Shown here: piece by piece, positions 1-64,000 of the stretch | How positions within the stretch are numbered: the stretch's first letter is position 1 | How the letters are laid out: every line of letters starts with the position of its first letter | Sequence record: MT119360.1 | From: Enterococcus phage nattely | Length of the DNA: 64,000 nt | Direction: 5' to 3' (one strand) | Notes under the pieces: model-generated | What the model saw: only the letters and a program-made list of their open reading frames with translations | Databases searched by the model: none | What the model was told of the DNA's origin: nothing | Made by a program: the position numbers and the translations under genes

Positions 1-21
1 TATTTAATAGGAGGACACAAT

Positions 22-249
22 ATGTTAGAAAAAGCAAGAGAATTATTAAAATCTCTAAATGGATATATATATTATCCAGCTTTCGAAGAGCTAAAAGATT
101 TAGCTGATAAAGATAATAGAAAAACTTTTACACTTACCTGGACATTAGCTTATGATAACCCAGGTTGTGAAGTTTACACTATATCTTTAGCTTATATCGG
201 TGAAGATGGTAAAATAGAATTAGAAACGGCAGTTAGTTATTCAGTATAG
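22..249 (+). CDS. hypothetical protein
   Basis: ORF with AGGAGG-type RBS upstream; same orientation as the surrounding early operon. Confidence 0.5.
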   Translation: MLEKARELLKSLNGYIYYPAFEELKDLADKDNRKTFTLTWTLAYDNPGCEVYTISLAYIGEDGKIELETAVSYSV

Positions 250-261
250 GAGGGAATATAA

Positions 262-504
262 ATGGAACATGAAAAATTTTTAAAATTAGCAGCAGAAAAA
301 GTTGCAGAAATGATTGGTTGTAGTAAATATGAAGTGTTTTGCGTTTGGTCTTGTAAAACTCTAAAAAATAGTAAAGCTATTATGTCAGCAAAACCAAAAG
401 CTTCTCCACTTTTTGAAATTACAATGGATGGAACAAATGGAATCATTTATTTTGATTCTTACCGAAAAACTTCCCAACGAAAAATCTTCTTCAAACCAAA
501 ATAG
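262..504 (+). CDS. hypothetical protein
   Basis: ORF with GGAGG RBS. Confidence 0.5.
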   Translation: MEHEKFLKLAAEKVAEMIGCSKYEVFCVWSCKTLKNSKAIMSAKPKASPLFEITMDGTNGIIYFDSYRKTSQRKIFFKPK

Positions 505-516
505 GAGATAATTAAT

Positions 517-744
517 ATGAAATATAATGGAAAAGAACAATTTTACAGCAATAATATTTTTATATTATTAGTTGTTTTACTATTCATTTTCTTAGGTGTT
601 AACATTTATTTCGGCACCTTAATGATGCATTATCGTGATGAATATATGAATCAAAAGAATTATAACGATATGAGAGAAAGAGTTTGGAATGAAAAGAATC
701 ATAAAGAAAATGATATTGAAAATGTTCCAAAAAGTGTAGCTTAA
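517..744 (+). CDS. small membrane protein (one TM helix)
   Basis: hydrophobic stretch IFILLVVLLFIFLGVNIYF near N-terminus; RBS AGGAGA. Confidence 0.45.
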   Translation: MKYNGKEQFYSNNIFILLVVLLFIFLGVNIYFGTLMMHYRDEYMNQKNYNDMRERVWNEKNHKENDIENVPKSVA

Positions 745-772
745 AATAAATGGGTATTTTGTAAAAAAACTG

Positions 773-801
773 TTTACAAATGCCCATTTTTGGTATATAA
801 T
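773..801 (+). promoter_or_regulatory. sigma-A type promoter (TTTACA-17-TATAAT) overlapping the arm of an imperfect terminator hairpin
   Basis: TTTACA 773-778, 17 nt spacer, TATAAT 796-801; the -35 lies inside inverted repeat aaatgggtatttt...aaatgcccattt. Confidence 0.6.
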
Positions 802-837
802 AAATATATAAATAAATAAAAGAAAGTAGGAATTACA

Positions 838-1050
838 ATGAAAAAATTTGAAGATAATCCATTTAACTTTATCGAAGATGGAATTTTTATTGAGCCAATT
901 AAAAATCCATTTTCATGTGAAGCAGCATATGAAGAAGCTTGTTCTCACGTATTAGGTATTATTAAAGTAAATGAAGAAGTTGGTAATGATGTAACAGTTG
1001 AAAAACAAATGATGTCATGGTTAGACAAATTATCATATGAATATATTTAA
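838..1050 (+). CDS. hypothetical protein
   Basis: ORF after promoter; RBS AAGTAGGAA. Confidence 0.5.
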   Translation: MKKFEDNPFNFIEDGIFIEPIKNPFSCEAAYEEACSHVLGIIKVNEEVGNDVTVEKQMMSWLDKLSYEYI

Positions 1051-1064
1051 AGGAGGAAATTATA

Positions 1065-1439
1065 ATGGAATTTTTTGGTGGAGAAGAAGTAACACAAGAA
1101 CAACTTGAAGTATTTTTTAATAAACACAATATTGGAGAACCGGGTGACAAGGCAATTTACTGGAGAGCAAAAGGGCAAATTAAAGATTTTGATGAGCGAA
1201 TTGCAGAATATTTACTTCAAATTAATTTTTTAGAAAAAGAATATAGTGAAATGAAAAAACGAAAAATTGAACAAGAAAATGATGATAAAATTTCTAAAAT
1301 GGATTGTGAAGAAGAATGTAAACGTTTAAATAAACTAATTTATGCTTATAAAAAATTAGTTTATGTTACTTCTATGCTTAAAGATACTTATAAAAAAGAT
1401 TTAGACATTAGTTTACATTTAGACGATATATTGATATAA
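1065..1439 (+). CDS. hypothetical protein
   Basis: ORF with AGGAGG RBS. Confidence 0.5.
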   Translation: MEFFGGEEVTQEQLEVFFNKHNIGEPGDKAIYWRAKGQIKDFDERIAEYLLQINFLEKEYSEMKKRKIEQENDDKISKMDCEEECKRLNKLIYAYKKLVYVTSMLKDTYKKDLDISLHLDDILI

Positions 1440-1472
1440 TATAATTATAAAATTTTATAAGGAGTTGAGTAA

Positions 1473-1976
1473 ATGGCAAGATTGGTCAAATGTTATGGTG
1501 AAGCATGTGAAAGCATTGGAAAAAAATGGGAAAAAGACATGTTAGTAAAATATAAAAATAAAAATTATTGTCCACAATGTGCAGAAATTGAAAAGAAAAA
1601 TGATGATGACCGTCAGTTATTATATAATTTAATTTCTGAGTTGTATAAAATTCCATTTCCAAATGGGTTAATGCTTCGTCAAATTAAACAATTTAAAGAA
1701 CAACGAAAATATTCATATGAAAATATTCGTAAAGCATTATTATATGCAAATTATGTTCAACATGTAAATTTTAGTCCAAAATATGGGTTGGGAATAGTTC
1801 CATATGTAATTGACGAAGCAATTCGTTATCATGATGATCAAGTGAAAAAAGCCAAAGAAATGGAAGGCAAACAAGTGGTCACAACGAAGACAACGGTTCG
1901 TAAAAATTTTAACTCTTATGATAGAGATGAAAAAATGAAAAAGAAAATGATTGATTTGGAGGATATTGAATTATGA
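1473..1976 (+). CDS. zinc-ribbon protein, possible replication initiation or helicase-loading factor
   Basis: CxxC...CxxC pairs (CYGEAC, CPQC); stop overlaps the helicase start (ATGA), suggesting translational coupling. Confidence 0.35.
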   Translation: MARLVKCYGEACESIGKKWEKDMLVKYKNKNYCPQCAEIEKKNDDDRQLLYNLISELYKIPFPNGLMLRQIKQFKEQRKYSYENIRKALLYANYVQHVNFSPKYGLGIVPYVIDEAIRYHDDQVKKAKEMEGKQVVTTKTTVRKNFNSYDRDEKMKKKMIDLEDIEL

Positions 1977-3553
1977 GCACCATGGAGTTAACATTAAATC
2001 CGACAAGAGCGATTTATAATTTTTTTGGCTCTGTAATGAAATCACCGGAAATTTTGAAAGCACCTGAAATTATTTTAGGTGACCGTGATTTTGTTCAATC
2101 ATTTCATAAAATTGTTTATGCAGCATTGAATAACATTATTTTTAGTAATAGAGATAATATTAGTGATATTAGTCCAATTGATGTGGATAATTATCTTGCT
2201 AAGTATCCAAACTATTATCGAGTTTGGGAAGAAAATAATGGTGTTGAATATTTAAATAATGCAAAACAAGTTTCAAACACTCAAATTGCGACAAAAGACT
2301 ATGAAACAATTAAAAAATTTAGTTTATTAAGAAACTATGTTGAAAATGGTATTGATGTTTCAGATATTTATGAATATGATAGCAATGATTTAGGAGCATT
2401 AACAGAGAGTAATAAAGTATTAGAAAATACAAGTATCAACGAAATTATTGAACATTTCACACAAAAAGCAATTGAGATTCGAAATGAGTGGAATGTTGAT
2501 GATGGGAAAGTTAAAGATTTTAAAGCTGGTGATGACTTAGATGGACTTTTGGATCGTTTAGTTGAGAACCCAGATTTAGGTTTTCCATTTCAGAACTTAA
2601 TGTATAATACACTTTTTCGTGGAATGCGCAAAGAGAAATTTATGTTGAGATCGGGTGCAACGGGTACTGGTAAAACTAGACAAGCAATAAGAGATATGGT
2701 ATCAATTGCTTGTGATAAAATTTGGGTCACAGGATTAGGTTGGAAAAGTTTGGGTCCTTCATTTCCAGCATTGTTTATATCAACCGAAATTGAACAAGAA
2801 GAATTACAAACAATTATGTTAGCATATTTAACTGGAATTCCAGACTCTGATATTAAAAATGGTAACTATGATACGGCAACACGTAAGAGATTAGAAGAGG
2901 CAATTGAGATTTTGAAGAAAGCGCCTTTATTCATGACTTACATTGAGGACTTCTCAATCAGTGATATTGAAATGAAAATTGAAGAGTATATTGTCAAAGA
3001 AAACGTACAATATGTTGCATTTGACTATGTTCAAATGACGCCAAAATTGAGTAAAACAATGAATGATAATTTTGGAACAACTTTGCGTGAAGATCAAATT
3101 TTAGTTCATTTTTCGTCAGCATTAAAAGGTATTGCTGGTCGTTATGGAATTTTTCTTGAAAGTAGTACACAATTAAATAGAGGTAGTAAAGAAATCGAAA
3201 ATCGTGATGCATCTTCACTTCGTGGAGGTTTAGCGACAGCTGATAAGGTCGATTATGGTATTTTAACATTTAAAGTTTCTCAGAAAGAAAAAGATGGATT
3301 AAAACATATTTTGCAGCAAGGTTTTGGTGGAGATATTCAAAAAACACCGGATTTTTCACATTGGGTTTATAAAAATCGTGCTGGTTTAGACCATGTTGTA
3401 ATTTGGACAAAAATGAATTTGGGAACAATGCGTGAAGAAGTATTATTTGTAACTGATTATGATTTTAATTTAATTGAGATAAATGGAACTGAAATTGAAT
3501 TTGAAAGTGTTGATACAATGCCAGAAGAAATTGAAAATGTTCCAGTATTTTAG
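1973..3553 (+). CDS. DnaB-like replicative DNA helicase
   Basis: Walker A RSGATGTGKT in the C-terminal RecA-like domain after an N-terminal helical domain; 526 aa. Confidence 0.75.
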   Translation: MSTMELTLNPTRAIYNFFGSVMKSPEILKAPEIILGDRDFVQSFHKIVYAALNNIIFSNRDNISDISPIDVDNYLAKYPNYYRVWEENNGVEYLNNAKQVSNTQIATKDYETIKKFSLLRNYVENGIDVSDIYEYDSNDLGALTESNKVLENTSINEIIEHFTQKAIEIRNEWNVDDGKVKDFKAGDDLDGLLDRLVENPDLGFPFQNLMYNTLFRGMRKEKFMLRSGATGTGKTRQAIRDMVSIACDKIWVTGLGWKSLGPSFPALFISTEIEQEELQTIMLAYLTGIPDSDIKNGNYDTATRKRLEEAIEILKKAPLFMTYIEDFSISDIEMKIEEYIVKENVQYVAFDYVQMTPKLSKTMNDNFGTTLREDQILVHFSSALKGIAGRYGIFLESSTQLNRGSKEIENRDASSLRGGLATADKVDYGILTFKVSQKEKDGLKHILQQGFGGDIQKTPDFSHWVYKNRAGLDHVVIWTKMNLGTMREEVLFVTDYDFNLIEINGTEIEFESVDTMPEEIENVPVF

Positions 3554-3564
3554 AGGTGAAATAA

Positions 3565-4614
3565 GTGGACGCTAAAAAAGTTGTAGAAATGTTAAATGAT
3601 CGAGACATATTTGATCTTCTTGAGGAATTGGGTGGACAACCAATCGAAAGAGGAAATACAATTGATGCGTTGACAATTTGCCATGGTGGACATAAACATA
3701 AATTGACTTATTATAAAGAAAGTAAATCATTTCAATGTTGGACAAATTGCGGCCATATGTCAATTTTTGATATGGTCGCAAAAGTTATTGATGGTGAATT
3801 TATAGATGCTTTAAGATTTATAGTAAAAAAATATAATTTACATGATAATGATTATCAAATTGGTTTTACATTTGAAAAAGTAGAAGATCCTGGTAAAAAA
3901 TTATTAGAAAAAATGAAAGGAGTAGAAATGCCAACTTTCATGAAATTAAATTCTGATATTTTAAAAGATTTTTATCCATTTTATCACCAACTTTGGATAA
4001 ATGATGGAATTTCTATAGAATCAATGAAAAAATATAAAATTAAATATTCCATTGAGAATAATCAAATAATCATTCCACACTTTGATAAAAATGGAAATTT
4101 AATTGGAGTTCGAGCACGTAATTTGAATAAAAAAGAAATTGATGAAGGTAAAAAATATATGCCGATATTCCACGACGGAAAAGTTCTAAAACATATGACT
4201 GGAGCTAATTTGTATGGTCTTTATGAAAACAGAGAAAATATTGAAAAAGATAAAAAATTAATATTATTCGAATCAGAAAAAAGCGTTTTGCAATTAAATA
4301 GTATGTTGCCTGAGCATTCAATAGGTGTGTGTGTTTCTGGATCGTCATTAACACAATATCAACTTGAATTAATTAAGGAACTTAATATAGATGAAGTAAT
4401 TATTGGTGTTGATAAAGAATTCAGTGAAGTTGGAACTGAAAAAGAGAAATTGTATGCTGAAAAAATATTAAGAGTTTTTAAGAGAAAATTAGCACCATAT
4501 GTAAGAGTGTCAGTTTTATGGGATTTGGAAAACGACATTGAGGAAAAAGATAGTCCAACGGATAAAGGAAAAGAAATATTTTTAAAATTATTTAAAAATA
4601 GAATATATATTTAG
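3565..4614 (+). CDS. DNA primase (zinc-binding plus TOPRIM-like)
   Basis: GTG start with GAGGTG RBS; CHGGH...CWTNCGH zinc motif; acidic TOPRIM-like ESEKS / DxD region; directly downstream of the helicase. Confidence 0.6.
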   Translation: MDAKKVVEMLNDRDIFDLLEELGGQPIERGNTIDALTICHGGHKHKLTYYKESKSFQCWTNCGHMSIFDMVAKVIDGEFIDALRFIVKKYNLHDNDYQIGFTFEKVEDPGKKLLEKMKGVEMPTFMKLNSDILKDFYPFYHQLWINDGISIESMKKYKIKYSIENNQIIIPHFDKNGNLIGVRARNLNKKEIDEGKKYMPIFHDGKVLKHMTGANLYGLYENRENIEKDKKLILFESEKSVLQLNSMLPEHSIGVCVSGSSLTQYQLELIKELNIDEVIIGVDKEFSEVGTEKEKLYAEKILRVFKRKLAPYVRVSVLWDLENDIEEKDSPTDKGKEIFLKLFKNRIYI

Positions 4615-4624
4615 GAGAGATTTG

Positions 4625-6451
4625 ATGGAATTCACAGAGAAAAATTTGTTTAACCCAGGAAAAAATTCGTTTGTTAAGGATGTATTAGAACAAAATGGAG
4701 TTAATCCAGAAATGTTTTTAAATGGAAAAAATTATGAAGATGAAATCGTAAGTCGTCCAAATTTGTATTTTAACATGTTTAAAGCTGTAAATTTAGTTAA
4801 TAAACATGTGGCAACTAATTCTTCAATTGGAATTTTAGTTGATGATGATGCTGATGGAATGACTTCAGCTTCTGCCATGGCGCGCGTGTTATTTAAGATG
4901 GGTCACCATGGAGCTAAATTCATTTTACACGATGAGAAAGGACATGGACTCCATGGAGAAGTTGAAAAAATCATTGAACAGAAAATTGATTTTTTAATTG
5001 TGCCAGACGCGGGCTCAAATGATTTTGAAGATCAAAAATCTGTGTTAGAAGCTGGGATCGACTTATTAATTCTTGATCACCATGATATGGATAATGAAAG
5101 ACCAATTTTAGAATTGGAAGCATTATATGATGGTTATGTATTAGTAAATAATCAATTATCTTATAATATCAAAGGTGTTAATAAAAATTTAGTTGGTGCA
5201 GGAATGGTGTATAAATTTGCACAAGCCGCTGATGAAGAATTTGAAACAGATAAATTTTCGAAAGATATTGTTGATTTAGTTGCGGTTGGACAAATTGGAG
5301 ATTCTAGTGACGTGTCCGATCTTGAAGTTCAATTAATTGTGCGAGAAGGATTGGATAATTTAAAAAATCCACTATTAGTTGAAGCTTTAAAAAATCGTAT
5401 TGTAAAAGGTCAAAAAATTGCTCCAATTAATATGTCGTTTGACATTATTCCATATATTAATGCAGTTACGCGTGTTGGTAAAAAAGAAGAGAAAATTGAA
5501 TTAATAAAAGGATTAATTGGTTTTTGGCCAGCGGATGAAACTGTAATTATTCAAAAGAGAAGAAAAAATAAATTAACGAAAAAATTCGAAATTCGTGAAG
5601 AACCATGGACTCACTATGGAATCTTAATGGATAATTTAACAAAAATAAAAGCTCGTCAAAACAAAGAAATTGACAAAGTTCTCAAAAAAATTGAGGATCC
5701 TTATAATGAAAACATTGTAATAGCGGCCCTCAATGAAGATGAGATTGAATATCGGTCCATTACCGGTCTCATTGCTAACAAATTGGTTTCTCAATATAAT
5801 AAACCGGCTCTTGTATTAATTTCTGAAAATAATGGAACGAAATTTAGTGGTTCAGCTCGTGGACATGAAAAAACTGTTTCTTCATTTAGGCAATGGTGTT
5901 TAAACACAGAATTATTTGAATTAGCACAAGGTCACGACAATGCATTTGGTGTTATTATTGATGATTTAAAATTAGAAAAATTAATGGAGAATAGTGCTTT
6001 AGAAACTGTAGTAAATGAAGTGACATACGAAGTTAATAAAATCTATGAAAATGAAACAAACATTGAGGAAATTAAAATGATCAATGATAACGCATGGATT
6101 TTTGGTGGCTCCATGGCGGCACCCAAATTCGGATATAAAAACTTAGTGATTGGACGTAATTGTGTATCACAAAGAGGTTCTGTTGTAACATTCTTCGACC
6201 ATGGTCTAGAATTTATTATGTATAAACAACCAGCTGGTTTAGTTGATTCATTTTTAGAAAAAATGGGATTTGAACAAAAATTAGTTGTGAACCTTGTCGG
6301 ACACGCAAGTAGAAATGAATGGAATGGTAGAGTAAAAGAACAAGTTGTTTTAGATGATTTTGAAATGATGACATTAGCAGAAAGTGGAATTGAAGATAAG
6401 GCACCAACTTTCGATCCTAACTTTGATGACGATGGAAATTTAGTTTTTTAA
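4625..6451 (+). CDS. DHH-family phosphoesterase, RecJ-like ssDNA exonuclease
   Basis: DHH motifs DDDADGMTSA, LDHHD, GHDNAFG; ATG at 4625 preferred over the TTG at 4622. Confidence 0.65.
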   Translation: MEFTEKNLFNPGKNSFVKDVLEQNGVNPEMFLNGKNYEDEIVSRPNLYFNMFKAVNLVNKHVATNSSIGILVDDDADGMTSASAMARVLFKMGHHGAKFILHDEKGHGLHGEVEKIIEQKIDFLIVPDAGSNDFEDQKSVLEAGIDLLILDHHDMDNERPILELEALYDGYVLVNNQLSYNIKGVNKNLVGAGMVYKFAQAADEEFETDKFSKDIVDLVAVGQIGDSSDVSDLEVQLIVREGLDNLKNPLLVEALKNRIVKGQKIAPINMSFDIIPYINAVTRVGKKEEKIELIKGLIGFWPADETVIIQKRRKNKLTKKFEIREEPWTHYGILMDNLTKIKARQNKEIDKVLKKIEDPYNENIVIAALNEDEIEYRSITGLIANKLVSQYNKPALVLISENNGTKFSGSARGHEKTVSSFRQWCLNTELFELAQGHDNAFGVIIDDLKLEKLMENSALETVVNEVTYEVNKIYENETNIEEIKMINDNAWIFGGSMAAPKFGYKNLVIGRNCVSQRGSVVTFFDHGLEFIMYKQPAGLVDSFLEKMGFEQKLVVNLVGHASRNEWNGRVKEQVVLDDFEMMTLAESGIEDKAPTFDPNFDDDGNLVF

Positions 6452-6467
6452 TAAAAATGTGGAGAAT

Positions 6468-6520
6468 GTTGTTTACATTCTCCTTTTTTATGATATAATA
6501 TAAATATAAATAAAAAAAAA
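6468..6520 (+). promoter_or_regulatory. terminator hairpin fused to sigma-A promoter
   Basis: hairpin ggagaatgttgtttacattctcc plus T-run; TTTACA inside the hairpin; TATAAT downstream. Confidence 0.55.
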
Positions 6521-6546
6521 AAGAAAAAAGAAAGTAGGAATTTATT

Positions 6547-7155
6547 ATGGCAAAAGTAAAATATTCAAAATATGATGTATATTCATTCTTAGATGACAAA
6601 CAGGTTGAAATCACTGATAAAAAATTGAAACCAATTCAAGATGATATTAAAAAATTAAAAGAAAATTATTTAGTAGAAAAATTTCCAAAAGAACAAATTG
6701 AAAAAATTAAAGTAGCACTAATTAATTATGTAGAAGCAACGCGTGACGTTCAATTTGATTATTCAACATATGCATCAAAAGTATATGATTCGTCTTCAGT
6801 TCTTGTAAATTTATTCAATACAGCTAAAGGCAGCAACCGCGCATTAGAAGATCAAATTATGCTTGATATTACAAGCACAGTTGATTGGTCCGATTGTCCA
6901 GATTTAGAACAATTAAAAAGTGTTGAGCGAACGACTCGGAGCGAAATTCGTGAAGAATTTCAAAAATTAGAAGCGATGGTAAAAAGATGTAAAGATGGAG
7001 CACAAGCAGTTTTACAATTACAAAAATTAGGATTCGATACTTCATCAATTAAATCAACATCGGGCGACACGTCAGTATTGGTATTAAATTTAAATAATGA
7101 TTTACTAGGTTTGCCTGAAGAAAATTCTGAAGTCGTAGAAAATTCTCAATTTTAA
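6547..7155 (+). CDS. hypothetical protein
   Basis: ORF with RBS AAGTAGGAA. Confidence 0.5.
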   Translation: MAKVKYSKYDVYSFLDDKQVEITDKKLKPIQDDIKKLKENYLVEKFPKEQIEKIKVALINYVEATRDVQFDYSTYASKVYDSSSVLVNLFNTAKGSNRALEDQIMLDITSTVDWSDCPDLEQLKSVERTTRSEIREEFQKLEAMVKRCKDGAQAVLQLQKLGFDTSSIKSTSGDTSVLVLNLNNDLLGLPEENSEVVENSQF

Positions 7156-7168
7156 TGGAGGTTCTACA

Positions 7169-7555
7169 ATGATTGAAAATAATAAAATTGAAGATAGTAA
7201 AGTTGAGAAAATAGTAGATTTAATTGAATCATTATTAATTGTTAGTGAAATTAATGAAGAAACAGAAGTGTGGATTGAAACACTAACTCCTTCGCATGGA
7301 CAATGTCACTTACCGGTTACTGGTCTTTCCATGGACGGTGAAAATGATCTCTTCTTACTGTTGGATATTGATAAAGACCATGGAGTGAAAGTTCCACAAC
7401 TGCTTAAACATTTACAAAAATATATTGATGAGAATGAAGTAGAAGAATTATGGTATTGGAGTGGAATTAACGAACCTTTTACAGTTGATTCATATTATAT
7501 TATGGAAGATAACACTTTAGTTTTTAGTGATTATAATGGTGAACGTGATGAATAG
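7169..7555 (+). CDS. acidic hypothetical protein
   Basis: ORF with GGAGG RBS. Confidence 0.5.
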   Translation: MIENNKIEDSKVEKIVDLIESLLIVSEINEETEVWIETLTPSHGQCHLPVTGLSMDGENDLFLLLDIDKDHGVKVPQLLKHLQKYIDENEVEELWYWSGINEPFTVDSYYIMEDNTLVFSDYNGERDE

Positions 7556-8018
7556 AAGAATTGAAGGTCCATTAAAACATATTATTGATGATAAAAATAG
7601 GTATCTTGCACGAGATGTAAATTTTGTTCCAAAATTAAAAGATGAATTAATTAAGACATTTAGGCTGCTTTGTGATGGTGATGATAATGTTAGATTAGTT
7701 TATGATACTCATTTTAAACAATCATATATTTTTCATGCTCGAAAAGATGGAAATTTAATTTTTCCAATATTAGGTTTTTCTTTACAACAAAATGAAGATG
7801 AAATATGTGAAACCATTTTCGACCCATATAAAATGAGATATAACTATAACGTGTATATTATTGTTCATATTTTTGGTGAAGAAATATATCAATTGTCTAT
7901 TGACCAAATATCAGTTTTTCATGATGAAAAAGGTGAAGAAATACCTATAGAGATTAAATTTTTAAATGGTAACACAAGAGAATTTAGTCGTTACAACAAA
8001 CTATTAGATTTATTTTAA
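7548..8018 (+). CDS. hypothetical protein
   Basis: ORF; internal ATG at 7548 preferred over the track start 7527. Confidence 0.4.
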   Translation: MNRRIEGPLKHIIDDKNRYLARDVNFVPKLKDELIKTFRLLCDGDDNVRLVYDTHFKQSYIFHARKDGNLIFPILGFSLQQNEDEICETIFDPYKMRYNYNVYIIVHIFGEEIYQLSIDQISVFHDEKGEEIPIEIKFLNGNTREFSRYNKLLDLF

Positions 8019-8021
8019 AAA

Positions 8022-8080
8022 ATGAGACTTTGTAAAAAAACTATTTACAAAGTCTCATTTTTTATGTATAATAAATATAT
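8022..8080 (+). promoter_or_regulatory. terminator hairpin with embedded -35, then -10
   Basis: hairpin tgagactttgtaaaaaaactatttacaaagtctca plus T6; -35 TTTACA in the 3-prime arm; TATAAT in gtataataaatat. Confidence 0.6.
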
Positions 8081-8308
8081 AATAAATAAACGAATAGAGG
8101 TAAGAAAATGCTTAATGAACAATCACCTTTAACTGTAGAAGAAGAAGAAATTGAATTACAAATTCAATCAATAGAGATGATTATGGAAATTGAAGAAATA
8201 ATTGATAAAAATGGAAAAATTTATGGAAAAACTTTATAAAAACTGTTTACAAAACATAAAAGTTAATGTATAATAAATATATAATAAATAAACAAAAGAA
8301 AGTAGGAA

Positions 8309-8509
8309 ATGACAATGATGAAAAATTTAGAAAAATTCAGTTTAAACGCAGGAGATAAAGTATTAATTGATGGTGATGTATATTTAATCTTAGATAGAAA
8401 AATTACTCCATACAACATTGGAATGTATCAATTACAAGATCCAACTGATGAAAAACATAGATTTTGGCAAGCTGCTCAAATCACAGAACAAATTTCAACA
8501 AAATTATAA
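8309..8509 (+). CDS. hypothetical protein
   Basis: ORF after the promoter at about 8250 with RBS AAGTAGGAA. Confidence 0.5.
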   Translation: MTMMKNLEKFSLNAGDKVLIDGDVYLILDRKITPYNIGMYQLQDPTDEKHRFWQAAQITEQISTKL

Positions 8510-8681
8510 AAAAAAAGAAAGAGGTAAATAAAAATGAAAAAACAATACCAATCTAAAGAACAAGAAATTTTAAACCAAGCTAAAACAGTATCAAAATTAG
8601 AAAGCTTGAGTGCAAAAGAAAAAATTGCAGTATTAAAATTTTTAGAAAAGAAACATGTAAACATGGGAGGAAATTGGTAAC

Positions 8682-8882
8682 ATGAAAGAAAAATTAGAAT
8701 CAGGAATGGCAGTAATGGTTAATGTGGACGATGGTCAAACTTTAATCAAGGATAAAATTGGAATTATTACAGAAGTTTTTCCTCAAAAATATACAGCATT
8801 AACTGGTTTTCATTATGAAGTTTCACTTTTAAATTGTGGAACTGTTGTTAGATGTAATAAAAAAGAAATTAAGAAAATGTAG
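8682..8882 (+). CDS. hypothetical protein
   Basis: ORF with GGAGG RBS. Confidence 0.45.
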   Translation: MKEKLESGMAVMVNVDDGQTLIKDKIGIITEVFPQKYTALTGFHYEVSLLNCGTVVRCNKKEIKKM

Positions 8883-8953
8883 ACCGATAGGTTTACATTT
8901 TCACTATTTATTGATATAATATATTTATAAAATAAATTAAATTGGAGGTATTT

Positions 8954-9469
8954 ATGAATTTAGTTATTGAGGGTCCTAAAGCAAGTGGAAAAAGCACAAT
9001 TTCTCACCACTTTATTGAAAAATATTTAACGACATATGACCATATGAGCTCCGATAGCGATAACTCATTAAAAGGACATTTAAATTTATTAAAAGGCAAA
9101 AAAGGTGAATCATTAAATCATGTAATAGATCGTTTTTCAGTTGGGGAAATGATTTATCCTAATTTATATGGCCGTGAAGGAAAATTAAATTTAGATGAGT
9201 TTAATGTCACAATGAGTTCAGAAAACACATTATACGTTATTCTTTATTCTTCGTCTGATCAATTATTATTTGATCGAATTGAATGGAGAGGAAGAAACAC
9301 TGATGATGAAGATCATGATTTAGTGTCAAAATCAAATTTTGCATTTAAAATGATTGGTGAATCATTGAAATATCGTGAAAATGTATTATTATTTGATGTT
9401 GCAAAAGTAGGATTAAAAGAAATTATTAAAATAATTGAAGATAAATTGGAGGAGTTAAACAGATGTTAA
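8954..9469 (+). CDS. P-loop deoxynucleoside/deoxynucleotide kinase
   Basis: Walker A IEGPKASGKST; DRFSVGE resembles the dNK ERS/DR motif; ATG at 8954 with GGAGGT RBS. Confidence 0.5.
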   Translation: MNLVIEGPKASGKSTISHHFIEKYLTTYDHMSSDSDNSLKGHLNLLKGKKGESLNHVIDRFSVGEMIYPNLYGREGKLNLDEFNVTMSSENTLYVILYSSSDQLLFDRIEWRGRNTDDEDHDLVSKSNFAFKMIGESLKYRENVLLFDVAKVGLKEIIKIIEDKLEELNRC

Positions 9470-10308
9470 AATTTAAAAATGTAAATGATGCATGGATTCA
9501 TTTGGCAAAAAATGTCGTTTATAAAGGTGATGTTGTTGGAAATACAAAAGAATTAACAAATGTATCATTCCAAATTGAAAATCCATTAGATAACATTGTA
9601 AAAAGCCGTCACAATTTTTCATTAACATATTATTTAGGTGAAACTGTATGGTATGGTGCTGGTAAAGACGATGTTGAATTTATTAGTAAATTTGGCCGTA
9701 TTTGGAATCATTTAACAGATAATGGAATTTATAACAATAGTGCTTATGGTTATATCTTAAAAAATAAGCATGGTTTTGACCAAATCGAAAAAGCAATTGA
9801 ATTATTACGTGGAGATCAATATAGCCGACGAGCAGTGTTAAATATTAATATTCCACGGCGTGATGTTATTGAAACAAAAGATGAAATGTGCACAATTGCA
9901 TTACAGTTTTTAATTCGCGATGGAAAATTAAATATGACTGGAATTATGCGTTCAAATGATTTATGGACTGGTACTCCATATGATATTTTTTATTTCACAA
10001 CATTACAACGATATGTTGCATATAAATTAAATATTGATATGGGAACATATACGCATTTTGCAACTTCTTTACATTGTTATTTACGTGATGAAGAAAAATT
10101 AATTAAATCTTTTGAAAATGATGCAAATAATATTTATGCTGGTATCGATATTAATGGAATGCGTTTATTATTACAAGCTGAAGAATTATATTATACAACA
10201 CGTAAAGAAGAAAATGCAAAATTAGAATTAGTTAAATTATGTAAAGAACGTAATATTATTAAAGGAAAAGAAGTTGAAAAAACTATTGAAAAACTATCTG
10301 CTATTTAG
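9463..10308 (+). CDS. thymidylate-synthase-fold pyrimidine hydroxymethylase, best match to T4 gp42 dCMP hydroxymethylase
   Basis: SRRAVLNI / EMCTIALQFLIRDGKLN / MRSND block aligns to T4 gp42 DSRRGIMIY / FMCTNTVQYLIRDKKIN / MRSND; Asp in TPYDIF aligns with gp42 Asp179, where ThyA has Asn177. Confidence 0.7.
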   Translation: MLKFKNVNDAWIHLAKNVVYKGDVVGNTKELTNVSFQIENPLDNIVKSRHNFSLTYYLGETVWYGAGKDDVEFISKFGRIWNHLTDNGIYNNSAYGYILKNKHGFDQIEKAIELLRGDQYSRRAVLNINIPRRDVIETKDEMCTIALQFLIRDGKLNMTGIMRSNDLWTGTPYDIFYFTTLQRYVAYKLNIDMGTYTHFATSLHCYLRDEEKLIKSFENDANNIYAGIDINGMRLLLQAEELYYTTRKEENAKLELVKLCKERNIIKGKEVEKTIEKLSAI

Positions 10309-10336
10309 CAGATAGTTTGTATAAAGGAGAAGAGTT

Positions 10337-10753
10337 ATGAAAATTAAAATTAATATGTTTAGTGATGAAGAAATTTATCAACCAAAAAGAGCACATTATA
10401 ATGACGCAGGAGCCGATGTTCGCTCAACAGAAGAAATGTTAATTTGGCCAGGAGAAACTCGAAAAATTCCACTAGGTTTTGGATTAGAATTACCAGATGG
10501 ATATATGGGAGTTATGATGAGTCGTTCAGGATTAGCTTCAAAAGGATTAGTTTCACAAAATGCACCGGTTGATTCTGGATATAAAGGTCAAGTTCACGCA
10601 ATTATGACAAATGTATCAGATGAAGTTATTAAAATTGAAAAATATGATAGAATCGCACAATTAGTAATTATTCCAGTTATGGTTGCAGATTTTGTCACAG
10701 AAACAGGTAGTGAAAGAACCAGTGATGGTTTTGGAAGTACAGGTTTAAAATAG
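10337..10753 (+). CDS. dut: dUTP diphosphatase (trimeric dUTPase)
   Basis: motifs AGADV, MSRSGL, VDSGYKG, DGFGSTG in canonical order; 138 aa. Confidence 0.85.
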   Translation: MKIKINMFSDEEIYQPKRAHYNDAGADVRSTEEMLIWPGETRKIPLGFGLELPDGYMGVMMSRSGLASKGLVSQNAPVDSGYKGQVHAIMTNVSDEVIKIEKYDRIAQLVIIPVMVADFVTETGSERTSDGFGSTGLK

Positions 10754-10762
10754 GAGGATTAT

Positions 10763-11821
10763 ATGGAAATTTTATTATTGAATGTCGCAAATAACATTAC
10801 GGATTTTCGAACAGTATCAAGTGGGGAAACAGTTTATCTAAAACAAATGTTAGAACAGTTAGGCCATGGAGTTACAATTGCTTCAAATAAGAATGGTGAA
10901 TATGCGGTTGCATTTGAGGAAATTGAGGATATTAACAATTTTGACAAAGTAGTTGTTTTACCTGCTTCACTGAACTTTTTCGGTGGTGTAGAAAACCCGA
11001 CAATTATTAAAAATTATAAATTATTAGCAAAATATAATGGAACTATTAATATTTTGCAAACTGACGCACGTTTGCCATTTAAGCAGTTGTGGCCAGCAAT
11101 TGAGAAGCGGGGATGGGGATATAAAAAAGAAGAAGTTTGGATTAATGCCCCAATTAAAGTAATTGCACAATCAAAAAATTTAGATGAAGTTAAAACACAA
11201 TATGAAAAAGAAATTTTCAATAACATTGAGTTTACACATTTTCCAATTGAGCGTTATGCTGGCATTGTGGCGCTAATGAATCCAATTGATGAAGTCGAAG
11301 AAAAAGAACATGATTTAGTTTATTATGGTTCATTCCGTGGAGGCAATCGTGCTGCTAAAATGGCAGAATTTTTATGTGGAAACATTGTAGAAAAATTAGA
11401 TGTCCACGTATTTGGAACAATTCGAGAAAAACAATTAGCTAAAAGTAGCGATGGTCCATTTCCTTCGTTTGGTAAAAAGATGAAAATGAATGAAATTAGA
11501 CAAGAGGTTAGCAAAAGTTTCTCAACTTTAATTATTGGTGAAAAATTTTATAATAATGCAATGTTGACAGTGAGGGTTTGGGAAACATTAAGTAGCGACG
11601 CAGTAGTTCTCATTGACAACGATTTTGACTCTTACCATAATTTATTTCCTAATTCGCCATGGCGGTATGTTGAAAAAGAAGAAGATCTTATCGAAGTAGT
11701 AAAATCTCTTAAAGATGATGAAAATAAGAGAAAATTAGCGATTCAAGAGCAAAAAGAAGTGTTAGAAAAAATGATTGATTCTTCTCAATGGTTAAGAGAT
11801 TTTGAAAATATTTTAGCTTAA
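10763..11821 (+). CDS. bgt: DNA beta-glucosyltransferase (T4 BGT homolog, GT-B fold)
   Basis: full-length collinear similarity to T4 beta-glucosyltransferase: MEILLLNVANNITDFRTVSSGETVYL vs MKIAIINMGNNVINFKTVPSSETIYL, NFFGG, TDARLPFKQLWP vs TDIRLPFSQSWP, YGSFRGGNRAAKMAEFL vs YGGSFRSGQRESKMVEFL, LRVWETLSSDAVVLIDNDFD vs LRVWETMASDAVMLIDEEFD; 352 aa vs 351 aa. Confidence 0.85.
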   Translation: MEILLLNVANNITDFRTVSSGETVYLKQMLEQLGHGVTIASNKNGEYAVAFEEIEDINNFDKVVVLPASLNFFGGVENPTIIKNYKLLAKYNGTINILQTDARLPFKQLWPAIEKRGWGYKKEEVWINAPIKVIAQSKNLDEVKTQYEKEIFNNIEFTHFPIERYAGIVALMNPIDEVEEKEHDLVYYGSFRGGNRAAKMAEFLCGNIVEKLDVHVFGTIREKQLAKSSDGPFPSFGKKMKMNEIRQEVSKSFSTLIIGEKFYNNAMLTVRVWETLSSDAVVLIDNDFDSYHNLFPNSPWRYVEKEEDLIEVVKSLKDDENKRKLAIQEQKEVLEKMIDSSQWLRDFENILA

Positions 11822-11860
11822 CGGTTTACGTTAAGCTTTTTTTATGATATAATATAACTA
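11822..11860 (+). promoter_or_regulatory. terminator hairpin fused to promoter
   Basis: gcttaacggtttacgttaagc plus T7; TTTACG -35 in the loop; TATAAT. Confidence 0.55.
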
Positions 11861-11892
11861 TAAATAAATTAGAAAGAAATGGAGAGAAATTT

Positions 11893-12417
11893 ATGACGGT
11901 TCAGTTTAAAGCGAAAGGACATGAAGATAACATTATTCACTTATATTCAGATGGTGGTTGTCGGTCAACTGCTAAAAAAGGTGAAACTATAAAAGAAACA
12001 GATAAAAGTGCTTATGCATTCTTCTTAAAACAAGGTGGAAATGAAAAATTAGATGGGCAAGCAAGTTATGGTAAAACAAATAATAATCAAGAAATTATGG
12101 GATTATTAATGGGCTTACGCGCTATTAAACGCCCAGAATTTCCAGTTGTTGCATATTTAGATTCAGCTTATGTTGTTAACTGTTTACAAGCTGGCTGGTG
12201 GAAGAAGTGGAAAGCTAATGGATGGACGAAAAAAGGTGGATTAGCAAATGCTAAAGAATGGAAAGAATTAATTGAAGAATTAGAACGTTTTCCATTTTTT
12301 AGAATTGAAAAAGTTAAAGGACACAGTGGCTTTGCAGATTATAATGATTTAGTTGATAAACACTTAAATAAATTAATGGATGAATTACCTGAAATTGGAA
12401 AGGGAAATGTTTTATGA
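11893..12417 (+). CDS. rnh: ribonuclease H (RNase HI-like)
   Basis: YSDGGC N-terminal motif and C-terminal GHSGFADYNDLVDKH; 174 aa. Confidence 0.75.
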   Translation: MTVQFKAKGHEDNIIHLYSDGGCRSTAKKGETIKETDKSAYAFFLKQGGNEKLDGQASYGKTNNNQEIMGLLMGLRAIKRPEFPVVAYLDSAYVVNCLQAGWWKKWKANGWTKKGGLANAKEWKELIEELERFPFFRIEKVKGHSGFADYNDLVDKHLNKLMDELPEIGKGNVL

Positions 12418-13376
12418 TATATTATGGAGAGCCATATTTTGAACTATTTTCATATGAGGCGACTGATAAAGCAAGAAATGACACTTGTAAAATATTAAAC
12501 TCCATGGGGTATTCACCTTTAAAATTATCTTGTTTTTCAGACGTGAACATTGAGAAAGCTGATGAAGAATTAGCTAACATTGAGGAAAATGACATAATTC
12601 TCTTACAATATCCAACTTACAGTGGAGCAGATTATGAAAAGAGATTAATTGAAATTTCTCATAAGAAAAAAGCAAAAATCTGTGCAATTGTTCACGACTT
12701 AGAATCAATAAGATTCTATGGAAATGATAGTGACATTGAGATTTTGAATGGTTTCGATATTATATCTCTTCCCTCCATGGAGATGTATAAAAAACTCTTA
12801 AAACAAGGACTAAAAACAAAAGTAAAGATACAGTTAATTTGGGATTTTCTCGCCATGGATAATCAACAATGGTATGATACAAATTCGGACATTGTCTTTG
12901 CTGGAAATTTAACAATGGAAAAGAGTAAATGGATAATGGATGTAGATTTTCCTATGTTGGTGTATGGCGACAATATAAATAATTTAATTTTTAATGATGA
13001 TGTAAAATATTGTGGTAAAAAGAATGATTTGGAATTAGTAAAAGAAATTGGTGGACAAATTGGATTATTATGGGAAGAAGGATTATATAAAGATTATTTA
13101 AAATATAATTTATCGTTTAAGCCTTCTTTATATCTTGCAGCAAATTGTCCGATTATTGTTCCAGAAAAAACCCATATTGGAAATATTGTAAAAACATACA
13201 AAATAGGCGTAACTGTTAAAGATATTAAAAGACAAACAATGTTGGATGCTGTTATTAAATTAAAAGATAATTTAAACTTTTATCAAGAACGTGTTTCAAC
13301 ATTTGGAGAAACAATTAGAAATGGGCAAAATATGAAAACGTTAGTTGAAAGTATGGTGAGAGAAATTGAAAATTGA
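12414..13376 (+). CDS. putative GT-B glycosyltransferase (C-terminal GT4-like nucleotide-sugar binding region)
   Basis: DIVFAGNLTMEKSKW and LYLAANCPIIVPEKTHIGNIV resemble GT-B donor-binding motifs; start overlaps the rnh stop (ATGA). Confidence 0.4.
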   Translation: MIYYGEPYFELFSYEATDKARNDTCKILNSMGYSPLKLSCFSDVNIEKADEELANIEENDIILLQYPTYSGADYEKRLIEISHKKKAKICAIVHDLESIRFYGNDSDIEILNGFDIISLPSMEMYKKLLKQGLKTKVKIQLIWDFLAMDNQQWYDTNSDIVFAGNLTMEKSKWIMDVDFPMLVYGDNINNLIFNDDVKYCGKKNDLELVKEIGGQIGLLWEEGLYKDYLKYNLSFKPSLYLAANCPIIVPEKTHIGNIVKTYKIGVTVKDIKRQTMLDAVIKLKDNLNFYQERVSTFGETIRNGQNMKTLVESMVREIEN

Positions 13377-13623
13377 AATGTATGTTTTTGATAAAGTTGA
13401 GGTCGATTATGAAAATTTCACTAATACTGAATATGGAGAACAATGCAAAATTTATCGATTCTCGCTAGTTGGGTTAAATTCAGAAATAAAATCAAAAATT
13501 TATTCAATTAAATTTAGAAAATTATTAAAATATCAATGGTATGTTGATTTACAAATTTGGATTATGAAAATGAGAAAGAAAACATTTGTGCAAAATGTAT
13601 TAGGAAGGGAATACTATGGATGA
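13366..13623 (+). CDS. hypothetical protein
   Basis: ORF overlapping the upstream stop. Confidence 0.4.
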   Translation: MKIEMYVFDKVEVDYENFTNTEYGEQCKIYRFSLVGLNSEIKSKIYSIKFRKLLKYQWYVDLQIWIMKMRKKTFVQNVLGREYYG

Positions 13624-13807
13624 AAAAACTAGACTAATTAATAGGCAAGAAGAATTATCAGCACGATTAGAAGGTTTAAAATTTGCGGAAAAATGGATAA
13701 AAATTTTTGGACCTCTAAATGAAGATAATGTTCAAAAAGAAATTAAAACAACTATGGAGTTAATGGATGATAATTTAGCTAAATTGGAGGAAATTATATA
13801 TGGTTGA
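13616..13807 (+). CDS. hypothetical protein
   Basis: ORF, coupled to upstream gene. Confidence 0.4.
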   Translation: MDEKTRLINRQEELSARLEGLKFAEKWIKIFGPLNEDNVQKEIKTTMELMDDNLAKLEEIIYG

Positions 13808-13908
13808 AATATTAATTGATTTTTTATTGGTTTTTCCAGCGATAATTCTTATTATTTTATTTGCGGCTATCTTAGCAATTATTAGTGAAATTTAAAGGAG
13901 AATGAAAA

Positions 13909-14517
13909 ATGGCAAAATTTACATTTATGTATGGAACTATGAAAAGCGGAAAAAGTATGGAGTTAATTAAAACTTATACAAATTATTTAGTAAAAGATCA
14001 AAAACCATTGGTGTTAAAAAGTGCAATTGATACACGTGACTCCAATACAGTTGCTACACGACTAGGCTCTGCAATTACATGTCAGCTATTAGGACAAAAT
14101 CAAAATATTGCAGATTTTTTACAACAAGATGGTCGTAATAATCCTCCTGTTATTTTGATTGATGAAGCACAATTTTTAACAAAATCACAAGTTATCGAAT
14201 GTGGTGTTCTAGTTGATACGCAAAATATTGATGTAATATGCTTTGGTTTGAAAACTGATTTTACTAATCATTTATTCGAAGGAAGTAAAGCTTTAATTGA
14301 AGAAGCTGATAAATTAGTGGAAATTAAAACATTATGCGCTTTTTGTAATAAAAAAGCAACCCATAATTTATTAACTGAATTAAGAGAAGATGGTTATCGT
14401 TATGCTGTTGATTCAGAAAATGTTGATGGAAATATTGTGATTGGTGATGAAGACTTTTTCCAATGCTGCAGAAAACATTATTATTTTTATGGAACTCAAA
14501 CAAGGAAAGTGCAATAA
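13909..14517 (+). CDS. tdk: thymidine kinase
   Basis: P-loop YGTMKSGKS; C-terminal zinc cysteines CAFC...CCRKHY; 202 aa. Confidence 0.85.
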   Translation: MAKFTFMYGTMKSGKSMELIKTYTNYLVKDQKPLVLKSAIDTRDSNTVATRLGSAITCQLLGQNQNIADFLQQDGRNNPPVILIDEAQFLTKSQVIECGVLVDTQNIDVICFGLKTDFTNHLFEGSKALIEEADKLVEIKTLCAFCNKKATHNLLTELREDGYRYAVDSENVDGNIVIGDEDFFQCCRKHYYFYGTQTRKVQ

Positions 14518-14518
14518 T

Positions 14519-14761
14519 ATGAAAATAGAAAAAGATAAATTACAAAATATTGTTAAAAAATTAGAATATGAAGTTGAGTTTAATTCTCCAATTCCAGGAA
14601 TAATCAATAATGAAAATATTGTTATTGATTGGGAAGATATAATGGAAGATAGCGAAGAAGATTTATGTGAAATTTGTGGTTGTGAACATATTGATTCGTG
14701 GGAAGCAGGCGCATGTTGGTCTTCACACAACGATCCTGATTATGACCCATTCGACATTTAG
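14519..14761 (+). CDS. small Cys-rich acidic protein
   Basis: ATG immediately after the tdk stop; CEICGCEH...ACW cluster; the track ORF 14441-14761 extends spuriously into tdk. Confidence 0.45.
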   Translation: MKIEKDKLQNIVKKLEYEVEFNSPIPGIINNENIVIDWEDIMEDSEEDLCEICGCEHIDSWEAGACWSSHNDPDYDPFDI

Positions 14762-14770
14762 GAGGAATAT

Positions 14771-14987
14771 TATGAAAGCATTAGTGATGCAAGTGTTAGG
14801 ATTATTAGAAAGAATTGATGAAGATAATAAATATGTAATTTTTGATGAAATTGGTAGAATTGTCTCAGGAAATGAAAAATATCTATCTTTTAAAGTCGAT
14901 TATCATATTAATTTTCCCGATTATTATTCATTTGTTTATGTAGACGATGATGGTAACTTGAAACAAGAAACTGGAATAGTTTATTAA
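14771..14987 (+). CDS. hypothetical protein
   Basis: ATG with AGGAGG RBS at 14760. Confidence 0.5.
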
Positions 14988-15087
14988 AAAATGTAAAAAA
15001 ACTGTTTACAAACAGATCTGCTTAGTGTATAATATATTTATAGTTAATAAACAAACTAAAATATTTTAACAAGAAAGAGGTAGTATT

Positions 15088-15276
15088 ATGTTAGAAACAG
15101 TTGAAGAGATCGTAGAATATTTATGGAAAAAGGTTGATCAATACGAAAAAGAAATTGAAGTTATTAAAAAGAAAATTTCTGTTTCGGGTGAAAACGAAAA
15201 AGATTTAGCAAATCTAAAAGGTTATCGATGGATTTTAGCTGACACGATGGAATTAATTTCATCAATTAAAAAATAA
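15088..15276 (+). CDS. hypothetical protein
   Basis: ORF after the promoter at about 15000; RBS AAGAGG. Confidence 0.5.
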   Translation: MLETVEEIVEYLWKKVDQYEKEIEVIKKKISVSGENEKDLANLKGYRWILADTMELISSIKK

Positions 15277-15290
15277 TATTTTTAGAAAAA

Positions 15291-15325
15291 AGACTGTTTA
15301 CAAAACAGTCTTTTTTTGATATAAT
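15291..15325 (+). promoter_or_regulatory. terminator hairpin with -35 in its loop, then -10
   Basis: agactgtttacaaaacagtct hairpin 15291-15311, T7 run, TTTACA 15297-15302, 17 nt spacer, TATAAT 15320-15325. Confidence 0.65.
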
Positions 15326-15358
15326 ATAAATATAAATTAATAGAAATGAGGTAAATTA

Positions 15359-18300
15359 ATGAGTTGGTTTAGTATTCACAATCATTCGCATTTTAGTAAT
15401 TTTCGTTTAAGAGATGCAACCAATGCGCCACAAGATATTTTAAGAGTCGCAAATGAAAAGGGATTGAAAGGAATTGTATTATCAGATCACGAGACTATTG
15501 CGGGTGCACCTACATTTTTAGATAATGCTAAAAAAATGAAAGAAGAAGGTAAATTACCAGAAGATTTTGTTGCAGCAATTGGTAATGAAGCATATTTAAT
15601 TGATCGTAAATATGAGGAACCAATGAAAAACCAAGAAAAAGTTAGATATTTTCATTTTTTAATGGTAGCAAAAAATCAACGTGGTTTTGAATTTTTGAAA
15701 AAACAAACAGCTAAAGCATGGGAAAATAGCACATACTCAAGAGGTATGGAACGTGTTCCAACATTTAAAGATGATTTACAAGAATTAATGAAAGAATATA
15801 AAGGTGATGTAATTGCATCAACTGCGTGTATTGGTGGCGAACTTCCGCAATTAATCCTTAAGTTAGAAGAATTTCAAAAATCAGGTGATGCGTTACGTAT
15901 TGAAACAACAAAACGAGAGATACATTATTTCATTCAATTTTTAGTTGAAACTTTTGGCCACGATAATGTATTTTTTGAATTACAACCATCAAAACAAAAT
16001 GAACAATTGATTGTCAACAAATGGTTACCAAAAATTGCAAAAGCGTATAATATCAAATGTATCGTCACAACAGATGCTCACTATCTTACATTAGAACAGC
16101 AAGAATTTCATAAACAATATTTACAGGCATCTGAAGGTGAGCGTGAAGTTGAATCTTTTTATGCAACAACATATATTTTCTCATATGATGAATTATTGGA
16201 ATATTTCGATAAAGAATTATTAGATGAATTATGTGAAAACACATTGATTATTCGTGATATGGTTAATAATGAATTAAAATATAAACATGAGACAGTTATT
16301 CCACGATCACATATTCCACATTTTGAACAAGATGAAAATGTGATGCAAAAAATTGATGAGACAAAATATCCGAACATTTATAAGATGATGAGATCTTCGG
16401 TTATTGAAGATAGATATTATCATTTTAAAGTTATGAAAGGTTTTGTTGAAAAAGAACAAGAATTTAATGATGAAAATTTAAGTAGAATTGATTTAGAATA
16501 TAGTGAACTTCAAGCAATTAGTGAACAATTAAATCAACCGATGACGTCGTACTTTTTGGCAATGACAGAATTTGTTGATATTATGTGGGAATATTCATTA
16601 GTTGGGGTTGGACGTGGTTCTGCAGTATGTTATTATACAAATTATTTATTAGATATTGTTCAATTAAATCCAATTAAATATGATTTACCATATTGGAGAT
16701 TTTTATCTCGTGAATATGTTGGAGAATTTCCAGATATTGACGTTGATGCTCAAGGTAGTGAACGTGCAAATATTATTGAAGGTGTAAAAGAAAAATTTGG
16801 ACATGAAAATGTGTTAAATATTGGAACTTACACAACTGAGGGACCTCGAGCAGCATCATTAACCGCATGTCGTGCATTCGGTTTAGATCCGGATACAGCA
16901 CAAAATATCACAAATGCAATTCCGAGTGACAAGGGGTTCGCTTGGCCATTACAAGACGCATTTTTCGGAAATGAAAAAGAACACAGAAAACCAGATAAGC
17001 AATTTATTTATATGGTAAATGAATATCCAGGACTGCAGGAGTTAATGTTACAATCTCAAGGTTTAGTAAGTGGACGTGGACAACATGCTTCAGGTGTTGT
17101 TGTTTTTCCAGACGGATATACTTCTTTAAACACAATGATGAAGACAAGTAAAGGGTTGCCAATCACTCAGTGGGATGCACATACAACTGAGGTCGCTGGT
17201 GGAATTAAATATGACTTTTTATCAATTAATGCACTAGATAGAATTAGAGCCGCAATTGATATGTTGTTAAAAGATGGTAAAATTGAATGGCAAGGATCAT
17301 TACAAGAAACTTTCAATAAATATTTTCACCCGGACGTTTTAGATATGGAAAGTCAAGAAATGTTTGATATGCTATTTAATGGAGAAATTATTTCAGCTTT
17401 TCAGTTTGAAGCAAAAACAGGTAGACAAGCATTAGAAAAAATTAATGCGCGTACATTCGATCAATTAGTTGCTGCAAATTCATTAATGCGTTTATCTTCA
17501 GATGGAGAACAGCCAATTGATAAATACATTCGTTATAAAAATGATTTAAACGAATGGGAAAAAGATATGGACGAATATAATTTAACTGAAGATGAAAAAG
17601 CAGTTATGCACGAATTATTAGATAAAAAATTTGGTGTGTGTGAAGTTCAAGAATCAATTATGAAAATTGCAATGCATGAAAAAGTAGCAAAATATAATTT
17701 GAGAGAAGCAAAAGGATTACGTAAAGCTTCAGCGAAAAAAGACCCAACAATTCAAGTTAAACAAAAAGAATTATTCTTTAAAAAAGGTAGAGAAAATGGA
17801 ACTAGTGATAATTTATTAAATTATATTTGGAATGAATGTTATGTTCCAACATTTGGTTATTCATTTTCAGAACCTCACGTAGCAGCATATACAATGATTT
17901 TAATGATTGAAATGAATATTGCTTATAGATATGGGGTTCATTATTGGAAAGCAGCATGTTTGAATGTTGATGCGGGAATTATCGGAGAACTTGAAGCGGG
18001 GACAAAATACGGTAAAGTCGCAAAAGCATTATCAAATTTCCGAGAAGATGTTATTCCACCGTCAGTTAATAAAAGCGATATTGGTTTTACACCGGATCAA
18101 AATACAGGCAAAATTATGTATGGATTAAAACCAATTGTTGGTATGAATAGTAAATTAGCAAAACAAATTATTGAAGGTCGTCCATATAAAAATATGCAAC
18201 ATTTTATTGATCATAATGTTATAAATGGTGATTTAACAAATACAAAAATGGTAACATTAATTAAAAGTGGATTATTTGATGAATTATATCCAAATAGGAA

Positions 18301-19213
18301 ACAATTAATGGTAAATTTTGTTATGTATGTAGAACCATTTAAACAAAAATTGTCAACTTCAGTGATTCCAAAAATTGCACATTTAATTCCAGATAAATAT
18401 AAAGATGCAAAAGAAGCATATTTCTTTTTGAAAGAAATTAAAAGTAAAAAAGTTCATGATGAATATACGGAATATTTCTTTAATAATTTTAAAGAAGATT
18501 GTGATAAAAAAGTAACTAAAAAATATCCAGAATCATATACCTATAATGATAATGGGAATTTTATAATTGAAATTAAAGTTTTAGAAAAAGTTGTAAAAGA
18601 TAGAATGGAAAAATTAAAAGAATGGTTACAAACAGAAGACGCACTAAAAGCTGAAGCTTCACTAAGAAGAAGTGCATATTGGCAAAAATATTGTTTAGGA
18701 ACAATATCTCACTGGGAAATGGAATCAATCACATTCTATATTTCACAACATGAGTTAGAAGAATATCCAATTCATTCATTTTTCGAATTATCTAATTTCA
18801 ATGAATTACCGAGAGAGCCAGAAGTTGATGGTTGGAATAATGGACGTGGTGGTAAAAAATGGCCAAAATATAAAAGTCATGTAATTGCGGGAACGGTAAT
18901 TGACACACTTCCACAAAAAGGTATAGTTACTTTAATCACCAAAGACGGTGTTGTTGATGTTCGTGTTGGAAAAGGAAAATATCAATATTATAATAAAAAG
19001 ATCATGATTGGACAAGGTAAAGAACGTGTTAATATTGATGATACATGGTGGAAACGCGGAAATATGGTAGTTGTTGTTGGTTACCGTAGAGAAAATGATT
19101 TTTATGCTAATGCAAAAAATAGTGCATATCAACATTCAGTTATGTTAATTAAAGGACATGATGGAGAAAAAATATTTTTACAACAAGAAAAAAGAAAAGT
19201 TGAAGAAGATTAA
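15359..19213 (+). CDS. DNA polymerase III alpha-type replicative polymerase (DnaE/PolC family, N-terminal PHP domain)
   Basis: PHP motif HNHSHFS; 1284 aa, architecture of bacterial Pol III alpha. Confidence 0.8.
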   Translation: MSWFSIHNHSHFSNFRLRDATNAPQDILRVANEKGLKGIVLSDHETIAGAPTFLDNAKKMKEEGKLPEDFVAAIGNEAYLIDRKYEEPMKNQEKVRYFHFLMVAKNQRGFEFLKKQTAKAWENSTYSRGMERVPTFKDDLQELMKEYKGDVIASTACIGGELPQLILKLEEFQKSGDALRIETTKREIHYFIQFLVETFGHDNVFFELQPSKQNEQLIVNKWLPKIAKAYNIKCIVTTDAHYLTLEQQEFHKQYLQASEGEREVESFYATTYIFSYDELLEYFDKELLDELCENTLIIRDMVNNELKYKHETVIPRSHIPHFEQDENVMQKIDETKYPNIYKMMRSSVIEDRYYHFKVMKGFVEKEQEFNDENLSRIDLEYSELQAISEQLNQPMTSYFLAMTEFVDIMWEYSLVGVGRGSAVCYYTNYLLDIVQLNPIKYDLPYWRFLSREYVGEFPDIDVDAQGSERANIIEGVKEKFGHENVLNIGTYTTEGPRAASLTACRAFGLDPDTAQNITNAIPSDKGFAWPLQDAFFGNEKEHRKPDKQFIYMVNEYPGLQELMLQSQGLVSGRGQHASGVVVFPDGYTSLNTMMKTSKGLPITQWDAHTTEVAGGIKYDFLSINALDRIRAAIDMLLKDGKIEWQGSLQETFNKYFHPDVLDMESQEMFDMLFNGEIISAFQFEAKTGRQALEKINARTFDQLVAANSLMRLSSDGEQPIDKYIRYKNDLNEWEKDMDEYNLTEDEKAVMHELLDKKFGVCEVQESIMKIAMHEKVAKYNLREAKGLRKASAKKDPTIQVKQKELFFKKGRENGTSDNLLNYIWNECYVPTFGYSFSEPHVAAYTMILMIEMNIAYRYGVHYWKAACLNVDAGIIGELEAGTKYGKVAKALSNFREDVIPPSVNKSDIGFTPDQNTGKIMYGLKPIVGMNSKLAKQIIEGRPYKNMQHFIDHNVINGDLTNTKMVTLIKSGLFDELYPNRKQLMVNFVMYVEPFKQKLSTSVIPKIAHLIPDKYKDAKEAYFFLKEIKSKKVHDEYTEYFFNNFKEDCDKKVTKKYPESYTYNDNGNFIIEIKVLEKVVKDRMEKLKEWLQTEDALKAEASLRRSAYWQKYCLGTISHWEMESITFYISQHELEEYPIHSFFELSNFNELPREPEVDGWNNGRGGKKWPKYKSHVIAGTVIDTLPQKGIVTLITKDGVVDVRVGKGKYQYYNKKIMIGQGKERVNIDDTWWKRGNMVVVVGYRRENDFYANAKNSAYQHSVMLIKGHDGEKIFLQQEKRKVEED

Positions 19214-19282
19214 GAGAAGTGTTTACACTTCTCTTTCTTTTTGATATAATATAAATATAAAATTAATGAAAGAGGTTAGAAC

Positions 19283-19558
19283 ATGGATAAGAAAGAACAT
19301 GAGTTATTATCTAAACAATTGAGGGATAGCTATGAAGCGTACAATATTTCTCTAAATGATATTGTCCGTAAAGAAAGAGAAATTAATAAAATGGATTTAG
19401 AAATTAGTAGATTATCAGCTCAAATTGATGGAATAAAAGCAGAAAAACGCAAAGAAGAACAATTATTATTATTAGATAAAGCAGATAGTGAGCGTTATAA
19501 AGAACAATTAGAAAAAATTAAAGATAAAATTTTTGAAGGGATGTTAAATAATGGATGA
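19283..19558 (+). CDS. hypothetical coiled-coil protein
   Basis: ORF with AAGAGG RBS. Confidence 0.5.
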   Translation: MDKKEHELLSKQLRDSYEAYNISLNDIVRKEREINKMDLEISRLSAQIDGIKAEKRKEEQLLLLDKADSERYKEQLEKIKDKIFEGMLNNG

Positions 19559-19820
19559 TAAAAAAGTAGCATTAATATTATTTAAAGCAAAAAATCATTT
19601 ATCTAAAGACGAATTATTTGCTTTAGGATATTTATTTGGTCATGTTGATGGAGCAATTGGTGCAGCAAAATCTATTAATAATTTATCAACGGAAGATGCA
19701 CAAGAATTAGCAGACGACATTTTTGATTTAAAACGATTAGAAAGTGATTGGGATAAATTAGTTGAGAAATTAAATATTAAAGCACGAAGCTTTGAGGAAA
19801 TTGTCGTAATATTTAAATAA
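19551..19820 (+). CDS. hypothetical protein
   Basis: overlapping, coupled ORF. Confidence 0.5.
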   Translation: MDDKKVALILFKAKNHLSKDELFALGYLFGHVDGAIGAAKSINNLSTEDAQELADDIFDLKRLESDWDKLVEKLNIKARSFEEIVVIFK

Positions 19821-19821
19821 T

Positions 19822-19852
19822 AAAGAGGTGACTAGTTCACCTTTTTATTTTC
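19822..19852 (+). terminator. rho-independent terminator
   Basis: aggtgactagttcacct hairpin followed by ttttatttt. Confidence 0.6.
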
Positions 19853-19928
19853 TCAACTTAAAGTAAAAATTTGATAAAAAATGGGAGTGATGGTTTACAA
19901 ACACTTTTTCTCTTGATATAATATTAAT

Positions 19929-20050
19929 ATGCGCGATAAAGAGATACATGAATAAAAATAAACAACTCGGAAACTTCCTTGAAGTTGACGAAGGTGCAAC
20001 GTTCCGTTGCAACCTTACTTAGCGAAAATTATGCAAACTTTTTGCATTTT
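19929..20050 (+). ncRNA. candidate small non-coding RNA between a promoter and a terminator-like hairpin
   Basis: promoter TTTACA 19894-19899 / TATAAT 19917-19922; about 120 nt with no plausible ORF; internal hairpins gcaacg-ttc-cgttgc and atgcaaa-ctt-tttgcat plus T-run; next promoter begins at 20055. Confidence 0.3.
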
Positions 20051-20112
20051 ACTGTTTACATATTGCTCAAGATAGTATATAATAAATATATAATAAATAA
20101 ACAAAAGAAAGA

Positions 20113-20304
20113 GTGATTATAATGGAGTATAATGAACTATTAGACTTTGATGACATGTTAGACCTTGATGAACTATTAGACAGTGAAGAATTTAAAAAAG
20201 AAATGGATAATCTTAATCATGTCCCTCAAATGCAACCACAATCACACACAAGTAATACATTAGCAGATACTGGACGCTATCCAGATAAATATATAATCAA
20301 TTAG
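20113..20304 (+). CDS. acidic hypothetical protein
   Basis: ORF with RBS. Confidence 0.45.
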   Translation: MIIMEYNELLDFDDMLDLDELLDSEEFKKEMDNLNHVPQMQPQSHTSNTLADTGRYPDKYIIN

Positions 20305-20316
20305 GAGGAAACAACG

Positions 20317-20514
20317 ATGATGAAAAAACTAAACAATCTATCATATTTAGATGGTGTAGACATTTACAAATATCTCACTAAGACACATGGTAAGAAAAAT
20401 GTAGAACGCAAATTACGTAAACATACAACTGACATTTATTTATGTGGAAAATACTTTGACACGTATGATAATGAAGGAGAAGAACAAGGTTATAAATTAG
20501 TAGCAATAAATTAG
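20317..20514 (+). CDS. hypothetical protein
   Basis: ORF with GGAGG RBS. Confidence 0.45.
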   Translation: MMKKLNNLSYLDGVDIYKYLTKTHGKKNVERKLRKHTTDIYLCGKYFDTYDNEGEEQGYKLVAIN

Positions 20515-20527
20515 AGGAGGAACTTAT

Positions 20528-20836
20528 ATGTCATATTATGATTATATACACAAACAGGAAGAGATTGATCGAATGGTTGACCAACTACAATTATTAGATT
20601 TAACAATTGGTTGGTCGACTGATAATAAAGACTTAGGATACGCAACACTAATTATCGAATCAGGTGATTTTAGAATGTGCTTTAATGTCGACTATTTTGC
20701 TTATATGGGTAAAGATCTTAAAAGCACTGAAGATAGAACTAAAATCATTGATTATAGCATTAATAAATTTAAGAGAGCATATGTACAATATAAATATAAT
20801 TTAAAAGAAATAGGAGAGATCAATCATGTTATTTAG
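20528..20836 (+). CDS. hypothetical protein
   Basis: ORF with GAGGAGG RBS. Confidence 0.5.
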   Translation: MSYYDYIHKQEEIDRMVDQLQLLDLTIGWSTDNKDLGYATLIIESGDFRMCFNVDYFAYMGKDLKSTEDRTKIIDYSINKFKRAYVQYKYNLKEIGEINHVI

Positions 20837-21371
20837 AGAAAATGAAAGAGCACAAAGATTAAAAAATAATCACATTAATTTACAAGGTGCAATCCAAGAC
20901 GCAGGATATGATGCACAAAATATGTTTCCAGTAATGGTTCAGTTTAAAACTAATGATGGCCTTTGGAGTAAAAATGAATATTGTTATTTGTTTGACATTC
21001 AATGTGGAGTTAAAGTAATTTTAAGAGATGATATTGTTGTCGTTCAAGCAAAACGGCCTGGTAATTATGAAATTGCTCGTATTTCAAAAATTCCTGACGA
21101 TATTGTGAATAATAATAATTTAATGCAAAAATTTATTGACATCATCGAAGATGGTGAACATCCATTAAGAGTAGTTGTCACAAATATTCAGCATCATATT
21201 GATCAGTATGAAAAAACTGAGCGAGATAAAGCTGAAGCAGAAAAATTAAAAATGCAATTAGAAGAAGAATTTGAAAAAGCAAATAAGATTGCACTATATG
21301 AACAGCTTGCTGAAAATAATCCTAAATTTAAGGAAAAATTAGATCGTATTAAAGAACTTGGAGGACTATAA
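20826..21371 (+). CDS. hypothetical protein
   Basis: coupled ORF. Confidence 0.5.
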   Translation: MLFRENERAQRLKNNHINLQGAIQDAGYDAQNMFPVMVQFKTNDGLWSKNEYCYLFDIQCGVKVILRDDIVVVQAKRPGNYEIARISKIPDDIVNNNNLMQKFIDIIEDGEHPLRVVVTNIQHHIDQYEKTERDKAEAEKLKMQLEEEFEKANKIALYEQLAENNPKFKEKLDRIKELGGL

Positions 21372-21372
21372 T

Positions 21373-21660
21373 ATGAAATTTGAAAAAGGTAAATTATATA
21401 TTGTTCGTGAAGATGAAAATAACTATATTTTCAAAGTAAAGAAAGAGCCAAATCCAGGACATATTATCGCTGAAAATGCAGTACGTATTGACAAAGTTTT
21501 TGGACAAGAGCAAATTTTAGTATTTTTACATGATAATGAAATGCTAATGCAGCTTTTTAAAAATGGCGCAGAAGAAGTTACTGATGATTATGAAAAAGAA
21601 AAATATTATGATTTAATTAATGTGCATACACAAATGTATAACACAAATTTAGGAAGATAA
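21373..21660 (+). CDS. hypothetical protein
   Basis: ATG with GGAGGA RBS; the track start 21358 is less likely. Confidence 0.45.
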   Translation: MKFEKGKLYIVREDENNYIFKVKKEPNPGHIIAENAVRIDKVFGQEQILVFLHDNEMLMQLFKNGAEEVTDDYEKEKYYDLINVHTQMYNTNLGR

Positions 21661-21677
21661 TATAGGAGGAATTAAAA

Positions 21678-21956
21678 ATGGAGCAAAATAATAAAGAAGT
21701 AATAGAAGAATTACAGAAAATTATTAATAAATTATATAGTGAAGAAATTTATGCTATAGCTTTTTTACAAGGTGCGATTAGTGGATCACTACAATCAATT
21801 AAAATATTAGAAAATTTAACAGATGAACAATTAGAAATTACAAGAAATAATATTTTCACTGATGAATATTTTGAAAATAAATGGAAAGAACTTAGTGATA
21901 AATATCAACTTGAATTACGTCCTTTTTCTAAAATAGCTGAAATTATTGGTGAATAA
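21678..21956 (+). CDS. hypothetical protein
   Basis: ORF with AGGAGG RBS. Confidence 0.5.
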   Translation: MEQNNKEVIEELQKIINKLYSEEIYAIAFLQGAISGSLQSIKILENLTDEQLEITRNNIFTDEYFENKWKELSDKYQLELRPFSKIAEIIGE

Positions 21957-22019
21957 CTATTTACAGTTATATAAGTTTATGATATAATATAAACATAAAT
22001 AAAGAAAGAGAGTGATTAT

Positions 22020-22241
22020 ATGACATTTGATGAAGCATTTGCAACAGTTTCTAAAAATCGTAATGTATATATGGCATTACCAACGTGGAAAGATGATGTA
22101 AAAATTTTCTGTCAATTTCCAGATGAAAAAAGCAAAATGACACATAAATATTTATATGTGGATTCGCGTTTTGGTCGCGTACCATGGTTACCGACCCAAG
22201 TTGAATTATTTAGTGATAAATGGAAGGTGGCAGCAATCTAA
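22020..22241 (+). CDS. hypothetical protein
   Basis: ORF after the promoter at about 21965. Confidence 0.45.
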   Translation: MTFDEAFATVSKNRNVYMALPTWKDDVKIFCQFPDEKSKMTHKYLYVDSRFGRVPWLPTQVELFSDKWKVAAI

Positions 22242-22942
22242 TGGAAAGAAAATTTGAAAAAGTAAGTGGATATGAAGATGTAAATATCCCATTAAGAGCG
22301 ACTCGTTTTTCGGCCGGTTACGATTTTGAAGCGGCGGAAGATATTACAATTCCTTCGTTGGTGATTGGAATTGACCAATACACAGAAAATATCAAACGAA
22401 AAATTGATGCAACAGATGATGTATCTATCACTGAAGATCAATTTGAAAAACTTAATAATATTAATAGTGAATTTGAAGATAATTCAATTTACACTCAAGC
22501 TGATGAAAAAAATTATTTGGACGTATTAACAATTATGAATGATATTTTAGATGAAGATGTGGATGCTGATACTGTTTTAGACCATTTGAATCAATTTAAA
22601 AATACATTCAAACCAACTTTAGTTCCAACTGGTATTAAAGCAAAAATGCCAAGTGATGAAATGTTATTATTATATAATCGTTCTTCAAATCCATTAAAAC
22701 GTTTCTTGTTTTTAGCAAATGGTGTTGGAGTTATTGACAGTGATTATTATAATAATGAAGGAAATGAAGGTCACATTATGTTCCAATTTATTAATTTAGG
22801 TCCCACACCGATCACTATTAAAAAAGGTGAACGAATTGGCCAAGGAATTTTCCAAAAGTTCTTATTAACGACAGATGTTGAAATTACACAAGACGTTGAA
22901 CGAACTGGTGGTTTTGGTTCGACTAATAAGGAGGAACAATAA
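22241..22942 (+). CDS. dUTPase/dCTP-deaminase superfamily protein with a roughly 100-aa insertion; candidate dCTP/dUTP pyrophosphatase
   Basis: dUTPase motifs in order: SAGYDF (I), GVIDSDY (III), RTGGFGSTN (V), with a long acidic insert between I and III. Confidence 0.55.
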   Translation: MERKFEKVSGYEDVNIPLRATRFSAGYDFEAAEDITIPSLVIGIDQYTENIKRKIDATDDVSITEDQFEKLNNINSEFEDNSIYTQADEKNYLDVLTIMNDILDEDVDADTVLDHLNQFKNTFKPTLVPTGIKAKMPSDEMLLLYNRSSNPLKRFLFLANGVGVIDSDYYNNEGNEGHIMFQFINLGPTPITIKKGERIGQGIFQKFLLTTDVEITQDVERTGGFGSTNKEEQ

Positions 22943-23235
22943 TGGAACGTAAAGTTATTCATGTGTTTTATGACAAAAATCATACAACAGACTTAGCTGT
23001 CTTGAATGTTATTGAAGAAATTGAAAGCAAATTTGATTCAAAATTAAATTTAATTATTCAACCATTAGAAGTTGAGCAAGATATTGTTATGACAAATGCA
23101 TATGGTATTCCTTTATCTTTTGAAGGTGTTTATATTATTGTATTAGATAAAGATAATAATCAAGAGCAATGTATTCATGCAAAAACAAAAATTCAAGCTT
23201 TATCTAAATTGAAAGGAACGAGCGTTTATAAATGA
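22942..23235 (+). CDS. hypothetical protein
   Basis: coupled ORF. Confidence 0.45.
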   Translation: MERKVIHVFYDKNHTTDLAVLNVIEEIESKFDSKLNLIIQPLEVEQDIVMTNAYGIPLSFEGVYIIVLDKDNNQEQCIHAKTKIQALSKLKGTSVYK

Positions 23236-23858
23236 AATTGACTAAGCCAATATTTGTTCTTGCTGGAAAAACACTTTCTGGTAAGACAACATTATTAAAT
23301 TATTTAATTGATGAATGCCATATGAATAATCATAAAAAAGTAGAAAAAGTTGTAACAATCACGACACGCCCCAAACGCCCGGGCGAAATGGATGGCAAAG
23401 ATTATTACTTTATTACTAATGATCAATTTGATAAAATGGTAAAAGAAAATAAGATTATTGCTCCACGGGAATACCATGTTGCGACAGGAGAAGTGTGGAA
23501 ATATGGAATTGAAAAAGGTTTTGAAAATGAATATGAAATTCCAGTTGTTGTAACAGATGTTCAAGGAATTAAAGATTTGAAAAAAGAATTTGGAGCACAT
23601 AATGTAATTGTATTTTATAAAGAAATTTCAACTATTTTACAATTAAAAAGAGCGATGAGTCGCAAAGAAAATAGTCGTGACGAACAAATTCGTCGCATTA
23701 TCTCAGATGATGAAGATTTTAAACATATTTGGGAATGGGCAGATTATATTCTAGATGATGAAGAAAGTAATATGCCTGATGATGCTGGTTTTATGTTAAA
23801 TCAAGTGGATTATGAAATTGACCAATTCAATGATCCTGACCGTGACATTTATATCTAA
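23232..23858 (+). CDS. P-loop nucleotide kinase (candidate dNMP kinase)
   Basis: Walker A VLAGKTLSGKTTL; guanylate/dNMP-kinase-like size of 208 aa. Confidence 0.5.
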   Translation: MKLTKPIFVLAGKTLSGKTTLLNYLIDECHMNNHKKVEKVVTITTRPKRPGEMDGKDYYFITNDQFDKMVKENKIIAPREYHVATGEVWKYGIEKGFENEYEIPVVVTDVQGIKDLKKEFGAHNVIVFYKEISTILQLKRAMSRKENSRDEQIRRIISDDEDFKHIWEWADYILDDEESNMPDDAGFMLNQVDYEIDQFNDPDRDIYI

Positions 23859-24433
23859 TGTCAAAATCAATTAAGATAGTTCTGCCAATTCCACCTTCAG
23901 TTAATGGATATTTATACGCGAAGATGATTCGTGTAGGAGGAAGAATGATTGGTAGATTGGCAGAAACTATCGAGTCTAAAGAATATAAGGCTCATGTTAT
24001 TAATATTATTAAGAAAAGAATGAAGGAAGAGAATTGGGAAGCTCCAAAATCGGGTAAGTTCTTAAATGTTAAAGTTGATTATTTTTTCCCACGAAAAAGA
24101 ATGGACCCTTCAAATTATGTAAAAATTCCATATGATGCGTTTACAGCAGCAGGATTGTGGAATGATGATGATATGGCAAAGCCACAAACCGGAATGGTTA
24201 TAATTGATAAATTCGATCCACGAATGGAGTTTACAATTTACGAAAGTGAACAAATTGGAATTTTTCATTCTGAAAAAGATCGAAATAGATTTATTAATAA
24301 ATATAGCGAGCGAATGCCTAAAAGATCATTTGATGCACTGATGAAAAAACTAGATGAAGGGCGTTTAACTGAAAAAGTTTATTTAAATAAAAATATGAAA
24401 GTAGAGATAAAAAATGAATTTCTTAAAGCATAA
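23858..24433 (+). CDS. rusA: RusA-like Holliday junction resolvase
   Basis: LPIPPSVNGYLY matches the RusA signature LPxPPSxNxxW/Y; basic, with conserved acidic residues downstream. Confidence 0.6.
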   Translation: MSKSIKIVLPIPPSVNGYLYAKMIRVGGRMIGRLAETIESKEYKAHVINIIKKRMKEENWEAPKSGKFLNVKVDYFFPRKRMDPSNYVKIPYDAFTAAGLWNDDDMAKPQTGMVIIDKFDPRMEFTIYESEQIGIFHSEKDRNRFINKYSERMPKRSFDALMKKLDEGRLTEKVYLNKNMKVEIKNEFLKA

Positions 24434-24743
24434 CTTTAAAGAAGTTATATTATTTGCTCTTTTAGCTATGACTGCATCTCTGATTATTAAAAATAATAAT
24501 CTAGAGGTGTCAGTTAAAACTTTAAAAGATAAAAATGAAACATATCAAAACGTAATTAAAACAGTAAATGAAAATAAACGTTTTGTTTCAGATTCAAAAT
24601 ATGGCAATCCAAATTGGCAAGTAGTTGGACATGATTATTTTGATGGAAAATCAATGACAATTATAAAAGATAGTAAAAACAATACTGAATATATCGTTAT
24701 TGAAAATGGTAAAGCTTTAGGTGTAACACAGCGTATAAAATAG
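24414..24743 (+). CDS. membrane-anchored or secreted protein
   Basis: N-terminal hydrophobic segment VILFALLAMTASLII. Confidence 0.45.
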   Translation: MNFLKHNFKEVILFALLAMTASLIIKNNNLEVSVKTLKDKNETYQNVIKTVNENKRFVSDSKYGNPNWQVVGHDYFDGKSMTIIKDSKNNTEYIVIENGKALGVTQRIK

Positions 24744-24823
24744 TACCATTTTACTATCAAATATCTTTATGATATAATATAATTATAGAAGAGTTAGAAA
24801 TATATAGAAAGAAGGAAACTATA

Positions 24824-25372
24824 TTGAAAAAATTTTTATTAGGAATTTTATTAGTTTCAGGTTTAGTTATAGTTGGTTGTCAAAATAAATATGAAAATAA
24901 AGACAATAAAACTTCAGAATCAACAGTTGTTTCAACTACGAAAGAAACAACTAATAAAACTGAAGAAACAACGACAATCACCGAGGAAAATAGCGCTGAA
25001 CCATCGGTTACGAAAACTTCAAAACAGTTAGAGGAAAAACGTAAAGATGAAGCAAAACCTGATTATGAGGGAAAAATTGATAAAGAAACATATGATCAAT
25101 TATATCGATTAAATCAATATTTAACTTCATTTAAAGTTTATGTATCTGCTGGAGATATGGATTCATTAATTGCTGAAGCTGGCGTTTGGGACGATCAATT
25201 TTTAAAAGATCCTAAACTAAAAGATATTTATGCACAATTAGTAACTTTAACTGACGAAACAAATGAATTATATTTGAACAAACAATTAACACCAGAAAAA
25301 CAAAAAGAAGCTTTAGATAAAGTGGATAAAATGATTGAACAAGTTCGTGAGATGTCGAACGGTTCAATGTAA
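24824..25372 (+). CDS. lipoprotein (signal peptide plus lipobox), candidate superinfection-exclusion protein
   Basis: TTG start; MKKFLLGILLVSGLVIVGC with lipobox IVGC; Thr/Glu-rich linker after it. Confidence 0.55.
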   Translation: MKKFLLGILLVSGLVIVGCQNKYENKDNKTSESTVVSTTKETTNKTEETTTITEENSAEPSVTKTSKQLEEKRKDEAKPDYEGKIDKETYDQLYRLNQYLTSFKVYVSAGDMDSLIAEAGVWDDQFLKDPKLKDIYAQLVTLTDETNELYLNKQLTPEKQKEALDKVDKMIEQVREMSNGSM

Positions 25373-25394
25373 AAAAATAAAAAAAATATATAAA

Positions 25395-25429
25395 AGGCTG
25401 TTTACAAACAGCCTTTTTTGGTTTATAAT
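25395..25429 (+). promoter_or_regulatory. terminator hairpin with -35 in its loop, then -10
   Basis: aggctgtttacaaacagcct hairpin plus T6; TTTACA 25401-25406; TATAAT 25424-25429 (17 nt spacer). Confidence 0.65.
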
Positions 25430-25481
25430 ATATTTATAGTTAATTAATAAATAAATAAATAAACGAAATGAGGAATTTACA

Positions 25482-25673
25482 ATGACAATCAATCAATTTT
25501 TACAAATCACAGAACGCGGAATTAAAGTAGTTATCAATTTTGAAAATGGCGAAACTGCTTCATTTAATTATTTTAGTTCATTCGAAAAAAATGATGTATA
25601 CCAAGCAAACAAAGATAAAGAAATCGTGTTAGTCCAACCTGCTGCAGGAGCAATCTTTCTAACGGTTAAATAA
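25482..25673 (+). CDS. hypothetical protein
   Basis: ORF with GAGGAA RBS. Confidence 0.45.
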   Translation: MTINQFLQITERGIKVVINFENGETASFNYFSSFEKNDVYQANKDKEIVLVQPAAGAIFLTVK

Positions 25674-25775
25674 AAAAATAAATAAATTGTAAAAACTGTT
25701 TACAAATTACAAAAGTTAATGTATAATAAATATATAATAAATAAACAAATAAAAAACAGAAAGAGGAGATACAAA

Positions 25776-25925
25776 ATGACAAAAGAACAACAAATCAAAA
25801 TGACAGAAGAAATGCTAAAAGGTTTGAGAGATTCATTATTAGAAGCAAAAGATGAAACAACTAAACGAGGTATTCAATCATTGATTGATATGGCAGTTAA
25901 AAATATCGAAGAATTAAAAAAATAA
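25776..25925 (+). CDS. small hypothetical protein
   Basis: ATG with AGAGGAG RBS; track start 25719 is less likely. Confidence 0.4.
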   Translation: MTKEQQIKMTEEMLKGLRDSLLEAKDETTKRGIQSLIDMAVKNIEELKK

Positions 25926-26027
25926 TTTTAAAAAATATCATAAAGGCTGTTTACTTTTCAGCCTTTATGATATATAATAAATACATGATAAACAAACAAA
26001 ACAAAAAATAGAAAGTAGGAAATTAAA

Positions 26028-26375
26028 ATGACAAACTTATTAAACGAAAACGAAACTCTAGCAGTGAAAATCTTACGAGATAATTTACTTTATGATTATC
26101 AAGGATTAGTAAATGGAATTAATGATGGTGAAATTGAAATGCAAGAATGGTTAGATAATTTCGATTATAAAATTTTAATTCAATCAGCAGAACAAGAATT
26201 TAATAAAGCATACAAAAATGGATATTTAACAAACAATATGAATGGTACTACACTTGAAATTAAACATATTAATTTCTCTGGTAAAGATAAGAAAAAATTA
26301 ATTTTTGAAACCGCGGCTGCACTAGCATTTATCAAACTTGATAATAATTGGAAAATTGGAAATTTATTCTTCTAA
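26028..26375 (+). CDS. hypothetical protein
   Basis: ORF with AAGTAGGAA RBS. Confidence 0.5.
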   Translation: MTNLLNENETLAVKILRDNLLYDYQGLVNGINDGEIEMQEWLDNFDYKILIQSAEQEFNKAYKNGYLTNNMNGTTLEIKHINFSGKDKKKLIFETAAALAFIKLDNNWKIGNLFF

Positions 26376-26379
26376 AATG

Positions 26380-26421
26380 TTTACAATCTACTGTGGATAT
26401 GATATAATATATCCACAGTAG
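26380..26421 (+). promoter_or_regulatory. sigma-A promoter whose -10 box sits between a perfect 13-bp inverted repeat (candidate operator)
   Basis: TTTACA 26380-26385, TATAAT 26403-26408; IR ctactgtggatat 26388-26400 / atatccacagtag 26409-26421. Confidence 0.55.
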
Positions 26422-26452
26422 TAATTAATCAAAATGAATGGAGCGTATATTA

Positions 26453-27088
26453 ATGAACAAATTATTTTTATTAAACACAGAAAACGGTATTAAAAAAATT
26501 AGCATGTCGTACAACGATCTTTATGATCATTTTTTCAATATGATTCAAAATGAAACTTGGAAAATCACTAGAGTTTATTCTAATAGTATTGATAGAGATG
26601 AAGTAGAGCAGCAGTTCACAATCGAGTTATGGTACGCATTTGAAAATTATGATATTTCAACTGGTAACTGTATTTCAACATATATCTTCCACAGATTTAA
26701 AAAAGCAAAACGCGATTTATTATATCCTGTTCTGCAATCTAAACGCAATAAATGGAAAAATTCAAATGTTTCTTCATTAAATGTAAAATTAAGTGAAGAC
26801 GATAAATATGATTCTTCAAATAAAAAATTTGAAAATGATGAAACATATCAACAAATGGAGAGCAATGGCGCAGAAGCTTTATTAAATGATGAAGCATTGG
26901 TTGATTTAATTTTATCACATTTTAAAACTGATTCAGAATTAGATTTAATTAGAATTTTAATAGATAAGAAAAATTTTAGTGTTGTAAAATATGCAGAAAA
27001 ATATTCAATTTCACGCGTGGCGGCAAATAATCGAGTTAAAAAAATGAAAGAAAAAATGGCAGAAATTTTAATAAATGAATGGTTATAG
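26453..27088 (+). CDS. sigma-70 family (ECF-like) sigma factor, candidate late-gene sigma
   Basis: region-2-like EQQFTIELWYAFENYD...YIFHRFKKAKRDLL and region-4 HTH ELDLIRILIDKKNFSVVKYAEKYSISRVAANNRVKKMKEKMAE. Confidence 0.55.
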   Translation: MNKLFLLNTENGIKKISMSYNDLYDHFFNMIQNETWKITRVYSNSIDRDEVEQQFTIELWYAFENYDISTGNCISTYIFHRFKKAKRDLLYPVLQSKRNKWKNSNVSSLNVKLSEDDKYDSSNKKFENDETYQQMESNGAEALLNDEALVDLILSHFKTDSELDLIRILIDKKNFSVVKYAEKYSISRVAANNRVKKMKEKMAEILINEWL

Positions 27089-27103
27089 TGGAGGATAAGT
27101 AAT

Positions 27104-27316
27104 ATGAAATACAAATGGATAGAAAAAGGAACTCGCTTCAACAATAAAGATTATTTGTTTTCAATAGAGGAATCTGACTATTACAACGCCGTTTTAGTTA
27201 CGTGTCAGTATGGCTCTTATGTAACGCAAGCATTAGTAGAACCATCACAAGAAGCTTATTGGTCTGAAACTTTAGACGAGATGAAAGAATTATTATATAA
27301 TAAAAATTATAATTAA
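27104..27316 (+). CDS. hypothetical protein
   Basis: ORF with GGAGGA RBS. Confidence 0.45.
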   Translation: MKYKWIEKGTRFNNKDYLFSIEESDYYNAVLVTCQYGSYVTQALVEPSQEAYWSETLDEMKELLYNKNYN

Positions 27317-27329
27317 AAGAGGGATAAAT

Positions 27330-27491
27330 ATGACAGTAGAAGAATTATACAATAAATTAGGCGAAATGCTAAAATCAGAAGAAGTTTACAATCATTCACG
27401 TGTTTGGATTGATCGCGGAACAAACACTTATGATACACTTGAAAGAGCGACGTCTGATATCGATAATGATTTAATATTAATAGTAGATTAA
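27330..27491 (+). CDS. small protein, paralog family member 1
   Basis: 53 aa, below the ORF-track cutoff; MTVEELYNKLGEMLK; RBS AAGAGGGA. Confidence 0.45.
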   Translation: MTVEELYNKLGEMLKSEEVYNHSRVWIDRGTNTYDTLERATSDIDNDLILIVD

Positions 27492-27513
27492 AAAAATAAA
27501 AGAGGGAAAATAA

Positions 27514-27711
27514 ATGACTGTAGATGAATTATATAAAAAATTAGGTGAAATATTAGAAAAAGGTGAAGTGAGAGAAAGTTCGCCAGTTTGGTTTATTGGT
27601 GGTGATGATGAATTAGTGTCTGTTGAAAATTTAGAAATTGATAATGATGGAGATATAATTTTAACTATGTGGACTAAAGAAGGACTATATAAAAGTAAAA
27701 GAATGGTATAA
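27514..27711 (+). CDS. small protein, paralog family member 2
   Basis: MTVDELYKKLGEILEK; same RBS context as member 1. Confidence 0.5.
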   Translation: MTVDELYKKLGEILEKGEVRESSPVWFIGGDDELVSVENLEIDNDGDIILTMWTKEGLYKSKRMV

Positions 27712-27723
27712 GGAGAGAATGAA

Positions 27724-27933
27724 ATGATCTTAAAAAGCTTTTTAATCACAGTTTGCATATTTTTATTTGTTGGTTTAATTATTGGTTTAGTTGAAGGATA
27801 TGATAGATTGCAAAGATATATTAAATGGCGTTGGAATTTTGATATTGGGCCCTGGTTTTTATTTTTAATAATTTTCTTAGGATTTTGGTTCTTAATATAT
27901 GGAATTGTTCAAAGTGGCGGGTTTACATTTTAG
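27724..27933 (+). CDS. small membrane protein (two TM helices)
   Basis: two hydrophobic helices. Confidence 0.45.
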   Translation: MILKSFLITVCIFLFVGLIIGLVEGYDRLQRYIKWRWNFDIGPWFLFLIIFLGFWFLIYGIVQSGGFTF

Positions 27934-27982
27934 TCCTTATATGATATAATATAAAAAAGATATAAAGAAAGAGGTAATATAA

Positions 27983-28144
27983 ATGAAAGCAATGGATTTG
28001 TATCGTAAGCTAGACAAACTAATTAAAGATAAAAAAATTGATGAATTAAGTAATGTATATTTTCTTGACACTCCGGGAATATACGCAGAAATGGAAAAAG
28101 TAAAAGTTGATGAAGATAAAGATTTGATTTTGGAGGAATTTTAG
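27983..28144 (+). CDS. small protein, paralog family member 3
   Basis: MKAMDLYRKLDKLIK...DEDKDLILEEF, related to members 1 and 2; below the ORF-track cutoff. Confidence 0.4.
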   Translation: MKAMDLYRKLDKLIKDKKIDELSNVYFLDTPGIYAEMEKVKVDEDKDLILEEF

Positions 28145-30073
28145 ATGGCTGATAAAATTAAAAAATTAGATGATCGCGCACAAGCTAGGGAAAAACTGAG
28201 CATATGGTATGGCTCACGTGATAATTTTTATCACGGTGTAAAGGAGCTTATTGCAAACGCTGCAGATGAACTTAGAAATCACTCTAGTGAACCTGGTAAA
28301 ATCGAAGTTACTTTATCCAATAATAATAAAAGAATTATGGTTAGTGATAATGGTAGAGGCATTCGTATTGGTGGCGAAACAGACGGTGAAAAAAATTATG
28401 ACTTATTATTCCGTACACTATTTGCAGGAACAAAATATGATGTTACCGAAAATGTGACAACCGGAACTAATGGAGTTGGAACAACCGTATTAAATTATAC
28501 TTCAAAATTATTTGCTGTTATGTCACATTATGATAACAAAGTTCATAAAGTACGTTTCATTAATGGTGGAGAACTAGATGGTGAATATATGGAAAAAGAT
28601 ATGAGTGAAATTGAAAATGCTCACGGTTCAACTTTTGTTGTTGAACTTGACGAAACAATTTACACACATACTCAATTTGACCCTAATCATATCAAAGAAA
28701 TTGTCAAACATTTTGCTGTGGCTTCACCAGGTATCGAATATCGTTTTGTTCATGATGAAACAGTTACAAAATTTAAATATGAAGGTATTCGCGATCGTTT
28801 TGATGAATTAATTGGAACAACTACAACGTCAGGTATTTTCACACTGGGCGAAGTAGAAAATACTAGTGAGGTTCCACAAATTGACGGGGAGGTAGTAGTT
28901 GAAAAAAACAAATATAATATTGTATTAACAACCTCACCGGACACGCATCAAGAATCATATTTGAATATGACATGGTTAGAAGAAGGTGGCGCAATTAATG
29001 ACGGGGTTTTAGATGGTGTTCGTTTATATATGAATAAATATTGTCGAGCTAAAAAATTATTCCCTAAAAAAGTGACTGCTTTTAATAAAGAAGACATTGA
29101 AAATTCACTATCGTTTATCACTGTGGTTGAATCAAACATTGTTGAATTTAGTAACCAAACAAAATTAAGTACAAATAAGAAAAAATATAAAGATGAAGTA
29201 AAAGTATATATTGAAAATTTATTAACAGCAATGGAAGCACAACAGCCGAAAGAATTCAATAAATTTGTTGATCATTTGTTAACTGTCCAAAAGGCAAATG
29301 GCGCAAACGATCGTGCTCGTCAAAAATTGAAAAAACAATTGACGGAAAAAGTGACTGGAATTGGCAATAAGATTGAAAAATTAATTGATTGTGAAATTCA
29401 TGGATTAGATGCGGAACTATTTTTAACAGAAGGTGATTCAGCGAATGGATCGATTGTTGATAGTCGGGATGATCATTTTCAAGCTGCATTTCCATTGCGT
29501 GGCAAAGTGTTAAATGTTTTACGCGCTTCACCTGAAGATATTTTCAAAAATAAAGAAATTGTAAATATGATCAAAATTATTGGAACTGGAATTCAATTTG
29601 GTAAAAAAGATGATTTTGATATTGATAACTTACGTTTTGGAAAAATTATTATTACAACAGACGCAGATGCAGATGGTGGACATATTATGTCACTATTAGT
29701 TGCATTTATTTATCGGTTTATGAAACCATTATTGGAAAAAGGACATGTGTACGTTGCACAAACACCATTATATGAATTGAAATTTAGTGATGATTCAGTA
29801 GTTTACTTTTTAACTGAAGATGAAAAAAATAAAAATATTGGCAAATATGAAGGTCAAAAATATACTATTAATCGTCTAAAAGGATTAGGTGAAGTTGATG
29901 CTGAAACAATGGAAGCAACAACTATGAATCCAAAAACCCGTAATCTTATTCAATTAACAACAGAAAAAGCAGAAGATTTTCTAATGATTGATAAATGGAT
30001 GAACGATGATGTTGAACCCAGAAAAGAAATGATTAATAATCAACTTGCAAATTATGTTCACGACATTGATTAG
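28145..30073 (+). CDS. type II DNA topoisomerase ATPase/TOPRIM subunit (GyrB/ParE-like, T4 gp39-like)
   Basis: GHKL ATPase N-terminus; TOPRIM EGDSANGS and DADADGGHI motifs. Confidence 0.8.
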   Translation: MADKIKKLDDRAQAREKLSIWYGSRDNFYHGVKELIANAADELRNHSSEPGKIEVTLSNNNKRIMVSDNGRGIRIGGETDGEKNYDLLFRTLFAGTKYDVTENVTTGTNGVGTTVLNYTSKLFAVMSHYDNKVHKVRFINGGELDGEYMEKDMSEIENAHGSTFVVELDETIYTHTQFDPNHIKEIVKHFAVASPGIEYRFVHDETVTKFKYEGIRDRFDELIGTTTTSGIFTLGEVENTSEVPQIDGEVVVEKNKYNIVLTTSPDTHQESYLNMTWLEEGGAINDGVLDGVRLYMNKYCRAKKLFPKKVTAFNKEDIENSLSFITVVESNIVEFSNQTKLSTNKKKYKDEVKVYIENLLTAMEAQQPKEFNKFVDHLLTVQKANGANDRARQKLKKQLTEKVTGIGNKIEKLIDCEIHGLDAELFLTEGDSANGSIVDSRDDHFQAAFPLRGKVLNVLRASPEDIFKNKEIVNMIKIIGTGIQFGKKDDFDIDNLRFGKIIITTDADADGGHIMSLLVAFIYRFMKPLLEKGHVYVAQTPLYELKFSDDSVVYFLTEDEKNKNIGKYEGQKYTINRLKGLGEVDAETMEATTMNPKTRNLIQLTTEKAEDFLMIDKWMNDDVEPRKEMINNQLANYVHDID

Positions 30074-30157
30074 AATTTTGGGAAAAGTAGTTTACTTTTC
30101 CCCATTTTCTTGATATAATATAAACATAGATATTAATAGAAATGAGGAATATAAATT

Positions 30158-30370
30158 ATGTTGGACGTTTTAAATTATCAATCTAGATTAGCTATGATTA
30201 AACAACAAATGAATGCTAATATGGATATTATTATTTTTTTAAGTTGTAAACAAACATTGGAAAAAGAAGAAATTGATGAGCTACAAAGTAGATTAAAAGC
30301 ACATTATAGTTTGGCTCATAAATTTCAAGCTATTGTTGAAAAACGTATTAAAATGGAGGAAGATAAATGA
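30158..30370 (+). CDS. hypothetical protein inserted between the topoisomerase subunit genes
   Basis: ORF with its own promoter cassette at about 30090. Confidence 0.45.
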   Translation: MLDVLNYQSRLAMIKQQMNANMDIIIFLSCKQTLEKEEIDELQSRLKAHYSLAHKFQAIVEKRIKMEEDK

Positions 30371-32355
30371 TTAATAAAGTTGGTTTAGGCGAACAATTAA
30401 ACGATGCAATGATGGGAATGAGTGCATACACTATTTTACAACGTGCAATCCCTGATTTTCGTGATGGTTTTAAACCAGTAAATAGACGTATTATTACATC
30501 AATGCTTTTAAATAAGACTTTTAATTTCACCAAAAGTGCAACAGTTGAAGGCCGCGTAATGCAATTGCATCCACATGGAGGATCATATGGTTCAATCGTT
30601 GGATTAGTTCAAAAAGATCGAAATAGTCTTCCATTTTTAACTGGAAAAGGAAGTTGGGGTCAATATACATCAAGTGACCAACAACCAGCTGCTGCTCGAT
30701 ACACTGAAGTAAAATTAGGTAAAAACGCACTTGAAGTAACAAAAGAGTTAAAAGAAAAAAGTGTTGATTATGTACCAAATTATGATGGCACAATTAATGT
30801 CCCCGAAGTTTTACCTGTGACATATCCATCAATTTTAACTCAATCACAAAGTGGTATCGCAAATGGTTTTGCAACTTCTATTTTATCATATAATATTCAT
30901 GAATTATATGATATGATTGATGATATTTTAATGTTACGTGGAAGGACAAAACCAATTTATCCAGATTTTCCAACAGGTGCAACGATCATAAAAGATGATG
31001 AGGAAGCACTTAATGTAATTAGAACTGGGCGTGGTTCATTTACAATGAGAGCAAAAATTGAAATTGATAATAATAAATTAATTGTAACTGAAATTCCTTA
31101 TGGTGTAAAACGTGAACAAATCATTAAAAAAATTATTGAGTTGAATAAACGTGGAACACTAAAAGAAGTTACAGATGTTCGTGATGGTACGTCATTTAAA
31201 GGTATGAAAATTGTAATTACAGCTAAGAAAAATACAGATATGAAAGAATTAATTGTAAAACTGTATAAGCTTACTCCACTTCAAGCGAAAGTTAGTGCTA
31301 ATATGAACGTATTAATTGATGGTAGATTAGAAGTTTTAGGAGTAGAAGAATTATTATTAAATTGGATTAAATGGCGTGTATCTGTAATTAAACGTGGATT
31401 AAATAATAAATTAACAAACATGAAAAAAGATTTACACATTTTAGAAGGTTTGCGTAAAATTGCTTCAGTTGATGAAGTTATTCGTATCGTTCGTTTCGAA
31501 GATGATGATAAAGTTGATCAATTGTTAATGGAAGCATTTAATTTAACAGAAGAACAAGCAGAATATATCGGTAAAATGACATTACGCTCATTAAATGAAA
31601 AACGTATCCAAAATAGATTAAAAGATATTGAAGATTTGGAAAGTAGAATTAAAGATTTAGAAGAAACAATTGATAATGATGGATTATTAAAAGTTATTTT
31701 GCAACGTCGTATGATGGAAACAATGAAAGAAATTGATGCTCCAAAACGTAAAACTGAAATTATCACAATTGATGAAGAAAAAGAAAAAGAAGTTCATAAG
31801 ATTGTAAAAGTAAAAGAAGTAGATAATGCTAAATATTTTGTGTGCTTCACCAAAAATGGATGGTTATTAAAAGGTAAAAATAAAAATGATATGGAATCAC
31901 AATTAATTTTAGGTGATGAAATTGTTCAATATTGGGAAGTACAAAATGATAAAAATATTGTTCTATTTATGAAAGATAAATCAGTTAGAAACATTAAAGT
32001 AAAACAAATTAAAGATAAAGAATTTGTTGGAAATGATGCTTTATTTGCTGAATGTAATGTTGATGAAAGTGCATTAGTTTTATTAGTCTTTGATGAAGGA
32101 CATATCGTAAAAATTCCAATTGATGCATTTGTGAAAAATCGTCAAATTATGGAAAAAGGATATTTTGATGGTGAAAACTTAATTTACGTAAAACAATTAA
32201 ATGGTGAAAAATTAATCAATATTTTCATTGGTGATAAACAAAAACCAAAAACAATTGAAGTTGAAACTATCAATATTAAAAAGAACCGTTTAGCGCGTGG
32301 TCAAAAACTATTTAATAATAAAAAATTAGAAAAAGTGAATGTCACTCTGGGTTAA
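30367..32355 (+). CDS. type II DNA topoisomerase DNA-cleavage subunit (GyrA/ParC-like)
   Basis: RDGFKPVNRRII (GyrA DGLKPVHRRIL); catalytic tyrosine context AARYTEVKL. Confidence 0.8.
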   Translation: MINKVGLGEQLNDAMMGMSAYTILQRAIPDFRDGFKPVNRRIITSMLLNKTFNFTKSATVEGRVMQLHPHGGSYGSIVGLVQKDRNSLPFLTGKGSWGQYTSSDQQPAAARYTEVKLGKNALEVTKELKEKSVDYVPNYDGTINVPEVLPVTYPSILTQSQSGIANGFATSILSYNIHELYDMIDDILMLRGRTKPIYPDFPTGATIIKDDEEALNVIRTGRGSFTMRAKIEIDNNKLIVTEIPYGVKREQIIKKIIELNKRGTLKEVTDVRDGTSFKGMKIVITAKKNTDMKELIVKLYKLTPLQAKVSANMNVLIDGRLEVLGVEELLLNWIKWRVSVIKRGLNNKLTNMKKDLHILEGLRKIASVDEVIRIVRFEDDDKVDQLLMEAFNLTEEQAEYIGKMTLRSLNEKRIQNRLKDIEDLESRIKDLEETIDNDGLLKVILQRRMMETMKEIDAPKRKTEIITIDEEKEKEVHKIVKVKEVDNAKYFVCFTKNGWLLKGKNKNDMESQLILGDEIVQYWEVQNDKNIVLFMKDKSVRNIKVKQIKDKEFVGNDALFAECNVDESALVLLVFDEGHIVKIPIDAFVKNRQIMEKGYFDGENLIYVKQLNGEKLINIFIGDKQKPKTIEVETINIKKNRLARGQKLFNNKKLEKVNVTLG

Positions 32356-32462
32356 CCAGGGTGCTCGTTCATTTTATAGTAATATAATTAATTGAATGAA
32401 TTAATTAAGCATCATGTATAATTGTTAAAATTGACAACATTATGATATAATTATTATAAGAA

Positions 32463-32479
32463 GATGATCAATGATCATC
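32463..32479 (+). promoter_or_regulatory. perfect palindrome GATGATCA-A-TGATCATC between promoter and RBS (candidate operator)
   Basis: 8-bp arms, seen directly in the sequence. Confidence 0.3.
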
Positions 32480-32506
32480 AAAAAGGAAGAATGGAGATAG
32501 ATATTT

Positions 32507-32667
32507 ATGGATAAAAATATCGAACCAAAAAGAGAAGTATTAGAAAATGGCGACATCAAAGTAAATGTTGGTGATAATCAAATTTTAGTTACTCATGTTT
32601 CCGATGAAATTCCTGTTGATCAAATTGTGACAACTCAAACGACTAAAAATCATAATAGTGTTAATTA
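32507..32667 (+). CDS. small hypothetical protein
   Basis: ATG with AGGAAGAATGGAG RBS; 53 aa. Confidence 0.35.
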
Positions 32668-32733
32668 GAAGAAAAATAGTGTATAATAATAATATAGCCT
32701 TTGGGCTAACAAATATATTTGGAGAGTGATATC

Positions 32734-32922
32734 ATGGTTCAAGTAGCAAAAGTAGCATATACTGGTGAAGAACAAGATTTACCATTAGATGTAACGGAGA
32801 AAAATTTATTCGCCGGCGCTGTAACAAAATCAACAGTTAAAGAAGCTATTGATGAAGCAGCAGCTTTGGATAAAAAAGAATTACACCCAACGACAACAAC
32901 TACGACGACAGTTGGTGGTTAA
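32734..32922 (+). CDS. small protein ending in poly-Thr-VGG (same tail motif as the tail tube and capsid extension)
   Basis: ...KKELHPTTTTTTTVGG stop; GGAGAG RBS before ATG 32734 (track starts at TTG 32719); followed by the terminator ggaccgaagtcc plus T-run at about 32930. Confidence 0.55.
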   Translation: MVQVAKVAYTGEEQDLPLDVTEKNLFAGAVTKSTVKEAIDEAAALDKKELHPTTTTTTTVGG

Positions 32923-33076
32923 TTTAAAAGATAGGACTTCGGTCCTATTTTTTTTACATTAATATTACTAAAATTACATTGGTGAAATACTGTTTACTTC
33001 TATTAGTTAACATGATATAATATACCTATAATCAATTAATGATTATAAAAAAATATAGAAAAGAGAGTGAATTATT

Positions 33077-33784
33077 TTGCTAAAAGGAACTATCACGAAA
33101 GGTACAATTTTATTATTAGCTACTGTTGGTTTATCCGGATTCGCATACCAATCGAACCAGGAGAATATTAAAGAACAACAGGAGAAGCAGCAAAAACTTG
33201 AAAAGGAATTCTTCGAATATCAGGCAAAACAAGATAAGAAAATGATCATTCGCAATCAAAAGCAAAAAGCTCAATTGGCGAAAATGTCTGTTGATTTTAA
33301 AAAGAAAATTGCAGAAGAAAAGAAAAAAATTGCCGAACAAAAACAAGCAGAATACGAAGCGACTTTAACTAGACAAGCTGAAGAAAAGCGGAAACAAGAA
33401 GAAGAATTTGCGGCTTGGCAAGCAGAAATTGCTCATCAAGAAAAAATTAAAAAAGAACAAGAAGCAGCAGCTCAAGCAGCTCAAATTGCACAACAAGAAC
33501 AACAAGTTCAACAACAGGTTCAACAAACACAAATTCAGCAACAACAAGAACAAGCTCCTGCACAATCGAGTGATGCAAAAAGTCAAATTGCTATGATTGA
33601 AAGCACGAATAATTACAATGCGACTAATGGAAAATATATTGGTAAATATCAACTAGATGCAGCGTATTTAAATGGAGATCATTCTCCGGCAAATCAAGAA
33701 GCGACAGCAGACCGTTACGTGGCGGAACGTTATGGATCATGGGAAGCAGCCCTGGCATTCCATCAAGCAAATGGTTGGTACTAA
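33077..33784 (+). CDS. secreted or membrane-anchored IsaA/SceD-like transglycosylase-domain protein with Q/E/K-rich coiled-coil spacer
   Basis: TTG start; N-terminal signal/TM GTILLLATVGLSGFA; C-terminal NYNATNGKYIGKYQLDAAYLNG...GSWEAALAFHQANGWY matches the transglycosylase-like GKYQF...W...GW motif. Confidence 0.55.
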   Translation: MLKGTITKGTILLLATVGLSGFAYQSNQENIKEQQEKQQKLEKEFFEYQAKQDKKMIIRNQKQKAQLAKMSVDFKKKIAEEKKKIAEQKQAEYEATLTRQAEEKRKQEEEFAAWQAEIAHQEKIKKEQEAAAQAAQIAQQEQQVQQQVQQTQIQQQQEQAPAQSSDAKSQIAMIESTNNYNATNGKYIGKYQLDAAYLNGDHSPANQEATADRYVAERYGSWEAALAFHQANGWY

Positions 33785-33912
33785 ATAAAAAATAAATTTT
33801 ATTTAAAATAATTGTACTTTGTGAGCAAAAACTGTTTACAGAGTACAATTTCTAATGTATAATAAATATATAATAAATAAACAAATAAAAAATAAAGAAA
33901 AGAGGAAATGAA

Positions 33913-34131
33913 ATGATTGAAACAACTCTATTTATGACAGGTAAAGAAAATGAAGAACAGTTAGCAGATTTTAACAAAAAGAGAGCGTTAGCATTGAACT
34001 TAATGGGATATGTTATTATTAAAACACCGGAGTTCAACAAAATGCTTATCAGAAAAGGTTTAGAATTAACATCGGATAAAATGATTGAGTTTATAAATGA
34101 ATATAAATTAGACTTAATTGAAGTAGCTTAA
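33913..34131 (+). CDS. hypothetical protein
   Basis: ORF after the promoter cassette at about 33830. Confidence 0.45.
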   Translation: MIETTLFMTGKENEEQLADFNKKRALALNLMGYVIIKTPEFNKMLIRKGLELTSDKMIEFINEYKLDLIEVA

Positions 34132-34199
34132 AATAAAAAAATGTACACCTATATAAAAATATAGGTGTACATAAATAAAAATGAAAAGAGGAAAATAAG

Positions 34200-34610
34200 A
34201 TGGAATACACAATAAAAGACATTAAAGAAGGCATGAAATTAATTTGTACAAATGACGGTGATTGGACATTTTGGACGAAAGATAAAATATATGTTGTTAA
34301 AAAGACAGATAGTGGAACATTATATATTAAAAATGATGATGGTAAAATGCGTTTCGTAACTAATATAGTAACATATTTAAATAATAAAGGTGATAGACGC
34401 GTAGTTAGTTTAGAAGTTATGGACACAGAAGAAAATAAAATTATAAATAAAGAAGAAGAAAACATTAAAAAATTAGAAGTTAAATGTTTTACAAGTTTAG
34501 AAAATTTAAATGATTTTTTAGATTCTTTAAAACCAGGTGAAAAAATTATTTCACATGCTATAGGGCAATTTAATTTTCATTATATTATTTATGAAAAAAT
34601 AGTTGGTTAA
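34200..34610 (+). CDS. hypothetical protein
   Basis: ORF with AAGAGGAA RBS. Confidence 0.5.
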   Translation: MEYTIKDIKEGMKLICTNDGDWTFWTKDKIYVVKKTDSGTLYIKNDDGKMRFVTNIVTYLNNKGDRRVVSLEVMDTEENKIINKEEENIKKLEVKCFTSLENLNDFLDSLKPGEKIISHAIGQFNFHYIIYEKIVG

Positions 34611-34693
34611 AATAAAAAAAAACTATTTACAATATCTTTATTATATGATATAATTATTTATGTAAAACAAATAATAAATCGGAGGAATTTAAA

Positions 34694-34906
34694 ATGACAT
34701 TAGAAAAATTATTAGAAGTAATGGAATATGGTAAAAGAGTAATGATCACTATTGGAGAAACAGGTGCCACTTCAGCTTGGATGCATAATGAACGTTCAAA
34801 AATGATTTTAAACTATAAAGAAAATAAAGACCGTAATGTATTATCATTTACACCGTCTACAAACGGTATTGAAATTGTTTTAGAAGGTGATAAAGATGAA
34901 AATTAA
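34694..34906 (+). CDS. hypothetical protein
   Basis: ORF with GGAGGAA RBS. Confidence 0.45.
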   Translation: MTLEKLLEVMEYGKRVMITIGETGATSAWMHNERSKMILNYKENKDRNVLSFTPSTNGIEIVLEGDKDEN

Positions 34907-35300
34907 TAAATATTTCTTAAGTAGTGATAACCCAGCAGAATATGCTGATGAATTACGTTCATTAAATAAGACAATGAAAGACGTAAGATTTGAAGATAAC
35001 TTCAATTACCGTCATCCTTATGTTTTAATTGAAGTTAAAGATGACAAAAAGAAAAAGAATAATAATAAAAAAATTAAATATTTTGTTATTCTTCCAGGAC
35101 TTCCTAATTCTAAAAAATATTTAATTAAAGATCAATCTTCAGGCAATATCGAATTCGGCTCTAAAAATGGTATTATGGAAAATTTAAATAAAGGCCAAGT
35201 TCTTTTCACAATTGATGAAATTAATTTAATCGATCCATTATATTTAAACTTTAGAAAAATTGCATTTAATTTTAAAGGAGAAGAAATTGATTATGACTAA
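34887..35300 (+). CDS. hypothetical protein
   Basis: coupled ORF. Confidence 0.45.
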   Translation: MIKMKINKYFLSSDNPAEYADELRSLNKTMKDVRFEDNFNYRHPYVLIEVKDDKKKKNNNKKIKYFVILPGLPNSKKYLIKDQSSGNIEFGSKNGIMENLNKGQVLFTIDEINLIDPLYLNFRKIAFNFKGEEIDYD

Positions 35301-35499
35301 AAAAGATAAGTTAGAAAACACTATAATGATGTGTATTGATTTGGATACGGGGCAATATTTTAAAAGAGAAAATACAGAAATTAAAACTGGTGTTGTTGAA
35401 GATCTTATTATTGATTTAGAAAAAATGACTAGTCAAATGATCGATTTATGTAGACAATTGTGTGAAGAAGAGGAGCTAAAAAATGAAGGATTGGATTAA
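35293..35499 (+). CDS. hypothetical protein
   Basis: ATG at 35293 with AAAGGAGAAG RBS, preferred over track start 35260. Confidence 0.4.
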   Translation: MTKKDKLENTIMMCIDLDTGQYFKRENTEIKTGVVEDLIIDLEKMTSQMIDLCRQLCEEEELKNEGLD

Positions 35500-35719
35500 A
35501 GCTATATTTTTAGGAGTATTTCAAGTTATGTTATTTATAATTGTGCCAACAATATTCCTAGGATTAATGGCAGGTTTTATGTATTTATTTATTATTTATG
35601 CCCTTATTCCAATTAAAGAATATATGCCCACAATTCTATTGTCCATTTTATCAATAGCTGTTTTCATTATTGTTCTATTATCTGTAGTTGATGCACATGA
35701 TAGAATGAAAAATAACTAA
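35483..35719 (+). CDS. small membrane protein (two TM helices)
   Basis: hydrophobic helices IFLGVFQVMLFIIVPTIFLGLMAGFMYLFIIYALI and ILLSILSIAVFIIVLLSV. Confidence 0.5.
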   Translation: MKDWIKAIFLGVFQVMLFIIVPTIFLGLMAGFMYLFIIYALIPIKEYMPTILLSILSIAVFIIVLLSVVDAHDRMKNN

Positions 35720-35918
35720 AAAATAATAAAAAAATGAGCATTTACTGTTTACAAATGCTCATTTTTGGTTTATAATATATTTATAGTTAATTAATAAATA
35801 TTCTTCCATAAAGAAAAAAACTTTTAAAAATATTTTAAAAAACTATTTACAAATTACAAGTAATAATGTATAATAAATATATAATAAATAAACAAATAAA
35901 AGAAAAGAGGAAATTAAA

Positions 35919-36128
35919 ATGACTAAACAAACTATGGAAAACAAAATCAATGAATTAAGAAAAGAAGCTGGATTAATGTACGGTGACTTAGATAAAGCAT
36001 TAGCTGAAGGAAACTATGATTTATATGAAGAACTTGGTGATATTATGAGCGCTAAATATGAAGAAGCTCGTCAATTGATTATTGAATTTAACGAAACATT
36101 TGGAGAAACTCCAAACTTACTTTTCTAA
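35919..36128 (+). CDS. hypothetical protein
   Basis: ORF after tandem promoter cassettes at 35745 and 35845. Confidence 0.5.
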   Translation: MTKQTMENKINELRKEAGLMYGDLDKALAEGNYDLYEELGDIMSAKYEEARQLIIEFNETFGETPNLLF

Positions 36129-36160
36129 TAAAAAATATAAAATGAAATGAGGAATATAAA

Positions 36161-36367
36161 ATGCAAGAAAATTACAAATACGCAGTGAACATCTTAAATG
36201 CAAAACACGAAAGTGATAGAGAATGGTTACAAAAATTATTTGATGAATCAATTCCTAAAACAAAAACTATTTTTGAATTTGATACAGAAGAAGAAGCTGA
36301 TGAGTTTGAAAAGAAATTAAATAAAGATGGACATAAAACTTTTAGAAATAGAATCATTCATTTTTAA
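36161..36367 (+). CDS. hypothetical protein
   Basis: ORF with GAGGAA RBS. Confidence 0.45.
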   Translation: MQENYKYAVNILNAKHESDREWLQKLFDESIPKTKTIFEFDTEEEADEFEKKLNKDGHKTFRNRIIHF

Positions 36368-36372
36368 AAATA

Positions 36373-36415
36373 TTTACAAAATGTTCTCACTATGATATAA
36401 TATTATCATAGTGAG
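36373..36415 (+). promoter_or_regulatory. sigma-A promoter with the -10 box between a 10-bp inverted repeat (candidate operator)
   Basis: TTTACA 36373-36378, TATAAT 36396-36401; IR ctcactatga 36386-36395 / tcatagtgag 36406-36415. Confidence 0.5.
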
Positions 36416-36450
36416 ATATAAATAAAAAAAAAAGAAAAGAGGAACATATA

Positions 36451-36612
36451 ATGAATAAATTAATTTTAGTAGTGGGATTATTAGTAGCTTGGTTTTTTGT
36501 AGTAACAAACGTTACATTATCTTCTCAATTTTTACAAACGCTTATGGTTGGAACTTTAACAGTTTTTATTGGTATTTTAGAAATTGGAGTTTTAGTTGGA
36601 GGTAAAAAATAA
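36451..36612 (+). CDS. small membrane protein
   Basis: 53 aa, two hydrophobic helices; AAGAGGAA RBS; below the ORF-track cutoff. Confidence 0.4.
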   Translation: MNKLILVVGLLVAWFFVVTNVTLSSQFLQTLMVGTLTVFIGILEIGVLVGGKK

Positions 36613-37172
36613 TGGAAAAATTTACATGTTTTAATTATAATCCTACTAAAGCCCGAATTGGTGATTGTGTATTAAGAGCTATTACCGCGTTTGAATATGT
36701 TGAAAGAAAATTAAAAAATGTTGAACAAATTTCTAGTGAAGAATTATATGAAAAAGTGAAATTAGGAATTACAAGTTATGGAGATTATACATTACAACGT
36801 TATTTTGAAAAATATTTGAGTGAACATGGTTATGTTAGAGTAGAAGCATTTAATTATATTGATAATATTAGAATAAGAACAGAAAATCAGTTAGCTATGT
36901 TTTGTAAAAATTTTAATGTTATGGCTTTAGCACTTTCAAATACGCATATGGCTTATGTCGACCCGATTTTAGGAGTTGTCGATACATGGGATAGCAGAAG
37001 AAAAAGATTGGAATATTTTTATATAAAAGAGGAAGATGTTGAAAGATTAGAATTAAAATTAACGGAAGATGTAGATGGAAATACTAATATTAAACGTGTA
37101 AGTACAAAAGAAAATACTATTGGTTATAATAAGATTAATGGTAAATCTCCAATACAAATGGGATTAAAATAA
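36612..37172 (+). CDS. hypothetical protein
   Basis: last plus-strand ORF before the convergent terminator. Confidence 0.5.
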   Translation: MEKFTCFNYNPTKARIGDCVLRAITAFEYVERKLKNVEQISSEELYEKVKLGITSYGDYTLQRYFEKYLSEHGYVRVEAFNYIDNIRIRTENQLAMFCKNFNVMALALSNTHMAYVDPILGVVDTWDSRRKRLEYFYIKEEDVERLELKLTEDVDGNTNIKRVSTKENTIGYNKINGKSPIQMGLK

Positions 37173-37216
37173 AAAAAATAGGAGCCAATCGGTTAAGATT
37201 GACTCCTATTTTTATT
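37171..37216. terminator. bidirectional rho-independent terminator between the convergent early and late blocks
   Basis: aggagccaatcggttaagattgactcct hairpin flanked by an A-run upstream and a T-run downstream. Confidence 0.65.
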
Positions 37217-38192
37217 ATATCCCAAATGCTTCAAAGAGAATTTCTTCACTTCTGTCCATTAGGTAAGATTCAGTAGTTGATACATCCTCATGATGAGCGA
37301 TTAATTTTAATACTTTTAAATCTAATTGGTCTTTGCCTAATTCTTTTAACACATGATGAGTTCCGTTAGAATAATTATCTAATGATGAATGGCGGAAACA
37401 GTGTGGATTAATATCTACAACTTCTCCAGTTTTCAATTCTAAAACTTTTCTGAAATATAGACAAAAATTATATAATGATTCATATGATCTTGCTCTAATA
37501 TTTTCGCCTTTTCCAGCAACCCATAAAGAGTCAATATTATCATTTCCGCGTTGATCAAACCATAATTTTGCTATTTCTCTAGTGCGATCAAAATATAAAA
37601 GTTGGAATTTTTTACCACGTTTACCAATAACTTCATTAGTCATTTTCGATTCTAAGAAATTTTGTTTTTTAACTTGTAGAATTTCATTACGACGAGCAGC
37701 ACTATCATATGATAAAGATAAATATAAAGCCATTTCATATTTTTCTTCTTCTAATAAATGTTCTAAAATAATATCAATTTGCTCATCAGTTAGAAAAACA
37801 ATATCTCTAACTTTTTCACCTTGAATTCCTTTAATTGCACGCATAACATTTTTATCATAATCATATTCATCTTCATCATCTTCAGCAAAAGCTAATAAAT
37901 TTCGAATTGAACTTTGAAAACGATTAATTCTAGCTGCGCTCGTGCCCATTTCTTGCATTGATAAGAAAAATGTTCGAAACATGCGTTTCTTAAGGTCTAA
38001 TATTGATTTATTTCCTGCATTTTGAGCTATCCAACAGAAAAAGCCTTTAATGTCGGCAGTATATTGGTAAATAGTTTTTTCAGCTCGACCTTTACTTTTA
38101 AGTTCTAAAATATAATCTTCTAATAACATTTTGTTTTCCGCATTAACTTCTTCCCATATTTTTTCATCAAATAAATTATTGCGTTTTGCCAT
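37215..38192 (-). CDS. tyrosine recombinase (XerC/D-like integrase-family)
   Basis: C-terminal catalytic region HCFRHSS...LIAHHEDVSTTESYL with the R..H..R/H..Y arrangement; 325 aa. Confidence 0.7.
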   Translation of the reverse strand: MAKRNNLFDEKIWEEVNAENKMLLEDYILELKSKGRAEKTIYQYTADIKGFFCWIAQNAGNKSILDLKKRMFRTFFLSMQEMGTSAARINRFQSSIRNLLAFAEDDEDEYDYDKNVMRAIKGIQGEKVRDIVFLTDEQIDIILEHLLEEEKYEMALYLSLSYDSAARRNEILQVKKQNFLESKMTNEVIGKRGKKFQLLYFDRTREIAKLWFDQRGNDNIDSLWVAGKGENIRARSYESLYNFCLYFRKVLELKTGEVVDINPHCFRHSSLDNYSNGTHHVLKELGKDQLDLKVLKLIAHHEDVSTTESYLMDRSEEILFEAFGI

Positions 38193-38259
38193 ATCAATTT
38201 CTCCATTCTTTATTAAATATATGTAAAAAGGAGAGCGTTAACTCTCCTTAATTTTACAA

Positions 38260-39402
38260 TTAAAATCCCCATCCCCAGGTATTAGCTGGATTATTATCGT
38301 TAGGGCCAATTGCTACATAGCTACGTCCACCACCATAGTTAATATATGTTAACCATACATAACCATTAGCAACAACGTAACCATCATATGTGAACGACAT
38401 TCCTGCATTATAGTAGTCTAATGCTGGGCTGTTTGGATCGACATCACCAGAAACTGGTAATTGGATAGATGTTGTGAAAGTTCCGTAAGCAGGATAAATA
38501 GTTGCAGTATTTTGACTTGGCACTGCTGGTTTATTTGGGTTCCAAATTTCAGCGATGTCGCCATCATTTGCATATCCTAATAATTTACCACTGTTACGAA
38601 TTTCATACAAGTTTTTACGTCCATCTAACTTCTTAGTGATTGTTCCAACTTGTGTCCATAATGTATCTGCATTGATGTGTTGGCCAATTGGTGCATCTGG
38701 GTTTTTGTAGATTGTTGTGAAACGAACGTTGTCTCCGACTTTATATCGAGGTTTATTCGGTTTAGCAGGTTGATCAGGTTTGTTTGGCACATTAGCTGTA
38801 GAATCACTAGAAACTCCATTTGCCAAATCTTGTGCTAATTGTGCTTTACTAATACCCATTTCAGCTAAATATCCATAAGGATCTTGGTGATCGCCCCAAA
38901 TATTGTCAGAAACCCATTTATGTGTTTTAATACCATTTCCAGGTTGGTCCAACGTCAATGGAATACCAAAATAATTAGCGGCATCACGAGCTAAAGAGAT
39001 ATATGCTTTATAGTTCTTTTTAAATAAAGCAGGATCATGGGTGTGTTGTAATTCAATTTGAACTGGAGCATATGGATTGGCATTACCCGCTCCCCAACTT
39101 ACGATTCCCCATTGACCAACACGATAATCAATTCCACCATCACCGATGATGTCTGTTGTATATGCGTTAAACCAATTTCTTTTCATGTAAGTCGCTTCAT
39201 TTCGGCCAGTTGCTGTCTCATTTGCTGTTTCGTGTAAAATGATATAGTTTGGTGAAGCTGCATATCCGGCGCCCTCACCTGGAGCTAAATTAAATTCATT
39301 GTTAATGGTATAATCTGCAGCTTCAGCTTTATCTACTGCTCCAAAACCTAATCCAATCATTAAAGTTCCAGCAATTGCCATAAATAATTTACTTGCTTTC
39401 AT
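38260..39402 (-). CDS. endolysin: N-acetylmuramoyl-L-alanine amidase (Amidase_2/PGRP-like) with cleavable signal peptide and C-terminal SH3b-like wall-binding repeats
   Basis: signal peptide MKASKLFMAIAGTLMIGLGFGAVDKAEA; catalytic region YIILHETANE; C-terminal Trp/Tyr-rich repeats; immediately downstream of holin-like genes. Confidence 0.65.
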   Translation of the reverse strand: MKASKLFMAIAGTLMIGLGFGAVDKAEAADYTINNEFNLAPGEGAGYAASPNYIILHETANETATGRNEATYMKRNWFNAYTTDIIGDGGIDYRVGQWGIVSWGAGNANPYAPVQIELQHTHDPALFKKNYKAYISLARDAANYFGIPLTLDQPGNGIKTHKWVSDNIWGDHQDPYGYLAEMGISKAQLAQDLANGVSSDSTANVPNKPDQPAKPNKPRYKVGDNVRFTTIYKNPDAPIGQHINADTLWTQVGTITKKLDGRKNLYEIRNSGKLLGYANDGDIAEIWNPNKPAVPSQNTATIYPAYGTFTTSIQLPVSGDVDPNSPALDYYNAGMSFTYDGYVVANGYVWLTYINYGGGRSYVAIGPNDNNPANTWGWGF

Positions 39403-39482
39403 TTCATTACCTCTTTCGAATAATATTTATTTATAATAACATTTATCCCAAATGTTCTTGGCCAAACACTTGGGAAAAATGA

Positions 39483-39848
39483 TTATTTATCTTTCTTTTT
39501 ATTACTTTCGTTTAATTGTCCGTCATCTAAAAGATCTTCAATATTATCCCAATCTTTAATTTTACCACTTAAAATTGCTGCCACAATTTTAATTAAATCT
39601 TTACCTCCAGCTGCAATCAAACCAGCTAAAAAACCGTCATAAACACCGATTGCAATGGAGTTACCTGTGATCCATGTTGCGAAAATACCAATTACTACAC
39701 CAGTTGTCACGGCAATAATCGGTAATAATCTATTGTCGATTTTCTCAACATTTTTAAACAAGTATGTCACTAAAAATACTCCAGCACCAATCATTAAAAT
39801 ATAATTATTGTGCAGAGCTGCTGTTGCATTTGCGATCATTTCTAACAT
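39483..39848 (-). CDS. holin (three TM helices, charged C-terminus)
   Basis: 121 aa, three hydrophobic helices, KKKDK tail. Confidence 0.6.
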   Translation of the reverse strand: MLEMIANATAALHNNYILMIGAGVFLVTYLFKNVEKIDNRLLPIIAVTTGVVIGIFATWITGNSIAIGVYDGFLAGLIAAGGKDLIKIVAAILSGKIKDWDNIEDLLDDGQLNESNKKKDK

Positions 39849-39862
39849 ACAAAATTCCTCCT

Positions 39863-40207
39863 TTATAATTTACTTTCTACTAACTTAGTCAATCGTTCAA
39901 TTTCTTCATCTTTCTCATCTAACAACTCATACATCTCTTTTTCTTTTTTTTCTAACTTCTCCAATAAATCTTGAGATTGGTCTAATTGAAGTCGTAACTT
40001 TTCGGCTAATTCTTCTAGGCGAGAGATTTCTTTATCCTTATCCGCGTTTTGGGCTTTCAGTTCGCTAATAATAGCTCTAATTTCAGTTGTGTAAATTCCA
40101 ACTGTATCAGATTTGCTTTTTCTAGCGACACCGAGATAAGTCATATAACCGCCGAATACAGCGGTTATAAGACCAATAAACACCTCATTTGTCCATAGTT
40201 CTTTCAT
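39863..40207 (-). CDS. membrane-anchored coiled-coil protein (lysis-associated)
   Basis: N-terminal TM helix plus a long coiled coil. Confidence 0.4.
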   Translation of the reverse strand: MKELWTNEVFIGLITAVFGGYMTYLGVARKSKSDTVGIYTTEIRAIISELKAQNADKDKEISRLEELAEKLRLQLDQSQDLLEKLEKKEKEMYELLDEKDEEIERLTKLVESKL

Positions 40208-40583
40208 AAAGCCATCTATCTCCTTTGTACCTTATAGCGAAAATAAGGATAAAAAATAGCGTATATAATAATATCCATGTAATATTTTGATAACCATTCA
40301 TGGCTCTTATTGCATACACTGTTCCAAGGGAGAAATACAATGAACCTAAGGCAACGACAGAGAATTGCTGAAGTGAGATACGCTTGGCCAAGAAAGCATA
40401 TCCCATTATTAAAGCAAAACCAACAATCACAGCTCCAGTAACATTGTCATCAATCCATTGAAAACTTTTCGGCCATTTATCTAATCCATATCTAGCTAAA
40501 TAATCATCATTGATGATTTGAAATACACCGATTATAAAGGTTGAAATAGTCAGAGTAAAAGCCATTGACCTTTTCATGATCAT
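40185..40583 (-). CDS. four-TM membrane protein (holin-like)
   Basis: 132 aa, four hydrophobic helices. Confidence 0.45.
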   Translation of the reverse strand: MIMKRSMAFTLTISTFIIGVFQIINDDYLARYGLDKWPKSFQWIDDNVTGAVIVGFALIMGYAFLAKRISLQQFSVVALGSLYFSLGTVYAIRAMNGYQNITWILLYTLFFILIFAIRYKGDRWLYERTMDK

Positions 40584-40629
40584 ACATATCGGCTCCTTTT
40601 TAAATATTTGACCTTACGGTCATTTTATA

Positions 40630-42201
40630 TTAAGGAAGTTCATCATATGAACCATCCGCATTTCGTTTAGTAATATAAACCGTTCCACCGTCAAGAGAGC
40701 CAGCTGAAGGGAACGGGTCTTTTGTGAAAAATGTAGCTTGTAAATAATGGTTTCCATTTTTATTACTTGCCCAACGAACATCATTATTACTTTGTTCCAC
40801 AATTCCGGCATATTGGATAAGAGCTGTATTGTGAAAAGAATATTGAGTAGTATTCACAGGAATATTGTAAATTGTACCAGCCATATCAAAGAATGGTCTA
40901 AACCCAACTGGGAACCAATAAAACTTCGGCATACTATTTTCAAATTTAGTATTGTCTTTTACGTTTACACGCCAGTTAGCGACAATAGTGTTACCTTGTC
41001 TAAATAACTCCACTTTAGACTCAGCATCGTTTATTGCATCTTTTGCTTTTTGTTCCCATTGCGTGGTATCAAGCGATGATCTACGATACCGATAAAGAAT
41101 CGCTTCATCTTCATTTAAAATAATTTTATCATTGTTTGTGATTATTCCAGTAAAGTTTAATGGAGTACTAACATTTATTTTTGATGTTCCCGCTTTTGGA
41201 ATAGCACCAACTTGATCTGCTGTAACGCCATGTGGATTATTTTTATCATTTTTATGTGTTTGCAACTCATTTTTTACTGGTAAAATTTCAGCAGTAACTT
41301 CATCTCTTGTTGGATAATTTGATAAATCGGGTGACTGGATTTTCCATGCAGTCCATTGATTACCATAAAATGAACGAGTATAAATTTGTCCAGAGCTATG
41401 AGTGAAACGTTGAATAATTAATGAAGTTTGATTAAATACCTCTAAAGTACCGGATGAATAATCTGCCATAGGGCGATTTACACCTGTTGCTTTATTCACT
41501 TGATAAAAACCAGACTCTTTAATAGTATTCCAGTCTTCACTTGAGATTTGACCTTTAATCAACATTACTTCATCTTTCATTGCGGCACCATTATTTTCTA
41601 GTGCCGCCATTCTTTTTTCAAAATCACTAATCGTGCTTTGGATTGTATCTAATCTTCCATTTAAAGTATCAACTCTAAGTGCTTCAGCGTCAATCTTTTT
41701 CGCTAATTCATCAATGTGTTGTTTACTTAATTCATCATAATCATTTAATGCTTTTTTGTAAGCATCATTTAATTTATCAATCAATTTATTGTATTCTGTT
41801 ATAATTGTTTCTGCTTCTTTTGCAGTTATGTCTGCAACTTCTAAGACAGAAATTTGGAAATTTGAAGTCGTGCTTCTTTGTCTTGATTCAGTTTCTGTGA
41901 TTGAAAAATAAGCTCTTTCATAATCTCCAGGAACTCCAAAAGCCATATTTGGAAAAATATAATCAAATTTACCATTTTTATCATCACGATTTACAACACC
42001 TTCTGTGTCCATCACGACTGTAGCATTTCCGTTTGTCATTCCTTCAAATGTGATTATATATCCAGTTAAATCAATTGGCTCATCATTTAAGGTGAGATAG
42101 ACGGTAACTTTTTGAACGCTACCGTCACCAACTCTCCCGTAAATGATAGGCGTTAATCTTGGCTGTTTAGATAAATCAAAATTCATTTCTCTATTTGCCA
42201 T
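40630..42201 (-). CDS. receptor-binding / baseplate protein, paralog 2
   Basis: the first ~150 aa are paralogous to the adjacent 642-aa protein (IYGRVGDG...ITFEGMTNGN...YERAYFS); divergent C-terminus. Confidence 0.55.
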   Translation of the reverse strand: MANREMNFDLSKQPRLTPIIYGRVGDGSVQKVTVYLTLNDEPIDLTGYIITFEGMTNGNATVVMDTEGVVNRDDKNGKFDYIFPNMAFGVPGDYERAYFSITETESRQRSTTSNFQISVLEVADITAKEAETIITEYNKLIDKLNDAYKKALNDYDELSKQHIDELAKKIDAEALRVDTLNGRLDTIQSTISDFEKRMAALENNGAAMKDEVMLIKGQISSEDWNTIKESGFYQVNKATGVNRPMADYSSGTLEVFNQTSLIIQRFTHSSGQIYTRSFYGNQWTAWKIQSPDLSNYPTRDEVTAEILPVKNELQTHKNDKNNPHGVTADQVGAIPKAGTSKINVSTPLNFTGIITNNDKIILNEDEAILYRYRRSSLDTTQWEQKAKDAINDAESKVELFRQGNTIVANWRVNVKDNTKFENSMPKFYWFPVGFRPFFDMAGTIYNIPVNTTQYSFHNTALIQYAGIVEQSNNDVRWASNKNGNHYLQATFFTKDPFPSAGSLDGGTVYITKRNADGSYDELP

Positions 42202-42219
42202 TTACCTATCACTCCTAAT

Positions 42220-44148
42220 CTAATTTAAACATTTAACATGTACATCTCGTAAATCAGCTTGTAATAATGTTTTACCCGATTCCAAATCAACAGACATAGC
42301 CATTGATTCACCAGCTTTCATCGAAATAATTTTAGCAAAAGCTGTAAAATTTTTCCATTGTAACGTACCACCGGCTTGTCCATTAGTTGATGCAACGTGC
42401 GTCGCAGCACCTGTTGTCTCACCTTGGTCTGTGTTTACCCTTAAGTGCCAATAAGCATATCTAGATGTGTTACTATCATAAAGACCTTGAGCGCGAATAG
42501 TTCCTTCAATATAAAAGGTTACATCTCGTTTTGCGGTAAAATAAAGTCTAGATAGTTCAAATGGGTTATCGTCCATTGGTATACCATCAACTTGTTCTCT
42601 TGTATATGCTAAGCTTCCCCATCCTAAACGGCTTTTATCTCTAATAGGGTTTACCATATTACCTGTATCGAACCAACCTTCCCAACGAACCTTTTTATTT
42701 TTTAAAGATTCAATTTCATTGTCTCTTAATTTTAGTTCGCTATCCATCATTGCTTTAGAAACTAATTCTGCCCAATCTCTCCACACAGCTGGAGAACCAG
42801 CACGTGTTCTAATGAAACGTTTTCCACCTGATGTATACTCTTGTGTAACCGTCGCATTATCTGCTAAAACAACTAATGTTCCATATAATCCACCAGGTGG
42901 TTTATTTGCTCCACTAGCGTTATAAACAGTATAAACTCCAGTTGAAGTTAATGTGTCCCAATCTTGAACATTTACAACAGTGTCTTTAAACTCTAAAATT
43001 CCATATCTATGTTCAGTAATAATTCGCTCAAATGGAGTTTTTGATCCACCATTAAGAATTACGCGTGAATATCTGTCTCTTTTAGAAACACTTGTTGTAT
43101 ATACAAATTGTTGTCTGTAAGTTCCGGCTCTTGACTCACTGTTTTCAACGATATAATTATAACTTCCAACAATGTCTGCTGGTAAATCACTATTATCCGT
43201 TAATGCGTCCATTTGTGATTTAGTGATATAAAAAGTTTTTCCACTATAATCAGATAGAGCACTTAATGAAGTGACACCACTTGGTAATGGTTGAGCATTA
43301 TAAGTTTGTTCAATCTTATTTTCCAAATCTGTTTTAGCGTTATTTAAATTTGTTTGCACACCATTAATTTTTGTATCTAAAACAGTGTCTTTTTGATCAA
43401 CTTCTGTTTTAGTATAATAATTATTTTTTAAATAATCAAACGTAGGCATTACATCATTAATCGAAATTTGTTGTCCTTCAATGGTGACTGTTGTTTTACC
43501 TTGCATAAAAAATACAACATCTTCCATTTTTAACAGTCCATCATTAATTAGCTCTTGCAATCTTTTTTCTAATTCTGTCACTCGAGCTTCTGCAACTTCA
43601 TAATTTTGATTTAAAATATCGATTTTATTTTGAAGTTCTTGTACTTGTTGAGTTAACCATTGTTTATATTCTTCAACATCATTGGTTAAATCTTCTTGTG
43701 CCTCGATAAAAATCTTGTTCAATTCATCAACTAATTTTTCATATTCTGTAATAACGGTATGTGCTTCTTCAACCGTGATATCAGCATTTTCAAAAACTTG
43801 TATGTTGAAATTGTTCGAACTTTCATGTTTTTCATCTAATGCAAAAGAGAAATATGCTCTTTCATATTTTCCACTATTTGCAAATGCTGGTAGAGGGAAA
43901 GTATATTGGAAGAAACCTCCTTTTGCATTTACAATTTTAACATTTTCAGAATCTGCAATAAATGTTCTGTTACCGCTAGTATTTCCTTCGAATTTGATTG
44001 TCCATCCTGTAATATCGAACGGTTCACCATTATTTGTGACGTAAACGTCGACAGTTTGAACTAAACCGTCGGCGACACGCCCGTAAATAGTTGGCACCAA
44101 ATCAGGAGTCTTTGTAATATCTAATCGCAAAACTTTATTATTTGCCAT
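42220..44148 (-). CDS. receptor-binding / baseplate protein, paralog 1
   Basis: N-terminal anchor TIYGRVADG...IKFEGNTSGN...YERAYFSF; coiled-coil neck; C-terminal beta-rich domain. Confidence 0.55.
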   Translation of the reverse strand: MANNKVLRLDITKTPDLVPTIYGRVADGLVQTVDVYVTNNGEPFDITGWTIKFEGNTSGNRTFIADSENVKIVNAKGGFFQYTFPLPAFANSGKYERAYFSFALDEKHESSNNFNIQVFENADITVEEAHTVITEYEKLVDELNKIFIEAQEDLTNDVEEYKQWLTQQVQELQNKIDILNQNYEVAEARVTELEKRLQELINDGLLKMEDVVFFMQGKTTVTIEGQQISINDVMPTFDYLKNNYYTKTEVDQKDTVLDTKINGVQTNLNNAKTDLENKIEQTYNAQPLPSGVTSLSALSDYSGKTFYITKSQMDALTDNSDLPADIVGSYNYIVENSESRAGTYRQQFVYTTSVSKRDRYSRVILNGGSKTPFERIITEHRYGILEFKDTVVNVQDWDTLTSTGVYTVYNASGANKPPGGLYGTLVVLADNATVTQEYTSGGKRFIRTRAGSPAVWRDWAELVSKAMMDSELKLRDNEIESLKNKKVRWEGWFDTGNMVNPIRDKSRLGWGSLAYTREQVDGIPMDDNPFELSRLYFTAKRDVTFYIEGTIRAQGLYDSNTSRYAYWHLRVNTDQGETTGAATHVASTNGQAGGTLQWKNFTAFAKIISMKAGESMAMSVDLESGKTLLQADLRDVHVKCLN

Positions 44149-44161
44149 TATTATCCTCCTT

Positions 44162-46756
44162 TTAATATGTTATTCCCAACGTATTTGGTATCATATTTTC
44201 ATTATCTATTCTTTTTCGCTCTTCAATTTTCTCATAAGCTGAATTAATTTCAGACATTTCTTGGGTATCAAAGTTAGTTTCGTCATTCATTCTATCTTGT
44301 GCAGCTCCAAAATCTTCATCCAATCTAACGTGTTGAAAATTTAATCTATGAGCTACTAAGTTCCAACGAATTAAAACCCCACTTTTTTCAGCTTGAATGA
44401 TAAAATGATCAACATCCTCATGAATAACGGCACATTTCACCATTTCAGTTGGTGTTAAAAATACCATATATCTCGATGTGACAATTGTTTCCGCAAAAAT
44501 TGGATCAATATCAATTCTAACTTTTCCATCTTCACCAGTTACTGCTTCACCATAATCAGCAAAATATGATTCTGGTGTTTCATATGCATTCAATAAGCGA
44601 TCGCCATAGTTATCCGTACGAACTGTTGCATTTTTTGTACCCGAAACTGTGAAAGTTTTCGCACGCATACTTATATAATTATCGGCAGATAAACTAGCAT
44701 AAGAAGTTCCAGCTGACGCATTTCCAGATGATAAACTTAATTGTGCATTATTTATAAACGATCCATTTTTTTTAACGCCTGTTTGGATTGCAGAATAATA
44801 TTTATTCATTGAAAAAGAATTTATCATGTTTGTCCCAGTTCCATTTGAATCCCATTTTTCACCCATATGTGATATTGTAATCATTGGCGAATTTTTAGAT
44901 GCTGTCATTTCAAATTGTTGATATGCATATTTTGAATAATCTGTGACACTAGGATTTGAACCAGTTGAATGGGCTATAAGTCTAACAGTTCCATAGCCGT
45001 TCGTTCCAGTTGTCGACGCCATTTCCGCGGCTAGCACCGCGATACCTGGTGTGAATCTAAAGTATGATTCTGGCGTATGATACCAGTCATCATCTACACC
45101 AAAATAAATTGAATCTTTCTTTAACGGACGAATTGCAATTGTATTATCATTTGATCCATCTCTTACTTTACCTGGCATAATTTGGAAAAATTCTTGTCCG
45201 GACTTGTTATCTGTCCAAGTTATTTTACCATCTTCAATCACTGAGGTAAAGTTTACTCCTATGGTAGACATTCTACCACCTTCAATTGACGAACCCTTAA
45301 TTGTAACACCCATAATGTCAATTGCTTTCAAAGTACCAGTGTTAATTAAATCGGCAACAATTTGTCCGTCTTTTGTCATACCAACTGTCCATGGACCTCC
45401 ACGACCCGTTGATGAATATGCTAAACCTGCTTCAGACCAACGCCACATTTTTCTTGCTAAATTTAAGTTTTCATTATCAGTGATATAAATTTCTTGTGGA
45501 TCTGACAATGATGGATAAATTACAACTTTACCTTTTCCTGGATTATTTAAAACATCATTAAAATTATCAATGTCTTCTTGCATTCCCATCCAATCATTGT
45601 TTGCACCATTAATATAATCATCTAATTTTTTATCAACTTCATCCACTTTATCAGTGATAACATCGCCTAAATTTGTACGTGCATCTCCTAATTCAACAGA
45701 TTCAAATCTTTCTAAATCTGGACGATAAACTGTTTTAATAATTTGCGCCTCGGTGCTAATTTTTAAATCTTTAAAATAAACGTGAATATAATCACATAAA
45801 TCTACAGAATCAATGTACTTTTTAGTTCCACCCATTGCGTTACTAGATAAGTCGACAAAAGAAGCTTTAATACTAACTTTTGGAACACCAATTTTATTAC
45901 TGATCACATATTGTTGAGCCATTGTTAATAATTCAGCTTTATTTTTAGGATTACGTTGAGAAAAATCAACTGCTTCAATACGCCTTTCACGATAATTGTT
46001 AACATATTCTCCGTCAACAAAATTGCCATCAACAGTTATAATTTTTTCTTCGTCAGATCCTTCTTCTTTTATTTTTGCCCATGGATAAATCGTCGTAAAT
46101 GTATTTTCAATACTTTCTTCTTGGTTAATATCAGTTAAATTTTTACCATATGCAACGACAACTTTAGTGTGTTCACCTGCTTCATTAGGTAAACTAATAA
46201 CATTGTTGTCAAATACATATTCACCACCAAATTTATCTAATATTGAACCAGCAGTTCCACCAAAAGCATCCATAGTTGATGGAAAAACAAATGGATCAGT
46301 TAAATCCATTTCTAATTCAGTATCTCTTAAAACGCTTTTAACTGTAAAGTCCATTTTTGGCTCTGAATTTTCTAATAAGAAACGCATTAAATCATTTACG
46401 TTTCCTTTTTTCTTTGTACCTTTTTTAAGAACAGAACGTAAAAGTTGGTATCTATAATGTTCAGCATAAACTGAAACGATCCCGTCCATCGGTTTTGTCA
46501 CTTTTTGAATTTCAAAACGTTGTGCTAGAGTATTTTGTTTAATACCTGCGTCTGCAACTACCCAATTTCCTTTTTCAATTTTATCGAAAAGTGGTGAAAA
46601 CATTGGGTATCTAAATTCTAATGTATATTCACCGTTACGAGCCCGAGTAACTTTGGGCTCAATAACGTTCGTTAGTGGACCATAGCCTAAGCTATTCCAC
46701 TTAGTTTCGTTTTTATCATGTAATATAAGCGTGCTCATACGGCTAACGTCCTCCAA
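44162..46756 (-). CDS. tail-associated protein Tal (prophage tail endopeptidase family N-terminus)
   Basis: 864 aa; N-terminus typical of siphovirus Tal; directly downstream of Dit. Confidence 0.6.
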   Translation of the reverse strand: MEDVSRMSTLILHDKNETKWNSLGYGPLTNVIEPKVTRARNGEYTLEFRYPMFSPLFDKIEKGNWVVADAGIKQNTLAQRFEIQKVTKPMDGIVSVYAEHYRYQLLRSVLKKGTKKKGNVNDLMRFLLENSEPKMDFTVKSVLRDTELEMDLTDPFVFPSTMDAFGGTAGSILDKFGGEYVFDNNVISLPNEAGEHTKVVVAYGKNLTDINQEESIENTFTTIYPWAKIKEEGSDEEKIITVDGNFVDGEYVNNYRERRIEAVDFSQRNPKNKAELLTMAQQYVISNKIGVPKVSIKASFVDLSSNAMGGTKKYIDSVDLCDYIHVYFKDLKISTEAQIIKTVYRPDLERFESVELGDARTNLGDVITDKVDEVDKKLDDYINGANNDWMGMQEDIDNFNDVLNNPGKGKVVIYPSLSDPQEIYITDNENLNLARKMWRWSEAGLAYSSTGRGGPWTVGMTKDGQIVADLINTGTLKAIDIMGVTIKGSSIEGGRMSTIGVNFTSVIEDGKITWTDNKSGQEFFQIMPGKVRDGSNDNTIAIRPLKKDSIYFGVDDDWYHTPESYFRFTPGIAVLAAEMASTTGTNGYGTVRLIAHSTGSNPSVTDYSKYAYQQFEMTASKNSPMITISHMGEKWDSNGTGTNMINSFSMNKYYSAIQTGVKKNGSFINNAQLSLSSGNASAGTSYASLSADNYISMRAKTFTVSGTKNATVRTDNYGDRLLNAYETPESYFADYGEAVTGEDGKVRIDIDPIFAETIVTSRYMVFLTPTEMVKCAVIHEDVDHFIIQAEKSGVLIRWNLVAHRLNFQHVRLDEDFGAAQDRMNDETNFDTQEMSEINSAYEKIEERKRIDNENMIPNTLGITY

Positions 46757-47529
46757 TTCGGTGTGATTTTTACATTTGTCATTCCATCGTAATTAATTTC
46801 ATTTCTTCCTGGGTCTAACGTAAATGGCGAATATGATTCATTTGTGATTAAAACATCAGATGAAACATTTACCATTGTGTCCTTATTATAAGCAATACCG
46901 TCTTCACTATCTATGATGAAAGTTCCAGTTCCTGCACTTGATACATCAAATGTAAATTGCCTACCATTGATATAAAAATGTGCATCAACTAAAGATCCAG
47001 GTGGAATTGTGAACTCAACAATTGGTAATGAACTAAATTCTTCGGGGTTTGTAATTACTTGGCCACTTCTAATTGGTCTTTCATCCAAACCATTAATCCT
47101 GAAAATAAACGGTTGCATTTTGAATTTAATTGTAAAATCAACCCACAATCCATTAACATTTTCATCCAATGCTTGAGCTCCTCCATAAGGAAAACCTTTA
47201 TAAAAATATTCATCATATGCGCTAAATAGCACTGGAGAATATTCTTGTTCCGAATATAACCAAGCTACAACTTCGCGCATCGATTGAGCAATATGCTTTT
47301 CATTGTCTTTGAATAGACGAACAGGGAAGTTCTTGTCTATATCAGCATATTTTTGCCGATTCATAACAACATCCCTGTTTAAACCGTCTACATCTGTGAC
47401 ATTAAATAAGGGCTCAGGAACAACTAATTCCATATTTTTCAATATGCGCATTCCCATTTCATTGGATTTTCTACCTTTATATTGAAAATATGGAAAATTA
47501 GATAAATCATATTGATTTTTTCCTGCCAT
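46735..47529 (-). CDS. distal tail protein (Dit)
   Basis: 264 aa between TMP and Tal, the conserved siphovirus synteny position. Confidence 0.55.
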   Translation of the reverse strand: MAGKNQYDLSNFPYFQYKGRKSNEMGMRILKNMELVVPEPLFNVTDVDGLNRDVVMNRQKYADIDKNFPVRLFKDNEKHIAQSMREVVAWLYSEQEYSPVLFSAYDEYFYKGFPYGGAQALDENVNGLWVDFTIKFKMQPFIFRINGLDERPIRSGQVITNPEEFSSLPIVEFTIPPGSLVDAHFYINGRQFTFDVSSAGTGTFIIDSEDGIAYNKDTMVNVSSDVLITNESYSPFTLDPGRNEINYDGMTNVKITPNWRTLAV

Positions 47530-50500
47530 TATCCTAAGTCACCTCTTTCTTGTCTGTTAATTTCTTCAGCTAATTTTTCACCAAAAGTTTGAACGTCCAT
47601 ATCGTTGTAGATATAAACATTATCGACAGCAACTGTTACAGCTCTTGTTCCAACTGCATTTTGTGTCGCAACTTGTGGAGTTGCTGTTGCTATACTTCTA
47701 CCTTTGTTACTAATTGAGCCAAAAGTATTCATTGTGCTATTAACACCATTACCAATCGCAGAAGACGCTTTTTGAATTGCGTTAATGCTGCTAGCGATCA
47801 TTCCACCAAATCCATTTGTAGCTTTCATAGTTGCTGCTTCATAAGGATTAGTATCATGTGTTATACTAATTGTTCCTTCGCTCTTGAATGGATTAAATTT
47901 ATCGATAATGTGTCCAGCTCTATCCCAAGCAGACTGAATCTTATTAACAATACTATCAAATACTCGTGAAACAGTGTTCCATAAAGATTCGAAAGTACCT
48001 TTAATAGATTCGATTGTACCACTTAACGAACTAATAACACCTCTAATACCACCAATTGCTCCATCAATAATGCCTCTAATACCGTTCCAAACATTTGAAG
48101 TTACATTTCGAATACCATTCCAAATATTTTCAACAGTGTTTTTCACACCATTAAAAACGTTCGAAGCTGTATTTTTAATGCCGTTCCAAATTCCAGAAAG
48201 TGTGTTTTTAATACCGTTCCAAATATTAGAAGATACATTTTTAACGTTGTTCCAAATGTTAGAAATTGTTTGCGAAATACTGTTAAATATATTTGAAGCT
48301 GCATTTTTAATACTTTCCCAAATAGGTTGTAACGTATTTTTAATTGCATTCCAAACATTTGAACTAACTTCTTTTATTTTGTTCCACGCATCTGTGATAA
48401 CTTTTTTAACATTATTGAAAACATCGGACGCTGTTTTCTTAATTGAGTTCCAAATGTTGCTCAAAGTTGCTTTTAATCCATTCCAAATCTCTTCGGTCCG
48501 CGATTTTGTTGACTCCCATAATCCGGAAAAGAACTCTTTAATCGGTTCCCAAATGGCTTTAGCAGTTTCTTTAATTGTGTTCCAAACAGTTGATAGAACA
48601 TAACCAATATCAGTCCATGCTTGATTCCATTTTTCTGTTATTGTATCCCAAATATTTCCTAAGAATTCTTTAATTGGTGTCCAAATTTCATTAACTTTTT
48701 CTTTAAATCCGTCCCAGACAGCACCAACAGTCTCTTTGATTGTATTCCAAACATTTGTCCATGTTTCTACAATACCATCCCAGACCTTCATTACAGTCTC
48801 ACCAATAGCGTCCCAAATTTTCTCGGCCGCCGCTTTTAGTCCTTCCCATAAGAGAATGATTGCCGTAATAGCGACTTGAAGTGGTAAAGTGATAATTTGC
48901 CATAATGCATTCCAAATTTTATGGATTGTTTCTTTAAAACCTTCCCAAAAATCTGCAGCTTTATCTTTAAAACCTTCCCAGATTCCTGTTACTTTTTCAA
49001 TTACTCCATTCCATAAATTAGAAAACCATTCACTAAAACCGTCCCAAACCTTCTTGATCGGCTCAGTCATTTTACCCCAAACTTCTGCCGCTTTTTCTTT
49101 GATTTTTTCCCAAGATTTTACTAAACCTTCAGAAATTTCAGACCATTTTTTACTGAACCAATCTCCCAGTCCGTCCCAGGCTTTTTTGATCGCCTCTCCG
49201 GCTTGTTCGAATTTTTCTCCAGCCCAGTCTTTAATTTTATCCCATGTTTGGCCTAACCATTTTGTGAATTTATCCCATGTTTTTTGCACCCATTTAACAG
49301 TATCGTCCCAATTTAAAATTGCTACAATAACTGCACCAACTGCCGTGACGATGCCGGCTATAATTGCAATTAATGGTGCTAATCCAATCCCTAGCGCTGT
49401 TGCTGCCATACTTAATGCTCCAAATACGGCGACGGCACCGGCAATCAAGGCGGCTAAAGGGGCAATAACTGTGATTGCAATACCAATAGATGTTATAAAT
49501 TTCTTCATACCTGGACTTAATTTATCAAAACGATCTCCAAGAGATTTTAAATTTTTTACGAGTGGTAGTAAAGCTTCAGCTAAAGCCTCGCCAATCGGTG
49601 CAAGACTAGTTTTCATGTCATTAAAAGAACCTTTAAGTTCGTCAATACTTGAAACTGAATCTTTTTTCATTTTTTCAGCTGCGCCACCGGTGTCTTCAAA
49701 CATTGTTTTAACACCTTCTCCGCTAAGAGCGGTTTGACTAAGTGCTTCTAATACGCCAACACCAGCATCTTCACCCATTGTTCCGAAAATCTGACTTGCT
49801 TTTGCTAATTTATTTGTTTTTCCTTCGGTGGCCATAATTTCTCCACCTAAAACACGGAATAAATCTAACACTGAAGATGATCCATCTTTATAGGATTGGA
49901 ATGCTTTTTGTGAAGTTTGGTCCATATTTTCCATTGCTTTTTCTAATGTTCCATCACTTGCACGAATTTGAAATTCTTTCATAAGGTCATTCATTTTGTC
50001 CAAATTATATCCGCCAGCATCTAAACCAGCTTTTAGAATTTGGAACATATCTTCAGCGGAAACACCCATGTCGTGGAACAATGGTGCGTATTCAGCTAAG
50101 TTATCGCCTAACTCATGGGTTTTATCCATACCATTTTGAGCACCGACAGTGATCATGTCCATTGCCTCTTCTGCAGTTAACCCATAACTTACCATTAATG
50201 CATTTGCACCACGCATGGTTTCGTCCATATCCATGCCAAATACTTTTTCTAACGATGCTGCTTGACCAGTAATTTTTTCTAAGTCTTGGTTATTTAATCC
50301 TTGTAAATTTGATTTAACAATCCGAATTGCTTCAGTTGCCTCTTCCATTGAAGGAGAAAAACCATCTCTAGCTAAATTACGCGCGATTTCTTGTAATTTT
50401 TTTGCTTCTTCGCTAGTTAACCCAAATGCGGCTTGTAATTTTCTTTGACTACCTTCAACTTGGCCTTGTGCTTCTAAAGCTGCTCCACCAAGTTCTTTCA

Positions 50501-51347
50501 ATTTATCCGCCATTTGACCGATTTTATCCGCAATTTCAAGTCCAACTAAAGCTTTCCCAGCTTTAGCTAATCCTTCCATTGAGCTACTTGCACTACTTGA
50601 AGGTTTTTCTAATCCATCCATAGCATTTGCGGTTTCTTTAATCGTTCCTGCAGTGCCGTTCATTTCTGCTTGTAATGCGTTAATTTTATTTTTTAATTCA
50701 GTAGCTGCATTGCTTGATTTACCACTTGCTTGAACTTCTTCAGCATAAGCGCGTTGTAATTTTTGCAATTTTTCATATTGTGCTCCGTAAATATTTTTCA
50801 GAGCATTCATTTTGTTTCCTAATGTATCATTATTGTTACCAAATAATTTTACTTCAGAATTTGCTTTTGATAATTCAGATTTATAACTAGCGATTTTTTG
50901 ATCAATTTGTGCTAAATTAGTCGCTAAATCTCTAGTGCCATTACCCGCTTTATCAGCTGCTCCACCAAATTGTTGTAATTCAACTGATGTTTTATTAAGT
51001 TCACCTTTATTACGAGCAATTTGTGCAGCCAACTGATTCATTTGTTTTTCTAAAAACATTGCTTGTTTAGAAGATTGTCCACTGGCTTTAACCTCTTTTT
51101 CATAGGCTACTTTCAGTGTTTCCATTTGATCTTCTTGTTTATCAATGGTTTTAGTTAAAGCATCATGTTTTGCTTGTAATGTTTCTTGTGATTTTCCGTA
51201 AGCTTTTAATTCAGCGTCGGTTTTCTTCACTTCTGATTGGAAGACTGTTAACTCTGAACGAGTTTTCTTAATGTCGGCTGCCAATTCTGAAGAGGACATA
51301 CCGACTTTAATATCTAAACGTCTTTCATCCGCCATGAGTTTAACCAC
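47529..51347 (-). CDS. tape measure protein
   Basis: 1272 aa; coiled-coil N-terminus; TM-like hydrophobic stretch; roughly 30 tandem 11-aa W-x-x-I-K repeats. Confidence 0.8.
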   Translation of the reverse strand: MVKLMADERRLDIKVGMSSSELAADIKKTRSELTVFQSEVKKTDAELKAYGKSQETLQAKHDALTKTIDKQEDQMETLKVAYEKEVKASGQSSKQAMFLEKQMNQLAAQIARNKGELNKTSVELQQFGGAADKAGNGTRDLATNLAQIDQKIASYKSELSKANSEVKLFGNNNDTLGNKMNALKNIYGAQYEKLQKLQRAYAEEVQASGKSSNAATELKNKINALQAEMNGTAGTIKETANAMDGLEKPSSSASSSMEGLAKAGKALVGLEIADKIGQMADKLKELGGAALEAQGQVEGSQRKLQAAFGLTSEEAKKLQEIARNLARDGFSPSMEEATEAIRIVKSNLQGLNNQDLEKITGQAASLEKVFGMDMDETMRGANALMVSYGLTAEEAMDMITVGAQNGMDKTHELGDNLAEYAPLFHDMGVSAEDMFQILKAGLDAGGYNLDKMNDLMKEFQIRASDGTLEKAMENMDQTSQKAFQSYKDGSSSVLDLFRVLGGEIMATEGKTNKLAKASQIFGTMGEDAGVGVLEALSQTALSGEGVKTMFEDTGGAAEKMKKDSVSSIDELKGSFNDMKTSLAPIGEALAEALLPLVKNLKSLGDRFDKLSPGMKKFITSIGIAITVIAPLAALIAGAVAVFGALSMAATALGIGLAPLIAIIAGIVTAVGAVIVAILNWDDTVKWVQKTWDKFTKWLGQTWDKIKDWAGEKFEQAGEAIKKAWDGLGDWFSKKWSEISEGLVKSWEKIKEKAAEVWGKMTEPIKKVWDGFSEWFSNLWNGVIEKVTGIWEGFKDKAADFWEGFKETIHKIWNALWQIITLPLQVAITAIILLWEGLKAAAEKIWDAIGETVMKVWDGIVETWTNVWNTIKETVGAVWDGFKEKVNEIWTPIKEFLGNIWDTITEKWNQAWTDIGYVLSTVWNTIKETAKAIWEPIKEFFSGLWESTKSRTEEIWNGLKATLSNIWNSIKKTASDVFNNVKKVITDAWNKIKEVSSNVWNAIKNTLQPIWESIKNAASNIFNSISQTISNIWNNVKNVSSNIWNGIKNTLSGIWNGIKNTASNVFNGVKNTVENIWNGIRNVTSNVWNGIRGIIDGAIGGIRGVISSLSGTIESIKGTFESLWNTVSRVFDSIVNKIQSAWDRAGHIIDKFNPFKSEGTISITHDTNPYEAATMKATNGFGGMIASSINAIQKASSAIGNGVNSTMNTFGSISNKGRSIATATPQVATQNAVGTRAVTVAVDNVYIYNDMDVQTFGEKLAEEINRQERGDLG

Positions 51348-51362
51348 CTACCTTTGCTTTAA

Positions 51363-51614
51363 TTAAAAGAAACTTACTTTATCGATTGGTACTAAACCAA
51401 CTGCTTCGGCTTTTCCTTTAGCCAATTTTTTCTTACGTCTTTTAGCTGCTTTTTCGTCTTGCATTGCAACATGAACTTCAGCTAGGTCATTTATTTTCTC
51501 CATAGAGCTATCCCAGAATTCTTCTTCTGTTAACCCGATAACTTTTCGTCCTATATAATATAATTGAGACCAATCAAAAGTTACGGGCTCAGCTGGGTGT
51601 ATTTGTCTTTCCAT
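51363..51614 (-). CDS. tail assembly chaperone, T-like downstream ORF
   Basis: overlaps the upstream chaperone ORF in the +1 frame, directly upstream of TMP. Confidence 0.5.
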   Translation of the reverse strand: MERQIHPAEPVTFDWSQLYYIGRKVIGLTEEEFWDSSMEKINDLAEVHVAMQDEKAAKRRKKKLAKGKAEAVGLVPIDKVSFF

Positions 51615-51921
51615 CAGCTCCTAACAAATCTGTTAGTGCCTCTGATAAGCGTTCTAAATCGTCAATGCCGATAATATCTCCAACTTGTTCAGTTGTGAAA
51701 TTTTTTCCAGGGTTACCAGCATTTAGTGCTGCAGTTGCAATCGCGATCATAGATTCAATTTGTCCGTCTTGAATTTCTTCTAATGCTTTATTAATATCTC
51801 CATATTGTTTTTCTAAAAAATATAATGCGTTTAAGTTAAATTTTAATGTTAAAGTTTGGTCGATTCCTGAAAGATAAATTGATTTTCCTTCATTTTTTAA
51901 ATTGTGTGCTGAGACTACCAT
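51589..51921 (-). CDS. tail assembly chaperone (gpG-like)
   Basis: 110-aa acidic protein between tail tube and TMP. Confidence 0.55.
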   Translation of the reverse strand: MVVSAHNLKNEGKSIYLSGIDQTLTLKFNLNALYFLEKQYGDINKALEEIQDGQIESMIAIATAALNAGNPGKNFTTEQVGDIIGIDDLERLSEALTDLLGADGKTNTPS

Positions 51922-51956
51922 GTTTTATTTCTCCTTTTTCGATTTTATTTAATATC

Positions 51957-51973
51957 TATATTATATATAAGTA
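51957..51973 (-). promoter_or_regulatory. candidate late-promoter motif (minus strand ACTTATATATAATATA)
   Basis: plus-strand 17-mer tatattatatataagta is identical to the one at 62792-62808 upstream of the late operon start. Confidence 0.4.
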
Positions 51974-51999
51974 AGTGAGCACTTTTTTATAAGAATATA

Positions 52000-52035
52000 A
52001 AAAAAAATTAAGGAGAATCGAAAAAGATTCTCCTT
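52000..52035 (-). terminator. rho-independent terminator after the tail tube gene
   Basis: minus strand aaggagaatctttttcgattctcctt hairpin followed by a T8 run. Confidence 0.6.
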
Positions 52036-52043
52036 AAAATTAA

Positions 52044-52685
52044 TTAACCACCAATTGTAGTGGTAGTTGTTGTCGTAGTTGCTTTAGTGGTTGTTGTAGT
52101 TGTCACAGGATCAGTTGTAGTTGCTCCGTAAACTTTCTCGAACCATGCTTTAATAACTTCTTTATCAGCACCTGGTGCATCCTCGTTAACTGAAGCTCTC
52201 CAATCACCATTGAACACAGTTGGTAAAAATGTACCAGTGATAGTTGTAGTTTGGAATGTGATAGAATCTTCCTTAGTTTGGTAAGAATCTTCACCAACAC
52301 CAAATGAACCTTTGTATAATACTACATATTTGTAAGTTCCATTTGATTTTAAAGAACGAAACGCTAATGCAACACGTGGCGCAACTTTGTTTACGTTATC
52401 ATGAACAACGCCTTTTTCGTCAATTTCGATACCCATTAAACGAGCAACGATTTCGTCCTTAATGTCTGCTGTTTCTAATTCAACTTCAATTGAGCTAATT
52501 GTTTGATTAGAAATTAAAGCAATATCGTCCGCATAGAATGCGTCATCAGATGTTGACGGTGAAATTGAAGCACTAACAGCAGGAGCGATCTTAAACGGTG
52601 CTCCATATGCTAAATTCCCTTTTTCGTCATTTTTTAATTCGAATGCATATAAGTCACTCAAACCAATACGTACTGTATCTTCCAT
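52044..52685 (-). CDS. major tail (tube) protein with C-terminal poly-Thr tail ending in IGG
   Basis: 213 aa in the tail-tube position; C-terminus ...GATTTDPVTTTTTTKATTTTTTTTIGG stop. Confidence 0.65.
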   Translation of the reverse strand: MEDTVRIGLSDLYAFELKNDEKGNLAYGAPFKIAPAVSASISPSTSDDAFYADDIALISNQTISSIEVELETADIKDEIVARLMGIEIDEKGVVHDNVNKVAPRVALAFRSLKSNGTYKYVVLYKGSFGVGEDSYQTKEDSITFQTTTITGTFLPTVFNGDWRASVNEDAPGADKEVIKAWFEKVYGATTTDPVTTTTTTKATTTTTTTTIGG

Positions 52686-52710
52686 GTTTGTAACCTGCCT
52701 TTATAATATT

Positions 52711-53088
52711 TTACTCGTGAAACGAGTTGAAGTAATAATTTTTATTGTAATATAAAACTCTATGATAATCATATGGTTGCTGAGTTTCAGCGTATTCTTC
52801 ACCATTTCGATAATCAAAATTGTTTTCTTCTAGAACTTTCCTGATTGTGTGTTCCGCGCTTGTAAATGATGCGCCATTTCTAGCGATAATATCGATTTTT
52901 AATCGATAAGTGACTTGAGCTATCTTGTTCTCAGCCCGTCCAGAAACGTCGTCTTGATAAGGTAGATAAACTGCATAAACAGGCTCATCACCATCCCCAA
53001 TATAATATCCTTTACCTGTGGGAAATGGCAAATCTTTAAAAATATTATGCAATTCTTTATGAATACTGAATTCTGTAGTTTTGTCCAT
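52711..53088 (-). CDS. head-tail connector / tail completion protein
   Basis: position and size (125 aa) in the connector cluster. Confidence 0.4.
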   Translation of the reverse strand: MDKTTEFSIHKELHNIFKDLPFPTGKGYYIGDGDEPVYAVYLPYQDDVSGRAENKIAQVTYRLKIDIIARNGASFTSAEHTIRKVLEENNFDYRNGEEYAETQQPYDYHRVLYYNKNYYFNSFHE

Positions 53089-53091
53089 TTG

Positions 53092-53562
53092 TTATAACCC
53101 CATTGCGGCAAATACTATATCTGAGATAACTTTCGTCGCTTGATCTTGTCCCTTCTCATATGCTGGTTGCATATAAGGTTTTCCAGCGACATAACCAACA
53201 GTTTTGCCTGATTTTGTAACGATAAAGTGACCACCTTCTAAAATGTGACCCCAATAAACTCCATTTCGATATTTACCTCGTCCTAAGTAAGTACCAACTG
53301 AGACATACGGTTGTCCTGTCTCATCCATTTTAACCGGTGAAATATCAATTGCGTCTCTTAAGTGTTTACTGCTATTTCGATTTGAGTATGGCACTCCTGA
53401 AATTGCAAGTTTCTTAAAAACTTTTGCTCCTTCTTTAAGTGCCTTTTTCGCAGATTTTTCACCTTTGTCTCCCATTGTCATTAATTCTTTAAATAATTCT
53501 TCGAAACCTTCAGCTTTTACATAGAAATTTCCATTAGCCATTTTGATCACCTGTAGAAGCAA
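53092..53562 (-). CDS. head-tail connector protein (HK97 gp10-like)
   Basis: position and size (156 aa). Confidence 0.4.
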   Translation of the reverse strand: MLLQVIKMANGNFYVKAEGFEELFKELMTMGDKGEKSAKKALKEGAKVFKKLAISGVPYSNRNSSKHLRDAIDISPVKMDETGQPYVSVGTYLGRGKYRNGVYWGHILEGGHFIVTKSGKTVGYVAGKPYMQPAYEKGQDQATKVISDIVFAAMGL

Positions 53563-53914
53563 TATTTCCTCTACTGTTCTCAGTTGATGCAGTTAAAATA
53601 AGATATTCATTTCTAAAGTTTGGATTAAAAATTCCATTGATTTGATATTCTTTTTTATTATAACGGACCAACATAGCTTTCGTAATTCCTTCACGATAAT
53701 AAATTTTAAAAGTTACTCGTTCAACTGTTACTGTTTCTTTTCCATCATTAATTTCAACAGGCTCTTCTGAATTTTTAATTTGTGCCCAAGGTTTTGCGAA
53801 AGGTACGAATACTTGTTGTTGAAAACCTTCATCATCAGTTACCCACTTAATATTCCCAAGTTCGATTCTTCGATCTAATAATCCACTTTGTGTCATAAGT
53901 AATAACCTCCGCAA
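53534..53914 (-). CDS. head closure protein
   Basis: position and size (126 aa). Confidence 0.4.
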   Translation of the reverse strand: MRRLLLMTQSGLLDRRIELGNIKWVTDDEGFQQQVFVPFAKPWAQIKNSEEPVEINDGKETVTVERVTFKIYYREGITKAMLVRYNKKEYQINGIFNPNFRNEYLILTASTENSRGNIASTGDQNG

Positions 53915-54330
53915 CCTTGATTATTAAAACCAGAATCTGCTAAAGATACTTGCCAATTACGATGCATATCTAAAATTCCTTCAAAAACATAAGGCAATTC
54001 TTGTTTTGAAATATCTTCAGTCAAAACTCCACGATTTTTATACCAATGTTCAGAAATTGCTAATGTTGCAATCGTAATTTCTGACGGAATATCTCCATCA
54101 ACCCACTCATTGAATTTCCATCCAAGATAGGTTTGTACAAATGATTTTGCAGCAGCTAAAATGGTTCCAATAAACCTGTCGTTTTCCGCATCTTCAAAAT
54201 CGATTCTCATATAATTTTTTAAGTCATCGACTGTTAAATCTTGAGGCGATGTTGTAGCTACCAAAACTTCTAACTCATTTTTTTCACTATTCTCCATTTT
54301 TTTACCACCTCCGCTAATATAAAAATACAA
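53893..54330 (-). CDS. head-tail adaptor (gp6-like)
   Basis: position and size (145 aa). Confidence 0.4.
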   Translation of the reverse strand: MYFYISGGGKKMENSEKNELEVLVATTSPQDLTVDDLKNYMRIDFEDAENDRFIGTILAAAKSFVQTYLGWKFNEWVDGDIPSEITIATLAISEHWYKNRGVLTEDISKQELPYVFEGILDMHRNWQVSLADSGFNNQGCGGYYL

Positions 54331-54453
54331 TTTTATTCAATTATTATATGTTTATATTAGCGGATGAGATGACCAGTCTCATCAGCTAACGTTAATGGAT
54401 ATAAGGAAAAATCTCAGCCACAATAAAGTAAGCCTCGATTGTAAAATTTTGTA

Positions 54454-55341
54454 TTATTTTTTAACTTTTTTAATCGCTTGGACGTACTTATATGAGCAAA
54501 AATCTTTAGAAATATGTGAAAAATCATCAAAAAATGGCGTATTTTTAACATATTTTCCTTTAAAAAATAGCTCTTTTCTGTCCTCAGTGACTCCTGCGTT
54601 ATGAAAAATCTTATATTTTTCCCAATTTTCGATTGGATCTGTTGCCCAATTGAAGATAAAATCATCAGAAGTTAACGGTTTATAGTTAAATAGAACCATA
54701 TTCCAGCACTGAGACCACATTTCAGCGGTCCAAGTTTGTAAATTTGTATCAATTGTTGCAAAATAACGCCAGAGTGTATTAGAATCGTGATAAACTTTTT
54801 CCCAGAACTCTTTTTTTGGCTTATTTACTAAAACTTGTGCTCCTAGGTGCAGTCCTAGGTGTTCGTTCAACTGATCTTCTGATATTCCTATAATGTCTAA
54901 CATTTTATTTGCAATCTGAGGACCATTTTCGCAACCTTTTATATAATCTAAAGAAAGATAACCAGAACAATCTGAACCGATCCATTCATTATCTTTTAAT
55001 TGAGGAATATTTGGTATTTCTCTGAAGATAACGTCAGAATCAATATAAAGAAATTGTTCTTTTTCCATTTCTGGATTCTCTTCTAAAAATTTCCACCATA
55101 AATATGGTCGAATAGAAGGGATATATCCTTTATATTCTCTATTATCTTCATATCGATAAATAGAAATGTGAGGATATTTTTGTTTTAACCTTTCAGAAAT
55201 TGAAGGGTCAAAACTAGCAAATAATACATAAATATCTTTAATATTATGCTCTAATAAATTTGTGATTGCAACTTCTAATTCCCATTCGAAACGAACTATT
55301 TCTGGTTGGGCAAATAATACTTTCATTTTTCTAGTTCTCAC
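54454..55341 (-). CDS. GT-A fold glycosyltransferase (DxD motif) inside the structural module
   Basis: 295 aa; YIDSDVIF DxD motif after an N-terminal Rossmann-like region. Confidence 0.55.
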   Translation of the reverse strand: MRTRKMKVLFAQPEIVRFEWELEVAITNLLEHNIKDIYVLFASFDPSISERLKQKYPHISIYRYEDNREYKGYIPSIRPYLWWKFLEENPEMEKEQFLYIDSDVIFREIPNIPQLKDNEWIGSDCSGYLSLDYIKGCENGPQIANKMLDIIGISEDQLNEHLGLHLGAQVLVNKPKKEFWEKVYHDSNTLWRYFATIDTNLQTWTAEMWSQCWNMVLFNYKPLTSDDFIFNWATDPIENWEKYKIFHNAGVTEDRKELFFKGKYVKNTPFFDDFSHISKDFCSYKYVQAIKKVKK

Positions 55342-55449
55342 CTTTCAATTTCTAATTTTTATATATGTAAATTGAAGATGGACGAATTAGCATCCACCTT
55401 CAATAGTGAAAAATTTATGTTTCATACTCAACCTACCAGGACGCCAACA

Positions 55450-55589
55450 CTACCCGCCGGGGGTGACGGTGGTAGTTGTTGTAGTCGTTGGTTTAACCGT
55501 TGTCGTCGTCGTAGTTGTTGAAGTCGACGTCGTTGTTGTGGTTGTCGGTTTGACAGTAGTTGTCGTTGTTGTAGTAGGCTGAGGTGTTA
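55450..55589 (-). CDS. putative -1 frameshift C-terminal extension of the major capsid protein (poly-Thr ending in PGG)
   Basis: the -1 frame after capsid stop TAA (55587-55589) encodes VTPQPTTTTTTVKPTTTTTTSTSTTTTTTVKPTTTTTTTVTPGG with stop at 55450-55452; that frame has no start codon and opens 9 codons before the capsid stop; slippery A-AAG at the stop. Confidence 0.45.
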
Positions 55590-56789
55590 CTTTGCTGTTG
55601 CCACTACTAAAGCGTTAGGATTGTAAACTTCTCCATCCATGTAAGTGTCTAAGATAGATAATTGTCCACCAGCTAAAGCTTGTGTTGTATCTTGTGTTAC
55701 GTTAATCAAGTTCATACCTTTTTTGATCAACATACCATAACCAGCTTGGAAGTTACCAAATACAATTTTATCTGCATTTTCGCCAGTTAAAACATCAGAT
55801 ACGTGTACTGGGCATCCAAATAGAGAATAGCCAGGTTTACCGTCAACTAATCCACGGAAGATTAAGAATGTTCCGTCACCGTCTTTTAATTGCATAACTT
55901 TGTTGAACATTGGACGGCTCATTACCCACATAGAACCTTCTAAATATCCTGGGTTTAAAGTACCATAAATGTTCAATAAGTCTGGCACGTCGATGGCTTT
56001 AGCGACATCAAGAGTTAAAACATTTTTATCGCCAATAACTGGACGGAATGCTTCGTCTTCGTTTTCGCCATCTTTAGGTCCAACTAAGATTCCACGTTCA
56101 ATTGTTTTAGCAACAGAACGAGCTAAGCGACCTTGAGCATAACTAACAATATCAACACCAGAATCGTTGATCAATTGTTGAGTTAATTGAATTGCTGCAC
56201 CAACACGTTTTTGGTTAAGTGTTACTGCTTTCAATTTAGGTTGTAATTTGTTTGCGTCTACAGTTTCACCGATGAAACCTTCGTCAAAGTTACCGTCTTC
56301 ACGAGCGATTTTCAAATTACCAGTTACAGATGTGAATTTACGAGCTGCTTCGAACACAGGTGAAGTTTCGCCTAATAATTCAACAATTTCATTGTGAATT
56401 TGTGTAGGTACTAAAAATTCTCCTAATGGATTTGCGTTGTTCGCAGTTGTATTTTCACTATTTGAGTAAGTAATGTCACGCAATTCTTCCCCTTCGCGAC
56501 GACGTAAAAATTGTTCCATGCCGCGTAATTCGACTTCTTTTGTAATTTCTTTTTCCATCTTTGTTTCTCCTCCGATTGTTTCGACATCTGCATCAGCTAA
56601 TGAACGAACTTCTTTAATTTGTTTGATAGACGCATCTAAATCTGCGACTTCGCTTTTAATTTCTGAAATACGACTTAATTCACTTTCGTCAAAAGCACGA
56701 GTTTCTGCTTCAACTTTATCAGCAACTTCGCTCATTTCTTGAACTAATGCGTTGCGTTTTTCCAACATTGCTTTTAAATTAATTTCCAT
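55587..56789 (-). CDS. major capsid protein (HK97 fold) with N-terminal coiled-coil delta/scaffold-like domain
   Basis: 400 aa directly after the prohead protease gene; N-terminal coiled coil. Confidence 0.75.
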   Translation of the reverse strand: MEINLKAMLEKRNALVQEMSEVADKVEAETRAFDESELSRISEIKSEVADLDASIKQIKEVRSLADADVETIGGETKMEKEITKEVELRGMEQFLRRREGEELRDITYSNSENTTANNANPLGEFLVPTQIHNEIVELLGETSPVFEAARKFTSVTGNLKIAREDGNFDEGFIGETVDANKLQPKLKAVTLNQKRVGAAIQLTQQLINDSGVDIVSYAQGRLARSVAKTIERGILVGPKDGENEDEAFRPVIGDKNVLTLDVAKAIDVPDLLNIYGTLNPGYLEGSMWVMSRPMFNKVMQLKDGDGTFLIFRGLVDGKPGYSLFGCPVHVSDVLTGENADKIVFGNFQAGYGMLIKKGMNLINVTQDTTQALAGGQLSILDTYMDGEVYNPNALVVATAK

Positions 56790-57957
56790 TCTCTGGAACC
56801 TCCATAATTTTATTATTTTCTAACCAAGCTCTAACTTCTGCTTGTACATCAGGCTTTTTCGTGGTTGTTGTCGTTGTTTCTGGTTCAGCTGCTGTTTCCG
56901 CTTTACCTTCTTCAACTTTCGTTTCGGCAACTGGTGTTTCTTCCGCTTTTTGTTCAGTTTCGTCAACACGAGTTTCTTCACTCGGTTCTTCAACTTTAGC
57001 CTCAGCTTTAGGCTCACCATTTTCGTCCTCAACAACGGCTTTTGTACCGTCTTCAGTTTTTTCAACTTTAGCTTTTTCTTCAGTAACAGGTTCTTCAACC
57101 TTTTCTTCAGTTACTTTTTCTTCAACAGTTGGTGTTGGTTCAGTTGGTTGGGCTGGAGTTGCAGCAGCTGCTGTAGGGTCCATTGGTGGAACTTGTGCAC
57201 TTGCAACTTGTGAAACTTGTTCCATTACCTGTTTCGCCATTTCCAATCCATCAAATGCGGACTTATCTACAATTTCTTGTAATAATTTATTTGTGTCTGC
57301 TTGATTCATTGCTAAAGTTGAAATAGCATCATACAACATTTTTGGTGTTACTTCCATATTGTCTGTATTCAAACCATTTCCTCCTATAAGAGCTCTAAAC
57401 TCCAGATCATTCGGAATTTCAACGTCAGCTACTTCCATACCGCGTGCCTCCAATAAAGTAGTTGGATATGCGGGAGTTTTTAGTGCTGAAACTTCAAATA
57501 GTTCAATTTCACTAATAGTTCGAAGTGGCATTCCGTCTGCAGCTAAAGACCAATCTTCATTTAATACTTTCATACCAAAAGAAAGACCTTTAATAATTCC
57601 ATCTTTTACTAATACATATAAGTCTCGTCCGTAACTTGTTGGAGACACAGTTGCTTCAAAATAAAGACCAACTTCGTCTTCTTCCAATTTTAACGAGCCA
57701 TTTGCAGTAGATGCTAAAATCTTTTTAGTATCATGATCGGCAAGTAAATCGATACTTTCTTTCAAGCGTTTTGCTTTTGCAATTGCATTTCTGAAAGTTC
57801 CTGGAGCAATTACTTCTCTCCATTTTTTCTTACCTTCTTTGCCAAGGATGTGACTTGATGCGTCAGTTGCTACATATCCTTGCAATTTCATTTCTTTCGA
57901 CTCTTCATCAACATCATTGATGTTCAAATCAAGAGCACGAACTTCAATTCCATCCAC
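56779..57957 (-). CDS. prohead protease (HK97 S78-type) fused to E/K/T-rich scaffold-like C-terminus
   Basis: N-terminal protease domain with GYVATDASSH...FGMKVLNEDW...EVSALKTPAYP; C-terminal low-complexity acidic region with a TTTTTT run. Confidence 0.65.
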   Translation of the reverse strand: MDGIEVRALDLNINDVDEESKEMKLQGYVATDASSHILGKEGKKKWREVIAPGTFRNAIAKAKRLKESIDLLADHDTKKILASTANGSLKLEEDEVGLYFEATVSPTSYGRDLYVLVKDGIIKGLSFGMKVLNEDWSLAADGMPLRTISEIELFEVSALKTPAYPTTLLEARGMEVADVEIPNDLEFRALIGGNGLNTDNMEVTPKMLYDAISTLAMNQADTNKLLQEIVDKSAFDGLEMAKQVMEQVSQVASAQVPPMDPTAAAATPAQPTEPTPTVEEKVTEEKVEEPVTEEKAKVEKTEDGTKAVVEDENGEPKAEAKVEEPSEETRVDETEQKAEETPVAETKVEEGKAETAAEPETTTTTTKKPDVQAEVRAWLENNKIMEVPENGN

Positions 57958-57984
57958 TATTTATCACTCTCCTCTGTATTATAT

Positions 57985-59265
57985 TTATTCCAATTGTTGT
58001 TGTTCTTGTTCAGCTTTTTGTGTTGCTTTACTCTGCATTGTATTCGGAATAATGAACTCATCATTTTCAGGACGATATAGAACAGAACCAAGTGACATCT
58101 TGAAGAAGTCAGGTTGATTTGTTTTGTTACGGTCAATTTCAGCACGAGCTTCGTAGAAACTAATTAAATTTCCATCAAATGCTGCAGCAACCGCTTCAGT
58201 TTTTTCTTTCATTGTTAGTTGAACTAACTTAGAAGTGTCCATTTTAAATTGTAGTCCATCAGCTTTTTCTGATTCCAATAACAATTCTTTGTTAACTGCA
58301 TTTTCAATAGCTGACACAATTGGGTTTATACATTGTTGTAAGAAAGCGATATTTCCCTGTTCACCAGAGCCGTATTTATTAGCTTCGGTATTAATCAAAA
58401 ATTCCGGAATATTTAACATTTGTGCAATAGCTTTATTTAAATATTGGCGCAATTCTTTCATTTGTAACTTTTGCGGATCAAGTGAAACAGGATTATATTG
58501 CAATCCTTCTTCTAAGATAATTGTTTTACCCGCATTTTCAGAACCGGCATATAAGTTTGAGAAAGAATTTTTTAAGTTAGCGAAAGCTTTTTCACTTAAT
58601 TTTTTCTCAGTTTGTAAAACTGCAATTGGTGCAGCACCATTTTTCATTACCGCTTTTGAAAATTGTTGTTCCGCTAAAGCTAGCCGAAGTAAATCTTCAT
58701 ACTGTCTTAAAATACCTTTACCAGTAAGGCCGTCTTTAGAATCACGTAAAATAGTTAGTAATTGATAACCATCAAATTCTTTTGTTCCACCAAAGTCGTT
58801 ATAAATTGTTTTTGCGAACTTTTTATAAACGTCAATTGAATAAACTTGAACTGTAATTTTCTTACTCTCCAAGAGATAAAGAGCTTTAATTGTATTTAAA
58901 TTTCTTTCAATCACAGAATTTGAAACGCCATATAATAAGTAGTCTCTCGCCATAGCTCTTTTATAAGTATAAGCGTCCATCATATCATTTGGCTGTTTGT
59001 TTAACAATACTAATCTAGGATCGTCGTCTTTTCTTGTGACGTCTCCTGACTCGGGATCTTTTTTGACTAGTGAAAATGGAAGTTGACCAATTGAAGATGC
59101 AATCATATCTACTGCTGCCGCGATAGCTGGAATAGATAAAGCGTCTTCTTCTGAGATAGATGTTGATCCACCAAAAAAAGATTCTAATGCCGTTTGACCG
59201 TATGTTACCGAACCATTAGACACTGGCATATTATTATCTTTTTTGAAAAAATCAAATAGTCCCAT
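57985..59265 (-). CDS. portal protein (HK97-family)
   Basis: 426 aa between terL and the protease. Confidence 0.75.
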   Translation of the reverse strand: MGLFDFFKKDNNMPVSNGSVTYGQTALESFFGGSTSISEEDALSIPAIAAAVDMIASSIGQLPFSLVKKDPESGDVTRKDDDPRLVLLNKQPNDMMDAYTYKRAMARDYLLYGVSNSVIERNLNTIKALYLLESKKITVQVYSIDVYKKFAKTIYNDFGGTKEFDGYQLLTILRDSKDGLTGKGILRQYEDLLRLALAEQQFSKAVMKNGAAPIAVLQTEKKLSEKAFANLKNSFSNLYAGSENAGKTIILEEGLQYNPVSLDPQKLQMKELRQYLNKAIAQMLNIPEFLINTEANKYGSGEQGNIAFLQQCINPIVSAIENAVNKELLLESEKADGLQFKMDTSKLVQLTMKEKTEAVAAAFDGNLISFYEARAEIDRNKTNQPDFFKMSLGSVLYRPENDEFIIPNTMQSKATQKAEQEQQQLE

Positions 59266-59281
59266 CTTTTAATCTCCTTCC

Positions 59282-60988
59282 TTATAAAATATAAACACCT
59301 CTAGATTCGTAAGAAGATGATCCTTCTTCGATTTCAGTGTTCCATAATGCGATTGCATCAATTGTTGCTGCTAACATATCGATCTTACCGGTCGATTTTT
59401 TCTTATTTACATAACTATTTAAGTTATTATCGAAAACTTCTCTAGCATTTGCAACATTTCGTTCAAAAAGAATATTAGGTTCGTATCCAACTTTTTGTTG
59501 AAGAACATATTCTTTTAATAATTTTGTCGGTGCATGTAAGGTGTTTGAATGTTGTTTCACTTCAATAACGTCATATCCACCTTCTTCATTCCATCTATTC
59601 ACAGACGAAATTGCATTCCATTTATCATATCCGATACCAAGAATGTTAACTCCATATTCCTTTTCCAATTTTAAAACAAAATCTTCAACGAATCTATAAG
59701 AGATAATTCGATCACCACAAGCAAAAGCATATCCATTTTCAATCATCATTTGATAATCGATTTTTTCTATTTTGCTTTTTTGATCTACACCCGAGGCTGG
59801 AATAAATGCCCAACTTTTTAGAATGAACTTATCTTCATAATGGTCGTAATGTACCATTGCAACAGAAGTATTATCTCCACTTTGAGCTAAATCGACTCCA
59901 ATATAAACGTCTTTTCCATACCAATCATACGCACCATCGAGTCTGTTTTTACGCAAATCTTCAGTTCTAATATATACTTCACTATCGTCACCATCGACGA
60001 AAATGTTCATATGTTTAGTCTTGAAGTTCTTTTGTGCGGACGGCATTTCAATAGCTTTTTTCCTTTGTTGGAAAAGATATTCTTTATTGTCTTCAATATC
60101 GATCGCTAAAGGATTAGCTTTTAAAAGTTCATCATCGTCAGTCCATTTTTTACTATCATCAGGACGATAAAGCATAGCGAATAATTTTTCGTCTTCAATA
60201 TCTCCGTGAATAACTTTAGTTGCATAATCTACTTCTTCAGTCATTGGATTATTTAAAGATTCGTAAGCAGTTGAAATTAAAATACCTGTACGATTTACCA
60301 TGTTCATTTGTGAAGATTTCATTGCATCAATAGGATAACGAGTTCTTAATGCTCCAACTTCATCGGCAACGAACACATTCGCTTTACGACCATCCATACG
60401 GTTTTCTGACGTCGCTAATGGAACAAATTTACTTTTAGTTAATTTACACCTTACTTCACCACGAACAATTTGGAAATGTTTGTTAATGAGTGGGCTTTTT
60501 TCAATTTGTTGTTCCATTTCTTTCTTAACGATTGATGATAATTCTCTATCCGGAGCTACAGAATAAAATTCAGAATATTCTGGCTCTATCAAAAGAAGCA
60601 AGATAAACAGAAGAGCGACTAAAAATGTTTTACCACTTTTACGACCAATCAATAATACTGATTGTTCATATCTTCGTTTTTCAGGCTCATCCTTATATTT
60701 CCAACATAAAACGTTCATAATAAAGAACCACTGGAAGGGAGCTAATGAATCCTTAACTGGTTGTCCTTGTCTAATTCCAGAAGCCATGTTAATTAATCCA
60801 GTTAACATTGTGATTTTTTTAGCAAGATTATAATCAAAGAAGAATTTGAAATTTTCGTCTTCTTCTTTTGTAAGATCTTCTAAAAATGTTTCACAAATTA
60901 TTTTAATATCTTTATTAGTTGGAAATTTATTTTCCGTAACATCGATGGCATACTTATATGACGGATGGTCTTTAAATGATTCATCCAT
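59282..60988 (-). CDS. terL: terminase large subunit
   Basis: Walker A LIGRKSGKT; 568 aa; C-terminal nuclease-type acidic residues. Confidence 0.85.
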   Translation of the reverse strand: MDESFKDHPSYKYAIDVTENKFPTNKDIKIICETFLEDLTKEEDENFKFFFDYNLAKKITMLTGLINMASGIRQGQPVKDSLAPFQWFFIMNVLCWKYKDEPEKRRYEQSVLLIGRKSGKTFLVALLFILLLLIEPEYSEFYSVAPDRELSSIVKKEMEQQIEKSPLINKHFQIVRGEVRCKLTKSKFVPLATSENRMDGRKANVFVADEVGALRTRYPIDAMKSSQMNMVNRTGILISTAYESLNNPMTEEVDYATKVIHGDIEDEKLFAMLYRPDDSKKWTDDDELLKANPLAIDIEDNKEYLFQQRKKAIEMPSAQKNFKTKHMNIFVDGDDSEVYIRTEDLRKNRLDGAYDWYGKDVYIGVDLAQSGDNTSVAMVHYDHYEDKFILKSWAFIPASGVDQKSKIEKIDYQMMIENGYAFACGDRIISYRFVEDFVLKLEKEYGVNILGIGYDKWNAISSVNRWNEEGGYDVIEVKQHSNTLHAPTKLLKEYVLQQKVGYEPNILFERNVANAREVFDNNLNSYVNKKKSTGKIDMLAATIDAIALWNTEIEEGSSSYESRGVYIL

Positions 60989-61026
60989 AAGTAAACCTCC
61001 AATTAGATAGCTTTTATTAAGCCAAA

Positions 61027-61098
61027 CAGGTCGTAGAAGATTCGAACTCCTATCACTTGGGTTGGAGCCAAGTATGTTACCAATTACACCAACAACCT
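61027..61098 (-). tRNA. tRNA-Trp (anticodon CCA)
   Basis: folds by hand: acceptor AGGTTGT/ACGACCT (7 bp incl. G-U), U8, D-stem GTGT/ACAT, D-loop with GG and A14/A21, anticodon stem CTTGG/CCAAG with loop CTCCAAC (U33, CCA, A37), T-stem AGGAG/CTTCT, T-loop TTCGAAT, discriminator G; no encoded CCA. Confidence 0.6.
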
Positions 61099-61299
61099 AT
61101 GTGAAACTAAAAAGTTTCACTAAAAAAGAAAAAAAAGGAAGTTATGACTAGAAAAGTAGAAAGTAGAAAGGTGTTCAGAGAACACAATGATAGCCAATCG
61201 GAATCGCACCGATTCAAAAAGGCTTGTCAACCTTAATGTCTACTAAGAAGCTACCGCATTTAATGTTCCACCTTTAATGGCAGCGGGACGCCAATTTTA

Positions 61300-61569
61300 T
61301 TAAATTAATTTACGAATTGTTTTTCCATTATCATTCAATAACCAAGCTTGAGAAATTTTGCTTCCTTCAAGATAAACTTGATTACTAACAATTTCACCAT
61401 CAATTTTTTCTAATGTAACCATTCTGTCGTCTTCTTTTAATTTTAATTTATAACCATTTTCAGTTGCAAATGCTCCATAAACTCCATCAAGATAATCAAC
61501 GACTAACTTCATTTTCTTACTTGAATCTTCACTTGAAATATCGATACAACGATCAATTTGTAATAACAT
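61300..61569 (-). CDS. hypothetical protein between terS and terL
   Basis: 89-aa ORF with GGAGAG RBS. Confidence 0.45.
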   Translation of the reverse strand: MLLQIDRCIDISSEDSSKKMKLVVDYLDGVYGAFATENGYKLKLKEDDRMVTLEKIDGEIVSNQVYLEGSKISQAWLLNDNGKTIRKLI

Positions 61570-61712
61570 ATAAAATCTCTCCTATCTTTCTGTCTAATTA
61601 ATAATATGTTATATATTATGTAGGCAGACTAACAAAAAACCTAAAACATTAGTCTGAGTTTTTTAAAGGTATCCAGTTTTAAAATCGAAATATAATGTGA
61701 CCGTTTCGGTCT

Positions 61713-62210
61713 CTATGATTTCAATGCGGCTAACAGCGGATCTTCTTCCTCTTCTTTTGCCTCAACTTTAAGTTGGCTTAAACTAGCCCTTGCTGAAGGA
61801 GATAATCCAAGTTGTCCACACAAAGCTCTATATTGTGTTAAATATGCTAATTTCGTTTTTACCATTGGATGTTCTTTTGGAATTGTATTTCCAAACTTAT
61901 CATAAGAATCATATTTGATTCCTTCACGAGCTAAAATTTCATCAGCTTGTTTCATTTTTGAAAGACAATCGGCCGTTTGCGATAATAACGGCACGTCTAA
62001 ATTAGACAAAAATCCTGATTCGCTGAATTCATTAATTAGAAATTGATAATATTCTTGGGCATAATCGTCTATATCGTCTGGAACAATCCACACTAAATCG
62101 TCATTTCCTGCCATTTCTTTTTCAACTTCTGCTCGTTCGTTTAAATCTTCTTTTGTTTCACTTTTACCAGCTTTAACTGTTGCTGGTTTTCTTGGTCTTG
62201 CCATATTCAT
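61713..62210 (-). CDS. terS: terminase small subunit (P27 family)
   Basis: N-terminal MNMARPRKPATVK typical of P27-family TerS; adjacent to HNH and terL. Confidence 0.7.
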   Translation of the reverse strand: MNMARPRKPATVKAGKSETKEDLNERAEVEKEMAGNDDLVWIVPDDIDDYAQEYYQFLINEFSESGFLSNLDVPLLSQTADCLSKMKQADEILAREGIKYDSYDKFGNTIPKEHPMVKTKLAYLTQYRALCGQLGLSPSARASLSQLKVEAKEEEEDPLLAALKS

Positions 62211-62216
62211 TCCTCC

Positions 62217-62633
62217 TTATAAATTAAACGAATCGTCAACTGGTGGCTCCCAATCAAAATCGATACCATTTAATCCTAGTTGAATATTGCAAGTCTTACA
62301 TAAAGTTATAATATTATCTTCTTCAAATGTTAATTCCGGATAATAAATACGTGGCTTAATGTGGTGAACTTGTAATTGATCACCATTAATAATGTTGTAT
62401 TTAATATAGCAACGTTGGCAAATATGATTATCTCTTGCAATAATTCTTAATCTTAATTTTCTCCATCTTCGAGATTCTAATGGTTTTAAAGTTTCAATAT
62501 TTTTTCTTCTGTATTCTCGACGTCGAGCATTTGACTCTTGTCTTGCTTTTTCTTTTCCAGGACAATTATGTTTAGAATCTGCTATTTTGCCGCAATATCG
62601 ACAGATCGTTTTTCTCTCCGGCATTTTCAGCAA
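62217..62633 (-). CDS. HNH endonuclease (packaging-associated)
   Basis: CRYCGK...C...HHIKPR...CKTCN zinc/HNH motif, immediately upstream of terS. Confidence 0.75.
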   Translation of the reverse strand: MLKMPERKTICRYCGKIADSKHNCPGKEKARQESNARRREYRRKNIETLKPLESRRWRKLRLRIIARDNHICQRCYIKYNIINGDQLQVHHIKPRIYYPELTFEEDNIITLCKTCNIQLGLNGIDFDWEPPVDDSFNL

Positions 62634-62760
62634 TCAACTCCCATTCTAAATCTAAATTGTCGTCATGGATGTTAATTTCAAATCCACAATTTGGACATTC
62701 ACTAACATTAAAATAATCTATTTTTGACCAACAATTTGGACATTCAATTAAATTTTCCAT
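62572..62760 (-). CDS. small zinc-ribbon protein
   Basis: CPNCWSK...CPNCGF double CxxC; first gene of the late block. Confidence 0.4.
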   Translation of the reverse strand: MENLIECPNCWSKIDYFNVSECPNCGFEINIHDDNLDLEWELIAENAGEKNDLSILRQNSRF

Positions 62761-62791
62761 AGCTAACTCCTAAAGTTAACTCTTTATCTCT

Positions 62792-62808
62792 TATATTATA
62801 TATAAGTA
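62792..62808 (-). promoter_or_regulatory. candidate late-promoter motif (minus strand ACTTATATATAATATA) at the start of the structural block
   Basis: 17-mer identical to 51957-51973; lies in a divergent control region. Confidence 0.4.
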
Positions 62809-62832
62809 TTACACATGTTTTTTATATATTTT

Positions 62833-62865
62833 TTCAAAAAATGTTTACTTTTTTCATGAAACATG
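62833..62865 (+). promoter_or_regulatory. sigma-A promoter for rightward early genes (TTTACT-17-TATAAT) with palindromic spacer
   Basis: gtttacttttttcatgaaacatgatataat; spacer contains tcatgaaacatga. Confidence 0.55.
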
Positions 62866-62905
62866 ATATAATTTAATTATACTAAAAGAAGTGAGGTTGT
62901 TTAGA

Positions 62906-63061
62906 TGGAAGAAAAGATTTTTATCGTGTATGTAAAAACAATTAATGGCAGTGATAATTTGATGCCAATATCAGCGATATCAGAAGAAGAAGCAACACAA
63001 AAAGCTCTTAAAAGTAGTTTAGTTTCTGAAGTAATTGGAGTTGATAAAAATGGTAAGTAGA
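62906..63061 (+). CDS. small hypothetical protein
   Basis: 51 aa with GAGGTTG RBS after the promoter. Confidence 0.4.
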
Positions 63062-63913
63062 ATGGGTAAAAATAAAGTGAAAATTACGACAAGACGAGTC
63101 GCAATTACGGAAGATGTTCCACTTGGAAGATATGTTAAAATCAAAAGCAACGGTTATATTTTTGTTAATAGTTTAAACAAAGCAACTATTTTTGATAATA
63201 TCGATCGAGCAAAACAAGCTATGGAAAAATATAATATTGAAGATTTTGGTTTAAATTTTGCTCCAATTGTTGTAGATAATTCTAAACATGGAAAAGGAAT
63301 TAAAACTGCTTCAAGAAATATTATGAAAAATATTAGAGAAATTGCAGTTGTTGATGATCTTACAAAAGAATATGTTGAATCACTTATTTTTGGAAAGAGC
63401 TTTTCTTATTTTTCACTTGATTCAAAATATATTTTATCTCACCAAAAAGAATTGAAAGATGAAGTGCTAAATAAAATTGGCAAGCTAATTGAATTCCATA
63501 ATCATTGCGATAAATATTATGTTGTTTCAATTCTTCCAAATAAAACTTCAAAAGAAATGATCGCAAAAGAATGTAAAGGTTGCGCAATTTGTGATGTGAT
63601 TCAAGATTTAGCTTCATTTTTAGATGTTCCCGAAATGAGCAAAATTTATAAAGTTTCGACAATGCAAGATACAGATCGTCATAAAAAATATGATATGGAT
63701 AATTTGGAAGATTTAGCTGAAATGTATTTCGATTTTGTTACTCTTCGCAATAGTGGATATTCACCGAAAAATATCGCAAAAATGTATGGCATTTCTTACG
63801 AACAACATTGTGAAAATTATGATCGACTTCTTGAAAGTGAGTTCCATGAAATTGTTGGTCGCAAAAATCGAGGCATTGAAAAAGTCGAACGACGAACAAG
63901 GATAGATATTTAA
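63035..63913 (+). CDS. Cys-cluster protein with C-terminal sigma-region-4-like HTH (candidate transcription regulator)
   Basis: HNHCDKY...CKGCAICD; HTH LRNSGYSPKNIAKMYGISYEQ. Confidence 0.45.
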   Translation: MELIKMVSRMGKNKVKITTRRVAITEDVPLGRYVKIKSNGYIFVNSLNKATIFDNIDRAKQAMEKYNIEDFGLNFAPIVVDNSKHGKGIKTASRNIMKNIREIAVVDDLTKEYVESLIFGKSFSYFSLDSKYILSHQKELKDEVLNKIGKLIEFHNHCDKYYVVSILPNKTSKEMIAKECKGCAICDVIQDLASFLDVPEMSKIYKVSTMQDTDRHKKYDMDNLEDLAEMYFDFVTLRNSGYSPKNIAKMYGISYEQHCENYDRLLESEFHEIVGRKNRGIEKVERRTRIDI

Positions 63914-64000
63914 TTTTTTATTAAATTTTTAATTTTTATATTATATAACGCCACACACCGGTTACCCTTAATAAACGTTTTGGTACCTGGTGTGTTGTCT

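Follow-up and report, generated by a model that had tools for sequence, protein, structure and literature searches.

The early strand of Enterococcus phage nattely carries a family of intergenic sites that are probably early promoters read by the host sigma-A RNA polymerase, superimposed at 12 of these sites on putative intrinsic terminators. The window analyzed, 64,000 nucleotides of sequence record MT119360.1, belongs to a virulent VPE25/vB_EfaS_140-like siphophage (Andrewesvirinae) with an early arm of ~37 kb. VPE25 is 90% identical to this phage, and phage 9183 and Staphylococcus phage 6ec (Sextaecvirus) were compared as distant relatives. The merged promoter-terminator layout is known from T4-like phages and is so far undescribed for this phage group. 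The initial annotation had proposed sigma-A promoters overlapping rho-independent terminators in a unit of ~60 bp, a reading that appears to fit all computed data best, while two of its generalizations fail.

Probable promoter sites of the early strand

In total, 27 sites of the form TTTAC(A/T/G)-N17-TATAAT were found in the window, all on the + strand, with 26 within positions 773 to 36401 and one at 62844. Exact matches to TTTACA-N16-18-TATAAT numbered 22 against 0.25 expected, a count reached by none of 100 shuffles, and allowing one mismatch added the sites at 11825 (TTTACG) and at 24750, 25950, 30091, 32993, and 62844 (TTTACT). A PWM built on the sites themselves and scored in the 17-nt spacer frame gave 22.6 to 48.7 bits for 26 sites and only 11.9 bits for the site at 6472. 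Beyond the 27 sites, it returned no score of ≥4 bits on either strand of the 64 kb, and the late (-) strand contained none of these promoter sites. First-order Markov random sequences yielded 0 to 1 hits. Since the PWM finds a discrete set and random sequence contains almost none, the earlier estimate of about 27 promoters is right, with 26 inside the range 760 to 36420 to which it referred and one at 62844. Counted over whole genomes, the early strand of VPE25 has 39 sites and that of vB_EfaS_140 has 38, with none on the other strand.

Of the 12 positions of the -35 and -10 hexamers, 11 agree with the sigma-A consensus, and the -35 never has the consensus G (TTTAC, not TTGAC). The spacer, previously described as 17 nt wherever counted, has this length at 26 of 27 sites and is 16 nt only at 6472. 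The conserved AT-rich discriminator was borne out, with 9 G/C in 162 nt of 6-nt discriminators against a background of 28%. Positions -1 to +3 read TATA at 19 sites, and an A, the expected +1, is found 7 nt past the -10 at 26. All 27 sites are intergenic, usually 4 to 29 nt past a stop codon, and a start codon with a Shine-Dalgarno sequence follows 31 to 55 nt downstream, the exceptions being the upstream members of tandem pairs.

The sole experimental support for the promoter reading is the published RNA-seq of VPE25, in which the early genes are on the + strand: + strand genes accumulate by 10 min, and the - strand structural genes climb steadily to 40 min (PMC7064774). The type II site at 62844 (62833 to 62879) precedes + strand ORFs at 62905 and 63035 to 63913, whose VPE25 orthologs (orf_131/132) are likewise early (PMC7064774).

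Two promoter architectures and a possible link to gene shuffling

The -35, spacer, -10, discriminator, and start are common to all sites, which otherwise fall into two architectures. Type I sites (n = 11) carry CTG and, at about -46 to -39, an A-tract, lack TGn, and lie ahead of short ORFan genes, and type II sites (n = 16) read T(A/T)TG-A-TATAAT and often have replication genes downstream. The extended -10 TGn is present at 0 of 11 type I and 16 of 16 type II sites, and CTG or CTA stands immediately 5' of the -35 at 11 of 11 and 4 of 16, respectively; TRTG is present at 9 of the 27. Given this clean split, the claim that all sites are recognized in the same way was too simple. The downstream string quoted with it, TATAATAtaaatataaataaa, occurs as just one of three variants. 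In all three, a -10-like hexamer (TATAAT, TATAAA, or TATAGT, -1 to +5) begins 5 nt past the -10, and the class A variant is a perfect tandem 11-mer, TATAATAAATA twice.

Among the type I sites, those at 8246 (8235 to 8281, class A, ahead of a 64-amino-acid [aa] ORF), 15005 (14994 to 15040, class C, ahead of a 62-aa ORF), and 25699 (25688 to 25734, class A) have no stable hairpin. The class A site at 20055 (20044 to 20090) has a leader whose end (20114) is the start of a 403-nt insertion relative to phage 140, and that at 35846 (35835 to 35881), without a hairpin, precedes ORF 35919-36128. Type II sites without a hairpin are found at 1412 (1401 to 1447), ahead of ORF 1473-1976 and the DnaB helicase operon; 19894 (19883 to 19929), which is paired in tandem with 20055 and lies upstream of it; 24750 (24739 to 24785); 27922 (27911 to 27957), ahead of a small ORF and gyrase/topoisomerase subunit B; and 32993 (32982 to 33028). 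The site at 21960 (21949 to 21995) has only weak structure, and that at 34626 (34615 to 34661), whose PWM score of 22.6 is the lowest of the 26, marks the right edge of a replaced segment (33928 to 34614).

The cassettes may instead be kept mainly as recombination substrates, like the mobile regulatory PeSL cassettes, their uniformity resulting from copying or gene conversion; we consider this possible but rather unlikely. Type I cassettes are nearly identical across ~60 nt, with contiguous identity of up to ~32 nt, and flank ORFans. Gene content is suggestive of a link between cassettes and shuffling among relatives: of six differences from 140, VPE25, and vipetofem, five start where a cassette finishes, at its 3' end, and three of those also stop at the next one (binomial p ~0.015, with a null of ~0.32 of junctions having a cassette). 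Cassette slots differ in relatives for three ORFs, and one other ORF is exclusive to this phage. ORF 25482-25673 occupies a different cassette-flanked slot in VPE25, the closest VPE25 homolog of ORF 35919-36128 is at a nonsyntenic cassette slot, and ORF 33913-34131, behind the site at 33835, has no homolog in four relatives. The phage family also encodes Sak4-like annealing, RecJ-like, and RusA-like proteins. However, the statistics are weak (p about 0.02 to 0.03), and the link was not reproduced in the 9183/Planchet (Denvervirus) pair, in which a cassette is involved in only one of three indels of the early region (pooled p ~0.03). The exact class A string is restricted to this phage group. 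In addition, type II sites are equally invariant in the -35 and -10, yet their flanks are unrelated and the genes behind them are syntenic core genes, which speaks for selection on promoter function itself.

The sharp separation of the architectures would also fit a phage-encoded sigma-like protein needed at type II sites, which seems improbable. ORF 26453-27088 encodes a divergent sigma-70/ECF-like protein (TIGR02937, E 1e-6; Pfam Sigma70_r2, E 0.01), and a second sigma-like gene is annotated in the left early arm of relatives. However, the core elements are identical in both architectures, and TRTG or an A-tract accompanies the near-consensus hexamers; TRTG and the upstream A-tract are both classical features of sigma-A promoters. 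A type II site precedes each of the sigma genes (26380; in VPE25, P13664), so the host polymerase must read at least those, and the late strand, which lacks these sites, is a more obvious target of phage sigma factors. Type II-driven VPE25 genes peaking after 10 min include those for polymerase and gyrase B, but later-peaking genes are found behind both types (PMC7064774), and the noise in the VPE25 RNA-seq table is too great for a timing difference between the architectures to be visible.

Hairpins over the -35 element

A hairpin with a dG of -11.6 to -23.2 kcal/mol covers the -35 at 12 of 27 sites. Ten of the 12 fall below the 1% quantile of random same-strand 50-nt windows (binomial p = 7e-14), and z-scores against flank shuffles range from -3 to -10. 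All ten example coordinates in the initial annotation proved to be real hairpin sites, to which 773 and 8892 add two, but its claim that each cassette ends the upstream gene does not hold for a set in which 15 sites have no hairpin over the -35, two of them with an inverted repeat over the -10 instead. Typically, the -35 hexamer is inside the loop or the 3' arm and a T-run is in the spacer, and the T-runs after the stems are often mirrored by A-runs upstream. The interval of ~70 to 95 nt from stop to start codon would then hold terminator, promoter, leader, and ribosome-binding site.

The -35 is in the 3' arm at 773 (748 to 808, type I, class A; hairpin 748 to 789, -35 773 to 778, -10 796 to 801, predicted +1 A808), ahead of ORF 838-1050; at 8044 (8016 to 8079, type I, class A), ahead of a 43-aa ORF, with a perfect 21-bp hairpin (8016 to 8064, dG -23); and at 8892 (8873 to 8927, type II), ahead of a kinase/hydroxymethylase-like operon, with a 13-bp hairpin (8873 to 8902). 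It extends across the loop and 3' arm at 6472 (6451 to 6506, type II), where the putative terminator core (6461 to 6483) is GGAGAATGT-TGTTT-ACATTCTCC followed by T6, and lies in the loop at 25950 (25936 to 25985, type I, class A; hairpin 25936 to 25972, dG -19). At 15297 (15285 to 15332, type II), it occupies the 5' arm and loop of an A-tract/hairpin/T-tract (15285 to 15317), AGACTGTTT-ACA-AAACAGTCT, and DNA polymerase III alpha (15359 to 19213) is downstream. Directly 3' of the polymerase stop codon, the type II site at 19222 (19203 to 19257) has a predicted terminator core at 19212 to 19235 followed by TCTTTTT. The stop codon of the BGT gene abuts the upstream side of the 5' arm at 11825 (11815 to 11860, type II; putative terminator 11815 to 11837, then T7), with RNase HI downstream. 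The subunit B stop codon precedes the type II site at 30091 (30072 to 30126; putative terminator core 30080 to 30102, GGGAAAAGTA-GTT-TACTTTTCCC). The remaining three are type I: 25401 (25392 to 25436, class C; putative terminator 25392 to 25417, AAAAGGCTGT-TTAC-AAACAGCCTTTT), ahead of ORF 25482-25673; 33835 (33810 to 33870, class A; 18-bp hairpin 33810 to 33850, dG -21); and 35748 (35730 to 35783, class C; A5/hairpin/T5 35730 to 35766), upstream in a tandem pair with 35846. U-tracts are weak at 8892, 25950, and 33835, and most stems are A/T-rich.

The 12 stems (9 to 21 bp) vary in register by up to ~10 nt and share only the sequence that the -35 imposes. Five of six strict terminator-like hits on the + strand from 1 to 37.3 kb overlap a -35, and the sixth is weak and within the polymerase ORF. 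Orthologous sites of 9183 keep the hairpin with a different stem, and terminators are annotated there independently in the 9183 record; before the polymerase gene, AGACTGTTT/AAACAGTCT here corresponds to GGTTCG/CGAACC in 9183. Since stems differ among sites and again in 9183, structure rather than sequence is conserved.

The palindromes lie exactly on core promoter elements, and some shutoff of early transcription is needed, so that they might, rather than being RNA terminators, be operators at which a repressor dimer of phage or host origin switches early promoters off. The type II sites at 26380 (26369 to 26421, ahead of the sigma-like ORF) and 36373 (36362 to 36416, the last promoter of the early arm) have no U-tract but inverted repeats centered on the -10 (26388 to 26421, 13 bp, and 36385 to 36416), and the arms in the VPE25 ortholog of the latter resemble those of the former. 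This explanation is nevertheless very doubtful. The -35 stems share no sequence beyond that of the -35 itself, their register and length vary, T-runs follow them, and stems in 9183 are unrelated. A single sequence-specific protein could not read all of them. The -35 hairpins are classed as terminators both in the 9183 record and by two independent scans. Least credible of all is that the second -10-like hexamer, exactly one helical turn past the -10 in all three variants and part of the class A tandem, causes sigma-dependent pausing near the promoter, as at lambda PR', for the loading of an antiterminator that overrides the many downstream terminators, as no Q-like protein was identified and 9183 has (G/A)TAA(A/T) at this position (e.g., cGTAAAT and aGTAATA), keeping only the purine start, which indicates that the conserved feature is the start-site context (Y-1, R+1, T+2, A+3).

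For sigma-A promoters overlaid on terminators, the following mechanism is proposed. Polymerase with the host primary sigma factor would recognize at each early promoter a 5/6 -35 (TTTACA) and, at a spacing of 17 bp, a perfect -10, followed by six discriminator nucleotides that are all A/T, and would initiate at an A. Boosting would come at the 11 type I sites from the UP-element-like A-tract and CTG and at the 16 type II sites from the Gram-positive extended -10, (T-R-)TG-A. The promoter would coincide at 12 sites with the intrinsic terminator that ends the preceding unit. RNA arriving from that unit would fold into the hairpin, whose loop or 3' arm includes the -35 sequence, and would be released inside the promoter, the T-rich spacer acting as the U-tract; in duplex DNA, the identical bases would serve as -35 and spacer. 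The 37-kb early arm would thereby be cut into many short, insulated units. Secondarily, and more tentatively, type I cassettes may also provide homology for recombination that moves ORFan genes among slots.

Comparison with known systems

According to work attributed to Helmann (1995) and to Voskuil and Chambliss (1998), Gram-positive sigma-A promoters reportedly feature the -16 TRTG extended -10 and upstream A-tracts, which resemble nattely types II and I, respectively. However, host promoters are heterogeneous, whereas the nattely set is nearly invariant. Phage morons, said to have been described by Juhala et al. in 2000 as single genes that each have a promoter and a terminator of their own on either side, are also similar, in that a type I cassette, its ORFan, and the terminator of the next cassette may form a self-contained unit open to gain, loss, or relocation. 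Morons were defined in temperate phages, are expressed from prophages, and are inserted among late genes, whereas the nattely units belong to the early genes of a phage that is lytic, and a single promoter family is common to them.

Staphylococcus phage 6ec, a distant relative of similar size (DNA polymerase 42% identical; 29% GC), has ~16 near-consensus promoters on its early strand, several with the -35 in a terminator hairpin loop and the T-run as spacer. Its -35 is TTGACA rather than TTTACA, and no hydroxymethylase or glucosyltransferase homolog was found in 6ec; as a lead, TTTACA may replace TTGACA only in phage lineages with sugar-hydroxymethylcytosine DNA.

T4 early promoters are likewise "uber" host-sigma promoters, with a UP-like A-tract, a GTTTAC-type -35 (third position T, not G), TGn, and a perfect -10 (Hinton 2010, PMC2988021; Nolan et al. 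2006, PMC1524935). In T4, all of these elements tend to co-occur in each promoter, and T(-33) is linked to the Alt-modified alpha subunit (PMC2988021, PMC1524935), whereas A-tract/CTG and TGn are mutually exclusive in nattely.

The cassettes are most likely the Gram-positive counterpart of the promoter-early stem-loop (PeSL) cassettes of T4-like myoviruses (Arbiol et al. 2010, PMC2839356; Comeau et al. 2014, PMC4122927). The lineages and hosts are unrelated, nattely being a siphovirus of a Firmicute that would use sigma-A. Promoter activity, terminator activity, and mini-circles have been demonstrated for PeSLs (PMC2839356, PMC4122927), whereas the promoters and terminators of nattely are predicted from sequence. 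The PeSL hairpin is mostly between the boxes or over the -10; in nattely it almost always covers the -35, with the spacer as U-tract, and the restriction of hairpins to 12 of 27 sites and the two booster architectures are also unlike PeSLs. Nevertheless, the T4/PST PeSL consensus is TTTACW-N17-TAYWAT, and a recombination role has been proposed for T4-type PeSLs (PMC2839356, PMC4122927). Both systems combine a strong intergenic host-sigma promoter, predicted in the case of nattely, with AT-rich sequence upstream of it and a stem-loop of the terminator type, which can overlap the -35 or -10. Both are repeated dozens of times per genome, and both are found preferentially before ORFans and adjoin indels between close relatives.

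Genome arms and predicted early promoters

The phage nattely window was assigned by megablast to the ~86-kb Enterococcus siphophages of the subfamily Andrewesvirinae, with nucleotide identities of 96% to vB_EfaS_140 and ~90% to VFW, VPE25, and vipetofem. The polymerase gene is 77% identical in the more distant relatives 9183 and Planchet of the genus Denvervirus. Positions 1 to 37.1 kb carry plus-strand genes with a GC content of 27 to 30%, including genes for replication and nucleotide metabolism and many small ORFs, and positions 37.2 to 62.7 kb carry minus-strand genes with a GC content of 34%, encoding lysis and virion proteins. In the complete VPE25 genome, the plus-strand arm reaches 21.5 kb farther left. 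A strong, bidirectional-looking hairpin (37174-37213) lies between the convergent early and late arms. The late arm ends with a tyrosine recombinase/integrase-family gene (37215-38192, minus strand) that is kept in all relatives, phages that are reported to be lytic.

The pattern TTTACA-N16-18-TATAAT matched 22 times in the window versus 0.25 expected, and 6 further intergenic plus-strand sites were obtained when one mismatch was permitted. A position weight matrix (PWM) derived from the sites scored 26 of them at 22.6 to 48.7 bits and the one at 6472 at 11.9 bits. Beyond the 27 sites, nothing scored 4 bits or more on either strand, and random sequence gave 0 to 1 hits. The initial annotation, which counted about 27 sigma-A promoters between 760 and 36420, therefore agrees with a closed set of 27 by the PWM, and all of its example coordinates hold. 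The spacer, which it described as exactly 17 nt, has this length at 26 sites and is 16 nt at one (6472). Compared with TTGACA and TATAAT, the -35 and -10 hexamers match at 5/6 and 6/6 positions at 21 sites and at 4/6 and 6/6 positions at the other 6, so that both elements are close to the sigma-A consensus and 17 ± 1 bp apart. The accessory elements of sigma-A promoters were found as well: TGn at 16 of the 27 sites, TRTG at 9, an upstream A-tract with CTG or CTA at 11, and, within the 6 to 8 nt past the -10 where a purine start is expected, an A 7 nt past the -10 in 26 of 27 sites. The discriminator is almost purely A/T, with 9 G/C in 162 nt.

All 27 sites are intergenic and on the plus strand, as a rule 4 to 29 nt past a stop codon, and a start codon with a Shine-Dalgarno sequence follows at a distance of 31 to 55 nt. 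At 19894 and 35748 the site is followed by a second one, forming the tandem pairs 19894/20055 and 35748/35846. Such pairs, 98 to 160 nt apart with no ORF between them, also occur in VPE25 (46778/46905 and 58246/58343), and the tandem arrangement of a class C site followed by a class A site is kept as a unit in relatives.

Two groups emerged when the sites were sorted by flanking sequence. Type I (11 sites, variants A and C) reads AAAAA-CT(G/A)-TTTACA ... TATAAT-AAATA-TATAAT-AAATAAAC or TATAAT-ATATT-TATAGT, and type II (16 sites) reads TTTACA ... T(A/T)TGA-TATAAT-ATAAA-TATAAA. The extended -10 element TGn is present in 0 of 11 type I and 16 of 16 type II sites (Fisher p = 8e-8), and CTG or CTA stands upstream of the -35 in 11 of 11 and 4 of 16, respectively. 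The -35 element, the 17-bp spacer, the perfect -10 element, the A/T discriminator, and the A 7 nt past the -10 are common to both types. Such features make up the classical "mix and match" repertoire known from primary-sigma promoters, within which TRTG and upstream A-tracts in particular characterize sigma-A promoters of Gram-positive bacteria (Helmann 1995; Voskuil and Chambliss 1998). A sigma-dependent pause element past the -10 was rejected as a family feature since the second -10-like hexamer is absent in 9183, where the start context is (G/A)-T-A-A. Because 9183 keeps only this context (purine-T-A), the tandem "-10" is best read as start-site context and not as a pause signal.

Hairpins over the -35 element

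When the 50 to 68 nt ending directly before the -10 were folded, 12 sites (773, 6472, 8044, 8892, 11825, 15297, 19222, 25401, 25950, 30091, 33835, and 35748) gave a strong hairpin covering the -35, with free energies of -11.6 to -23.2 kcal/mol. Ten of these hairpins fall under the 1% quantile of random same-strand windows (binomial p = 7e-14), and the z-scores are -3 to -10 relative to flank shuffles preserving the hexamer. The -35 lies in the hairpin loop or the 3' arm, except at 15297, where it is in the 5' arm and loop. Between the end of the 3' arm and the -10 there are 1 to 13 nt, and the spacer is filled by a T-run, often with a mirror A-run 5' of the stem. A run of at least 4 T is located at or just past the 3' arm in 9 of the 12, whereas 8892, 25950, and 33835 have weak U-tracts. 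All 12 hairpins lie 4 to 29 nt past the upstream stop codon or overlap it, and a stable stem-loop with a U-tract downstream of a gene has the form of a predicted rho-independent terminator. Five of the six strict terminator hits on the plus strand of the early arm overlap a -35, and two independent terminator scans found essentially no other convincing plus-strand terminators in this arm. The combined promoter and terminator reading of the initial annotation, in which each cassette ends the upstream gene, is thus right in essence but overgeneralized, as folding gave no hairpin over the -35 at 15 of the 27 sites.

Two further sites, P26380 (the promoter of a sigma-like gene, with its -35 at 26380) and P36373 (-35 at 36373), have 13-bp inverted repeats centered on the -10 without a U-tract (26388-26421 and 36385-36416). 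The arms of the VPE25 ortholog of P36373 resemble those of P26380. These repeats could be operators or could correspond to the "stem-loop over the -10" of the promoter-early stem-loop cassettes (PeSLs) of T4-like myoviruses.

A sequence-specific operator could also be considered for the 12 hairpins over the -35, and the comparison with 9183 bears on it. The 12 stems have nothing in common except what the -35 imposes. The intergenic regions of 9183 are unalignable to the window, yet they contain ~29 sites of the same design, again with TTTACA, of which 11 have a hairpin over the -35 and 4 have a separate terminator just upstream. At orthologous junctions (downstream of RecJ, upstream of RNase H, and on either side of the polymerase gene), 9183 retains a hairpin whose stem is unrelated to that of the window. 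Its record lists terminators exactly at these junctions and lists no promoters. Structure is therefore kept through sequence change, with registers that differ between sites. Gain or loss of hairpins is seen at 1412 and 27922 in the window versus 20290 and 45614 in 9183. Conservation of the hairpin as a structure and not as a sequence argues for an RNA-level function, namely termination, as the predicted role of the 12 hairpins and against a sequence-specific operator. As judged from sequence, the sites are predicted to be strong early promoters for the host sigma factor that are fused to terminators, an arrangement analogous to PeSLs but found in a siphovirus family of Gram-positive bacteria.

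Expression timing, late transcription, and the TTTACA hexamer

RNA-seq of VPE25 showed that 78 genes, including nucleotide and replication genes, are early, with transcripts up by 10 min, and that structural and lysis genes are late (PMC7064774). The data are gene level, and in Table S2A of that study, which is row normalized and whose replicates (n = 2) often disagree, the minus-strand genes orf_105-130 climb steadily and the plus-strand genes are mostly highest at 10 min. Early expression was also recorded there for orf_131/132, which lie behind the ortholog of promoter P62844 (PMC7064774). Expression behind either promoter type is mostly highest at 10 min, although both types also precede a few genes that peak later, and the table is too noisy to separate the timing of type I from that of type II. 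The VPE25 paper contains no promoter mapping (PMC7064774), and phage promoters and terminators are not discussed in the vB_EfaS_140 and 9183 papers.

The minus-strand late arm has zero TTTACA/TATAAT sites. A phage sigma factor for the late genes would fit, and the product of the plus-strand ORF 26453-27088, a divergent sigma-70/ECF-like protein (NCBIfam TIGR02937, E = 1e-6, under the cutoff; Pfam Sigma70_r2, E = 0.01) with a C-terminal HTH, is likely to drive late transcription. In 9183 and Planchet, its counterpart bears a sigma factor annotation, and the relatives have a second sigma-like gene in their left early arm. A shared late-promoter motif on the minus strand received no support, as the eye-picked TTAYWTATATAA had 12 matches versus 11.4 expected. 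Within the late arm, the major capsid gene (55587-56789, minus strand) ends in a stop codon that is overlapped by a -1 frame of ~50 codons encoding a Thr-rich tail (TPQPTTTTTTTVKPTTTTTTSTS...; ~55440-55600), with which a programmed frameshift may extend the capsid protein. An Rfam gathering scan of the whole window for known RNA families returned a single tRNA gene (61027-61098, minus strand; RF00005, 59.7 bits) and nothing else; it is located upstream of the large terminase gene and is tRNA-Trp according to the annotation of relatives.

TTGACA occurs at none of the 27 window sites and at none of the VPE25 or 9183 sites; the window phage, VPE25, and 9183/Planchet all have T at the third -35 position. 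Phage phiEF24C, which infects the same host species, has six TTGACA, two TTGACT, and zero TTTACA sites, which indicates that TTTACA is not imposed by the host. AT-richness was rejected as the reason, as Staphylococcus phage 6ec has the same GC content (29%) yet ~16 TTGACA sites. Lactobacillus phage 8014-B2 has mostly TTGAC(A/T/G).

Another possible explanation is that the T in TTTACA adapts host-sigma promoters to DNA with sugar-hydroxymethyl cytosines. All T-using lineages examined, whose -35 reads TTTAC(A/T), have a thymidylate-synthase-family enzyme together with glycosyltransferases, and neither a hydroxymethylase-like enzyme nor glycosyltransferases were found in the G-using phages phiEF24C, 6ec, and 8014-B2. 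The best solved relative of the thymidylate-synthase-family enzyme is a CMP 5-hydroxymethylase (E = 9e-26, versus 4.5e-12 for the best thymidylate synthase), and among the glycosyltransferases of the window phage is one homologous to T4 DNA beta-glucosyltransferase over its full length (E = 8e-74). The T4-like cytosine hypermodification set comprises the plus-strand ORFs 9463-10308, 10763-11821, and 12414-13376 and also includes a second sugar transferase. The cytosines of VPE25 and VFW resist bisulfite conversion (PMC4999554). T4, PST, and RB69, with sugar-hmC DNA, have T at -33, and RB49 and RB43, with canonical DNA, have G; in the T4 literature, T(-33) is ascribed to the Alt-modified polymerase (PMC1524935, PMC4122927, PMC4041780, PMC8056088). 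The split between T and G among T4-like phages parallels that between VPE25-like phages and phiEF24C, 6ec, and 8014-B2, and it is perfect among the lineages examined here. With a G at the third -35 position, the template strand would carry a bulky modified C that projects into the major groove read by sigma region 4. However, this adaptation is considered rather unlikely, because T has only ~2 independent origins and because the conserved G(-14) and C(-31) likewise put a modified C in the major groove. The TTTACA/TTGACA split offers a simple route to how bacterial RNA polymerase reads hypermodified DNA.

Comparison with PeSLs

VPE25-like phages are under development against drug-resistant enterococci, and their promoters were previously undescribed. 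The sites reported here provide a complete, testable map of their predicted early transcription units, and the ~60-bp units would serve as compact, ready-to-use insulators when Firmicutes are engineered.

Among described systems, the PeSLs of T4-like phages come closest. These cassettes recur in intergenic regions and combine a strong sigma-70 promoter with AT-rich upstream DNA and a stem-loop of the terminator type, which may overlap the -35 or -10. They cluster upstream of ORFans and lie at indel boundaries between close relatives, and their promoter and terminator activities as well as mini-circles formed between cassettes were shown experimentally (PMC2839356, PMC4122927). Predicted early promoters with an overlapping stem-loop are likewise found in the window, at 12 sites over the -35 and at 2 over the -10, whereas 13 sites are promoter only. 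Of the two types, only type I shares the position upstream of ORFans in variable regions. Type I promoters precede ten distinct first genes of 43 to 115 aa, one of which has a homolog in 9183; three occupy nonsyntenic positions in VPE25 or vipetofem, and ORF 33913-34131 is unique to the window phage. Among the type II first genes, 7 of 15 are kept in 9183 and none is displaced. For this unique plus-strand ORF (72 aa), located behind the promoter at 33835, tblastn gave no match in any of VPE25, vB_EfaS_140, vipetofem, and 9183, and the segment 33928-34614 is occupied by other sequence in each relative.

Gene content differs from that of vB_EfaS_140, VPE25, and vipetofem in six places, five of which start at the 3' end of a cassette, in the leader or at the start codon (p ~0.015, with a null of ~0.32 of junctions having a cassette), and in three of which the next cassette also marks the other end. 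ORF 25482-25673 illustrates this most clearly; it lies between the promoters at 25401 and 25699 in the window and behind the tandem promoters 58246/58343 in VPE25, with junctions in the common AATAAATAAAC leader and directly past the stop codon. However, only one of three early-region events between 9183 and Planchet touches a cassette. Since this pair does not reproduce the link, the role of the cassettes as boundaries of indels and replacements between close relatives is only suggestive.

The window phage is an Andrewesvirinae siphovirus of a lineage unrelated to T4; its cassettes would therefore work like PeSLs without being PeSLs by descent, and the resemblance is interpreted as functional and convergent. 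An exact 48-nt pattern of the class A cassette matched only a vipetofem contig in IMG/VR, and blastn with a 300-nt cassette region returned six close relatives only, apart from a 53-nt match in Bacillus phage G that is ascribed to chance. The layout with the -35 in the terminator loop is also present in the distantly related Staphylococcus phage 6ec, where the T-run is the spacer and the hairpin is G+C rich (e.g., ACACCC-TTGACAA-GGGGTGT-TTTTT-attaTATAAT; composite sites at record positions 49713, 77057, 73560, 4044, and 163 [minus strand], among others), and the design is thus wider than Andrewesvirinae. A merged promoter and terminator design, of which the only descriptions concern T4-like phages that infect Gram-negative bacteria, appears to have arisen again in siphoviruses of Gram-positive hosts, and this second occurrence includes phage 6ec.

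Follow-up and report, generated by a model that had tools for sequence, protein, structure and literature searches.

We analyzed a window of 64,000 nt from Enterococcus phage nattely (MT119360.1), within which a predicted DNA-modification module occupies positions 8954-13376. The six open reading frames (ORFs) that the original prediction assigned to this module are all present at the positions expected, with strong family matches that far exceed chance, and three genes expected nearby, encoding a thymidine kinase, a second dUTPase-family protein, and another nucleoside monophosphate (NMP) kinase, were likewise located with family matches. These ORFs and all other features described below lie on the plus strand. 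The module, which includes beta-glucosyltransferase (beta-GT) and thymidylate synthase (TS) homologs, shares 97.9% nucleotide identity with phage vB_EfaS_140; with phages VPE25 and VFW, identity is about 91% across 8900-13400. All seven genes compared with VPE25 are under purifying selection (dN/dS 0.00 to 0.26).

The arrangement of transcription signals suggests that the module is divided in two. Directly upstream lies a putative sigma-70-type promoter (TTTACA-17 nt-TGnTATAAT; 8892-8920), an intergenic site with an extended -10 TG. The exact motif TTTACA-N17-TATAAT occurs 20 times between 773 and 36401, always on the plus strand, versus 0.11 occurrences expected by chance; the consensus match and intergenic position of the 8892-8920 site point to promoter function. 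A terminator-like hairpin followed by a T-run (11815-11837; 9-bp stem with 4 GC pairs, 5-nt loop, then TTTTTTT) overlaps the beta-GT stop codon and, judged by its match to consensus, likely ends or attenuates transcription of the first unit. Ahead of the RNase H and second glycosyltransferase (GT) genes is a further promoter-like site (TTTACG-17-TGnTATAAT; 11825-11853), which matches 10 of 12 consensus positions, carries the TG extension, differs from the enriched motif at one position, and may also act as a promoter. The first four genes appear to be cotranscribed as a single unit, from a strong host-type promoter as far as the hairpin after the beta-GT gene, and the last two to make up a second, putative unit.

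The first gene (8954-9469) encodes a P-loop nucleotide kinase with the deoxynucleoside kinase (dNK)/thymidylate kinase (TMPK) fold, as had been predicted. It matches PHROG 761 ("thymidylate kinase"; E = 1e-6), and its family profile matches YorR of B. subtilis SPbeta (2axp/3kb2; E = 2e-5). YorR is also the best Foldseek hit in the PDB for its AlphaFold model (pLDDT 87.8; TM 0.81), with dNK and TMPK structures next in rank. No variation is seen in the Walker A sequence (GPKASGKST), the DR motif, or the LID arginines. A GGAGG ribosome-binding site stands 5 nt upstream of the ATG at 8954; the ORF as listed reaches further 5', to a TTG at 8942. The end of the kinase gene overlaps the start of the TS homolog gene, and the two adjoin in all island variants examined, with their order flipped (TS-kinase) in L005. 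A kinase-like protein of the same kind has been annotated close to the TS homolog of phage DLP3 (PMC13326640). The nattely kinase is YorR-like and not a homolog of T4 gp1; it is a candidate 5-hydroxymethyl-dCMP (5-hm-dCMP) kinase that would serve as a functional analog of gp1.

The TS homolog (9463-10308) is predicted to be a dCMP hydroxymethylase. It belongs to Pfam family PF00303 (E = 7e-21), and the best match in a PDB search is the CMP hydroxymethylase MilA (E = 9e-26), with the T4 dCMP hydroxymethylase well behind (4e-8). Residues were called from two alignments (A1 and A4) and are given in E. coli ThyA numbering. The protein retains C146, E58, R126, R127, R166, S167, D169, H207, and Y209, and differs from ThyA by L143D and N177D. 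This combination matches the published signature of 5hmdCMP synthases (PMC13326640) and the residue state that prefers deoxyribonucleotides (PMC5175136): C146 is the nucleophile, N177D denotes cytosine, L143D denotes hydroxymethylation rather than methylation, S167 and R126 denote deoxyribo rather than ribo substrates, and the retained D169 denotes an enzyme other than a 5-hydroxy-dCMP synthase. The signature excludes an ordinary TS (Asp at 177 and 143), a dUMP hydroxymethylase (N177D), a MilA-like state preferring CMP (S167 and R126), and a 5-hydroxy-dCMP synthase (D169). It supports the original assignment of the product as a functional equivalent of T4 gp42, converting dCMP to 5-hm-dCMP. 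Identity to gp42 is only about 29%, and MilA is the nearest solved relative. The nattely allele is only 75% identical to that of VPE25, with identical active-site motifs; the TS homolog of L005 retains L143 and is predicted to be a methylase.

Between the hydroxymethylase and beta-GT genes lies a gene (10337-10753; dN/dS 0.02) for a 138-aa trimeric dUTPase-family pyrophosphatase (PF00692, E = 1e-22; NF001862, 106.6 bits versus a cutoff of 103) that retains the conserved dUTPase motif residues when aligned to the FIV dUTPase. The gene at 22220-22942 encodes a second member of the dUTPase family (PF00692, E = 2e-14), one of the Streptococcus/Bacillus type; it matches the S. mutans dUTPase (PDB 3h6x, E = 5e-31) in two blocks flanking an insertion of ~85 residues and also keeps the conserved motif residues. 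The paralogs share only 24% identity. We found no specific support for the earlier proposal that the second of these is a candidate dCTPase, since both keep all canonical dUTPase motifs. If either serves this step, gene-neighborhood conservation favors the 138-aa protein: Planchet, L005, and L008 each carry its ortholog after the kinase/TS pair, and the trio is kept in four island variants. We therefore regard the 10337-10753 product as a dUTPase and the better-placed, unproven dCTPase candidate. Searches of the phage for homologs of the T4 dCTPase gp56 and the T4 dNMP kinase gp1 found none, and both paralogs look canonical; these results count against the pathway proposed below at the step that excludes dCTP.

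The product of the fourth gene (10763-11821) is the homolog of the T4 DNA beta-GT that the original prediction had described. It matches PF09198 (E = 2e-61) and, over its full length, PHROG 7922 (E = 2e-98), and tblastn puts its identity to the T4 enzyme at 41.4% over 343 aa (E = 1e-75). Six T4 residues (E22, D100, R191, R195, R269, and E272) are all invariant in the phage protein. Its identity to the enzyme of VPE25 is 98.6% (dN/dS 0.02), and to that of vB_EfaS_140 99.7%. Homology and residue conservation support a predicted reaction in which glucose passes from UDP-glucose to 5-hydroxymethylcytosine (5-hmC) in DNA, yielding beta-glucosyl-5-hmC.

The remaining module genes encode RNase HI (11893-12417; PF00075, E = 1.5e-17; PHROG 531, E = 1e-30) and a GT-B glycosyltransferase of the Gtf3/GtfC/WbbI family (12414-13376), and the two genes overlap at the RNase HI stop codon and the GT start. 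The pair is kept in Planchet and L005, and the two genes occur together wherever this GT is present. RNase H was correctly identified as part of the locus, but it probably serves replication, through primer removal, rather than modification chemistry. The GT had no match in the Pfam and PHROG copies searched. Its PDB matches are Gtf3 of S. parasanguinis (3qkw/3rhz; E = 8.5e-20), "Glucosyltransferase 3" (9hu9; 1.7e-19), and GtfC (4w6q; 8e-15); NCBIfam models for WbbI-like beta-1,6-galactofuranosyltransferases also match (E = 1e-37), with scores far below their cutoffs, and its close homologs carry the Gtf3_N and Gtf3_C domains (PF26334/PF26337). The protein is 95% identical to its VPE25 counterpart.

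Downstream of the module are an accessory thymidine kinase for dTMP salvage (13909-14517; PF00265, E = 1e-37; PHROG 592, E = 6e-54), 100% identical to that of VPE25, and a 1284-aa DNA polymerase III alpha-type replicase (15359-19213). The latter is named from its orthologs: VPE25 and Planchet annotate theirs as DNA polymerase III alpha, and that of L005 contains PHP and DNA_pol3_alpha domains. A guanylate-kinase-like NMP kinase follows (23232-23858; PF00625, E = 1e-19; PHROG 1815, E = 1e-40; TIGR03263, 80.7 bits, below the cutoff of 160). The original prediction reported no DNA methyltransferase. This holds: no ORF scanned contains a DNA methyltransferase domain, a tblastn search with T4 Dam gave no match, and the examined sections of the VPE25 and Planchet records carry no such annotation.

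Taken together, these observations make it very probable that cytosine is replaced, wholly or in part, through a nucleotide-level, pre-replicative pathway followed by DNA glycosylation, the same logic as in T4. In the proposed scheme, dCTP would be converted to dCMP, with the 10337-10753 protein as the candidate enzyme. The TS homolog, using methylene-tetrahydrofolate and water, would convert dCMP to 5-hm-dCMP, a step with residue-level support. The YorR-like kinase, whose fold is consistent with such a role, may then phosphorylate hm-dCMP, and host enzymes would complete hm-dCTP. The phage Pol III alpha-type replicase would have to insert hm-dCTP instead of dCTP, after which the beta-GT would transfer glucose from host UDP-glucose onto the hydroxymethyl group in duplex DNA; for this last step, homology and conserved residues are joined by indirect demonstration of the product in VPE25/VFW. 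The outcome would be DNA that host restriction enzymes are unable to cut. The central claim of the original prediction, glucosylated 5-hmC in place of cytosine made by a gp42-like hydroxymethylase together with a T4-type beta-GT, is thus supported: it passed the residue-level tests and is consistent with published experiments on VPE25/VFW (PMC4999554) and vB_EfaS_140 (PMC7820071). For this phage group, we found no identification of the base by LC-MS, NMR, or nucleoside mass spectrometry in the literature, where the support is of an indirect kind.

Other modified bases would imply different roles for the same genes. Were the base a glycosylated 5-hydroxycytosine with its sugar ether-linked at C5, as in RB69, DLP3, and RL38JI, the TS homolog would be a flavin-dependent 5-hydroxy-dCMP synthase. 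The DLP3 5hodCMP synthase also best matches MilA structurally and has N177D and L143E, and DLP3 too has a nucleotide-kinase gene near its TS homolog (PMC13326640). However, D169N, which marks every 5hodCMP synthase tested, does not occur here, D169 being invariant in this phage and VPE25; the GT is a T4-type beta-GT and not an arabinosyltransferase; a search for sugar-nucleotide synthesis genes found none; and PvuRts1I, which depends on hmC or glucosylated hmC, cuts VPE25 DNA (PMC4999554). We consider this base very unlikely, and find it similarly hard to credit that 5-hmC arises after replication, from C via 5-methylcytosine (5mC), with the TS homolog a mere thymidylate synthase. That route was depicted in the 2016 VPE25 paper (PMC4999554), the gene is annotated as a plain "thymidylate synthase" in VPE25 and several other relatives, and phage systems that make it this way, pairing a methyltransferase with TET-type enzymes, are known (PMC8256090). 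It would call for a DNA cytosine methyltransferase, none of which was detected in the scanned ORFs or the examined parts of relatives' annotations, and Asp rather than Asn at 177 and rather than Leu at 143 is incompatible with a dUMP-methylating TS. Replacement of thymine by 5-hydroxymethyluracil or a glucosylated derivative, as in SPO1, SP10, or base-J-like systems, is extremely improbable. Bacillus and ViI-like phages do have dUMP hydroxymethylases in this TS subclass, and nattely encodes a thymidine kinase and two dUTPases; against this, Asp at 177 specifies cytosine where dUMP hydroxymethylases have Asn (PMC13326640, PMC5175136), bisulfite protection in VPE25 falls on cytosines (PMC4999554), and a T4-type beta-GT is an hmC enzyme.

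Within the favored pathway, two roles are candidates for the second GT: placing another sugar on glucosyl-hmC, or glycosylating hmC independently of the beta-GT. Its characterized relatives attach a hexose to a sugar already in place, and the phage enzyme may extend or supplement glucosylation. The original description of a second GT-B-like enzyme stands as to family; its link to DNA is putative. Glycosylation of a protein or cell-envelope glycan, which would place the enzyme outside the modification module, is a possibility we take seriously while judging it rather unlikely. All characterized relatives act on sugars linked to protein or lipid (serine-rich adhesins for Gtf3 and GtfC, O-antigen for WbbI; PMC4999554), the gene belongs to a putative transcription unit separate from that of the beta-GT, and in the vB_EfaS_140 assembly a 1-nt G insertion truncates it at 268 of 320 residues (it is intact in MT119360.1). 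Moreover, L005 carries the second GT without any beta-GT, beside the TS homolog with predicted dCMP methylase activity, so the enzyme may not act on glucosyl-hmC. Weighing against an off-DNA role, the gene is under strong purifying selection (dN/dS 0.06) and lies within replication or nucleotide-metabolism modules in every phage examined, including Lactobacillus myophages in which the homolog sits in the replication module between helicase/primase and dNK. T-even annotations also give precedents for both a second direct hmC GT and a sugar-extending GT.

The module and restriction-resistant DNA are not new, having been published for VPE25/VFW in 2016 and vB_EfaS_140 in 2021. VPE25 and VFW have the same gene order as nattely, and their DNA, experimentally shown to be cytosine-modified, behaves as glycosylated hmC: it resists bisulfite conversion at C and digestion by EcoRI and MspI, and is cut, incompletely in the case of VPE25, by PvuRts1I (Duerkop et al. 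2016, mBio, PMC4999554). That study noted both GTs and ascribed the modification to the beta-GT, but it did not recognize the TS homolog, kinase, and dUTPase as parts of the pathway and drew a C-to-5mC-to-5hmC route (PMC4999554). In vB_EfaS_140, the closest sequence to the nattely module, DNA refractory to several restriction enzymes was likewise ascribed to a T4-like beta-GT (Front Microbiol 2021, PMC7820071). The additions made here are refinements, namely the pre-replicative route through the TS homolog, the YorR-like kinase, the absence of gp56, and the Gtf3/WbbI-family second GT.

Compared with T4 (gp56, gp42, gp1, alpha-GT, and beta-GT), the nattely hydroxymethylase and beta-GT are homologous, keep the same catalytic residues, and are likewise encoded near each other. 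The label "T4-like" fits the pathway logic and not common ancestry of the whole module, since only gp42 and the beta-GT have homologs here; where T4 has gp1 and gp56, nattely encodes a YorR-like kinase and dUTPase-family proteins of the trimeric type. Unlike T4, nattely is a siphovirus that infects a low-GC Gram-positive host and carries a Pol III alpha-type replicase, and its second GT is of the Gtf3 family rather than an alpha-GT. By analogy, the best functional precedent for this GT is the T-even-like Beta-glucosyl-HMC-alpha-glucosyltransferase, annotated next to the beta-GT in many T4-like genomes as adding hexose to glucosyl-hmC; we found no sequence relationship between the two, the nattely enzyme matching streptococcal Gtf3/GtfC and WbbI-like models. 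The arabosyl-5-hydroxycytosine systems of RB69 and DLP3 share with nattely a MilA-like TS homolog, N177D, L143D/E, and a kinase near GT genes (Lee et al. 2026, NAR, PMC13326640). Their enzymes carry D169N and make 5-hydroxy-dCMP (PMC13326640), whereas nattely keeps D169, and their clusters encode UDP-arabinose synthesis, absent in nattely. Outside the Enterococcus group, a collection of 50,697 records contains a single Gram-positive phage with a beta-GT homolog, Lactobacillus brevis phage ATCCB (MK504445). At only 30% identity, this homolog is further from the nattely enzyme than T4-like enzymes are; the ATCCB module lacks a dUTPase, and a UDP-galactopyranose mutase comes after its beta-GT. 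As in nattely, a small kinase-like ORF and a TS homolog with the hmC signature precede the beta-GT.

This Enterococcus siphophage is large and belongs to the subfamily Andrewesvirinae. The window is AT-rich (26-31% GC in its + strand half, 1 to ~37 kb); that half carries replication and nucleotide-metabolism genes, and the - strand half carries lysis and structural genes. At the switch from + strand early to - strand late genes (~37000-38000), the GC skew flips sign and GC content moves from 0.24-0.31 to 0.32-0.38. An ORF of the tyrosine recombinase/integrase family (37215-38192, - strand; PF00589 plus a SAM-like N domain) lies at the junction of the divergent gene blocks of this phage, which is reportedly strictly lytic; the VPE25 paper noted the same (PMC4999554).

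Across 8900-13400, the sequence is 97.9% identical to vB_EfaS_140 and ~91% identical to VPE25, VFW, vipetofem and vB_EfKM29. All six ORFs named in the original prediction were recovered here on the + strand with unchanged coordinates, each with family matches: a P-loop protein (8954-9469), whose ATG is preceded by a GGAGG ribosome-binding site; a thymidylate synthase (TS) family protein (9463-10308; PF00303, E=7e-21); a dUTPase (10337-10753; E=1e-22); a T4 beta-glucosyltransferase (beta-GT; 10763-11821; PF09198, E=2e-61; PHROG 7922, E=2e-98, full length); RNase HI (11893-12417; E=1.5e-17); and a second glycosyltransferase (GT; 12414-13376) with matches to Gtf3 in the PDB (E=8.5e-20) and to WbbI-like NCBIfam models (E=1e-37), and none in the copy of Pfam and PHROGs used. 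The neighboring genes it listed are likewise present, namely thymidine kinase (13909-14517), a second dUTPase-family protein (22220-22942) and a guanylate-kinase-like protein (23232-23858). All seven genes compared with VPE25 are under purifying selection (dN/dS 0.00-0.26).

Proteins of the TS family include ordinary TS, dUMP or dCMP hydroxymethylases, dCMP methylases, CMP hydroxymethylases and 5-hydroxy-dCMP synthases, and we weighed these classes by aligning the TS homolog with E. coli ThyA, T4 gp42 and relatives (E. coli numbering). It keeps C146, E58, R126, R127, R166, S167, D169, H207 and Y209, and has Asp in place of both L143 and N177. The N177D substitution confers cytosine specificity, and an acidic residue at 143 accompanies hydroxymethylation, not methylation (PMC13326640); Asp at both positions rules out an ordinary thymidylate synthase. 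The 5-hydroxy-dCMP synthases, a class described in 2026 and typified by RB69 gp48 and DLP3 gp80, have, like our protein, a MilA-like best match, and all carry D169N (PMC13326640). Our protein keeps Asp at this position, as do those of VPE25, Enterococcus phage Planchet, the Lactobacillus brevis phage ATCCB (MK504445) and a further relative, L008, and this excludes assignment to that class. The CMP hydroxymethylase MilA has Ala and Lys at the positions of TS S167 and R126, and its A176S/K133R double mutant acquires a preference for dCMP (PMC5175136); S167 and R126 represent the deoxyribo state, ruling out a CMP-specific MilA/BcmA-like enzyme. Because it combines the catalytic Cys146, Asp at 177, an acidic residue at 143 and a retained D169, as described for dCMP hydroxymethylases (PMC13326640), with S167 and R126, the TS homolog carries, as judged from the alignment, the full dCMP-hydroxymethylase signature. 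It is only ~29% identical to its T4 counterpart, gp42.

The glucosyltransferase shares 41% identity with T4 beta-GT over 343 residues (tblastn, E=1e-75), and the T4 residues E22, D100, R191, R195, R269 and E272, which we take from T4 BGT structures to be the catalytic base and UDP-binding residues, are invariant; these active-site residues and the PF09198 match make it a member of the T4 beta-GT family. Both enzymes at the center of the original prediction, the dCMP hydroxymethylase and the beta-GT, are therefore borne out by their residue signatures. Homologs of beta-GT occur in 123 of 50,697 phage records. Apart from seven Enterococcus records, ATCCB and one uncultured 462-kb phage, these are T4-like phages, nearly all homologs thus coming from phages of Gram-negative hosts. 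Glucosyl-hmC is rare outside T4-like phages of such hosts. With T4-like enzymes the Enterococcus beta-GT shares up to 46% identity, but with that of the Lactobacillus phage only 30%, which suggests horizontal transfer across host phyla.

The DNA of VPE25 and VFW resists bisulfite conversion at C and digestion by EcoRI and MspI, but PvuRts1I, an enzyme dependent on hmC/ghmC, does cut it. The authors credited these findings to a T4-like beta-GT and also noted the second GT (Duerkop et al. 2016, PMC4999554). The DNA of vB_EfaS_140 was described as restriction-refractory, and its beta-GT was named (PMC7820071). For beta-glucosyl-5-hmC in place of C in virion DNA, the experiments on these three phages are indirect support. 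The core of our finding is already known, as both the modification and its attribution to beta-GT have been published for close relatives. The experimental result for VPE25 and VFW carries over to the window because the active-site motifs of the hydroxymethylase are all identical to those of VPE25 despite 75% amino acid identity, and we consider synthesis of glucosyl-hmC DNA by the module, following T4-like logic, very probable. Literature searches on the VPE25-type phage group turned up no study identifying the base by LC-MS or NMR. What remains is of modest value: a corrected and testable biosynthetic route, the dCTPase step, the second GT, and the exchange of GT and sugar-activation genes among relatives. 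For Enterococcus therapy phages, glucosyl-hmC affects how hosts restrict them, how they can be engineered with CRISPR and how their DNA is sequenced.

The divergence of the hydroxymethylase gene from that of VPE25 (78.5% nucleotide identity, dS 0.69) is greatest in the C-terminal extension, where nucleotide identity is 55-72% (10100-10300); the other module genes, from the kinase to the second GT, are 93-95% identical (dS 0.28-0.39). This pattern makes the hydroxymethylase gene a divergence hot spot (compared over 9400-10300) and suggests allele exchange by recombination.

Two routes to 5-hmC can be envisaged. The TS homolog goes unmentioned in the 2016 paper, which drew a path from C through 5mC to 5hmC (PMC4999554). 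The original prediction reported no DNA methyltransferase. Scans of ~45 ORFs, a tblastn search with T4 Dam and the examined parts of relatives' annotations likewise revealed none. The Planchet ortholog of the hydroxymethylase is annotated as 'pyrimidine hydroxymethylase'. Our analysis favors a pre-replicative route, through the TS-homolog hydroxymethylase and a kinase resembling YorR of the B. subtilis SPbeta prophage, over methylation followed by oxidation. This kinase is the P-loop protein at 8954-9469. It has few relatives, and a profile built from them matches YorR at E=2e-5; its structure model (pLDDT 87.8) aligns best with YorR (2axp; Foldseek TM 0.81) and then with deoxynucleoside and thymidylate kinases, and the Walker A motif, DR motif and LID arginines are invariant. 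Profile, model and motifs together uphold the predicted dNK/dNMP kinase fold, and a role as hm-dCMP kinase is plausible on the basis of the modeled structure. The protein is a presumed analog and not a homolog of T4 gp1, the dNMP kinase, because tblastn of the window with gp1 gave nothing better than E=0.17, and that in structural genes; nor was gp1 among the 50 best structures matched to the kinase model by fold.

T4 removes dCTP, and gains dCMP, with the dCTPase/dUTPase gp56, for which we found no homolog in the window (tblastn best E=4). Pfam or PHROG scans covering ~45 ORFs revealed no MazG-like protein or other dCTPase candidate of that kind. The sole candidate pyrophosphatases are two trimeric dUTPase-family (PF00692) proteins, only 24% identical to each other. 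The 138-residue protein within the module (10337-10753) has the conserved residues when aligned with its PDB match and, with a score of 106.6, passes the NF001862 cutoff of 103. The distal 240-residue protein (22220-22942) also has these residues but scores 140.5 against a curated NCBIfam cutoff of 223, a shortfall caused by an insertion: it is a Streptococcus/Bacillus-type dUTPase with ~85 additional residues, acidic in character, that separate the first conserved block from the remaining fold. The insertion may resemble an additional domain present in certain dUTPases of staphylococcal phages. Directly upstream of this dUTPase gene, and overlapping its start at the 3' end, is a 73-residue + strand ORF (22020-22241) that matches the Thoeris anti-defense Tad2-like domain (PF11195, E=5.6e-8; 33.6 bits, cutoff 25), an arrangement shared with the metagenomic relative L005. 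Canonical dUTPase motifs are present in both paralogs and offer no means of choosing a dCTPase between them by sequence. Conservation of gene neighborhood weakly favors the module-embedded protein as the candidate dCTPase over the distal one put forward originally.

The sequence TTTACA-N17-TATAAT has 20 exact copies in the window, against 0.11 expected, all on the + strand at 773-36401, in the early/replication half. They include copies at 8044, 8246, 8892, 15005, 15297, 19222 and 21960, many with a TG extension, and look like strong host-sigma-A early or middle promoters; enrichment is confined to this motif, promoter-like matches in total being no more frequent than chance (54 versus 51 expected). 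One of them (8892-8920, +) has an extended -10 and directly precedes the kinase gene. At the beta-GT stop codon there is an overlapping hairpin with a T-run (11815-11837, +), followed by a variant of the promoter motif with one mismatch (11825-11853, +). These consensus matches indicate two likely transcription units, one comprising the kinase, hydroxymethylase, dUTPase and beta-GT and the other RNase H, the second GT and small ORFs.

The second GT, anticipated as GT-B-like, belongs to the Gtf3/GtfC/WbbI family. Its similarity to Gtf3/GtfC is full-length (3qkw, E=8.5e-20, residues 20-310), and homologs 96% and 62% identical to it contain PF26334 and PF26337 (Gtf3_N/Gtf3_C). It falls short of the equivalog level for the WbbI beta-1,6-galactofuranosyltransferase (best model NF007323, 129.7 bits; cutoff 529), and tblastn found neither UDP-galactopyranose mutase (Glf) nor Planchet-type sugar-activation genes in the window. 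Characterized members of the family add a hexose to a sugar already present on a macromolecule, and beta-glucosyl-HMC-alpha-glucosyltransferases are annotated beside beta-GT in many T4-like genomes. By analogy, glucosyl-hmC could be what the second GT extends, a speculation already made in the 2016 paper (PMC4999554).

Genomic context supports a DNA-related role for this enzyme, because Gtf3-like GT genes are paired with RNase H in the window, Planchet and L005, and in Lactobacillus myophages lie between helicase/primase and deoxynucleoside kinase genes. These myophages do not appear among the 60 of 86 TS-family matches listed (E<=1e-20). Against such a role, L005 encodes a Gtf3-like GT along with a TS homolog predicted to be a dCMP methylase and without a beta-GT in the 17 kb seen, the second GT belongs to a separate putative transcription unit, and in vB_EfaS_140 it is cut short by a single-G insertion. 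The extra G falls in a G-run at column 765 of the GT gene and ends the protein at 268 of 320 residues; it represents either an assembly error or a natural loss. The gene is intact in the window and VPE25. Somewhat doubtful is the proposal that this Gtf3/WbbI-family GT acts on phage DNA, either extending beta-glucosyl-5-hmC to a disaccharide or adding a second kind of hexose to hmC. Were it correct, the mature base of these Enterococcus phages would be a form of glycosyl-hmC with uncharacterized chemistry, the product of a GT family whose known roles have so far been limited to glycosylating bacterial adhesins and O-antigen, and the differing GT sets in one slot of Planchet, 9183, L008 and L005 would amount to a family of different cytosine glycans.

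That slot, between RecJ and TK/Pol III alpha, holds differing glycosylation islands (Planchet, 5203-11731; L008, 8001-13919; L005, 5451-8963). The L005 island encodes a 330-residue TS homolog (5451-6440) with N177D but Leu at 143, which we predict from these residues to be a dCMP methylase. ATCCB (6658-10222) encodes a kinase-like ORF, a TS homolog with the hmC signature and beta-GT, followed by UDP-galactopyranose mutase, a gene order that hints at a galactofuranose-containing DNA glycan in that phage; the window has no Glf homolog. In Planchet, 9183, TJE4 and L008, the kinase, the TS homolog with the hmC signature and the dUTPase are retained, with beta-GT replaced by a PNK3P-like phosphatase, a ~545-residue NTP_transferase-domain protein and a ~400-residue GT. 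This replacement set is similar to the clusters for sugar activation in DLP3 and RB69, and suggests that these islands specify a different cytosine glycan.

Follow-up and report, generated by a model that had tools for sequence, protein, structure and literature searches.

The DNA of the Enterococcus phages VPE25 and VFW was shown experimentally to contain glycosylated cytosine; it is bisulfite-resistant at C and resists MspI as well as EcoRI, whereas PvuRts1I cuts it (Duerkop et al., mBio 2016, PMC4999554). In that study the modification is credited to the β-glucosyltransferase (β-GT) alone, a route of 5mC formation followed by hydroxylation is described, and the gene described below is never mentioned. 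In bisulfite, MspI, and PvuRts1I assays the base itself is not chemically identified, and glycosyl-5hmC may be indistinct from another glycosylated C5-substituted cytosine. The DNA of phage vB_EfaS_140 (98% nucleotide identity) is likewise refractory to restriction (PMC7820071). VPE25 and VFW belong to the same phage group as Enterococcus phage nattely, with about 90% nucleotide identity and shared gene order across the block considered here; their β-GT falls into the same 90%-identity cluster as the nattely β-GT, and the VPE25 orthologue of the gene described below is 75% identical to the nattely protein.

Several groups of enzymes with the thymidylate synthase (ThyA) fold act on pyrimidine nucleotides. 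Asp or Glu three residues before the catalytic cysteine together with Ser/Thr-x-Tyr is the water-activating signature of the hydroxymethylases, and in the T4 dCMP hydroxymethylase gp42 (PDB 1B5E, 6A9A) the D145N substitution alone already abolishes 5hm-dCMP formation (PMC6400193). The role of MilA from Streptomyces rimofaciens (PDB 5JNH, 5B6D) is in antibiotic biosynthesis and not in DNA precursor synthesis; its Lys133 and Ala176 give the preference for ribo-CMP, and in the A176S/K133R double mutant the CMP activity is abolished and the dCMP activity is kept (PMC5175136). SPO1 gp29 and Cba120 orf073 (Kuttervirus) are dUMP hydroxymethylases. RB69 gp48 and DLP3 gp80 (Lee et al., NAR 2026) use flavin and O2, not folate one-carbon transfer, are clustered with kinase-like and DNA glycosyltransferase genes, and make a product to which sugars are attached in phage DNA. 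Asn at ThyA position 169 (D169N) is diagnostic of such 5-hydroxy-dCMP (5hoC) synthases, an empirical rule from a single study (PMC13326640).

The window analysed here is the whole 64,000-nucleotide stretch of DNA from nattely (MT119360.1), a siphophage which, unlike T4, infects a Gram-positive host. The plus-strand ORF at 9463..10308 opens with ATG and encodes 281 amino acids followed by a stop codon; the Shine-Dalgarno sequence GGAGGAG (9448..9454, plus strand) can be read 8 nt 5' of the ATG. With a probability of about 0.88 the product is predicted to be a ThyA-fold pyrimidine hydroxymethylase, namely, a folate-dependent deoxycytidylate (dCMP) 5-hydroxymethylase with chemistry of the EC 2.1.2.8 type, and it is by homology that we infer this enzymatic activity. 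In the records of nattely, vB_EfaS_140, VPE25, VFW, and vipetofem the product is named "thymidylate synthase"; this label was given no weight because RefSeq uses the same name for T4 gp42. The literature search found no paper naming the Enterococcus phage gene as a dCMP hydroxymethylase, and a paper on enterococcal type IV restriction seen in this search deals with an unmodified phage.

An earlier note on this DNA had described a ThyA-fold protein with Asp exactly 31 residues after the catalytic Cys. A script count of residues confirmed this, placing Cys143 (codon 9889..9891) within DEMCTIALQF and Asp174 (codon 9982..9984) within TPYDIF, both on the plus strand. Cys143, the catalytic nucleophile, corresponds to ThyA Cys146 and gp42 Cys148, and Asp174 corresponds to ThyA Asn177 and gp42 Asp179, the spacing of +31 being common to the query, T4 gp42, and E. 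coli ThyA. The string FRNDY with Asp179 of T4 and the ThyA Asn177, both quoted in that note, agree with the database sequences of T4 gp42 (NMRSNDVVFGFRNDYAW) and E. coli ThyA (QRSCDVFLGLPFNIASY), and the likeness of MRSND (residues 162-166) to gp42 turned out to be an identical pentapeptide. Two further plus-strand codons are important: Asp140 (9880..9882), three residues before the Cys, the counterpart of Asp145 in T4 gp42 and of Leu143 in E. coli ThyA, and Asp166 (9958..9960), which aligns with ThyA Asp169. In alignment, ThyA positions 143/169/177 are D/D/D in the query, T4 gp42, and MilA, D/D/N in SPO1 gp29 and Cba120, L/D/N in E. coli ThyA, and E/N/D in RB69 gp48 and DLP3 gp80.

The Asp at the ThyA Asn177 position points to cytosine rather than uracil. 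The exchange of Asn for Asp, from which dCMP hydroxymethylation had been predicted, holds as a cytosine marker; alone it is no predictor of hydroxymethylation, and further positions are required because dCMP methylases and 5hoC synthases share this Asp. Asp at the ThyA Leu143 position together with Ser93-Ala-Tyr95 (gp42 Ser94/Tyr96) argues for a hydroxymethylase rather than a methylase, the retention of Asp166 at ThyA Asp169 argues against a 5-hydroxy-dCMP synthase, and Arg122 and Ser164 (ThyA R126/S167), which stand in place of MilA Lys133 and Ala176, argue for a deoxy substrate. The other residues aligned with the deoxyribonucleotide pocket are Arg123, Arg163, His204, and Tyr206. Every determinant tested at the level of sequence indicates dCMP hydroxymethylation, and the predicted substrate and reaction are supported by positions 143/169/177, by R122/S164, and by Ser-x-Tyr, with the glycosylation context in agreement.

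The query shares with T4 gp42 the fold, Glu60, Ser-x-Tyr, Arg-Arg, Asp at Cys-3, the Cys itself, MRSND, Asp at Cys+31, and His-x-Tyr; Cys143 and Glu60, aligned with gp42 Cys148 and Glu60, do not vary among the 120 homologues. In the alignment no counterpart of the ThyA C-terminal motif is seen in the query; gp42 has no ThyA tail. The C-terminus of the query is extended by about 70 residues of helical structure, which are absent from gp42, whereas the insertions of gp42 are absent from the query. Because the pairwise identity is only 30% over 145 residues (51 bits), the query is no orthologue of gp42. The closest solved relative is MilA (35% identity, 102 bits), with the C-terminal helical extension and D/D/D in common; in the phmmer search of PDB it was found at E = 1e-25 versus 4e-8 for gp42. 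The structure prediction suggested earlier gave an AlphaFold2 model (pLDDT 96, pTM 0.93) for which the best solved-structure matches by Foldseek were MilA (TM 0.77) and T4 dCMP hydroxymethylase (target-normalised TM 0.74), with E = 1e-13 to 1e-19.

The match to Pfam PF00303 (E = 7e-21) combined with the Asp is not due to chance, since Asp at the ThyA-177 position was found in 120/120 homologues of 44-98% identity. The D/D/D triad is present in all 120 close homologues, and in a library of 1.84 billion representative proteins clustered at 50% identity, 145 of the 150 entries nearest to the query have it too; for Asp at the ThyA-169 position the counts are 120/120 and 150/150. Clustering with dUMP hydroxymethylases had been named as evidence against the dCMP reading, which is too crude because SPO1 gp29 (95 bits) and Cba120 orf073 (91 bits) outscore gp42; for the same reason the assignment is based on a few determinant positions and on context. 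In the tally of nearest representatives 145/150 are of the Asp type, so the query groups with enzymes acting on cytosine. With 12 reference sequences, the neighbour-joining tree is too limited in size and too deep for claims on origins, and therefore only the scores and the triad tally were used. By these comparisons the protein is predicted to function like gp42 yet appears to belong to a separate MilA-like lineage.

The higher BLAST scores of SPO1 gp29 and Cba120 orf073, and an adjacent dUTPase homologue that could supply dUMP, fit a dUMP hydroxymethylase of the SPO1 gp29/Kuttervirus type or a promiscuous enzyme with substantial activity towards dUMP and dCMP alike, and residual dUMP activity is known for T4 gp42. 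These enzymes are of the same hydroxymethylase branch, with Asp at Cys-3 as in the query; however, the reference dUMP hydroxymethylases, which modify uracil, have Asn at 177, Ala for the Ser before Tyr, and Arg-Gln for Arg-Arg, the Asp is found in the query and in nearly all of the nearest representatives, and the DNA of relatives is modified at cytosine (PMC4999554), making action on dUMP very unlikely. A MilA/BcmA-type CMP (ribonucleotide) hydroxymethylase, providing 5hmC for a small molecule or RNA, would agree with MilA being the best match both by sequence and by structure, C-terminal helical extension included. Its probability is nevertheless close to nil: Arg122/Ser164 represent the same change as MilA A176S/K133R, by which CMP activity is lost (PMC5175136), no MilB-type N-glycosidase is present, and the gene is surrounded by phage genes for replication and nucleotide metabolism. 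Equally negligible is the probability of a genuine thymidylate synthase, as annotated in public records, for which PF00303 membership and the database product names speak; here Asn177 is replaced by Asp and Leu143 by Asp, no C-terminal tail is aligned, and the scores are far under all six NCBIfam thymidylate-synthase equivalog cutoffs (e.g., 89.8 vs 174.55 and 62.3 vs 327 bits).

The remaining alternatives concern other products from cytosine. The 5hoC synthases, flavin/O2-dependent ThyA homologues whose product is glycosylated via the C5 ether oxygen, share with the query N177D and an acidic residue at L143, adjoin kinases and DNA glycosyltransferases, and in some cases have MilA as the best PDB match (PMC13326640); moreover, the assays done on VPE25, by bisulfite and by restriction, do not clearly separate 5hoC from 5hmC. 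Each 5hoC synthase tested has Asn at ThyA 169, where the query, its 120 homologues, and the 150 representatives have Asp; RB69 gp48 and DLP3 gp80 combine Asn169 with Glu143 and Val/Leu at 173/176, whereas the query keeps Asp166 and Gly170, and the scores between them are only 49-53 bits. In addition, the neighbouring transferase is a clear homologue of T4 β-GT, whose known acceptor is 5hmC, so that a 5hoC synthase is highly improbable. Still less probable is a dCMP methyltransferase forming 5-methyl-dCMP, as in ThyA N229D/N177D mutants and as attributed to XP12-type phages, with hydroxylation or glycosylation by another route. In its favour, with Asp at the N177 position as the sole change, thymidylate synthase becomes a dCMP methylase (Liu and Santi 1992, as reported by a citing paper), and the 5mC-then-hydroxylation route is the one given by Duerkop et al. 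(PMC4999554). But Asp140 and Ser93-x-Tyr95 make up the hydroxymethylase signature, the ThyA-type C-terminal tail is not aligned, no DHFR gene for dihydrofolate recycling lies nearby, β-GT requires a hydroxyl acceptor, and no C5-methyltransferase or TET/JBP-type dioxygenase was found in the ORFs tested (small ORFs only in part) or in the annotations of relatives. The homologue in Xanthomonas phage Mallos, an XP12-type stand-in, has N/D/D at 143/169/177 and lies beside DHFR and dCMP deaminase genes; it serves as a contrast only, because its dCMP methylase activity is itself presumed.

The predicted dCMP hydroxymethylase gene is the second in a plus-strand block of four, preceded by a kinase-like gene and followed by a dUTPase-family gene and a β-GT homologue. 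The first gene (8954..9469) encodes a P-loop nucleotide-kinase-like protein of 171 amino acids from ATG 8954, its ORF opening with TTG 8942, and the reading frame from ATG 9463 overlaps its stop codon (9467-9469). It matches phrog_761 "thymidylate kinase" (E = 9.5e-7) and shares 33-39% identity (E = 2e-28) with the domain at the N-terminus of three natural kinase::hydroxymethylase fusions (P0050, P0058, and P0072); with the gene at the same position in the related locus L011 the identity is 46%. The kinases of the RB69 and DLP3 clusters resemble it marginally (E about 0.01), and a sequence search of PDB gave no match. We propose it as a 5hm-dCMP (dNMP) kinase. The β-GT homologue (10763..11821, 352 amino acids) matches PF09198 (E = 2e-61) and phrog_7922 (E = 2e-98) and has 41% identity with T4 β-gt across 342 amino acids (E = 7e-83); in T4, gene 42 adjoins β-gt, and in nattely one gene lies between the two. 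Further downstream a second predicted glycosyltransferase of 320 amino acids (12414..13376, plus strand), galactofuranosyltransferase/Gtf3-like, matches NCBIfam NF007323 with E = 1.3e-37 but far under the model cutoff; relatives carry Gtf3_N/Gtf3_C at the matching position, and this enzyme may add to the sugar that the modified base carries.

The gene between hydroxymethylase and β-GT (10337..10753) encodes a 138-amino-acid protein of the trimeric dUTPase family with a variant motif III (PF00692, E = 9.5e-23; NF001862, 106.6 bits vs the cutoff of 103), and its position beside the hydroxymethylase is kept in the related loci L011 (76% identity) and L013 (52%). The base-recognition hairpin of this linked protein is shortened and non-canonical (GLVSQN--APVDSGY vs canonical GNLVGLIDSDY), and the second dUTPase paralogue of the same phage (240 amino acids, 22220..22942) has the canonical motif. 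On account of the hairpin, the canonical paralogue, and the linkage retained in diverged relatives, a dCTP (or dCTP/dUTP) pyrophosphatase with the trimeric Dut fold may be suggested tentatively, although it is rather doubtful; such an enzyme would supply dCMP, exclude dCTP from DNA, and with the kinase fusions form a portable cassette. In T4 this task, supplying dCMP and barring dCTP from DNA, belongs to the dCTPase gp56, the fold of which differs from the trimeric dUTPase; gp56 is also annotated as dUTPase. If the suggestion were true, the portable cassette would consist of kinase, hydroxymethylase, dCTPase, and glycosyltransferase and would serve full cytosine replacement in phages infecting Gram-positive hosts.

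The boundaries of a four-gene operon are putative. A promoter-like site TTTACA-17-TATAAT with TG (8892..8920, plus strand), a consensus match, lies 5' of the block and is overlapped by a terminator-like hairpin (8873-8902); it is taken as a candidate promoter only, because promoter-like sites in the region are not more numerous than in shuffled controls. By pattern match, a terminator-like hairpin with a T-run (11815..11837, plus strand) stands at the end of the block.

The enzyme mechanism is proposed by homology to T4 gp42 and ThyA. Cys143 would attack C6 of dCMP, and Asp174 would hydrogen-bond and protonate the cytosine at N3/N4, by which cytosine would be chosen over uracil; 5,10-methylene-THF would be activated by Glu60 with formation of a methylene bridge at C5. 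After the elimination of THF, water activated by Asp140 (with Ser93/Tyr95) would add to the exocyclic methylene, replacing the hydride transfer of thymidylate synthase, and the products would be 5hm-dCMP and THF. The phosphate and 2'-deoxyribose would be held by Arg122/Arg123 of the partner subunit, Arg163/Ser164, and His204/Tyr206. In the predicted pathway the 5hm-dCMP would be phosphorylated by the product of the overlapping upstream kinase-like gene, converted to the triphosphate by host enzymes, and incorporated by the phage polymerase; the hydroxymethyl group on DNA would then be glycosylated by the β-GT encoded two genes downstream, perhaps together with the second glycosyltransferase, and the glycosylation would protect phage DNA from restriction. 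A post-replicative route by a methyltransferase and a TET-like dioxygenase was also considered and rejected, as no such domains were seen in the ORFs tested and in the annotations of relatives.

For a specialist the dCMP hydroxymethylase reading, which is almost certainly correct yet ordinary, is no surprise, and the hydroxymethylase itself is conventional. It would nevertheless provide the missing first enzyme for the DNA modification shown in Enterococcus phages of the VPE25 group, a group studied with phage therapy in view, would correct the "thymidylate synthase" label spread through every public record of this phage group, and would put a T4-style pre-replicative route in place of the published "5mC then hydroxylation". 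It also offers a worked multi-site code, in which ThyA positions 143, 169, and 177 together with 126 and 167 separate methylase, hydroxymethylase, and hydroxylase, uracil and cytosine, and ribo and deoxy variants. The clade that carries the combination of cytosine, hydroxymethyl, and deoxy determinants is MilA-like, large, and for the most part metagenomic, and it is linked to DNA glycosyltransferases of various kinds. In the loci of relatives the hydroxymethylase is linked to T4 α-glucosyltransferase (PF11440), Gtf3-type glycosyltransferases, and an NDP-sugar transferase, and in natural fusions of related genes the partners are domains resembling thymidylate kinase or the TET-associated DNA glycosyltransferase PF20691.

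The open reading frame at 9463..10308 (+), complete with 281 codons and a stop as read from the sequence, most probably encodes a dCMP hydroxymethylase (probability about 0.88). A ribosome-binding site GGAGGAG (9448-9454, +) precedes its ATG, with which the upstream gene's stop codon overlaps. The product has the same sequence as YP_010106412.1 (Enterococcus phage nattely) and matches Pfam PF00303 (thymidylate synthase/dCMP hydroxymethylase superfamily) with E = 7e-21. At the DNA level the 3-kb block shares 98% identity with Enterococcus phage vB_EfaS_140 and about 90% with VPE25, VFW, vB_EfKM29, and vipetofem. The gene is labelled “thymidylate synthase” in the nattely record and in 5 of 6 related phage records; the vipetofem GenBank copy is labelled “hypothetical protein”, and in the more distant phage Planchet the product is named “thymidilate synthase/pyrimidine hydroxymethylase”. 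T4 gp42 (L002, the T4 locus, 10480..11220), an experimentally defined dCMP hydroxymethylase, is also named “thymidylate synthase” in RefSeq, which shows the route by which the mislabel reaches homologues.

The earlier note predicted dCMP rather than dUMP hydroxymethylation from an Asp at the position of E. coli ThyA Asn177. By script count the catalytic residue is Cys143 (DEMCTIALQF), the MRSND block occupies residues 162-166, and Asp174 (TPYDIF) lies exactly 31 positions after the cysteine. Alignment with fetched sequences (T4 gene 42, E. coli thyA, SPO1 gene 29, and Cba120 orf073) reproduced the +31 spacing in T4 gp42 and ThyA as well as all strings quoted, T4 gp42 reading NMRSNDVVFGFRNDYAW and ThyA QRSCDVFLGLPFNIASY; Asp174 is shared with gp42, while SPO1 gp29 and ThyA carry Asn. 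The prediction gains support from further positions, but Asp alone is insufficient, since the residue occurs in three kinds of ThyA homologues: dCMP hydroxymethylases, dCMP methylases (exemplified by ThyA N177D/N229D mutants), and 5-hydroxy-dCMP synthases, which were described in 2026 from RB69, DLP3, and RL38JI and use flavin and O2 (PMC13326640).

For this reason the determinant comparison covers ThyA positions 143/169/177 and also includes RB69 gp48, DLP3 gp80, and the core of the CMP hydroxymethylase MilA, transcribed from a PDB alignment. The residues are L/D/N in ThyA, D/D/D in T4 gp42, D/D/N in the dUMP hydroxymethylases SPO1 gp29 and Cba120 orf073, D/D/D in MilA (where the ribose positions hold Lys and Ala), and E/N/D in RB69 gp48 and DLP3 gp80. 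The nattely enzyme has Asp140/Asp166/Asp174 together with Arg122, Arg123, Ser164, Glu60, Ser93-x-Tyr95, and His204-x-Tyr206, and therefore its code is that of T4 gp42 at every position.

Each rival function fails at least one tested determinant. A 5-hydroxy-dCMP synthase would share the Asp at 177; however, Asn at ThyA position 169 was diagnostic of every such synthase tested, a one-study rule (PMC13326640), and the nattely enzyme has Asp166. A dCMP methylase would carry the same Asp at 177, but the water that makes the product a hydroxymethyl and not a methyl compound is activated by Ser94-x-Tyr96 and an acidic side chain where ThyA has Leu143 (T4 Asp145, three positions ahead of the cysteine), and even T4 D145N forms no 5hm-dCMP (PMC6400193); Asp140 and Ser93-x-Tyr95 are this hydroxymethylase signature. 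A dUMP or dual-substrate hydroxymethylase would agree at 143 and 169, whereas SPO1 gp29 and Cba120 orf073 have Asn in place of Asp174. A CMP hydroxymethylase would have the same D/D/D code, but the ribo-CMP preference of MilA comes from Lys133 and Ala176, its A176S/K133R double mutant being active on dCMP only (PMC5175136), and the nattely residues are of the deoxy type, Arg122 and Ser164. Against a true thymidylate synthase, as the public label has it, the nattely enzyme agrees with ThyA at 169 only, and the protein falls far under the cutoffs of all NCBIfam thymidylate-synthase equivalog models.

BLAST gave 103 bits with gene 13 of Bacteroides phage BF503P4 (D/D/D), 102 with MilA, 95 with SPO1 gp29, 91 with Cba120 orf073, 71 with the ThyA homologue of Xanthomonas phage Mallos, 53 with DLP3 gp80, 51 each with E. 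coli ThyA and T4 gp42, and 49 with RB69 gp48. AlphaFold2 modelled the protein with high confidence (pLDDT 96, pTM 0.93); the model's top solved-structure match is MilA (TM 0.77 over ~285 columns, including a 70-residue C-terminal helical extension), followed by T4 dCMP hydroxymethylase (TM 0.64 by query, 0.74 by target). The enzyme is thus a hydroxymethylase of the MilA-like kind whose sugar pocket is of the deoxy type. The gp42 likeness seen earlier holds for the code, but orthology with gp42 was rejected (51 bits versus 102 for MilA), and the enzyme stands outside the gp42 group despite the like predicted function.

Glu60, Ser93, Tyr95, Arg122, Asp140, Cys143, Ser164, Asp166, and Asp174 are kept in 120/120 database homologues (44-98% identity). 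When 1.84 billion cluster representatives were searched exhaustively with HMMER, 9046 relatives came up at E <= 0.001; among the nearest 150 (34-55% identity, one truncated match at 61%) 145 are D/D/D and 5 D/D/N, the latter appearing from rank 56 onward, and 144 carry Arg and Ser at both ribose-discriminating positions. By these counts the Asp174-type code is not a one-off substitution.

The gene sits in a tight one-strand block with a P-loop kinase-like gene (8954..9469, +), a 138-aa trimeric dUTPase-family gene (10337..10753, +), and a T4 β-glucosyltransferase homologue (10763..11821, +; PF09198 E = 2e-61, 41% identity to T4 β-gt); gene 42 and β-gt of T4 are likewise adjacent and co-oriented. 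On its flanks the block has two features that are pattern matches only, a promoter-like site at 8892-8920 and a terminator-like hairpin at 11815-11837; genes for RNase H, a second glycosyltransferase (12414..13376), and thymidine kinase come next downstream. The kinase-like protein had no match in a PDB sequence search and only weak thymidylate-kinase profile matches; it shares clear homology (33-39% identity, E = 2e-28) with the N-terminal domain found in natural kinase::hydroxymethylase fusions of this clade and likely belongs to a modified-dNMP kinase family poorly represented in curated libraries. Other clade members are fused C-terminally to thymidylate-kinase-like domains or to the TET-associated DNA glycosyltransferase domain PF20691.

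Among diverged relatives, the L011 locus has the same kinase-like gene and dUTPase with an NDP-sugar transferase and a Gtf3-type glycosyltransferase, and L013 has a T4 α-glucosyltransferase (PF11440) and dUTPase. On metagenomic contig L012 (4245..8353) the D/D/D homologue P0071, 50% identical to the nattely enzyme, neighbours a class I methyltransferase, SAM synthetase, LuxS, and ThyX, which suggests that this virus elaborates 5hmC differently, in a SAM-dependent manner. Thus the enzyme is a conserved hub feeding different DNA-decoration modules, as expected of a supplier of a hydroxyl-bearing base.

In VPE25 and VFW, whose orthologue is 75% identical, cytosines resist bisulfite conversion, and the DNA resists EcoRI and MspI and is cut by PvuRts1I, specific for hmC and glucosyl-hmC; Duerkop et al. 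concluded in 2016 that the cytosines are glycosylated, by assays that do not chemically identify the base (PMC4999554). The vB_EfaS_140 DNA is reported to be refractory to several nucleases (PMC7820071). Neither paper mentions the hydroxymethylase gene. Duerkop et al. described the route as 5mC formation with subsequent hydroxylation (PMC4999554); no C5-methyltransferase or TET/JBP-type dioxygenase was found among the ORFs scanned or in the relatives' annotations, and therefore a T4-style pre-replicative route via the nattely enzyme fits the genes present. By homology, Cys143 would attack C6 of dCMP, Asp174 would orient and protonate the cytosine, and Glu60 would open methylene-THF, the one-carbon unit being bonded to C5; after departure of THF, water placed by Asp140, Ser93, and Tyr95 would add to the exocyclic methylene to give 5hm-dCMP, and the neighbouring kinase, host kinases, phage polymerase, and glycosyltransferases would complete the pathway. 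The re-annotation is considered correct and useful; the literature already covers the logic of the determinants, the pathway, and its end product in this phage group, and the new elements are the explicit gene-to-modification link and the place of the enzyme in a large, mostly metagenomic, MilA-like D/D/D clade.

The second glycosyltransferase (12414..13376, +; 320 aa), whose start overlaps the RNase H stop, is galactofuranosyltransferase/Gtf3-like, under all curated cutoffs, and suggests that the sugar on the DNA may be either a disaccharide or a hexose other than glucose; its orthologue appears split or shortened in vB_EfaS_140 (678-nt CDS; 963 nt here and in VPE25). The 138-aa dUTPase copy, adjoining the hydroxymethylase also in L011, L013, and VPE25, has a shortened, non-canonical motif III/base-recognition hairpin (GLVSQN--APVDSGY) and may have acquired another specificity, a dCTPase with the trimeric Dut fold being one possibility, while the second, 240-aa copy (22220..22942, +) has the canonical ANGVGVIDSDY motif and an insertion of ~95 residues.

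In Mallos (L008, 2800..4616) a ThyA homologue with Asn/Asp/Asp at 143/169/177 lies directly ahead of genes for dCMP deaminase and dihydrofolate reductase, a combination that would fit a putative dCMP methylase producing dihydrofolate. Phage-encoded GyrB-like and GyrA/ParC-like type II topoisomerase subunits lie at 28145..30073 (+) and 30367..32355 (+), and a similar pair is located upstream of the hydroxymethylase in L012. A tyrosine recombinase/integrase-family ORF (37215..38192, −; PF00589 and PF02899) adjoins the endolysin (38260..39402; amidase and SH3_5). Phages of this group are strictly lytic according to the literature. A lone tRNA-Trp (anticodon CCA; 61026..61099, −) is found near the small terminase gene (61713..62210).
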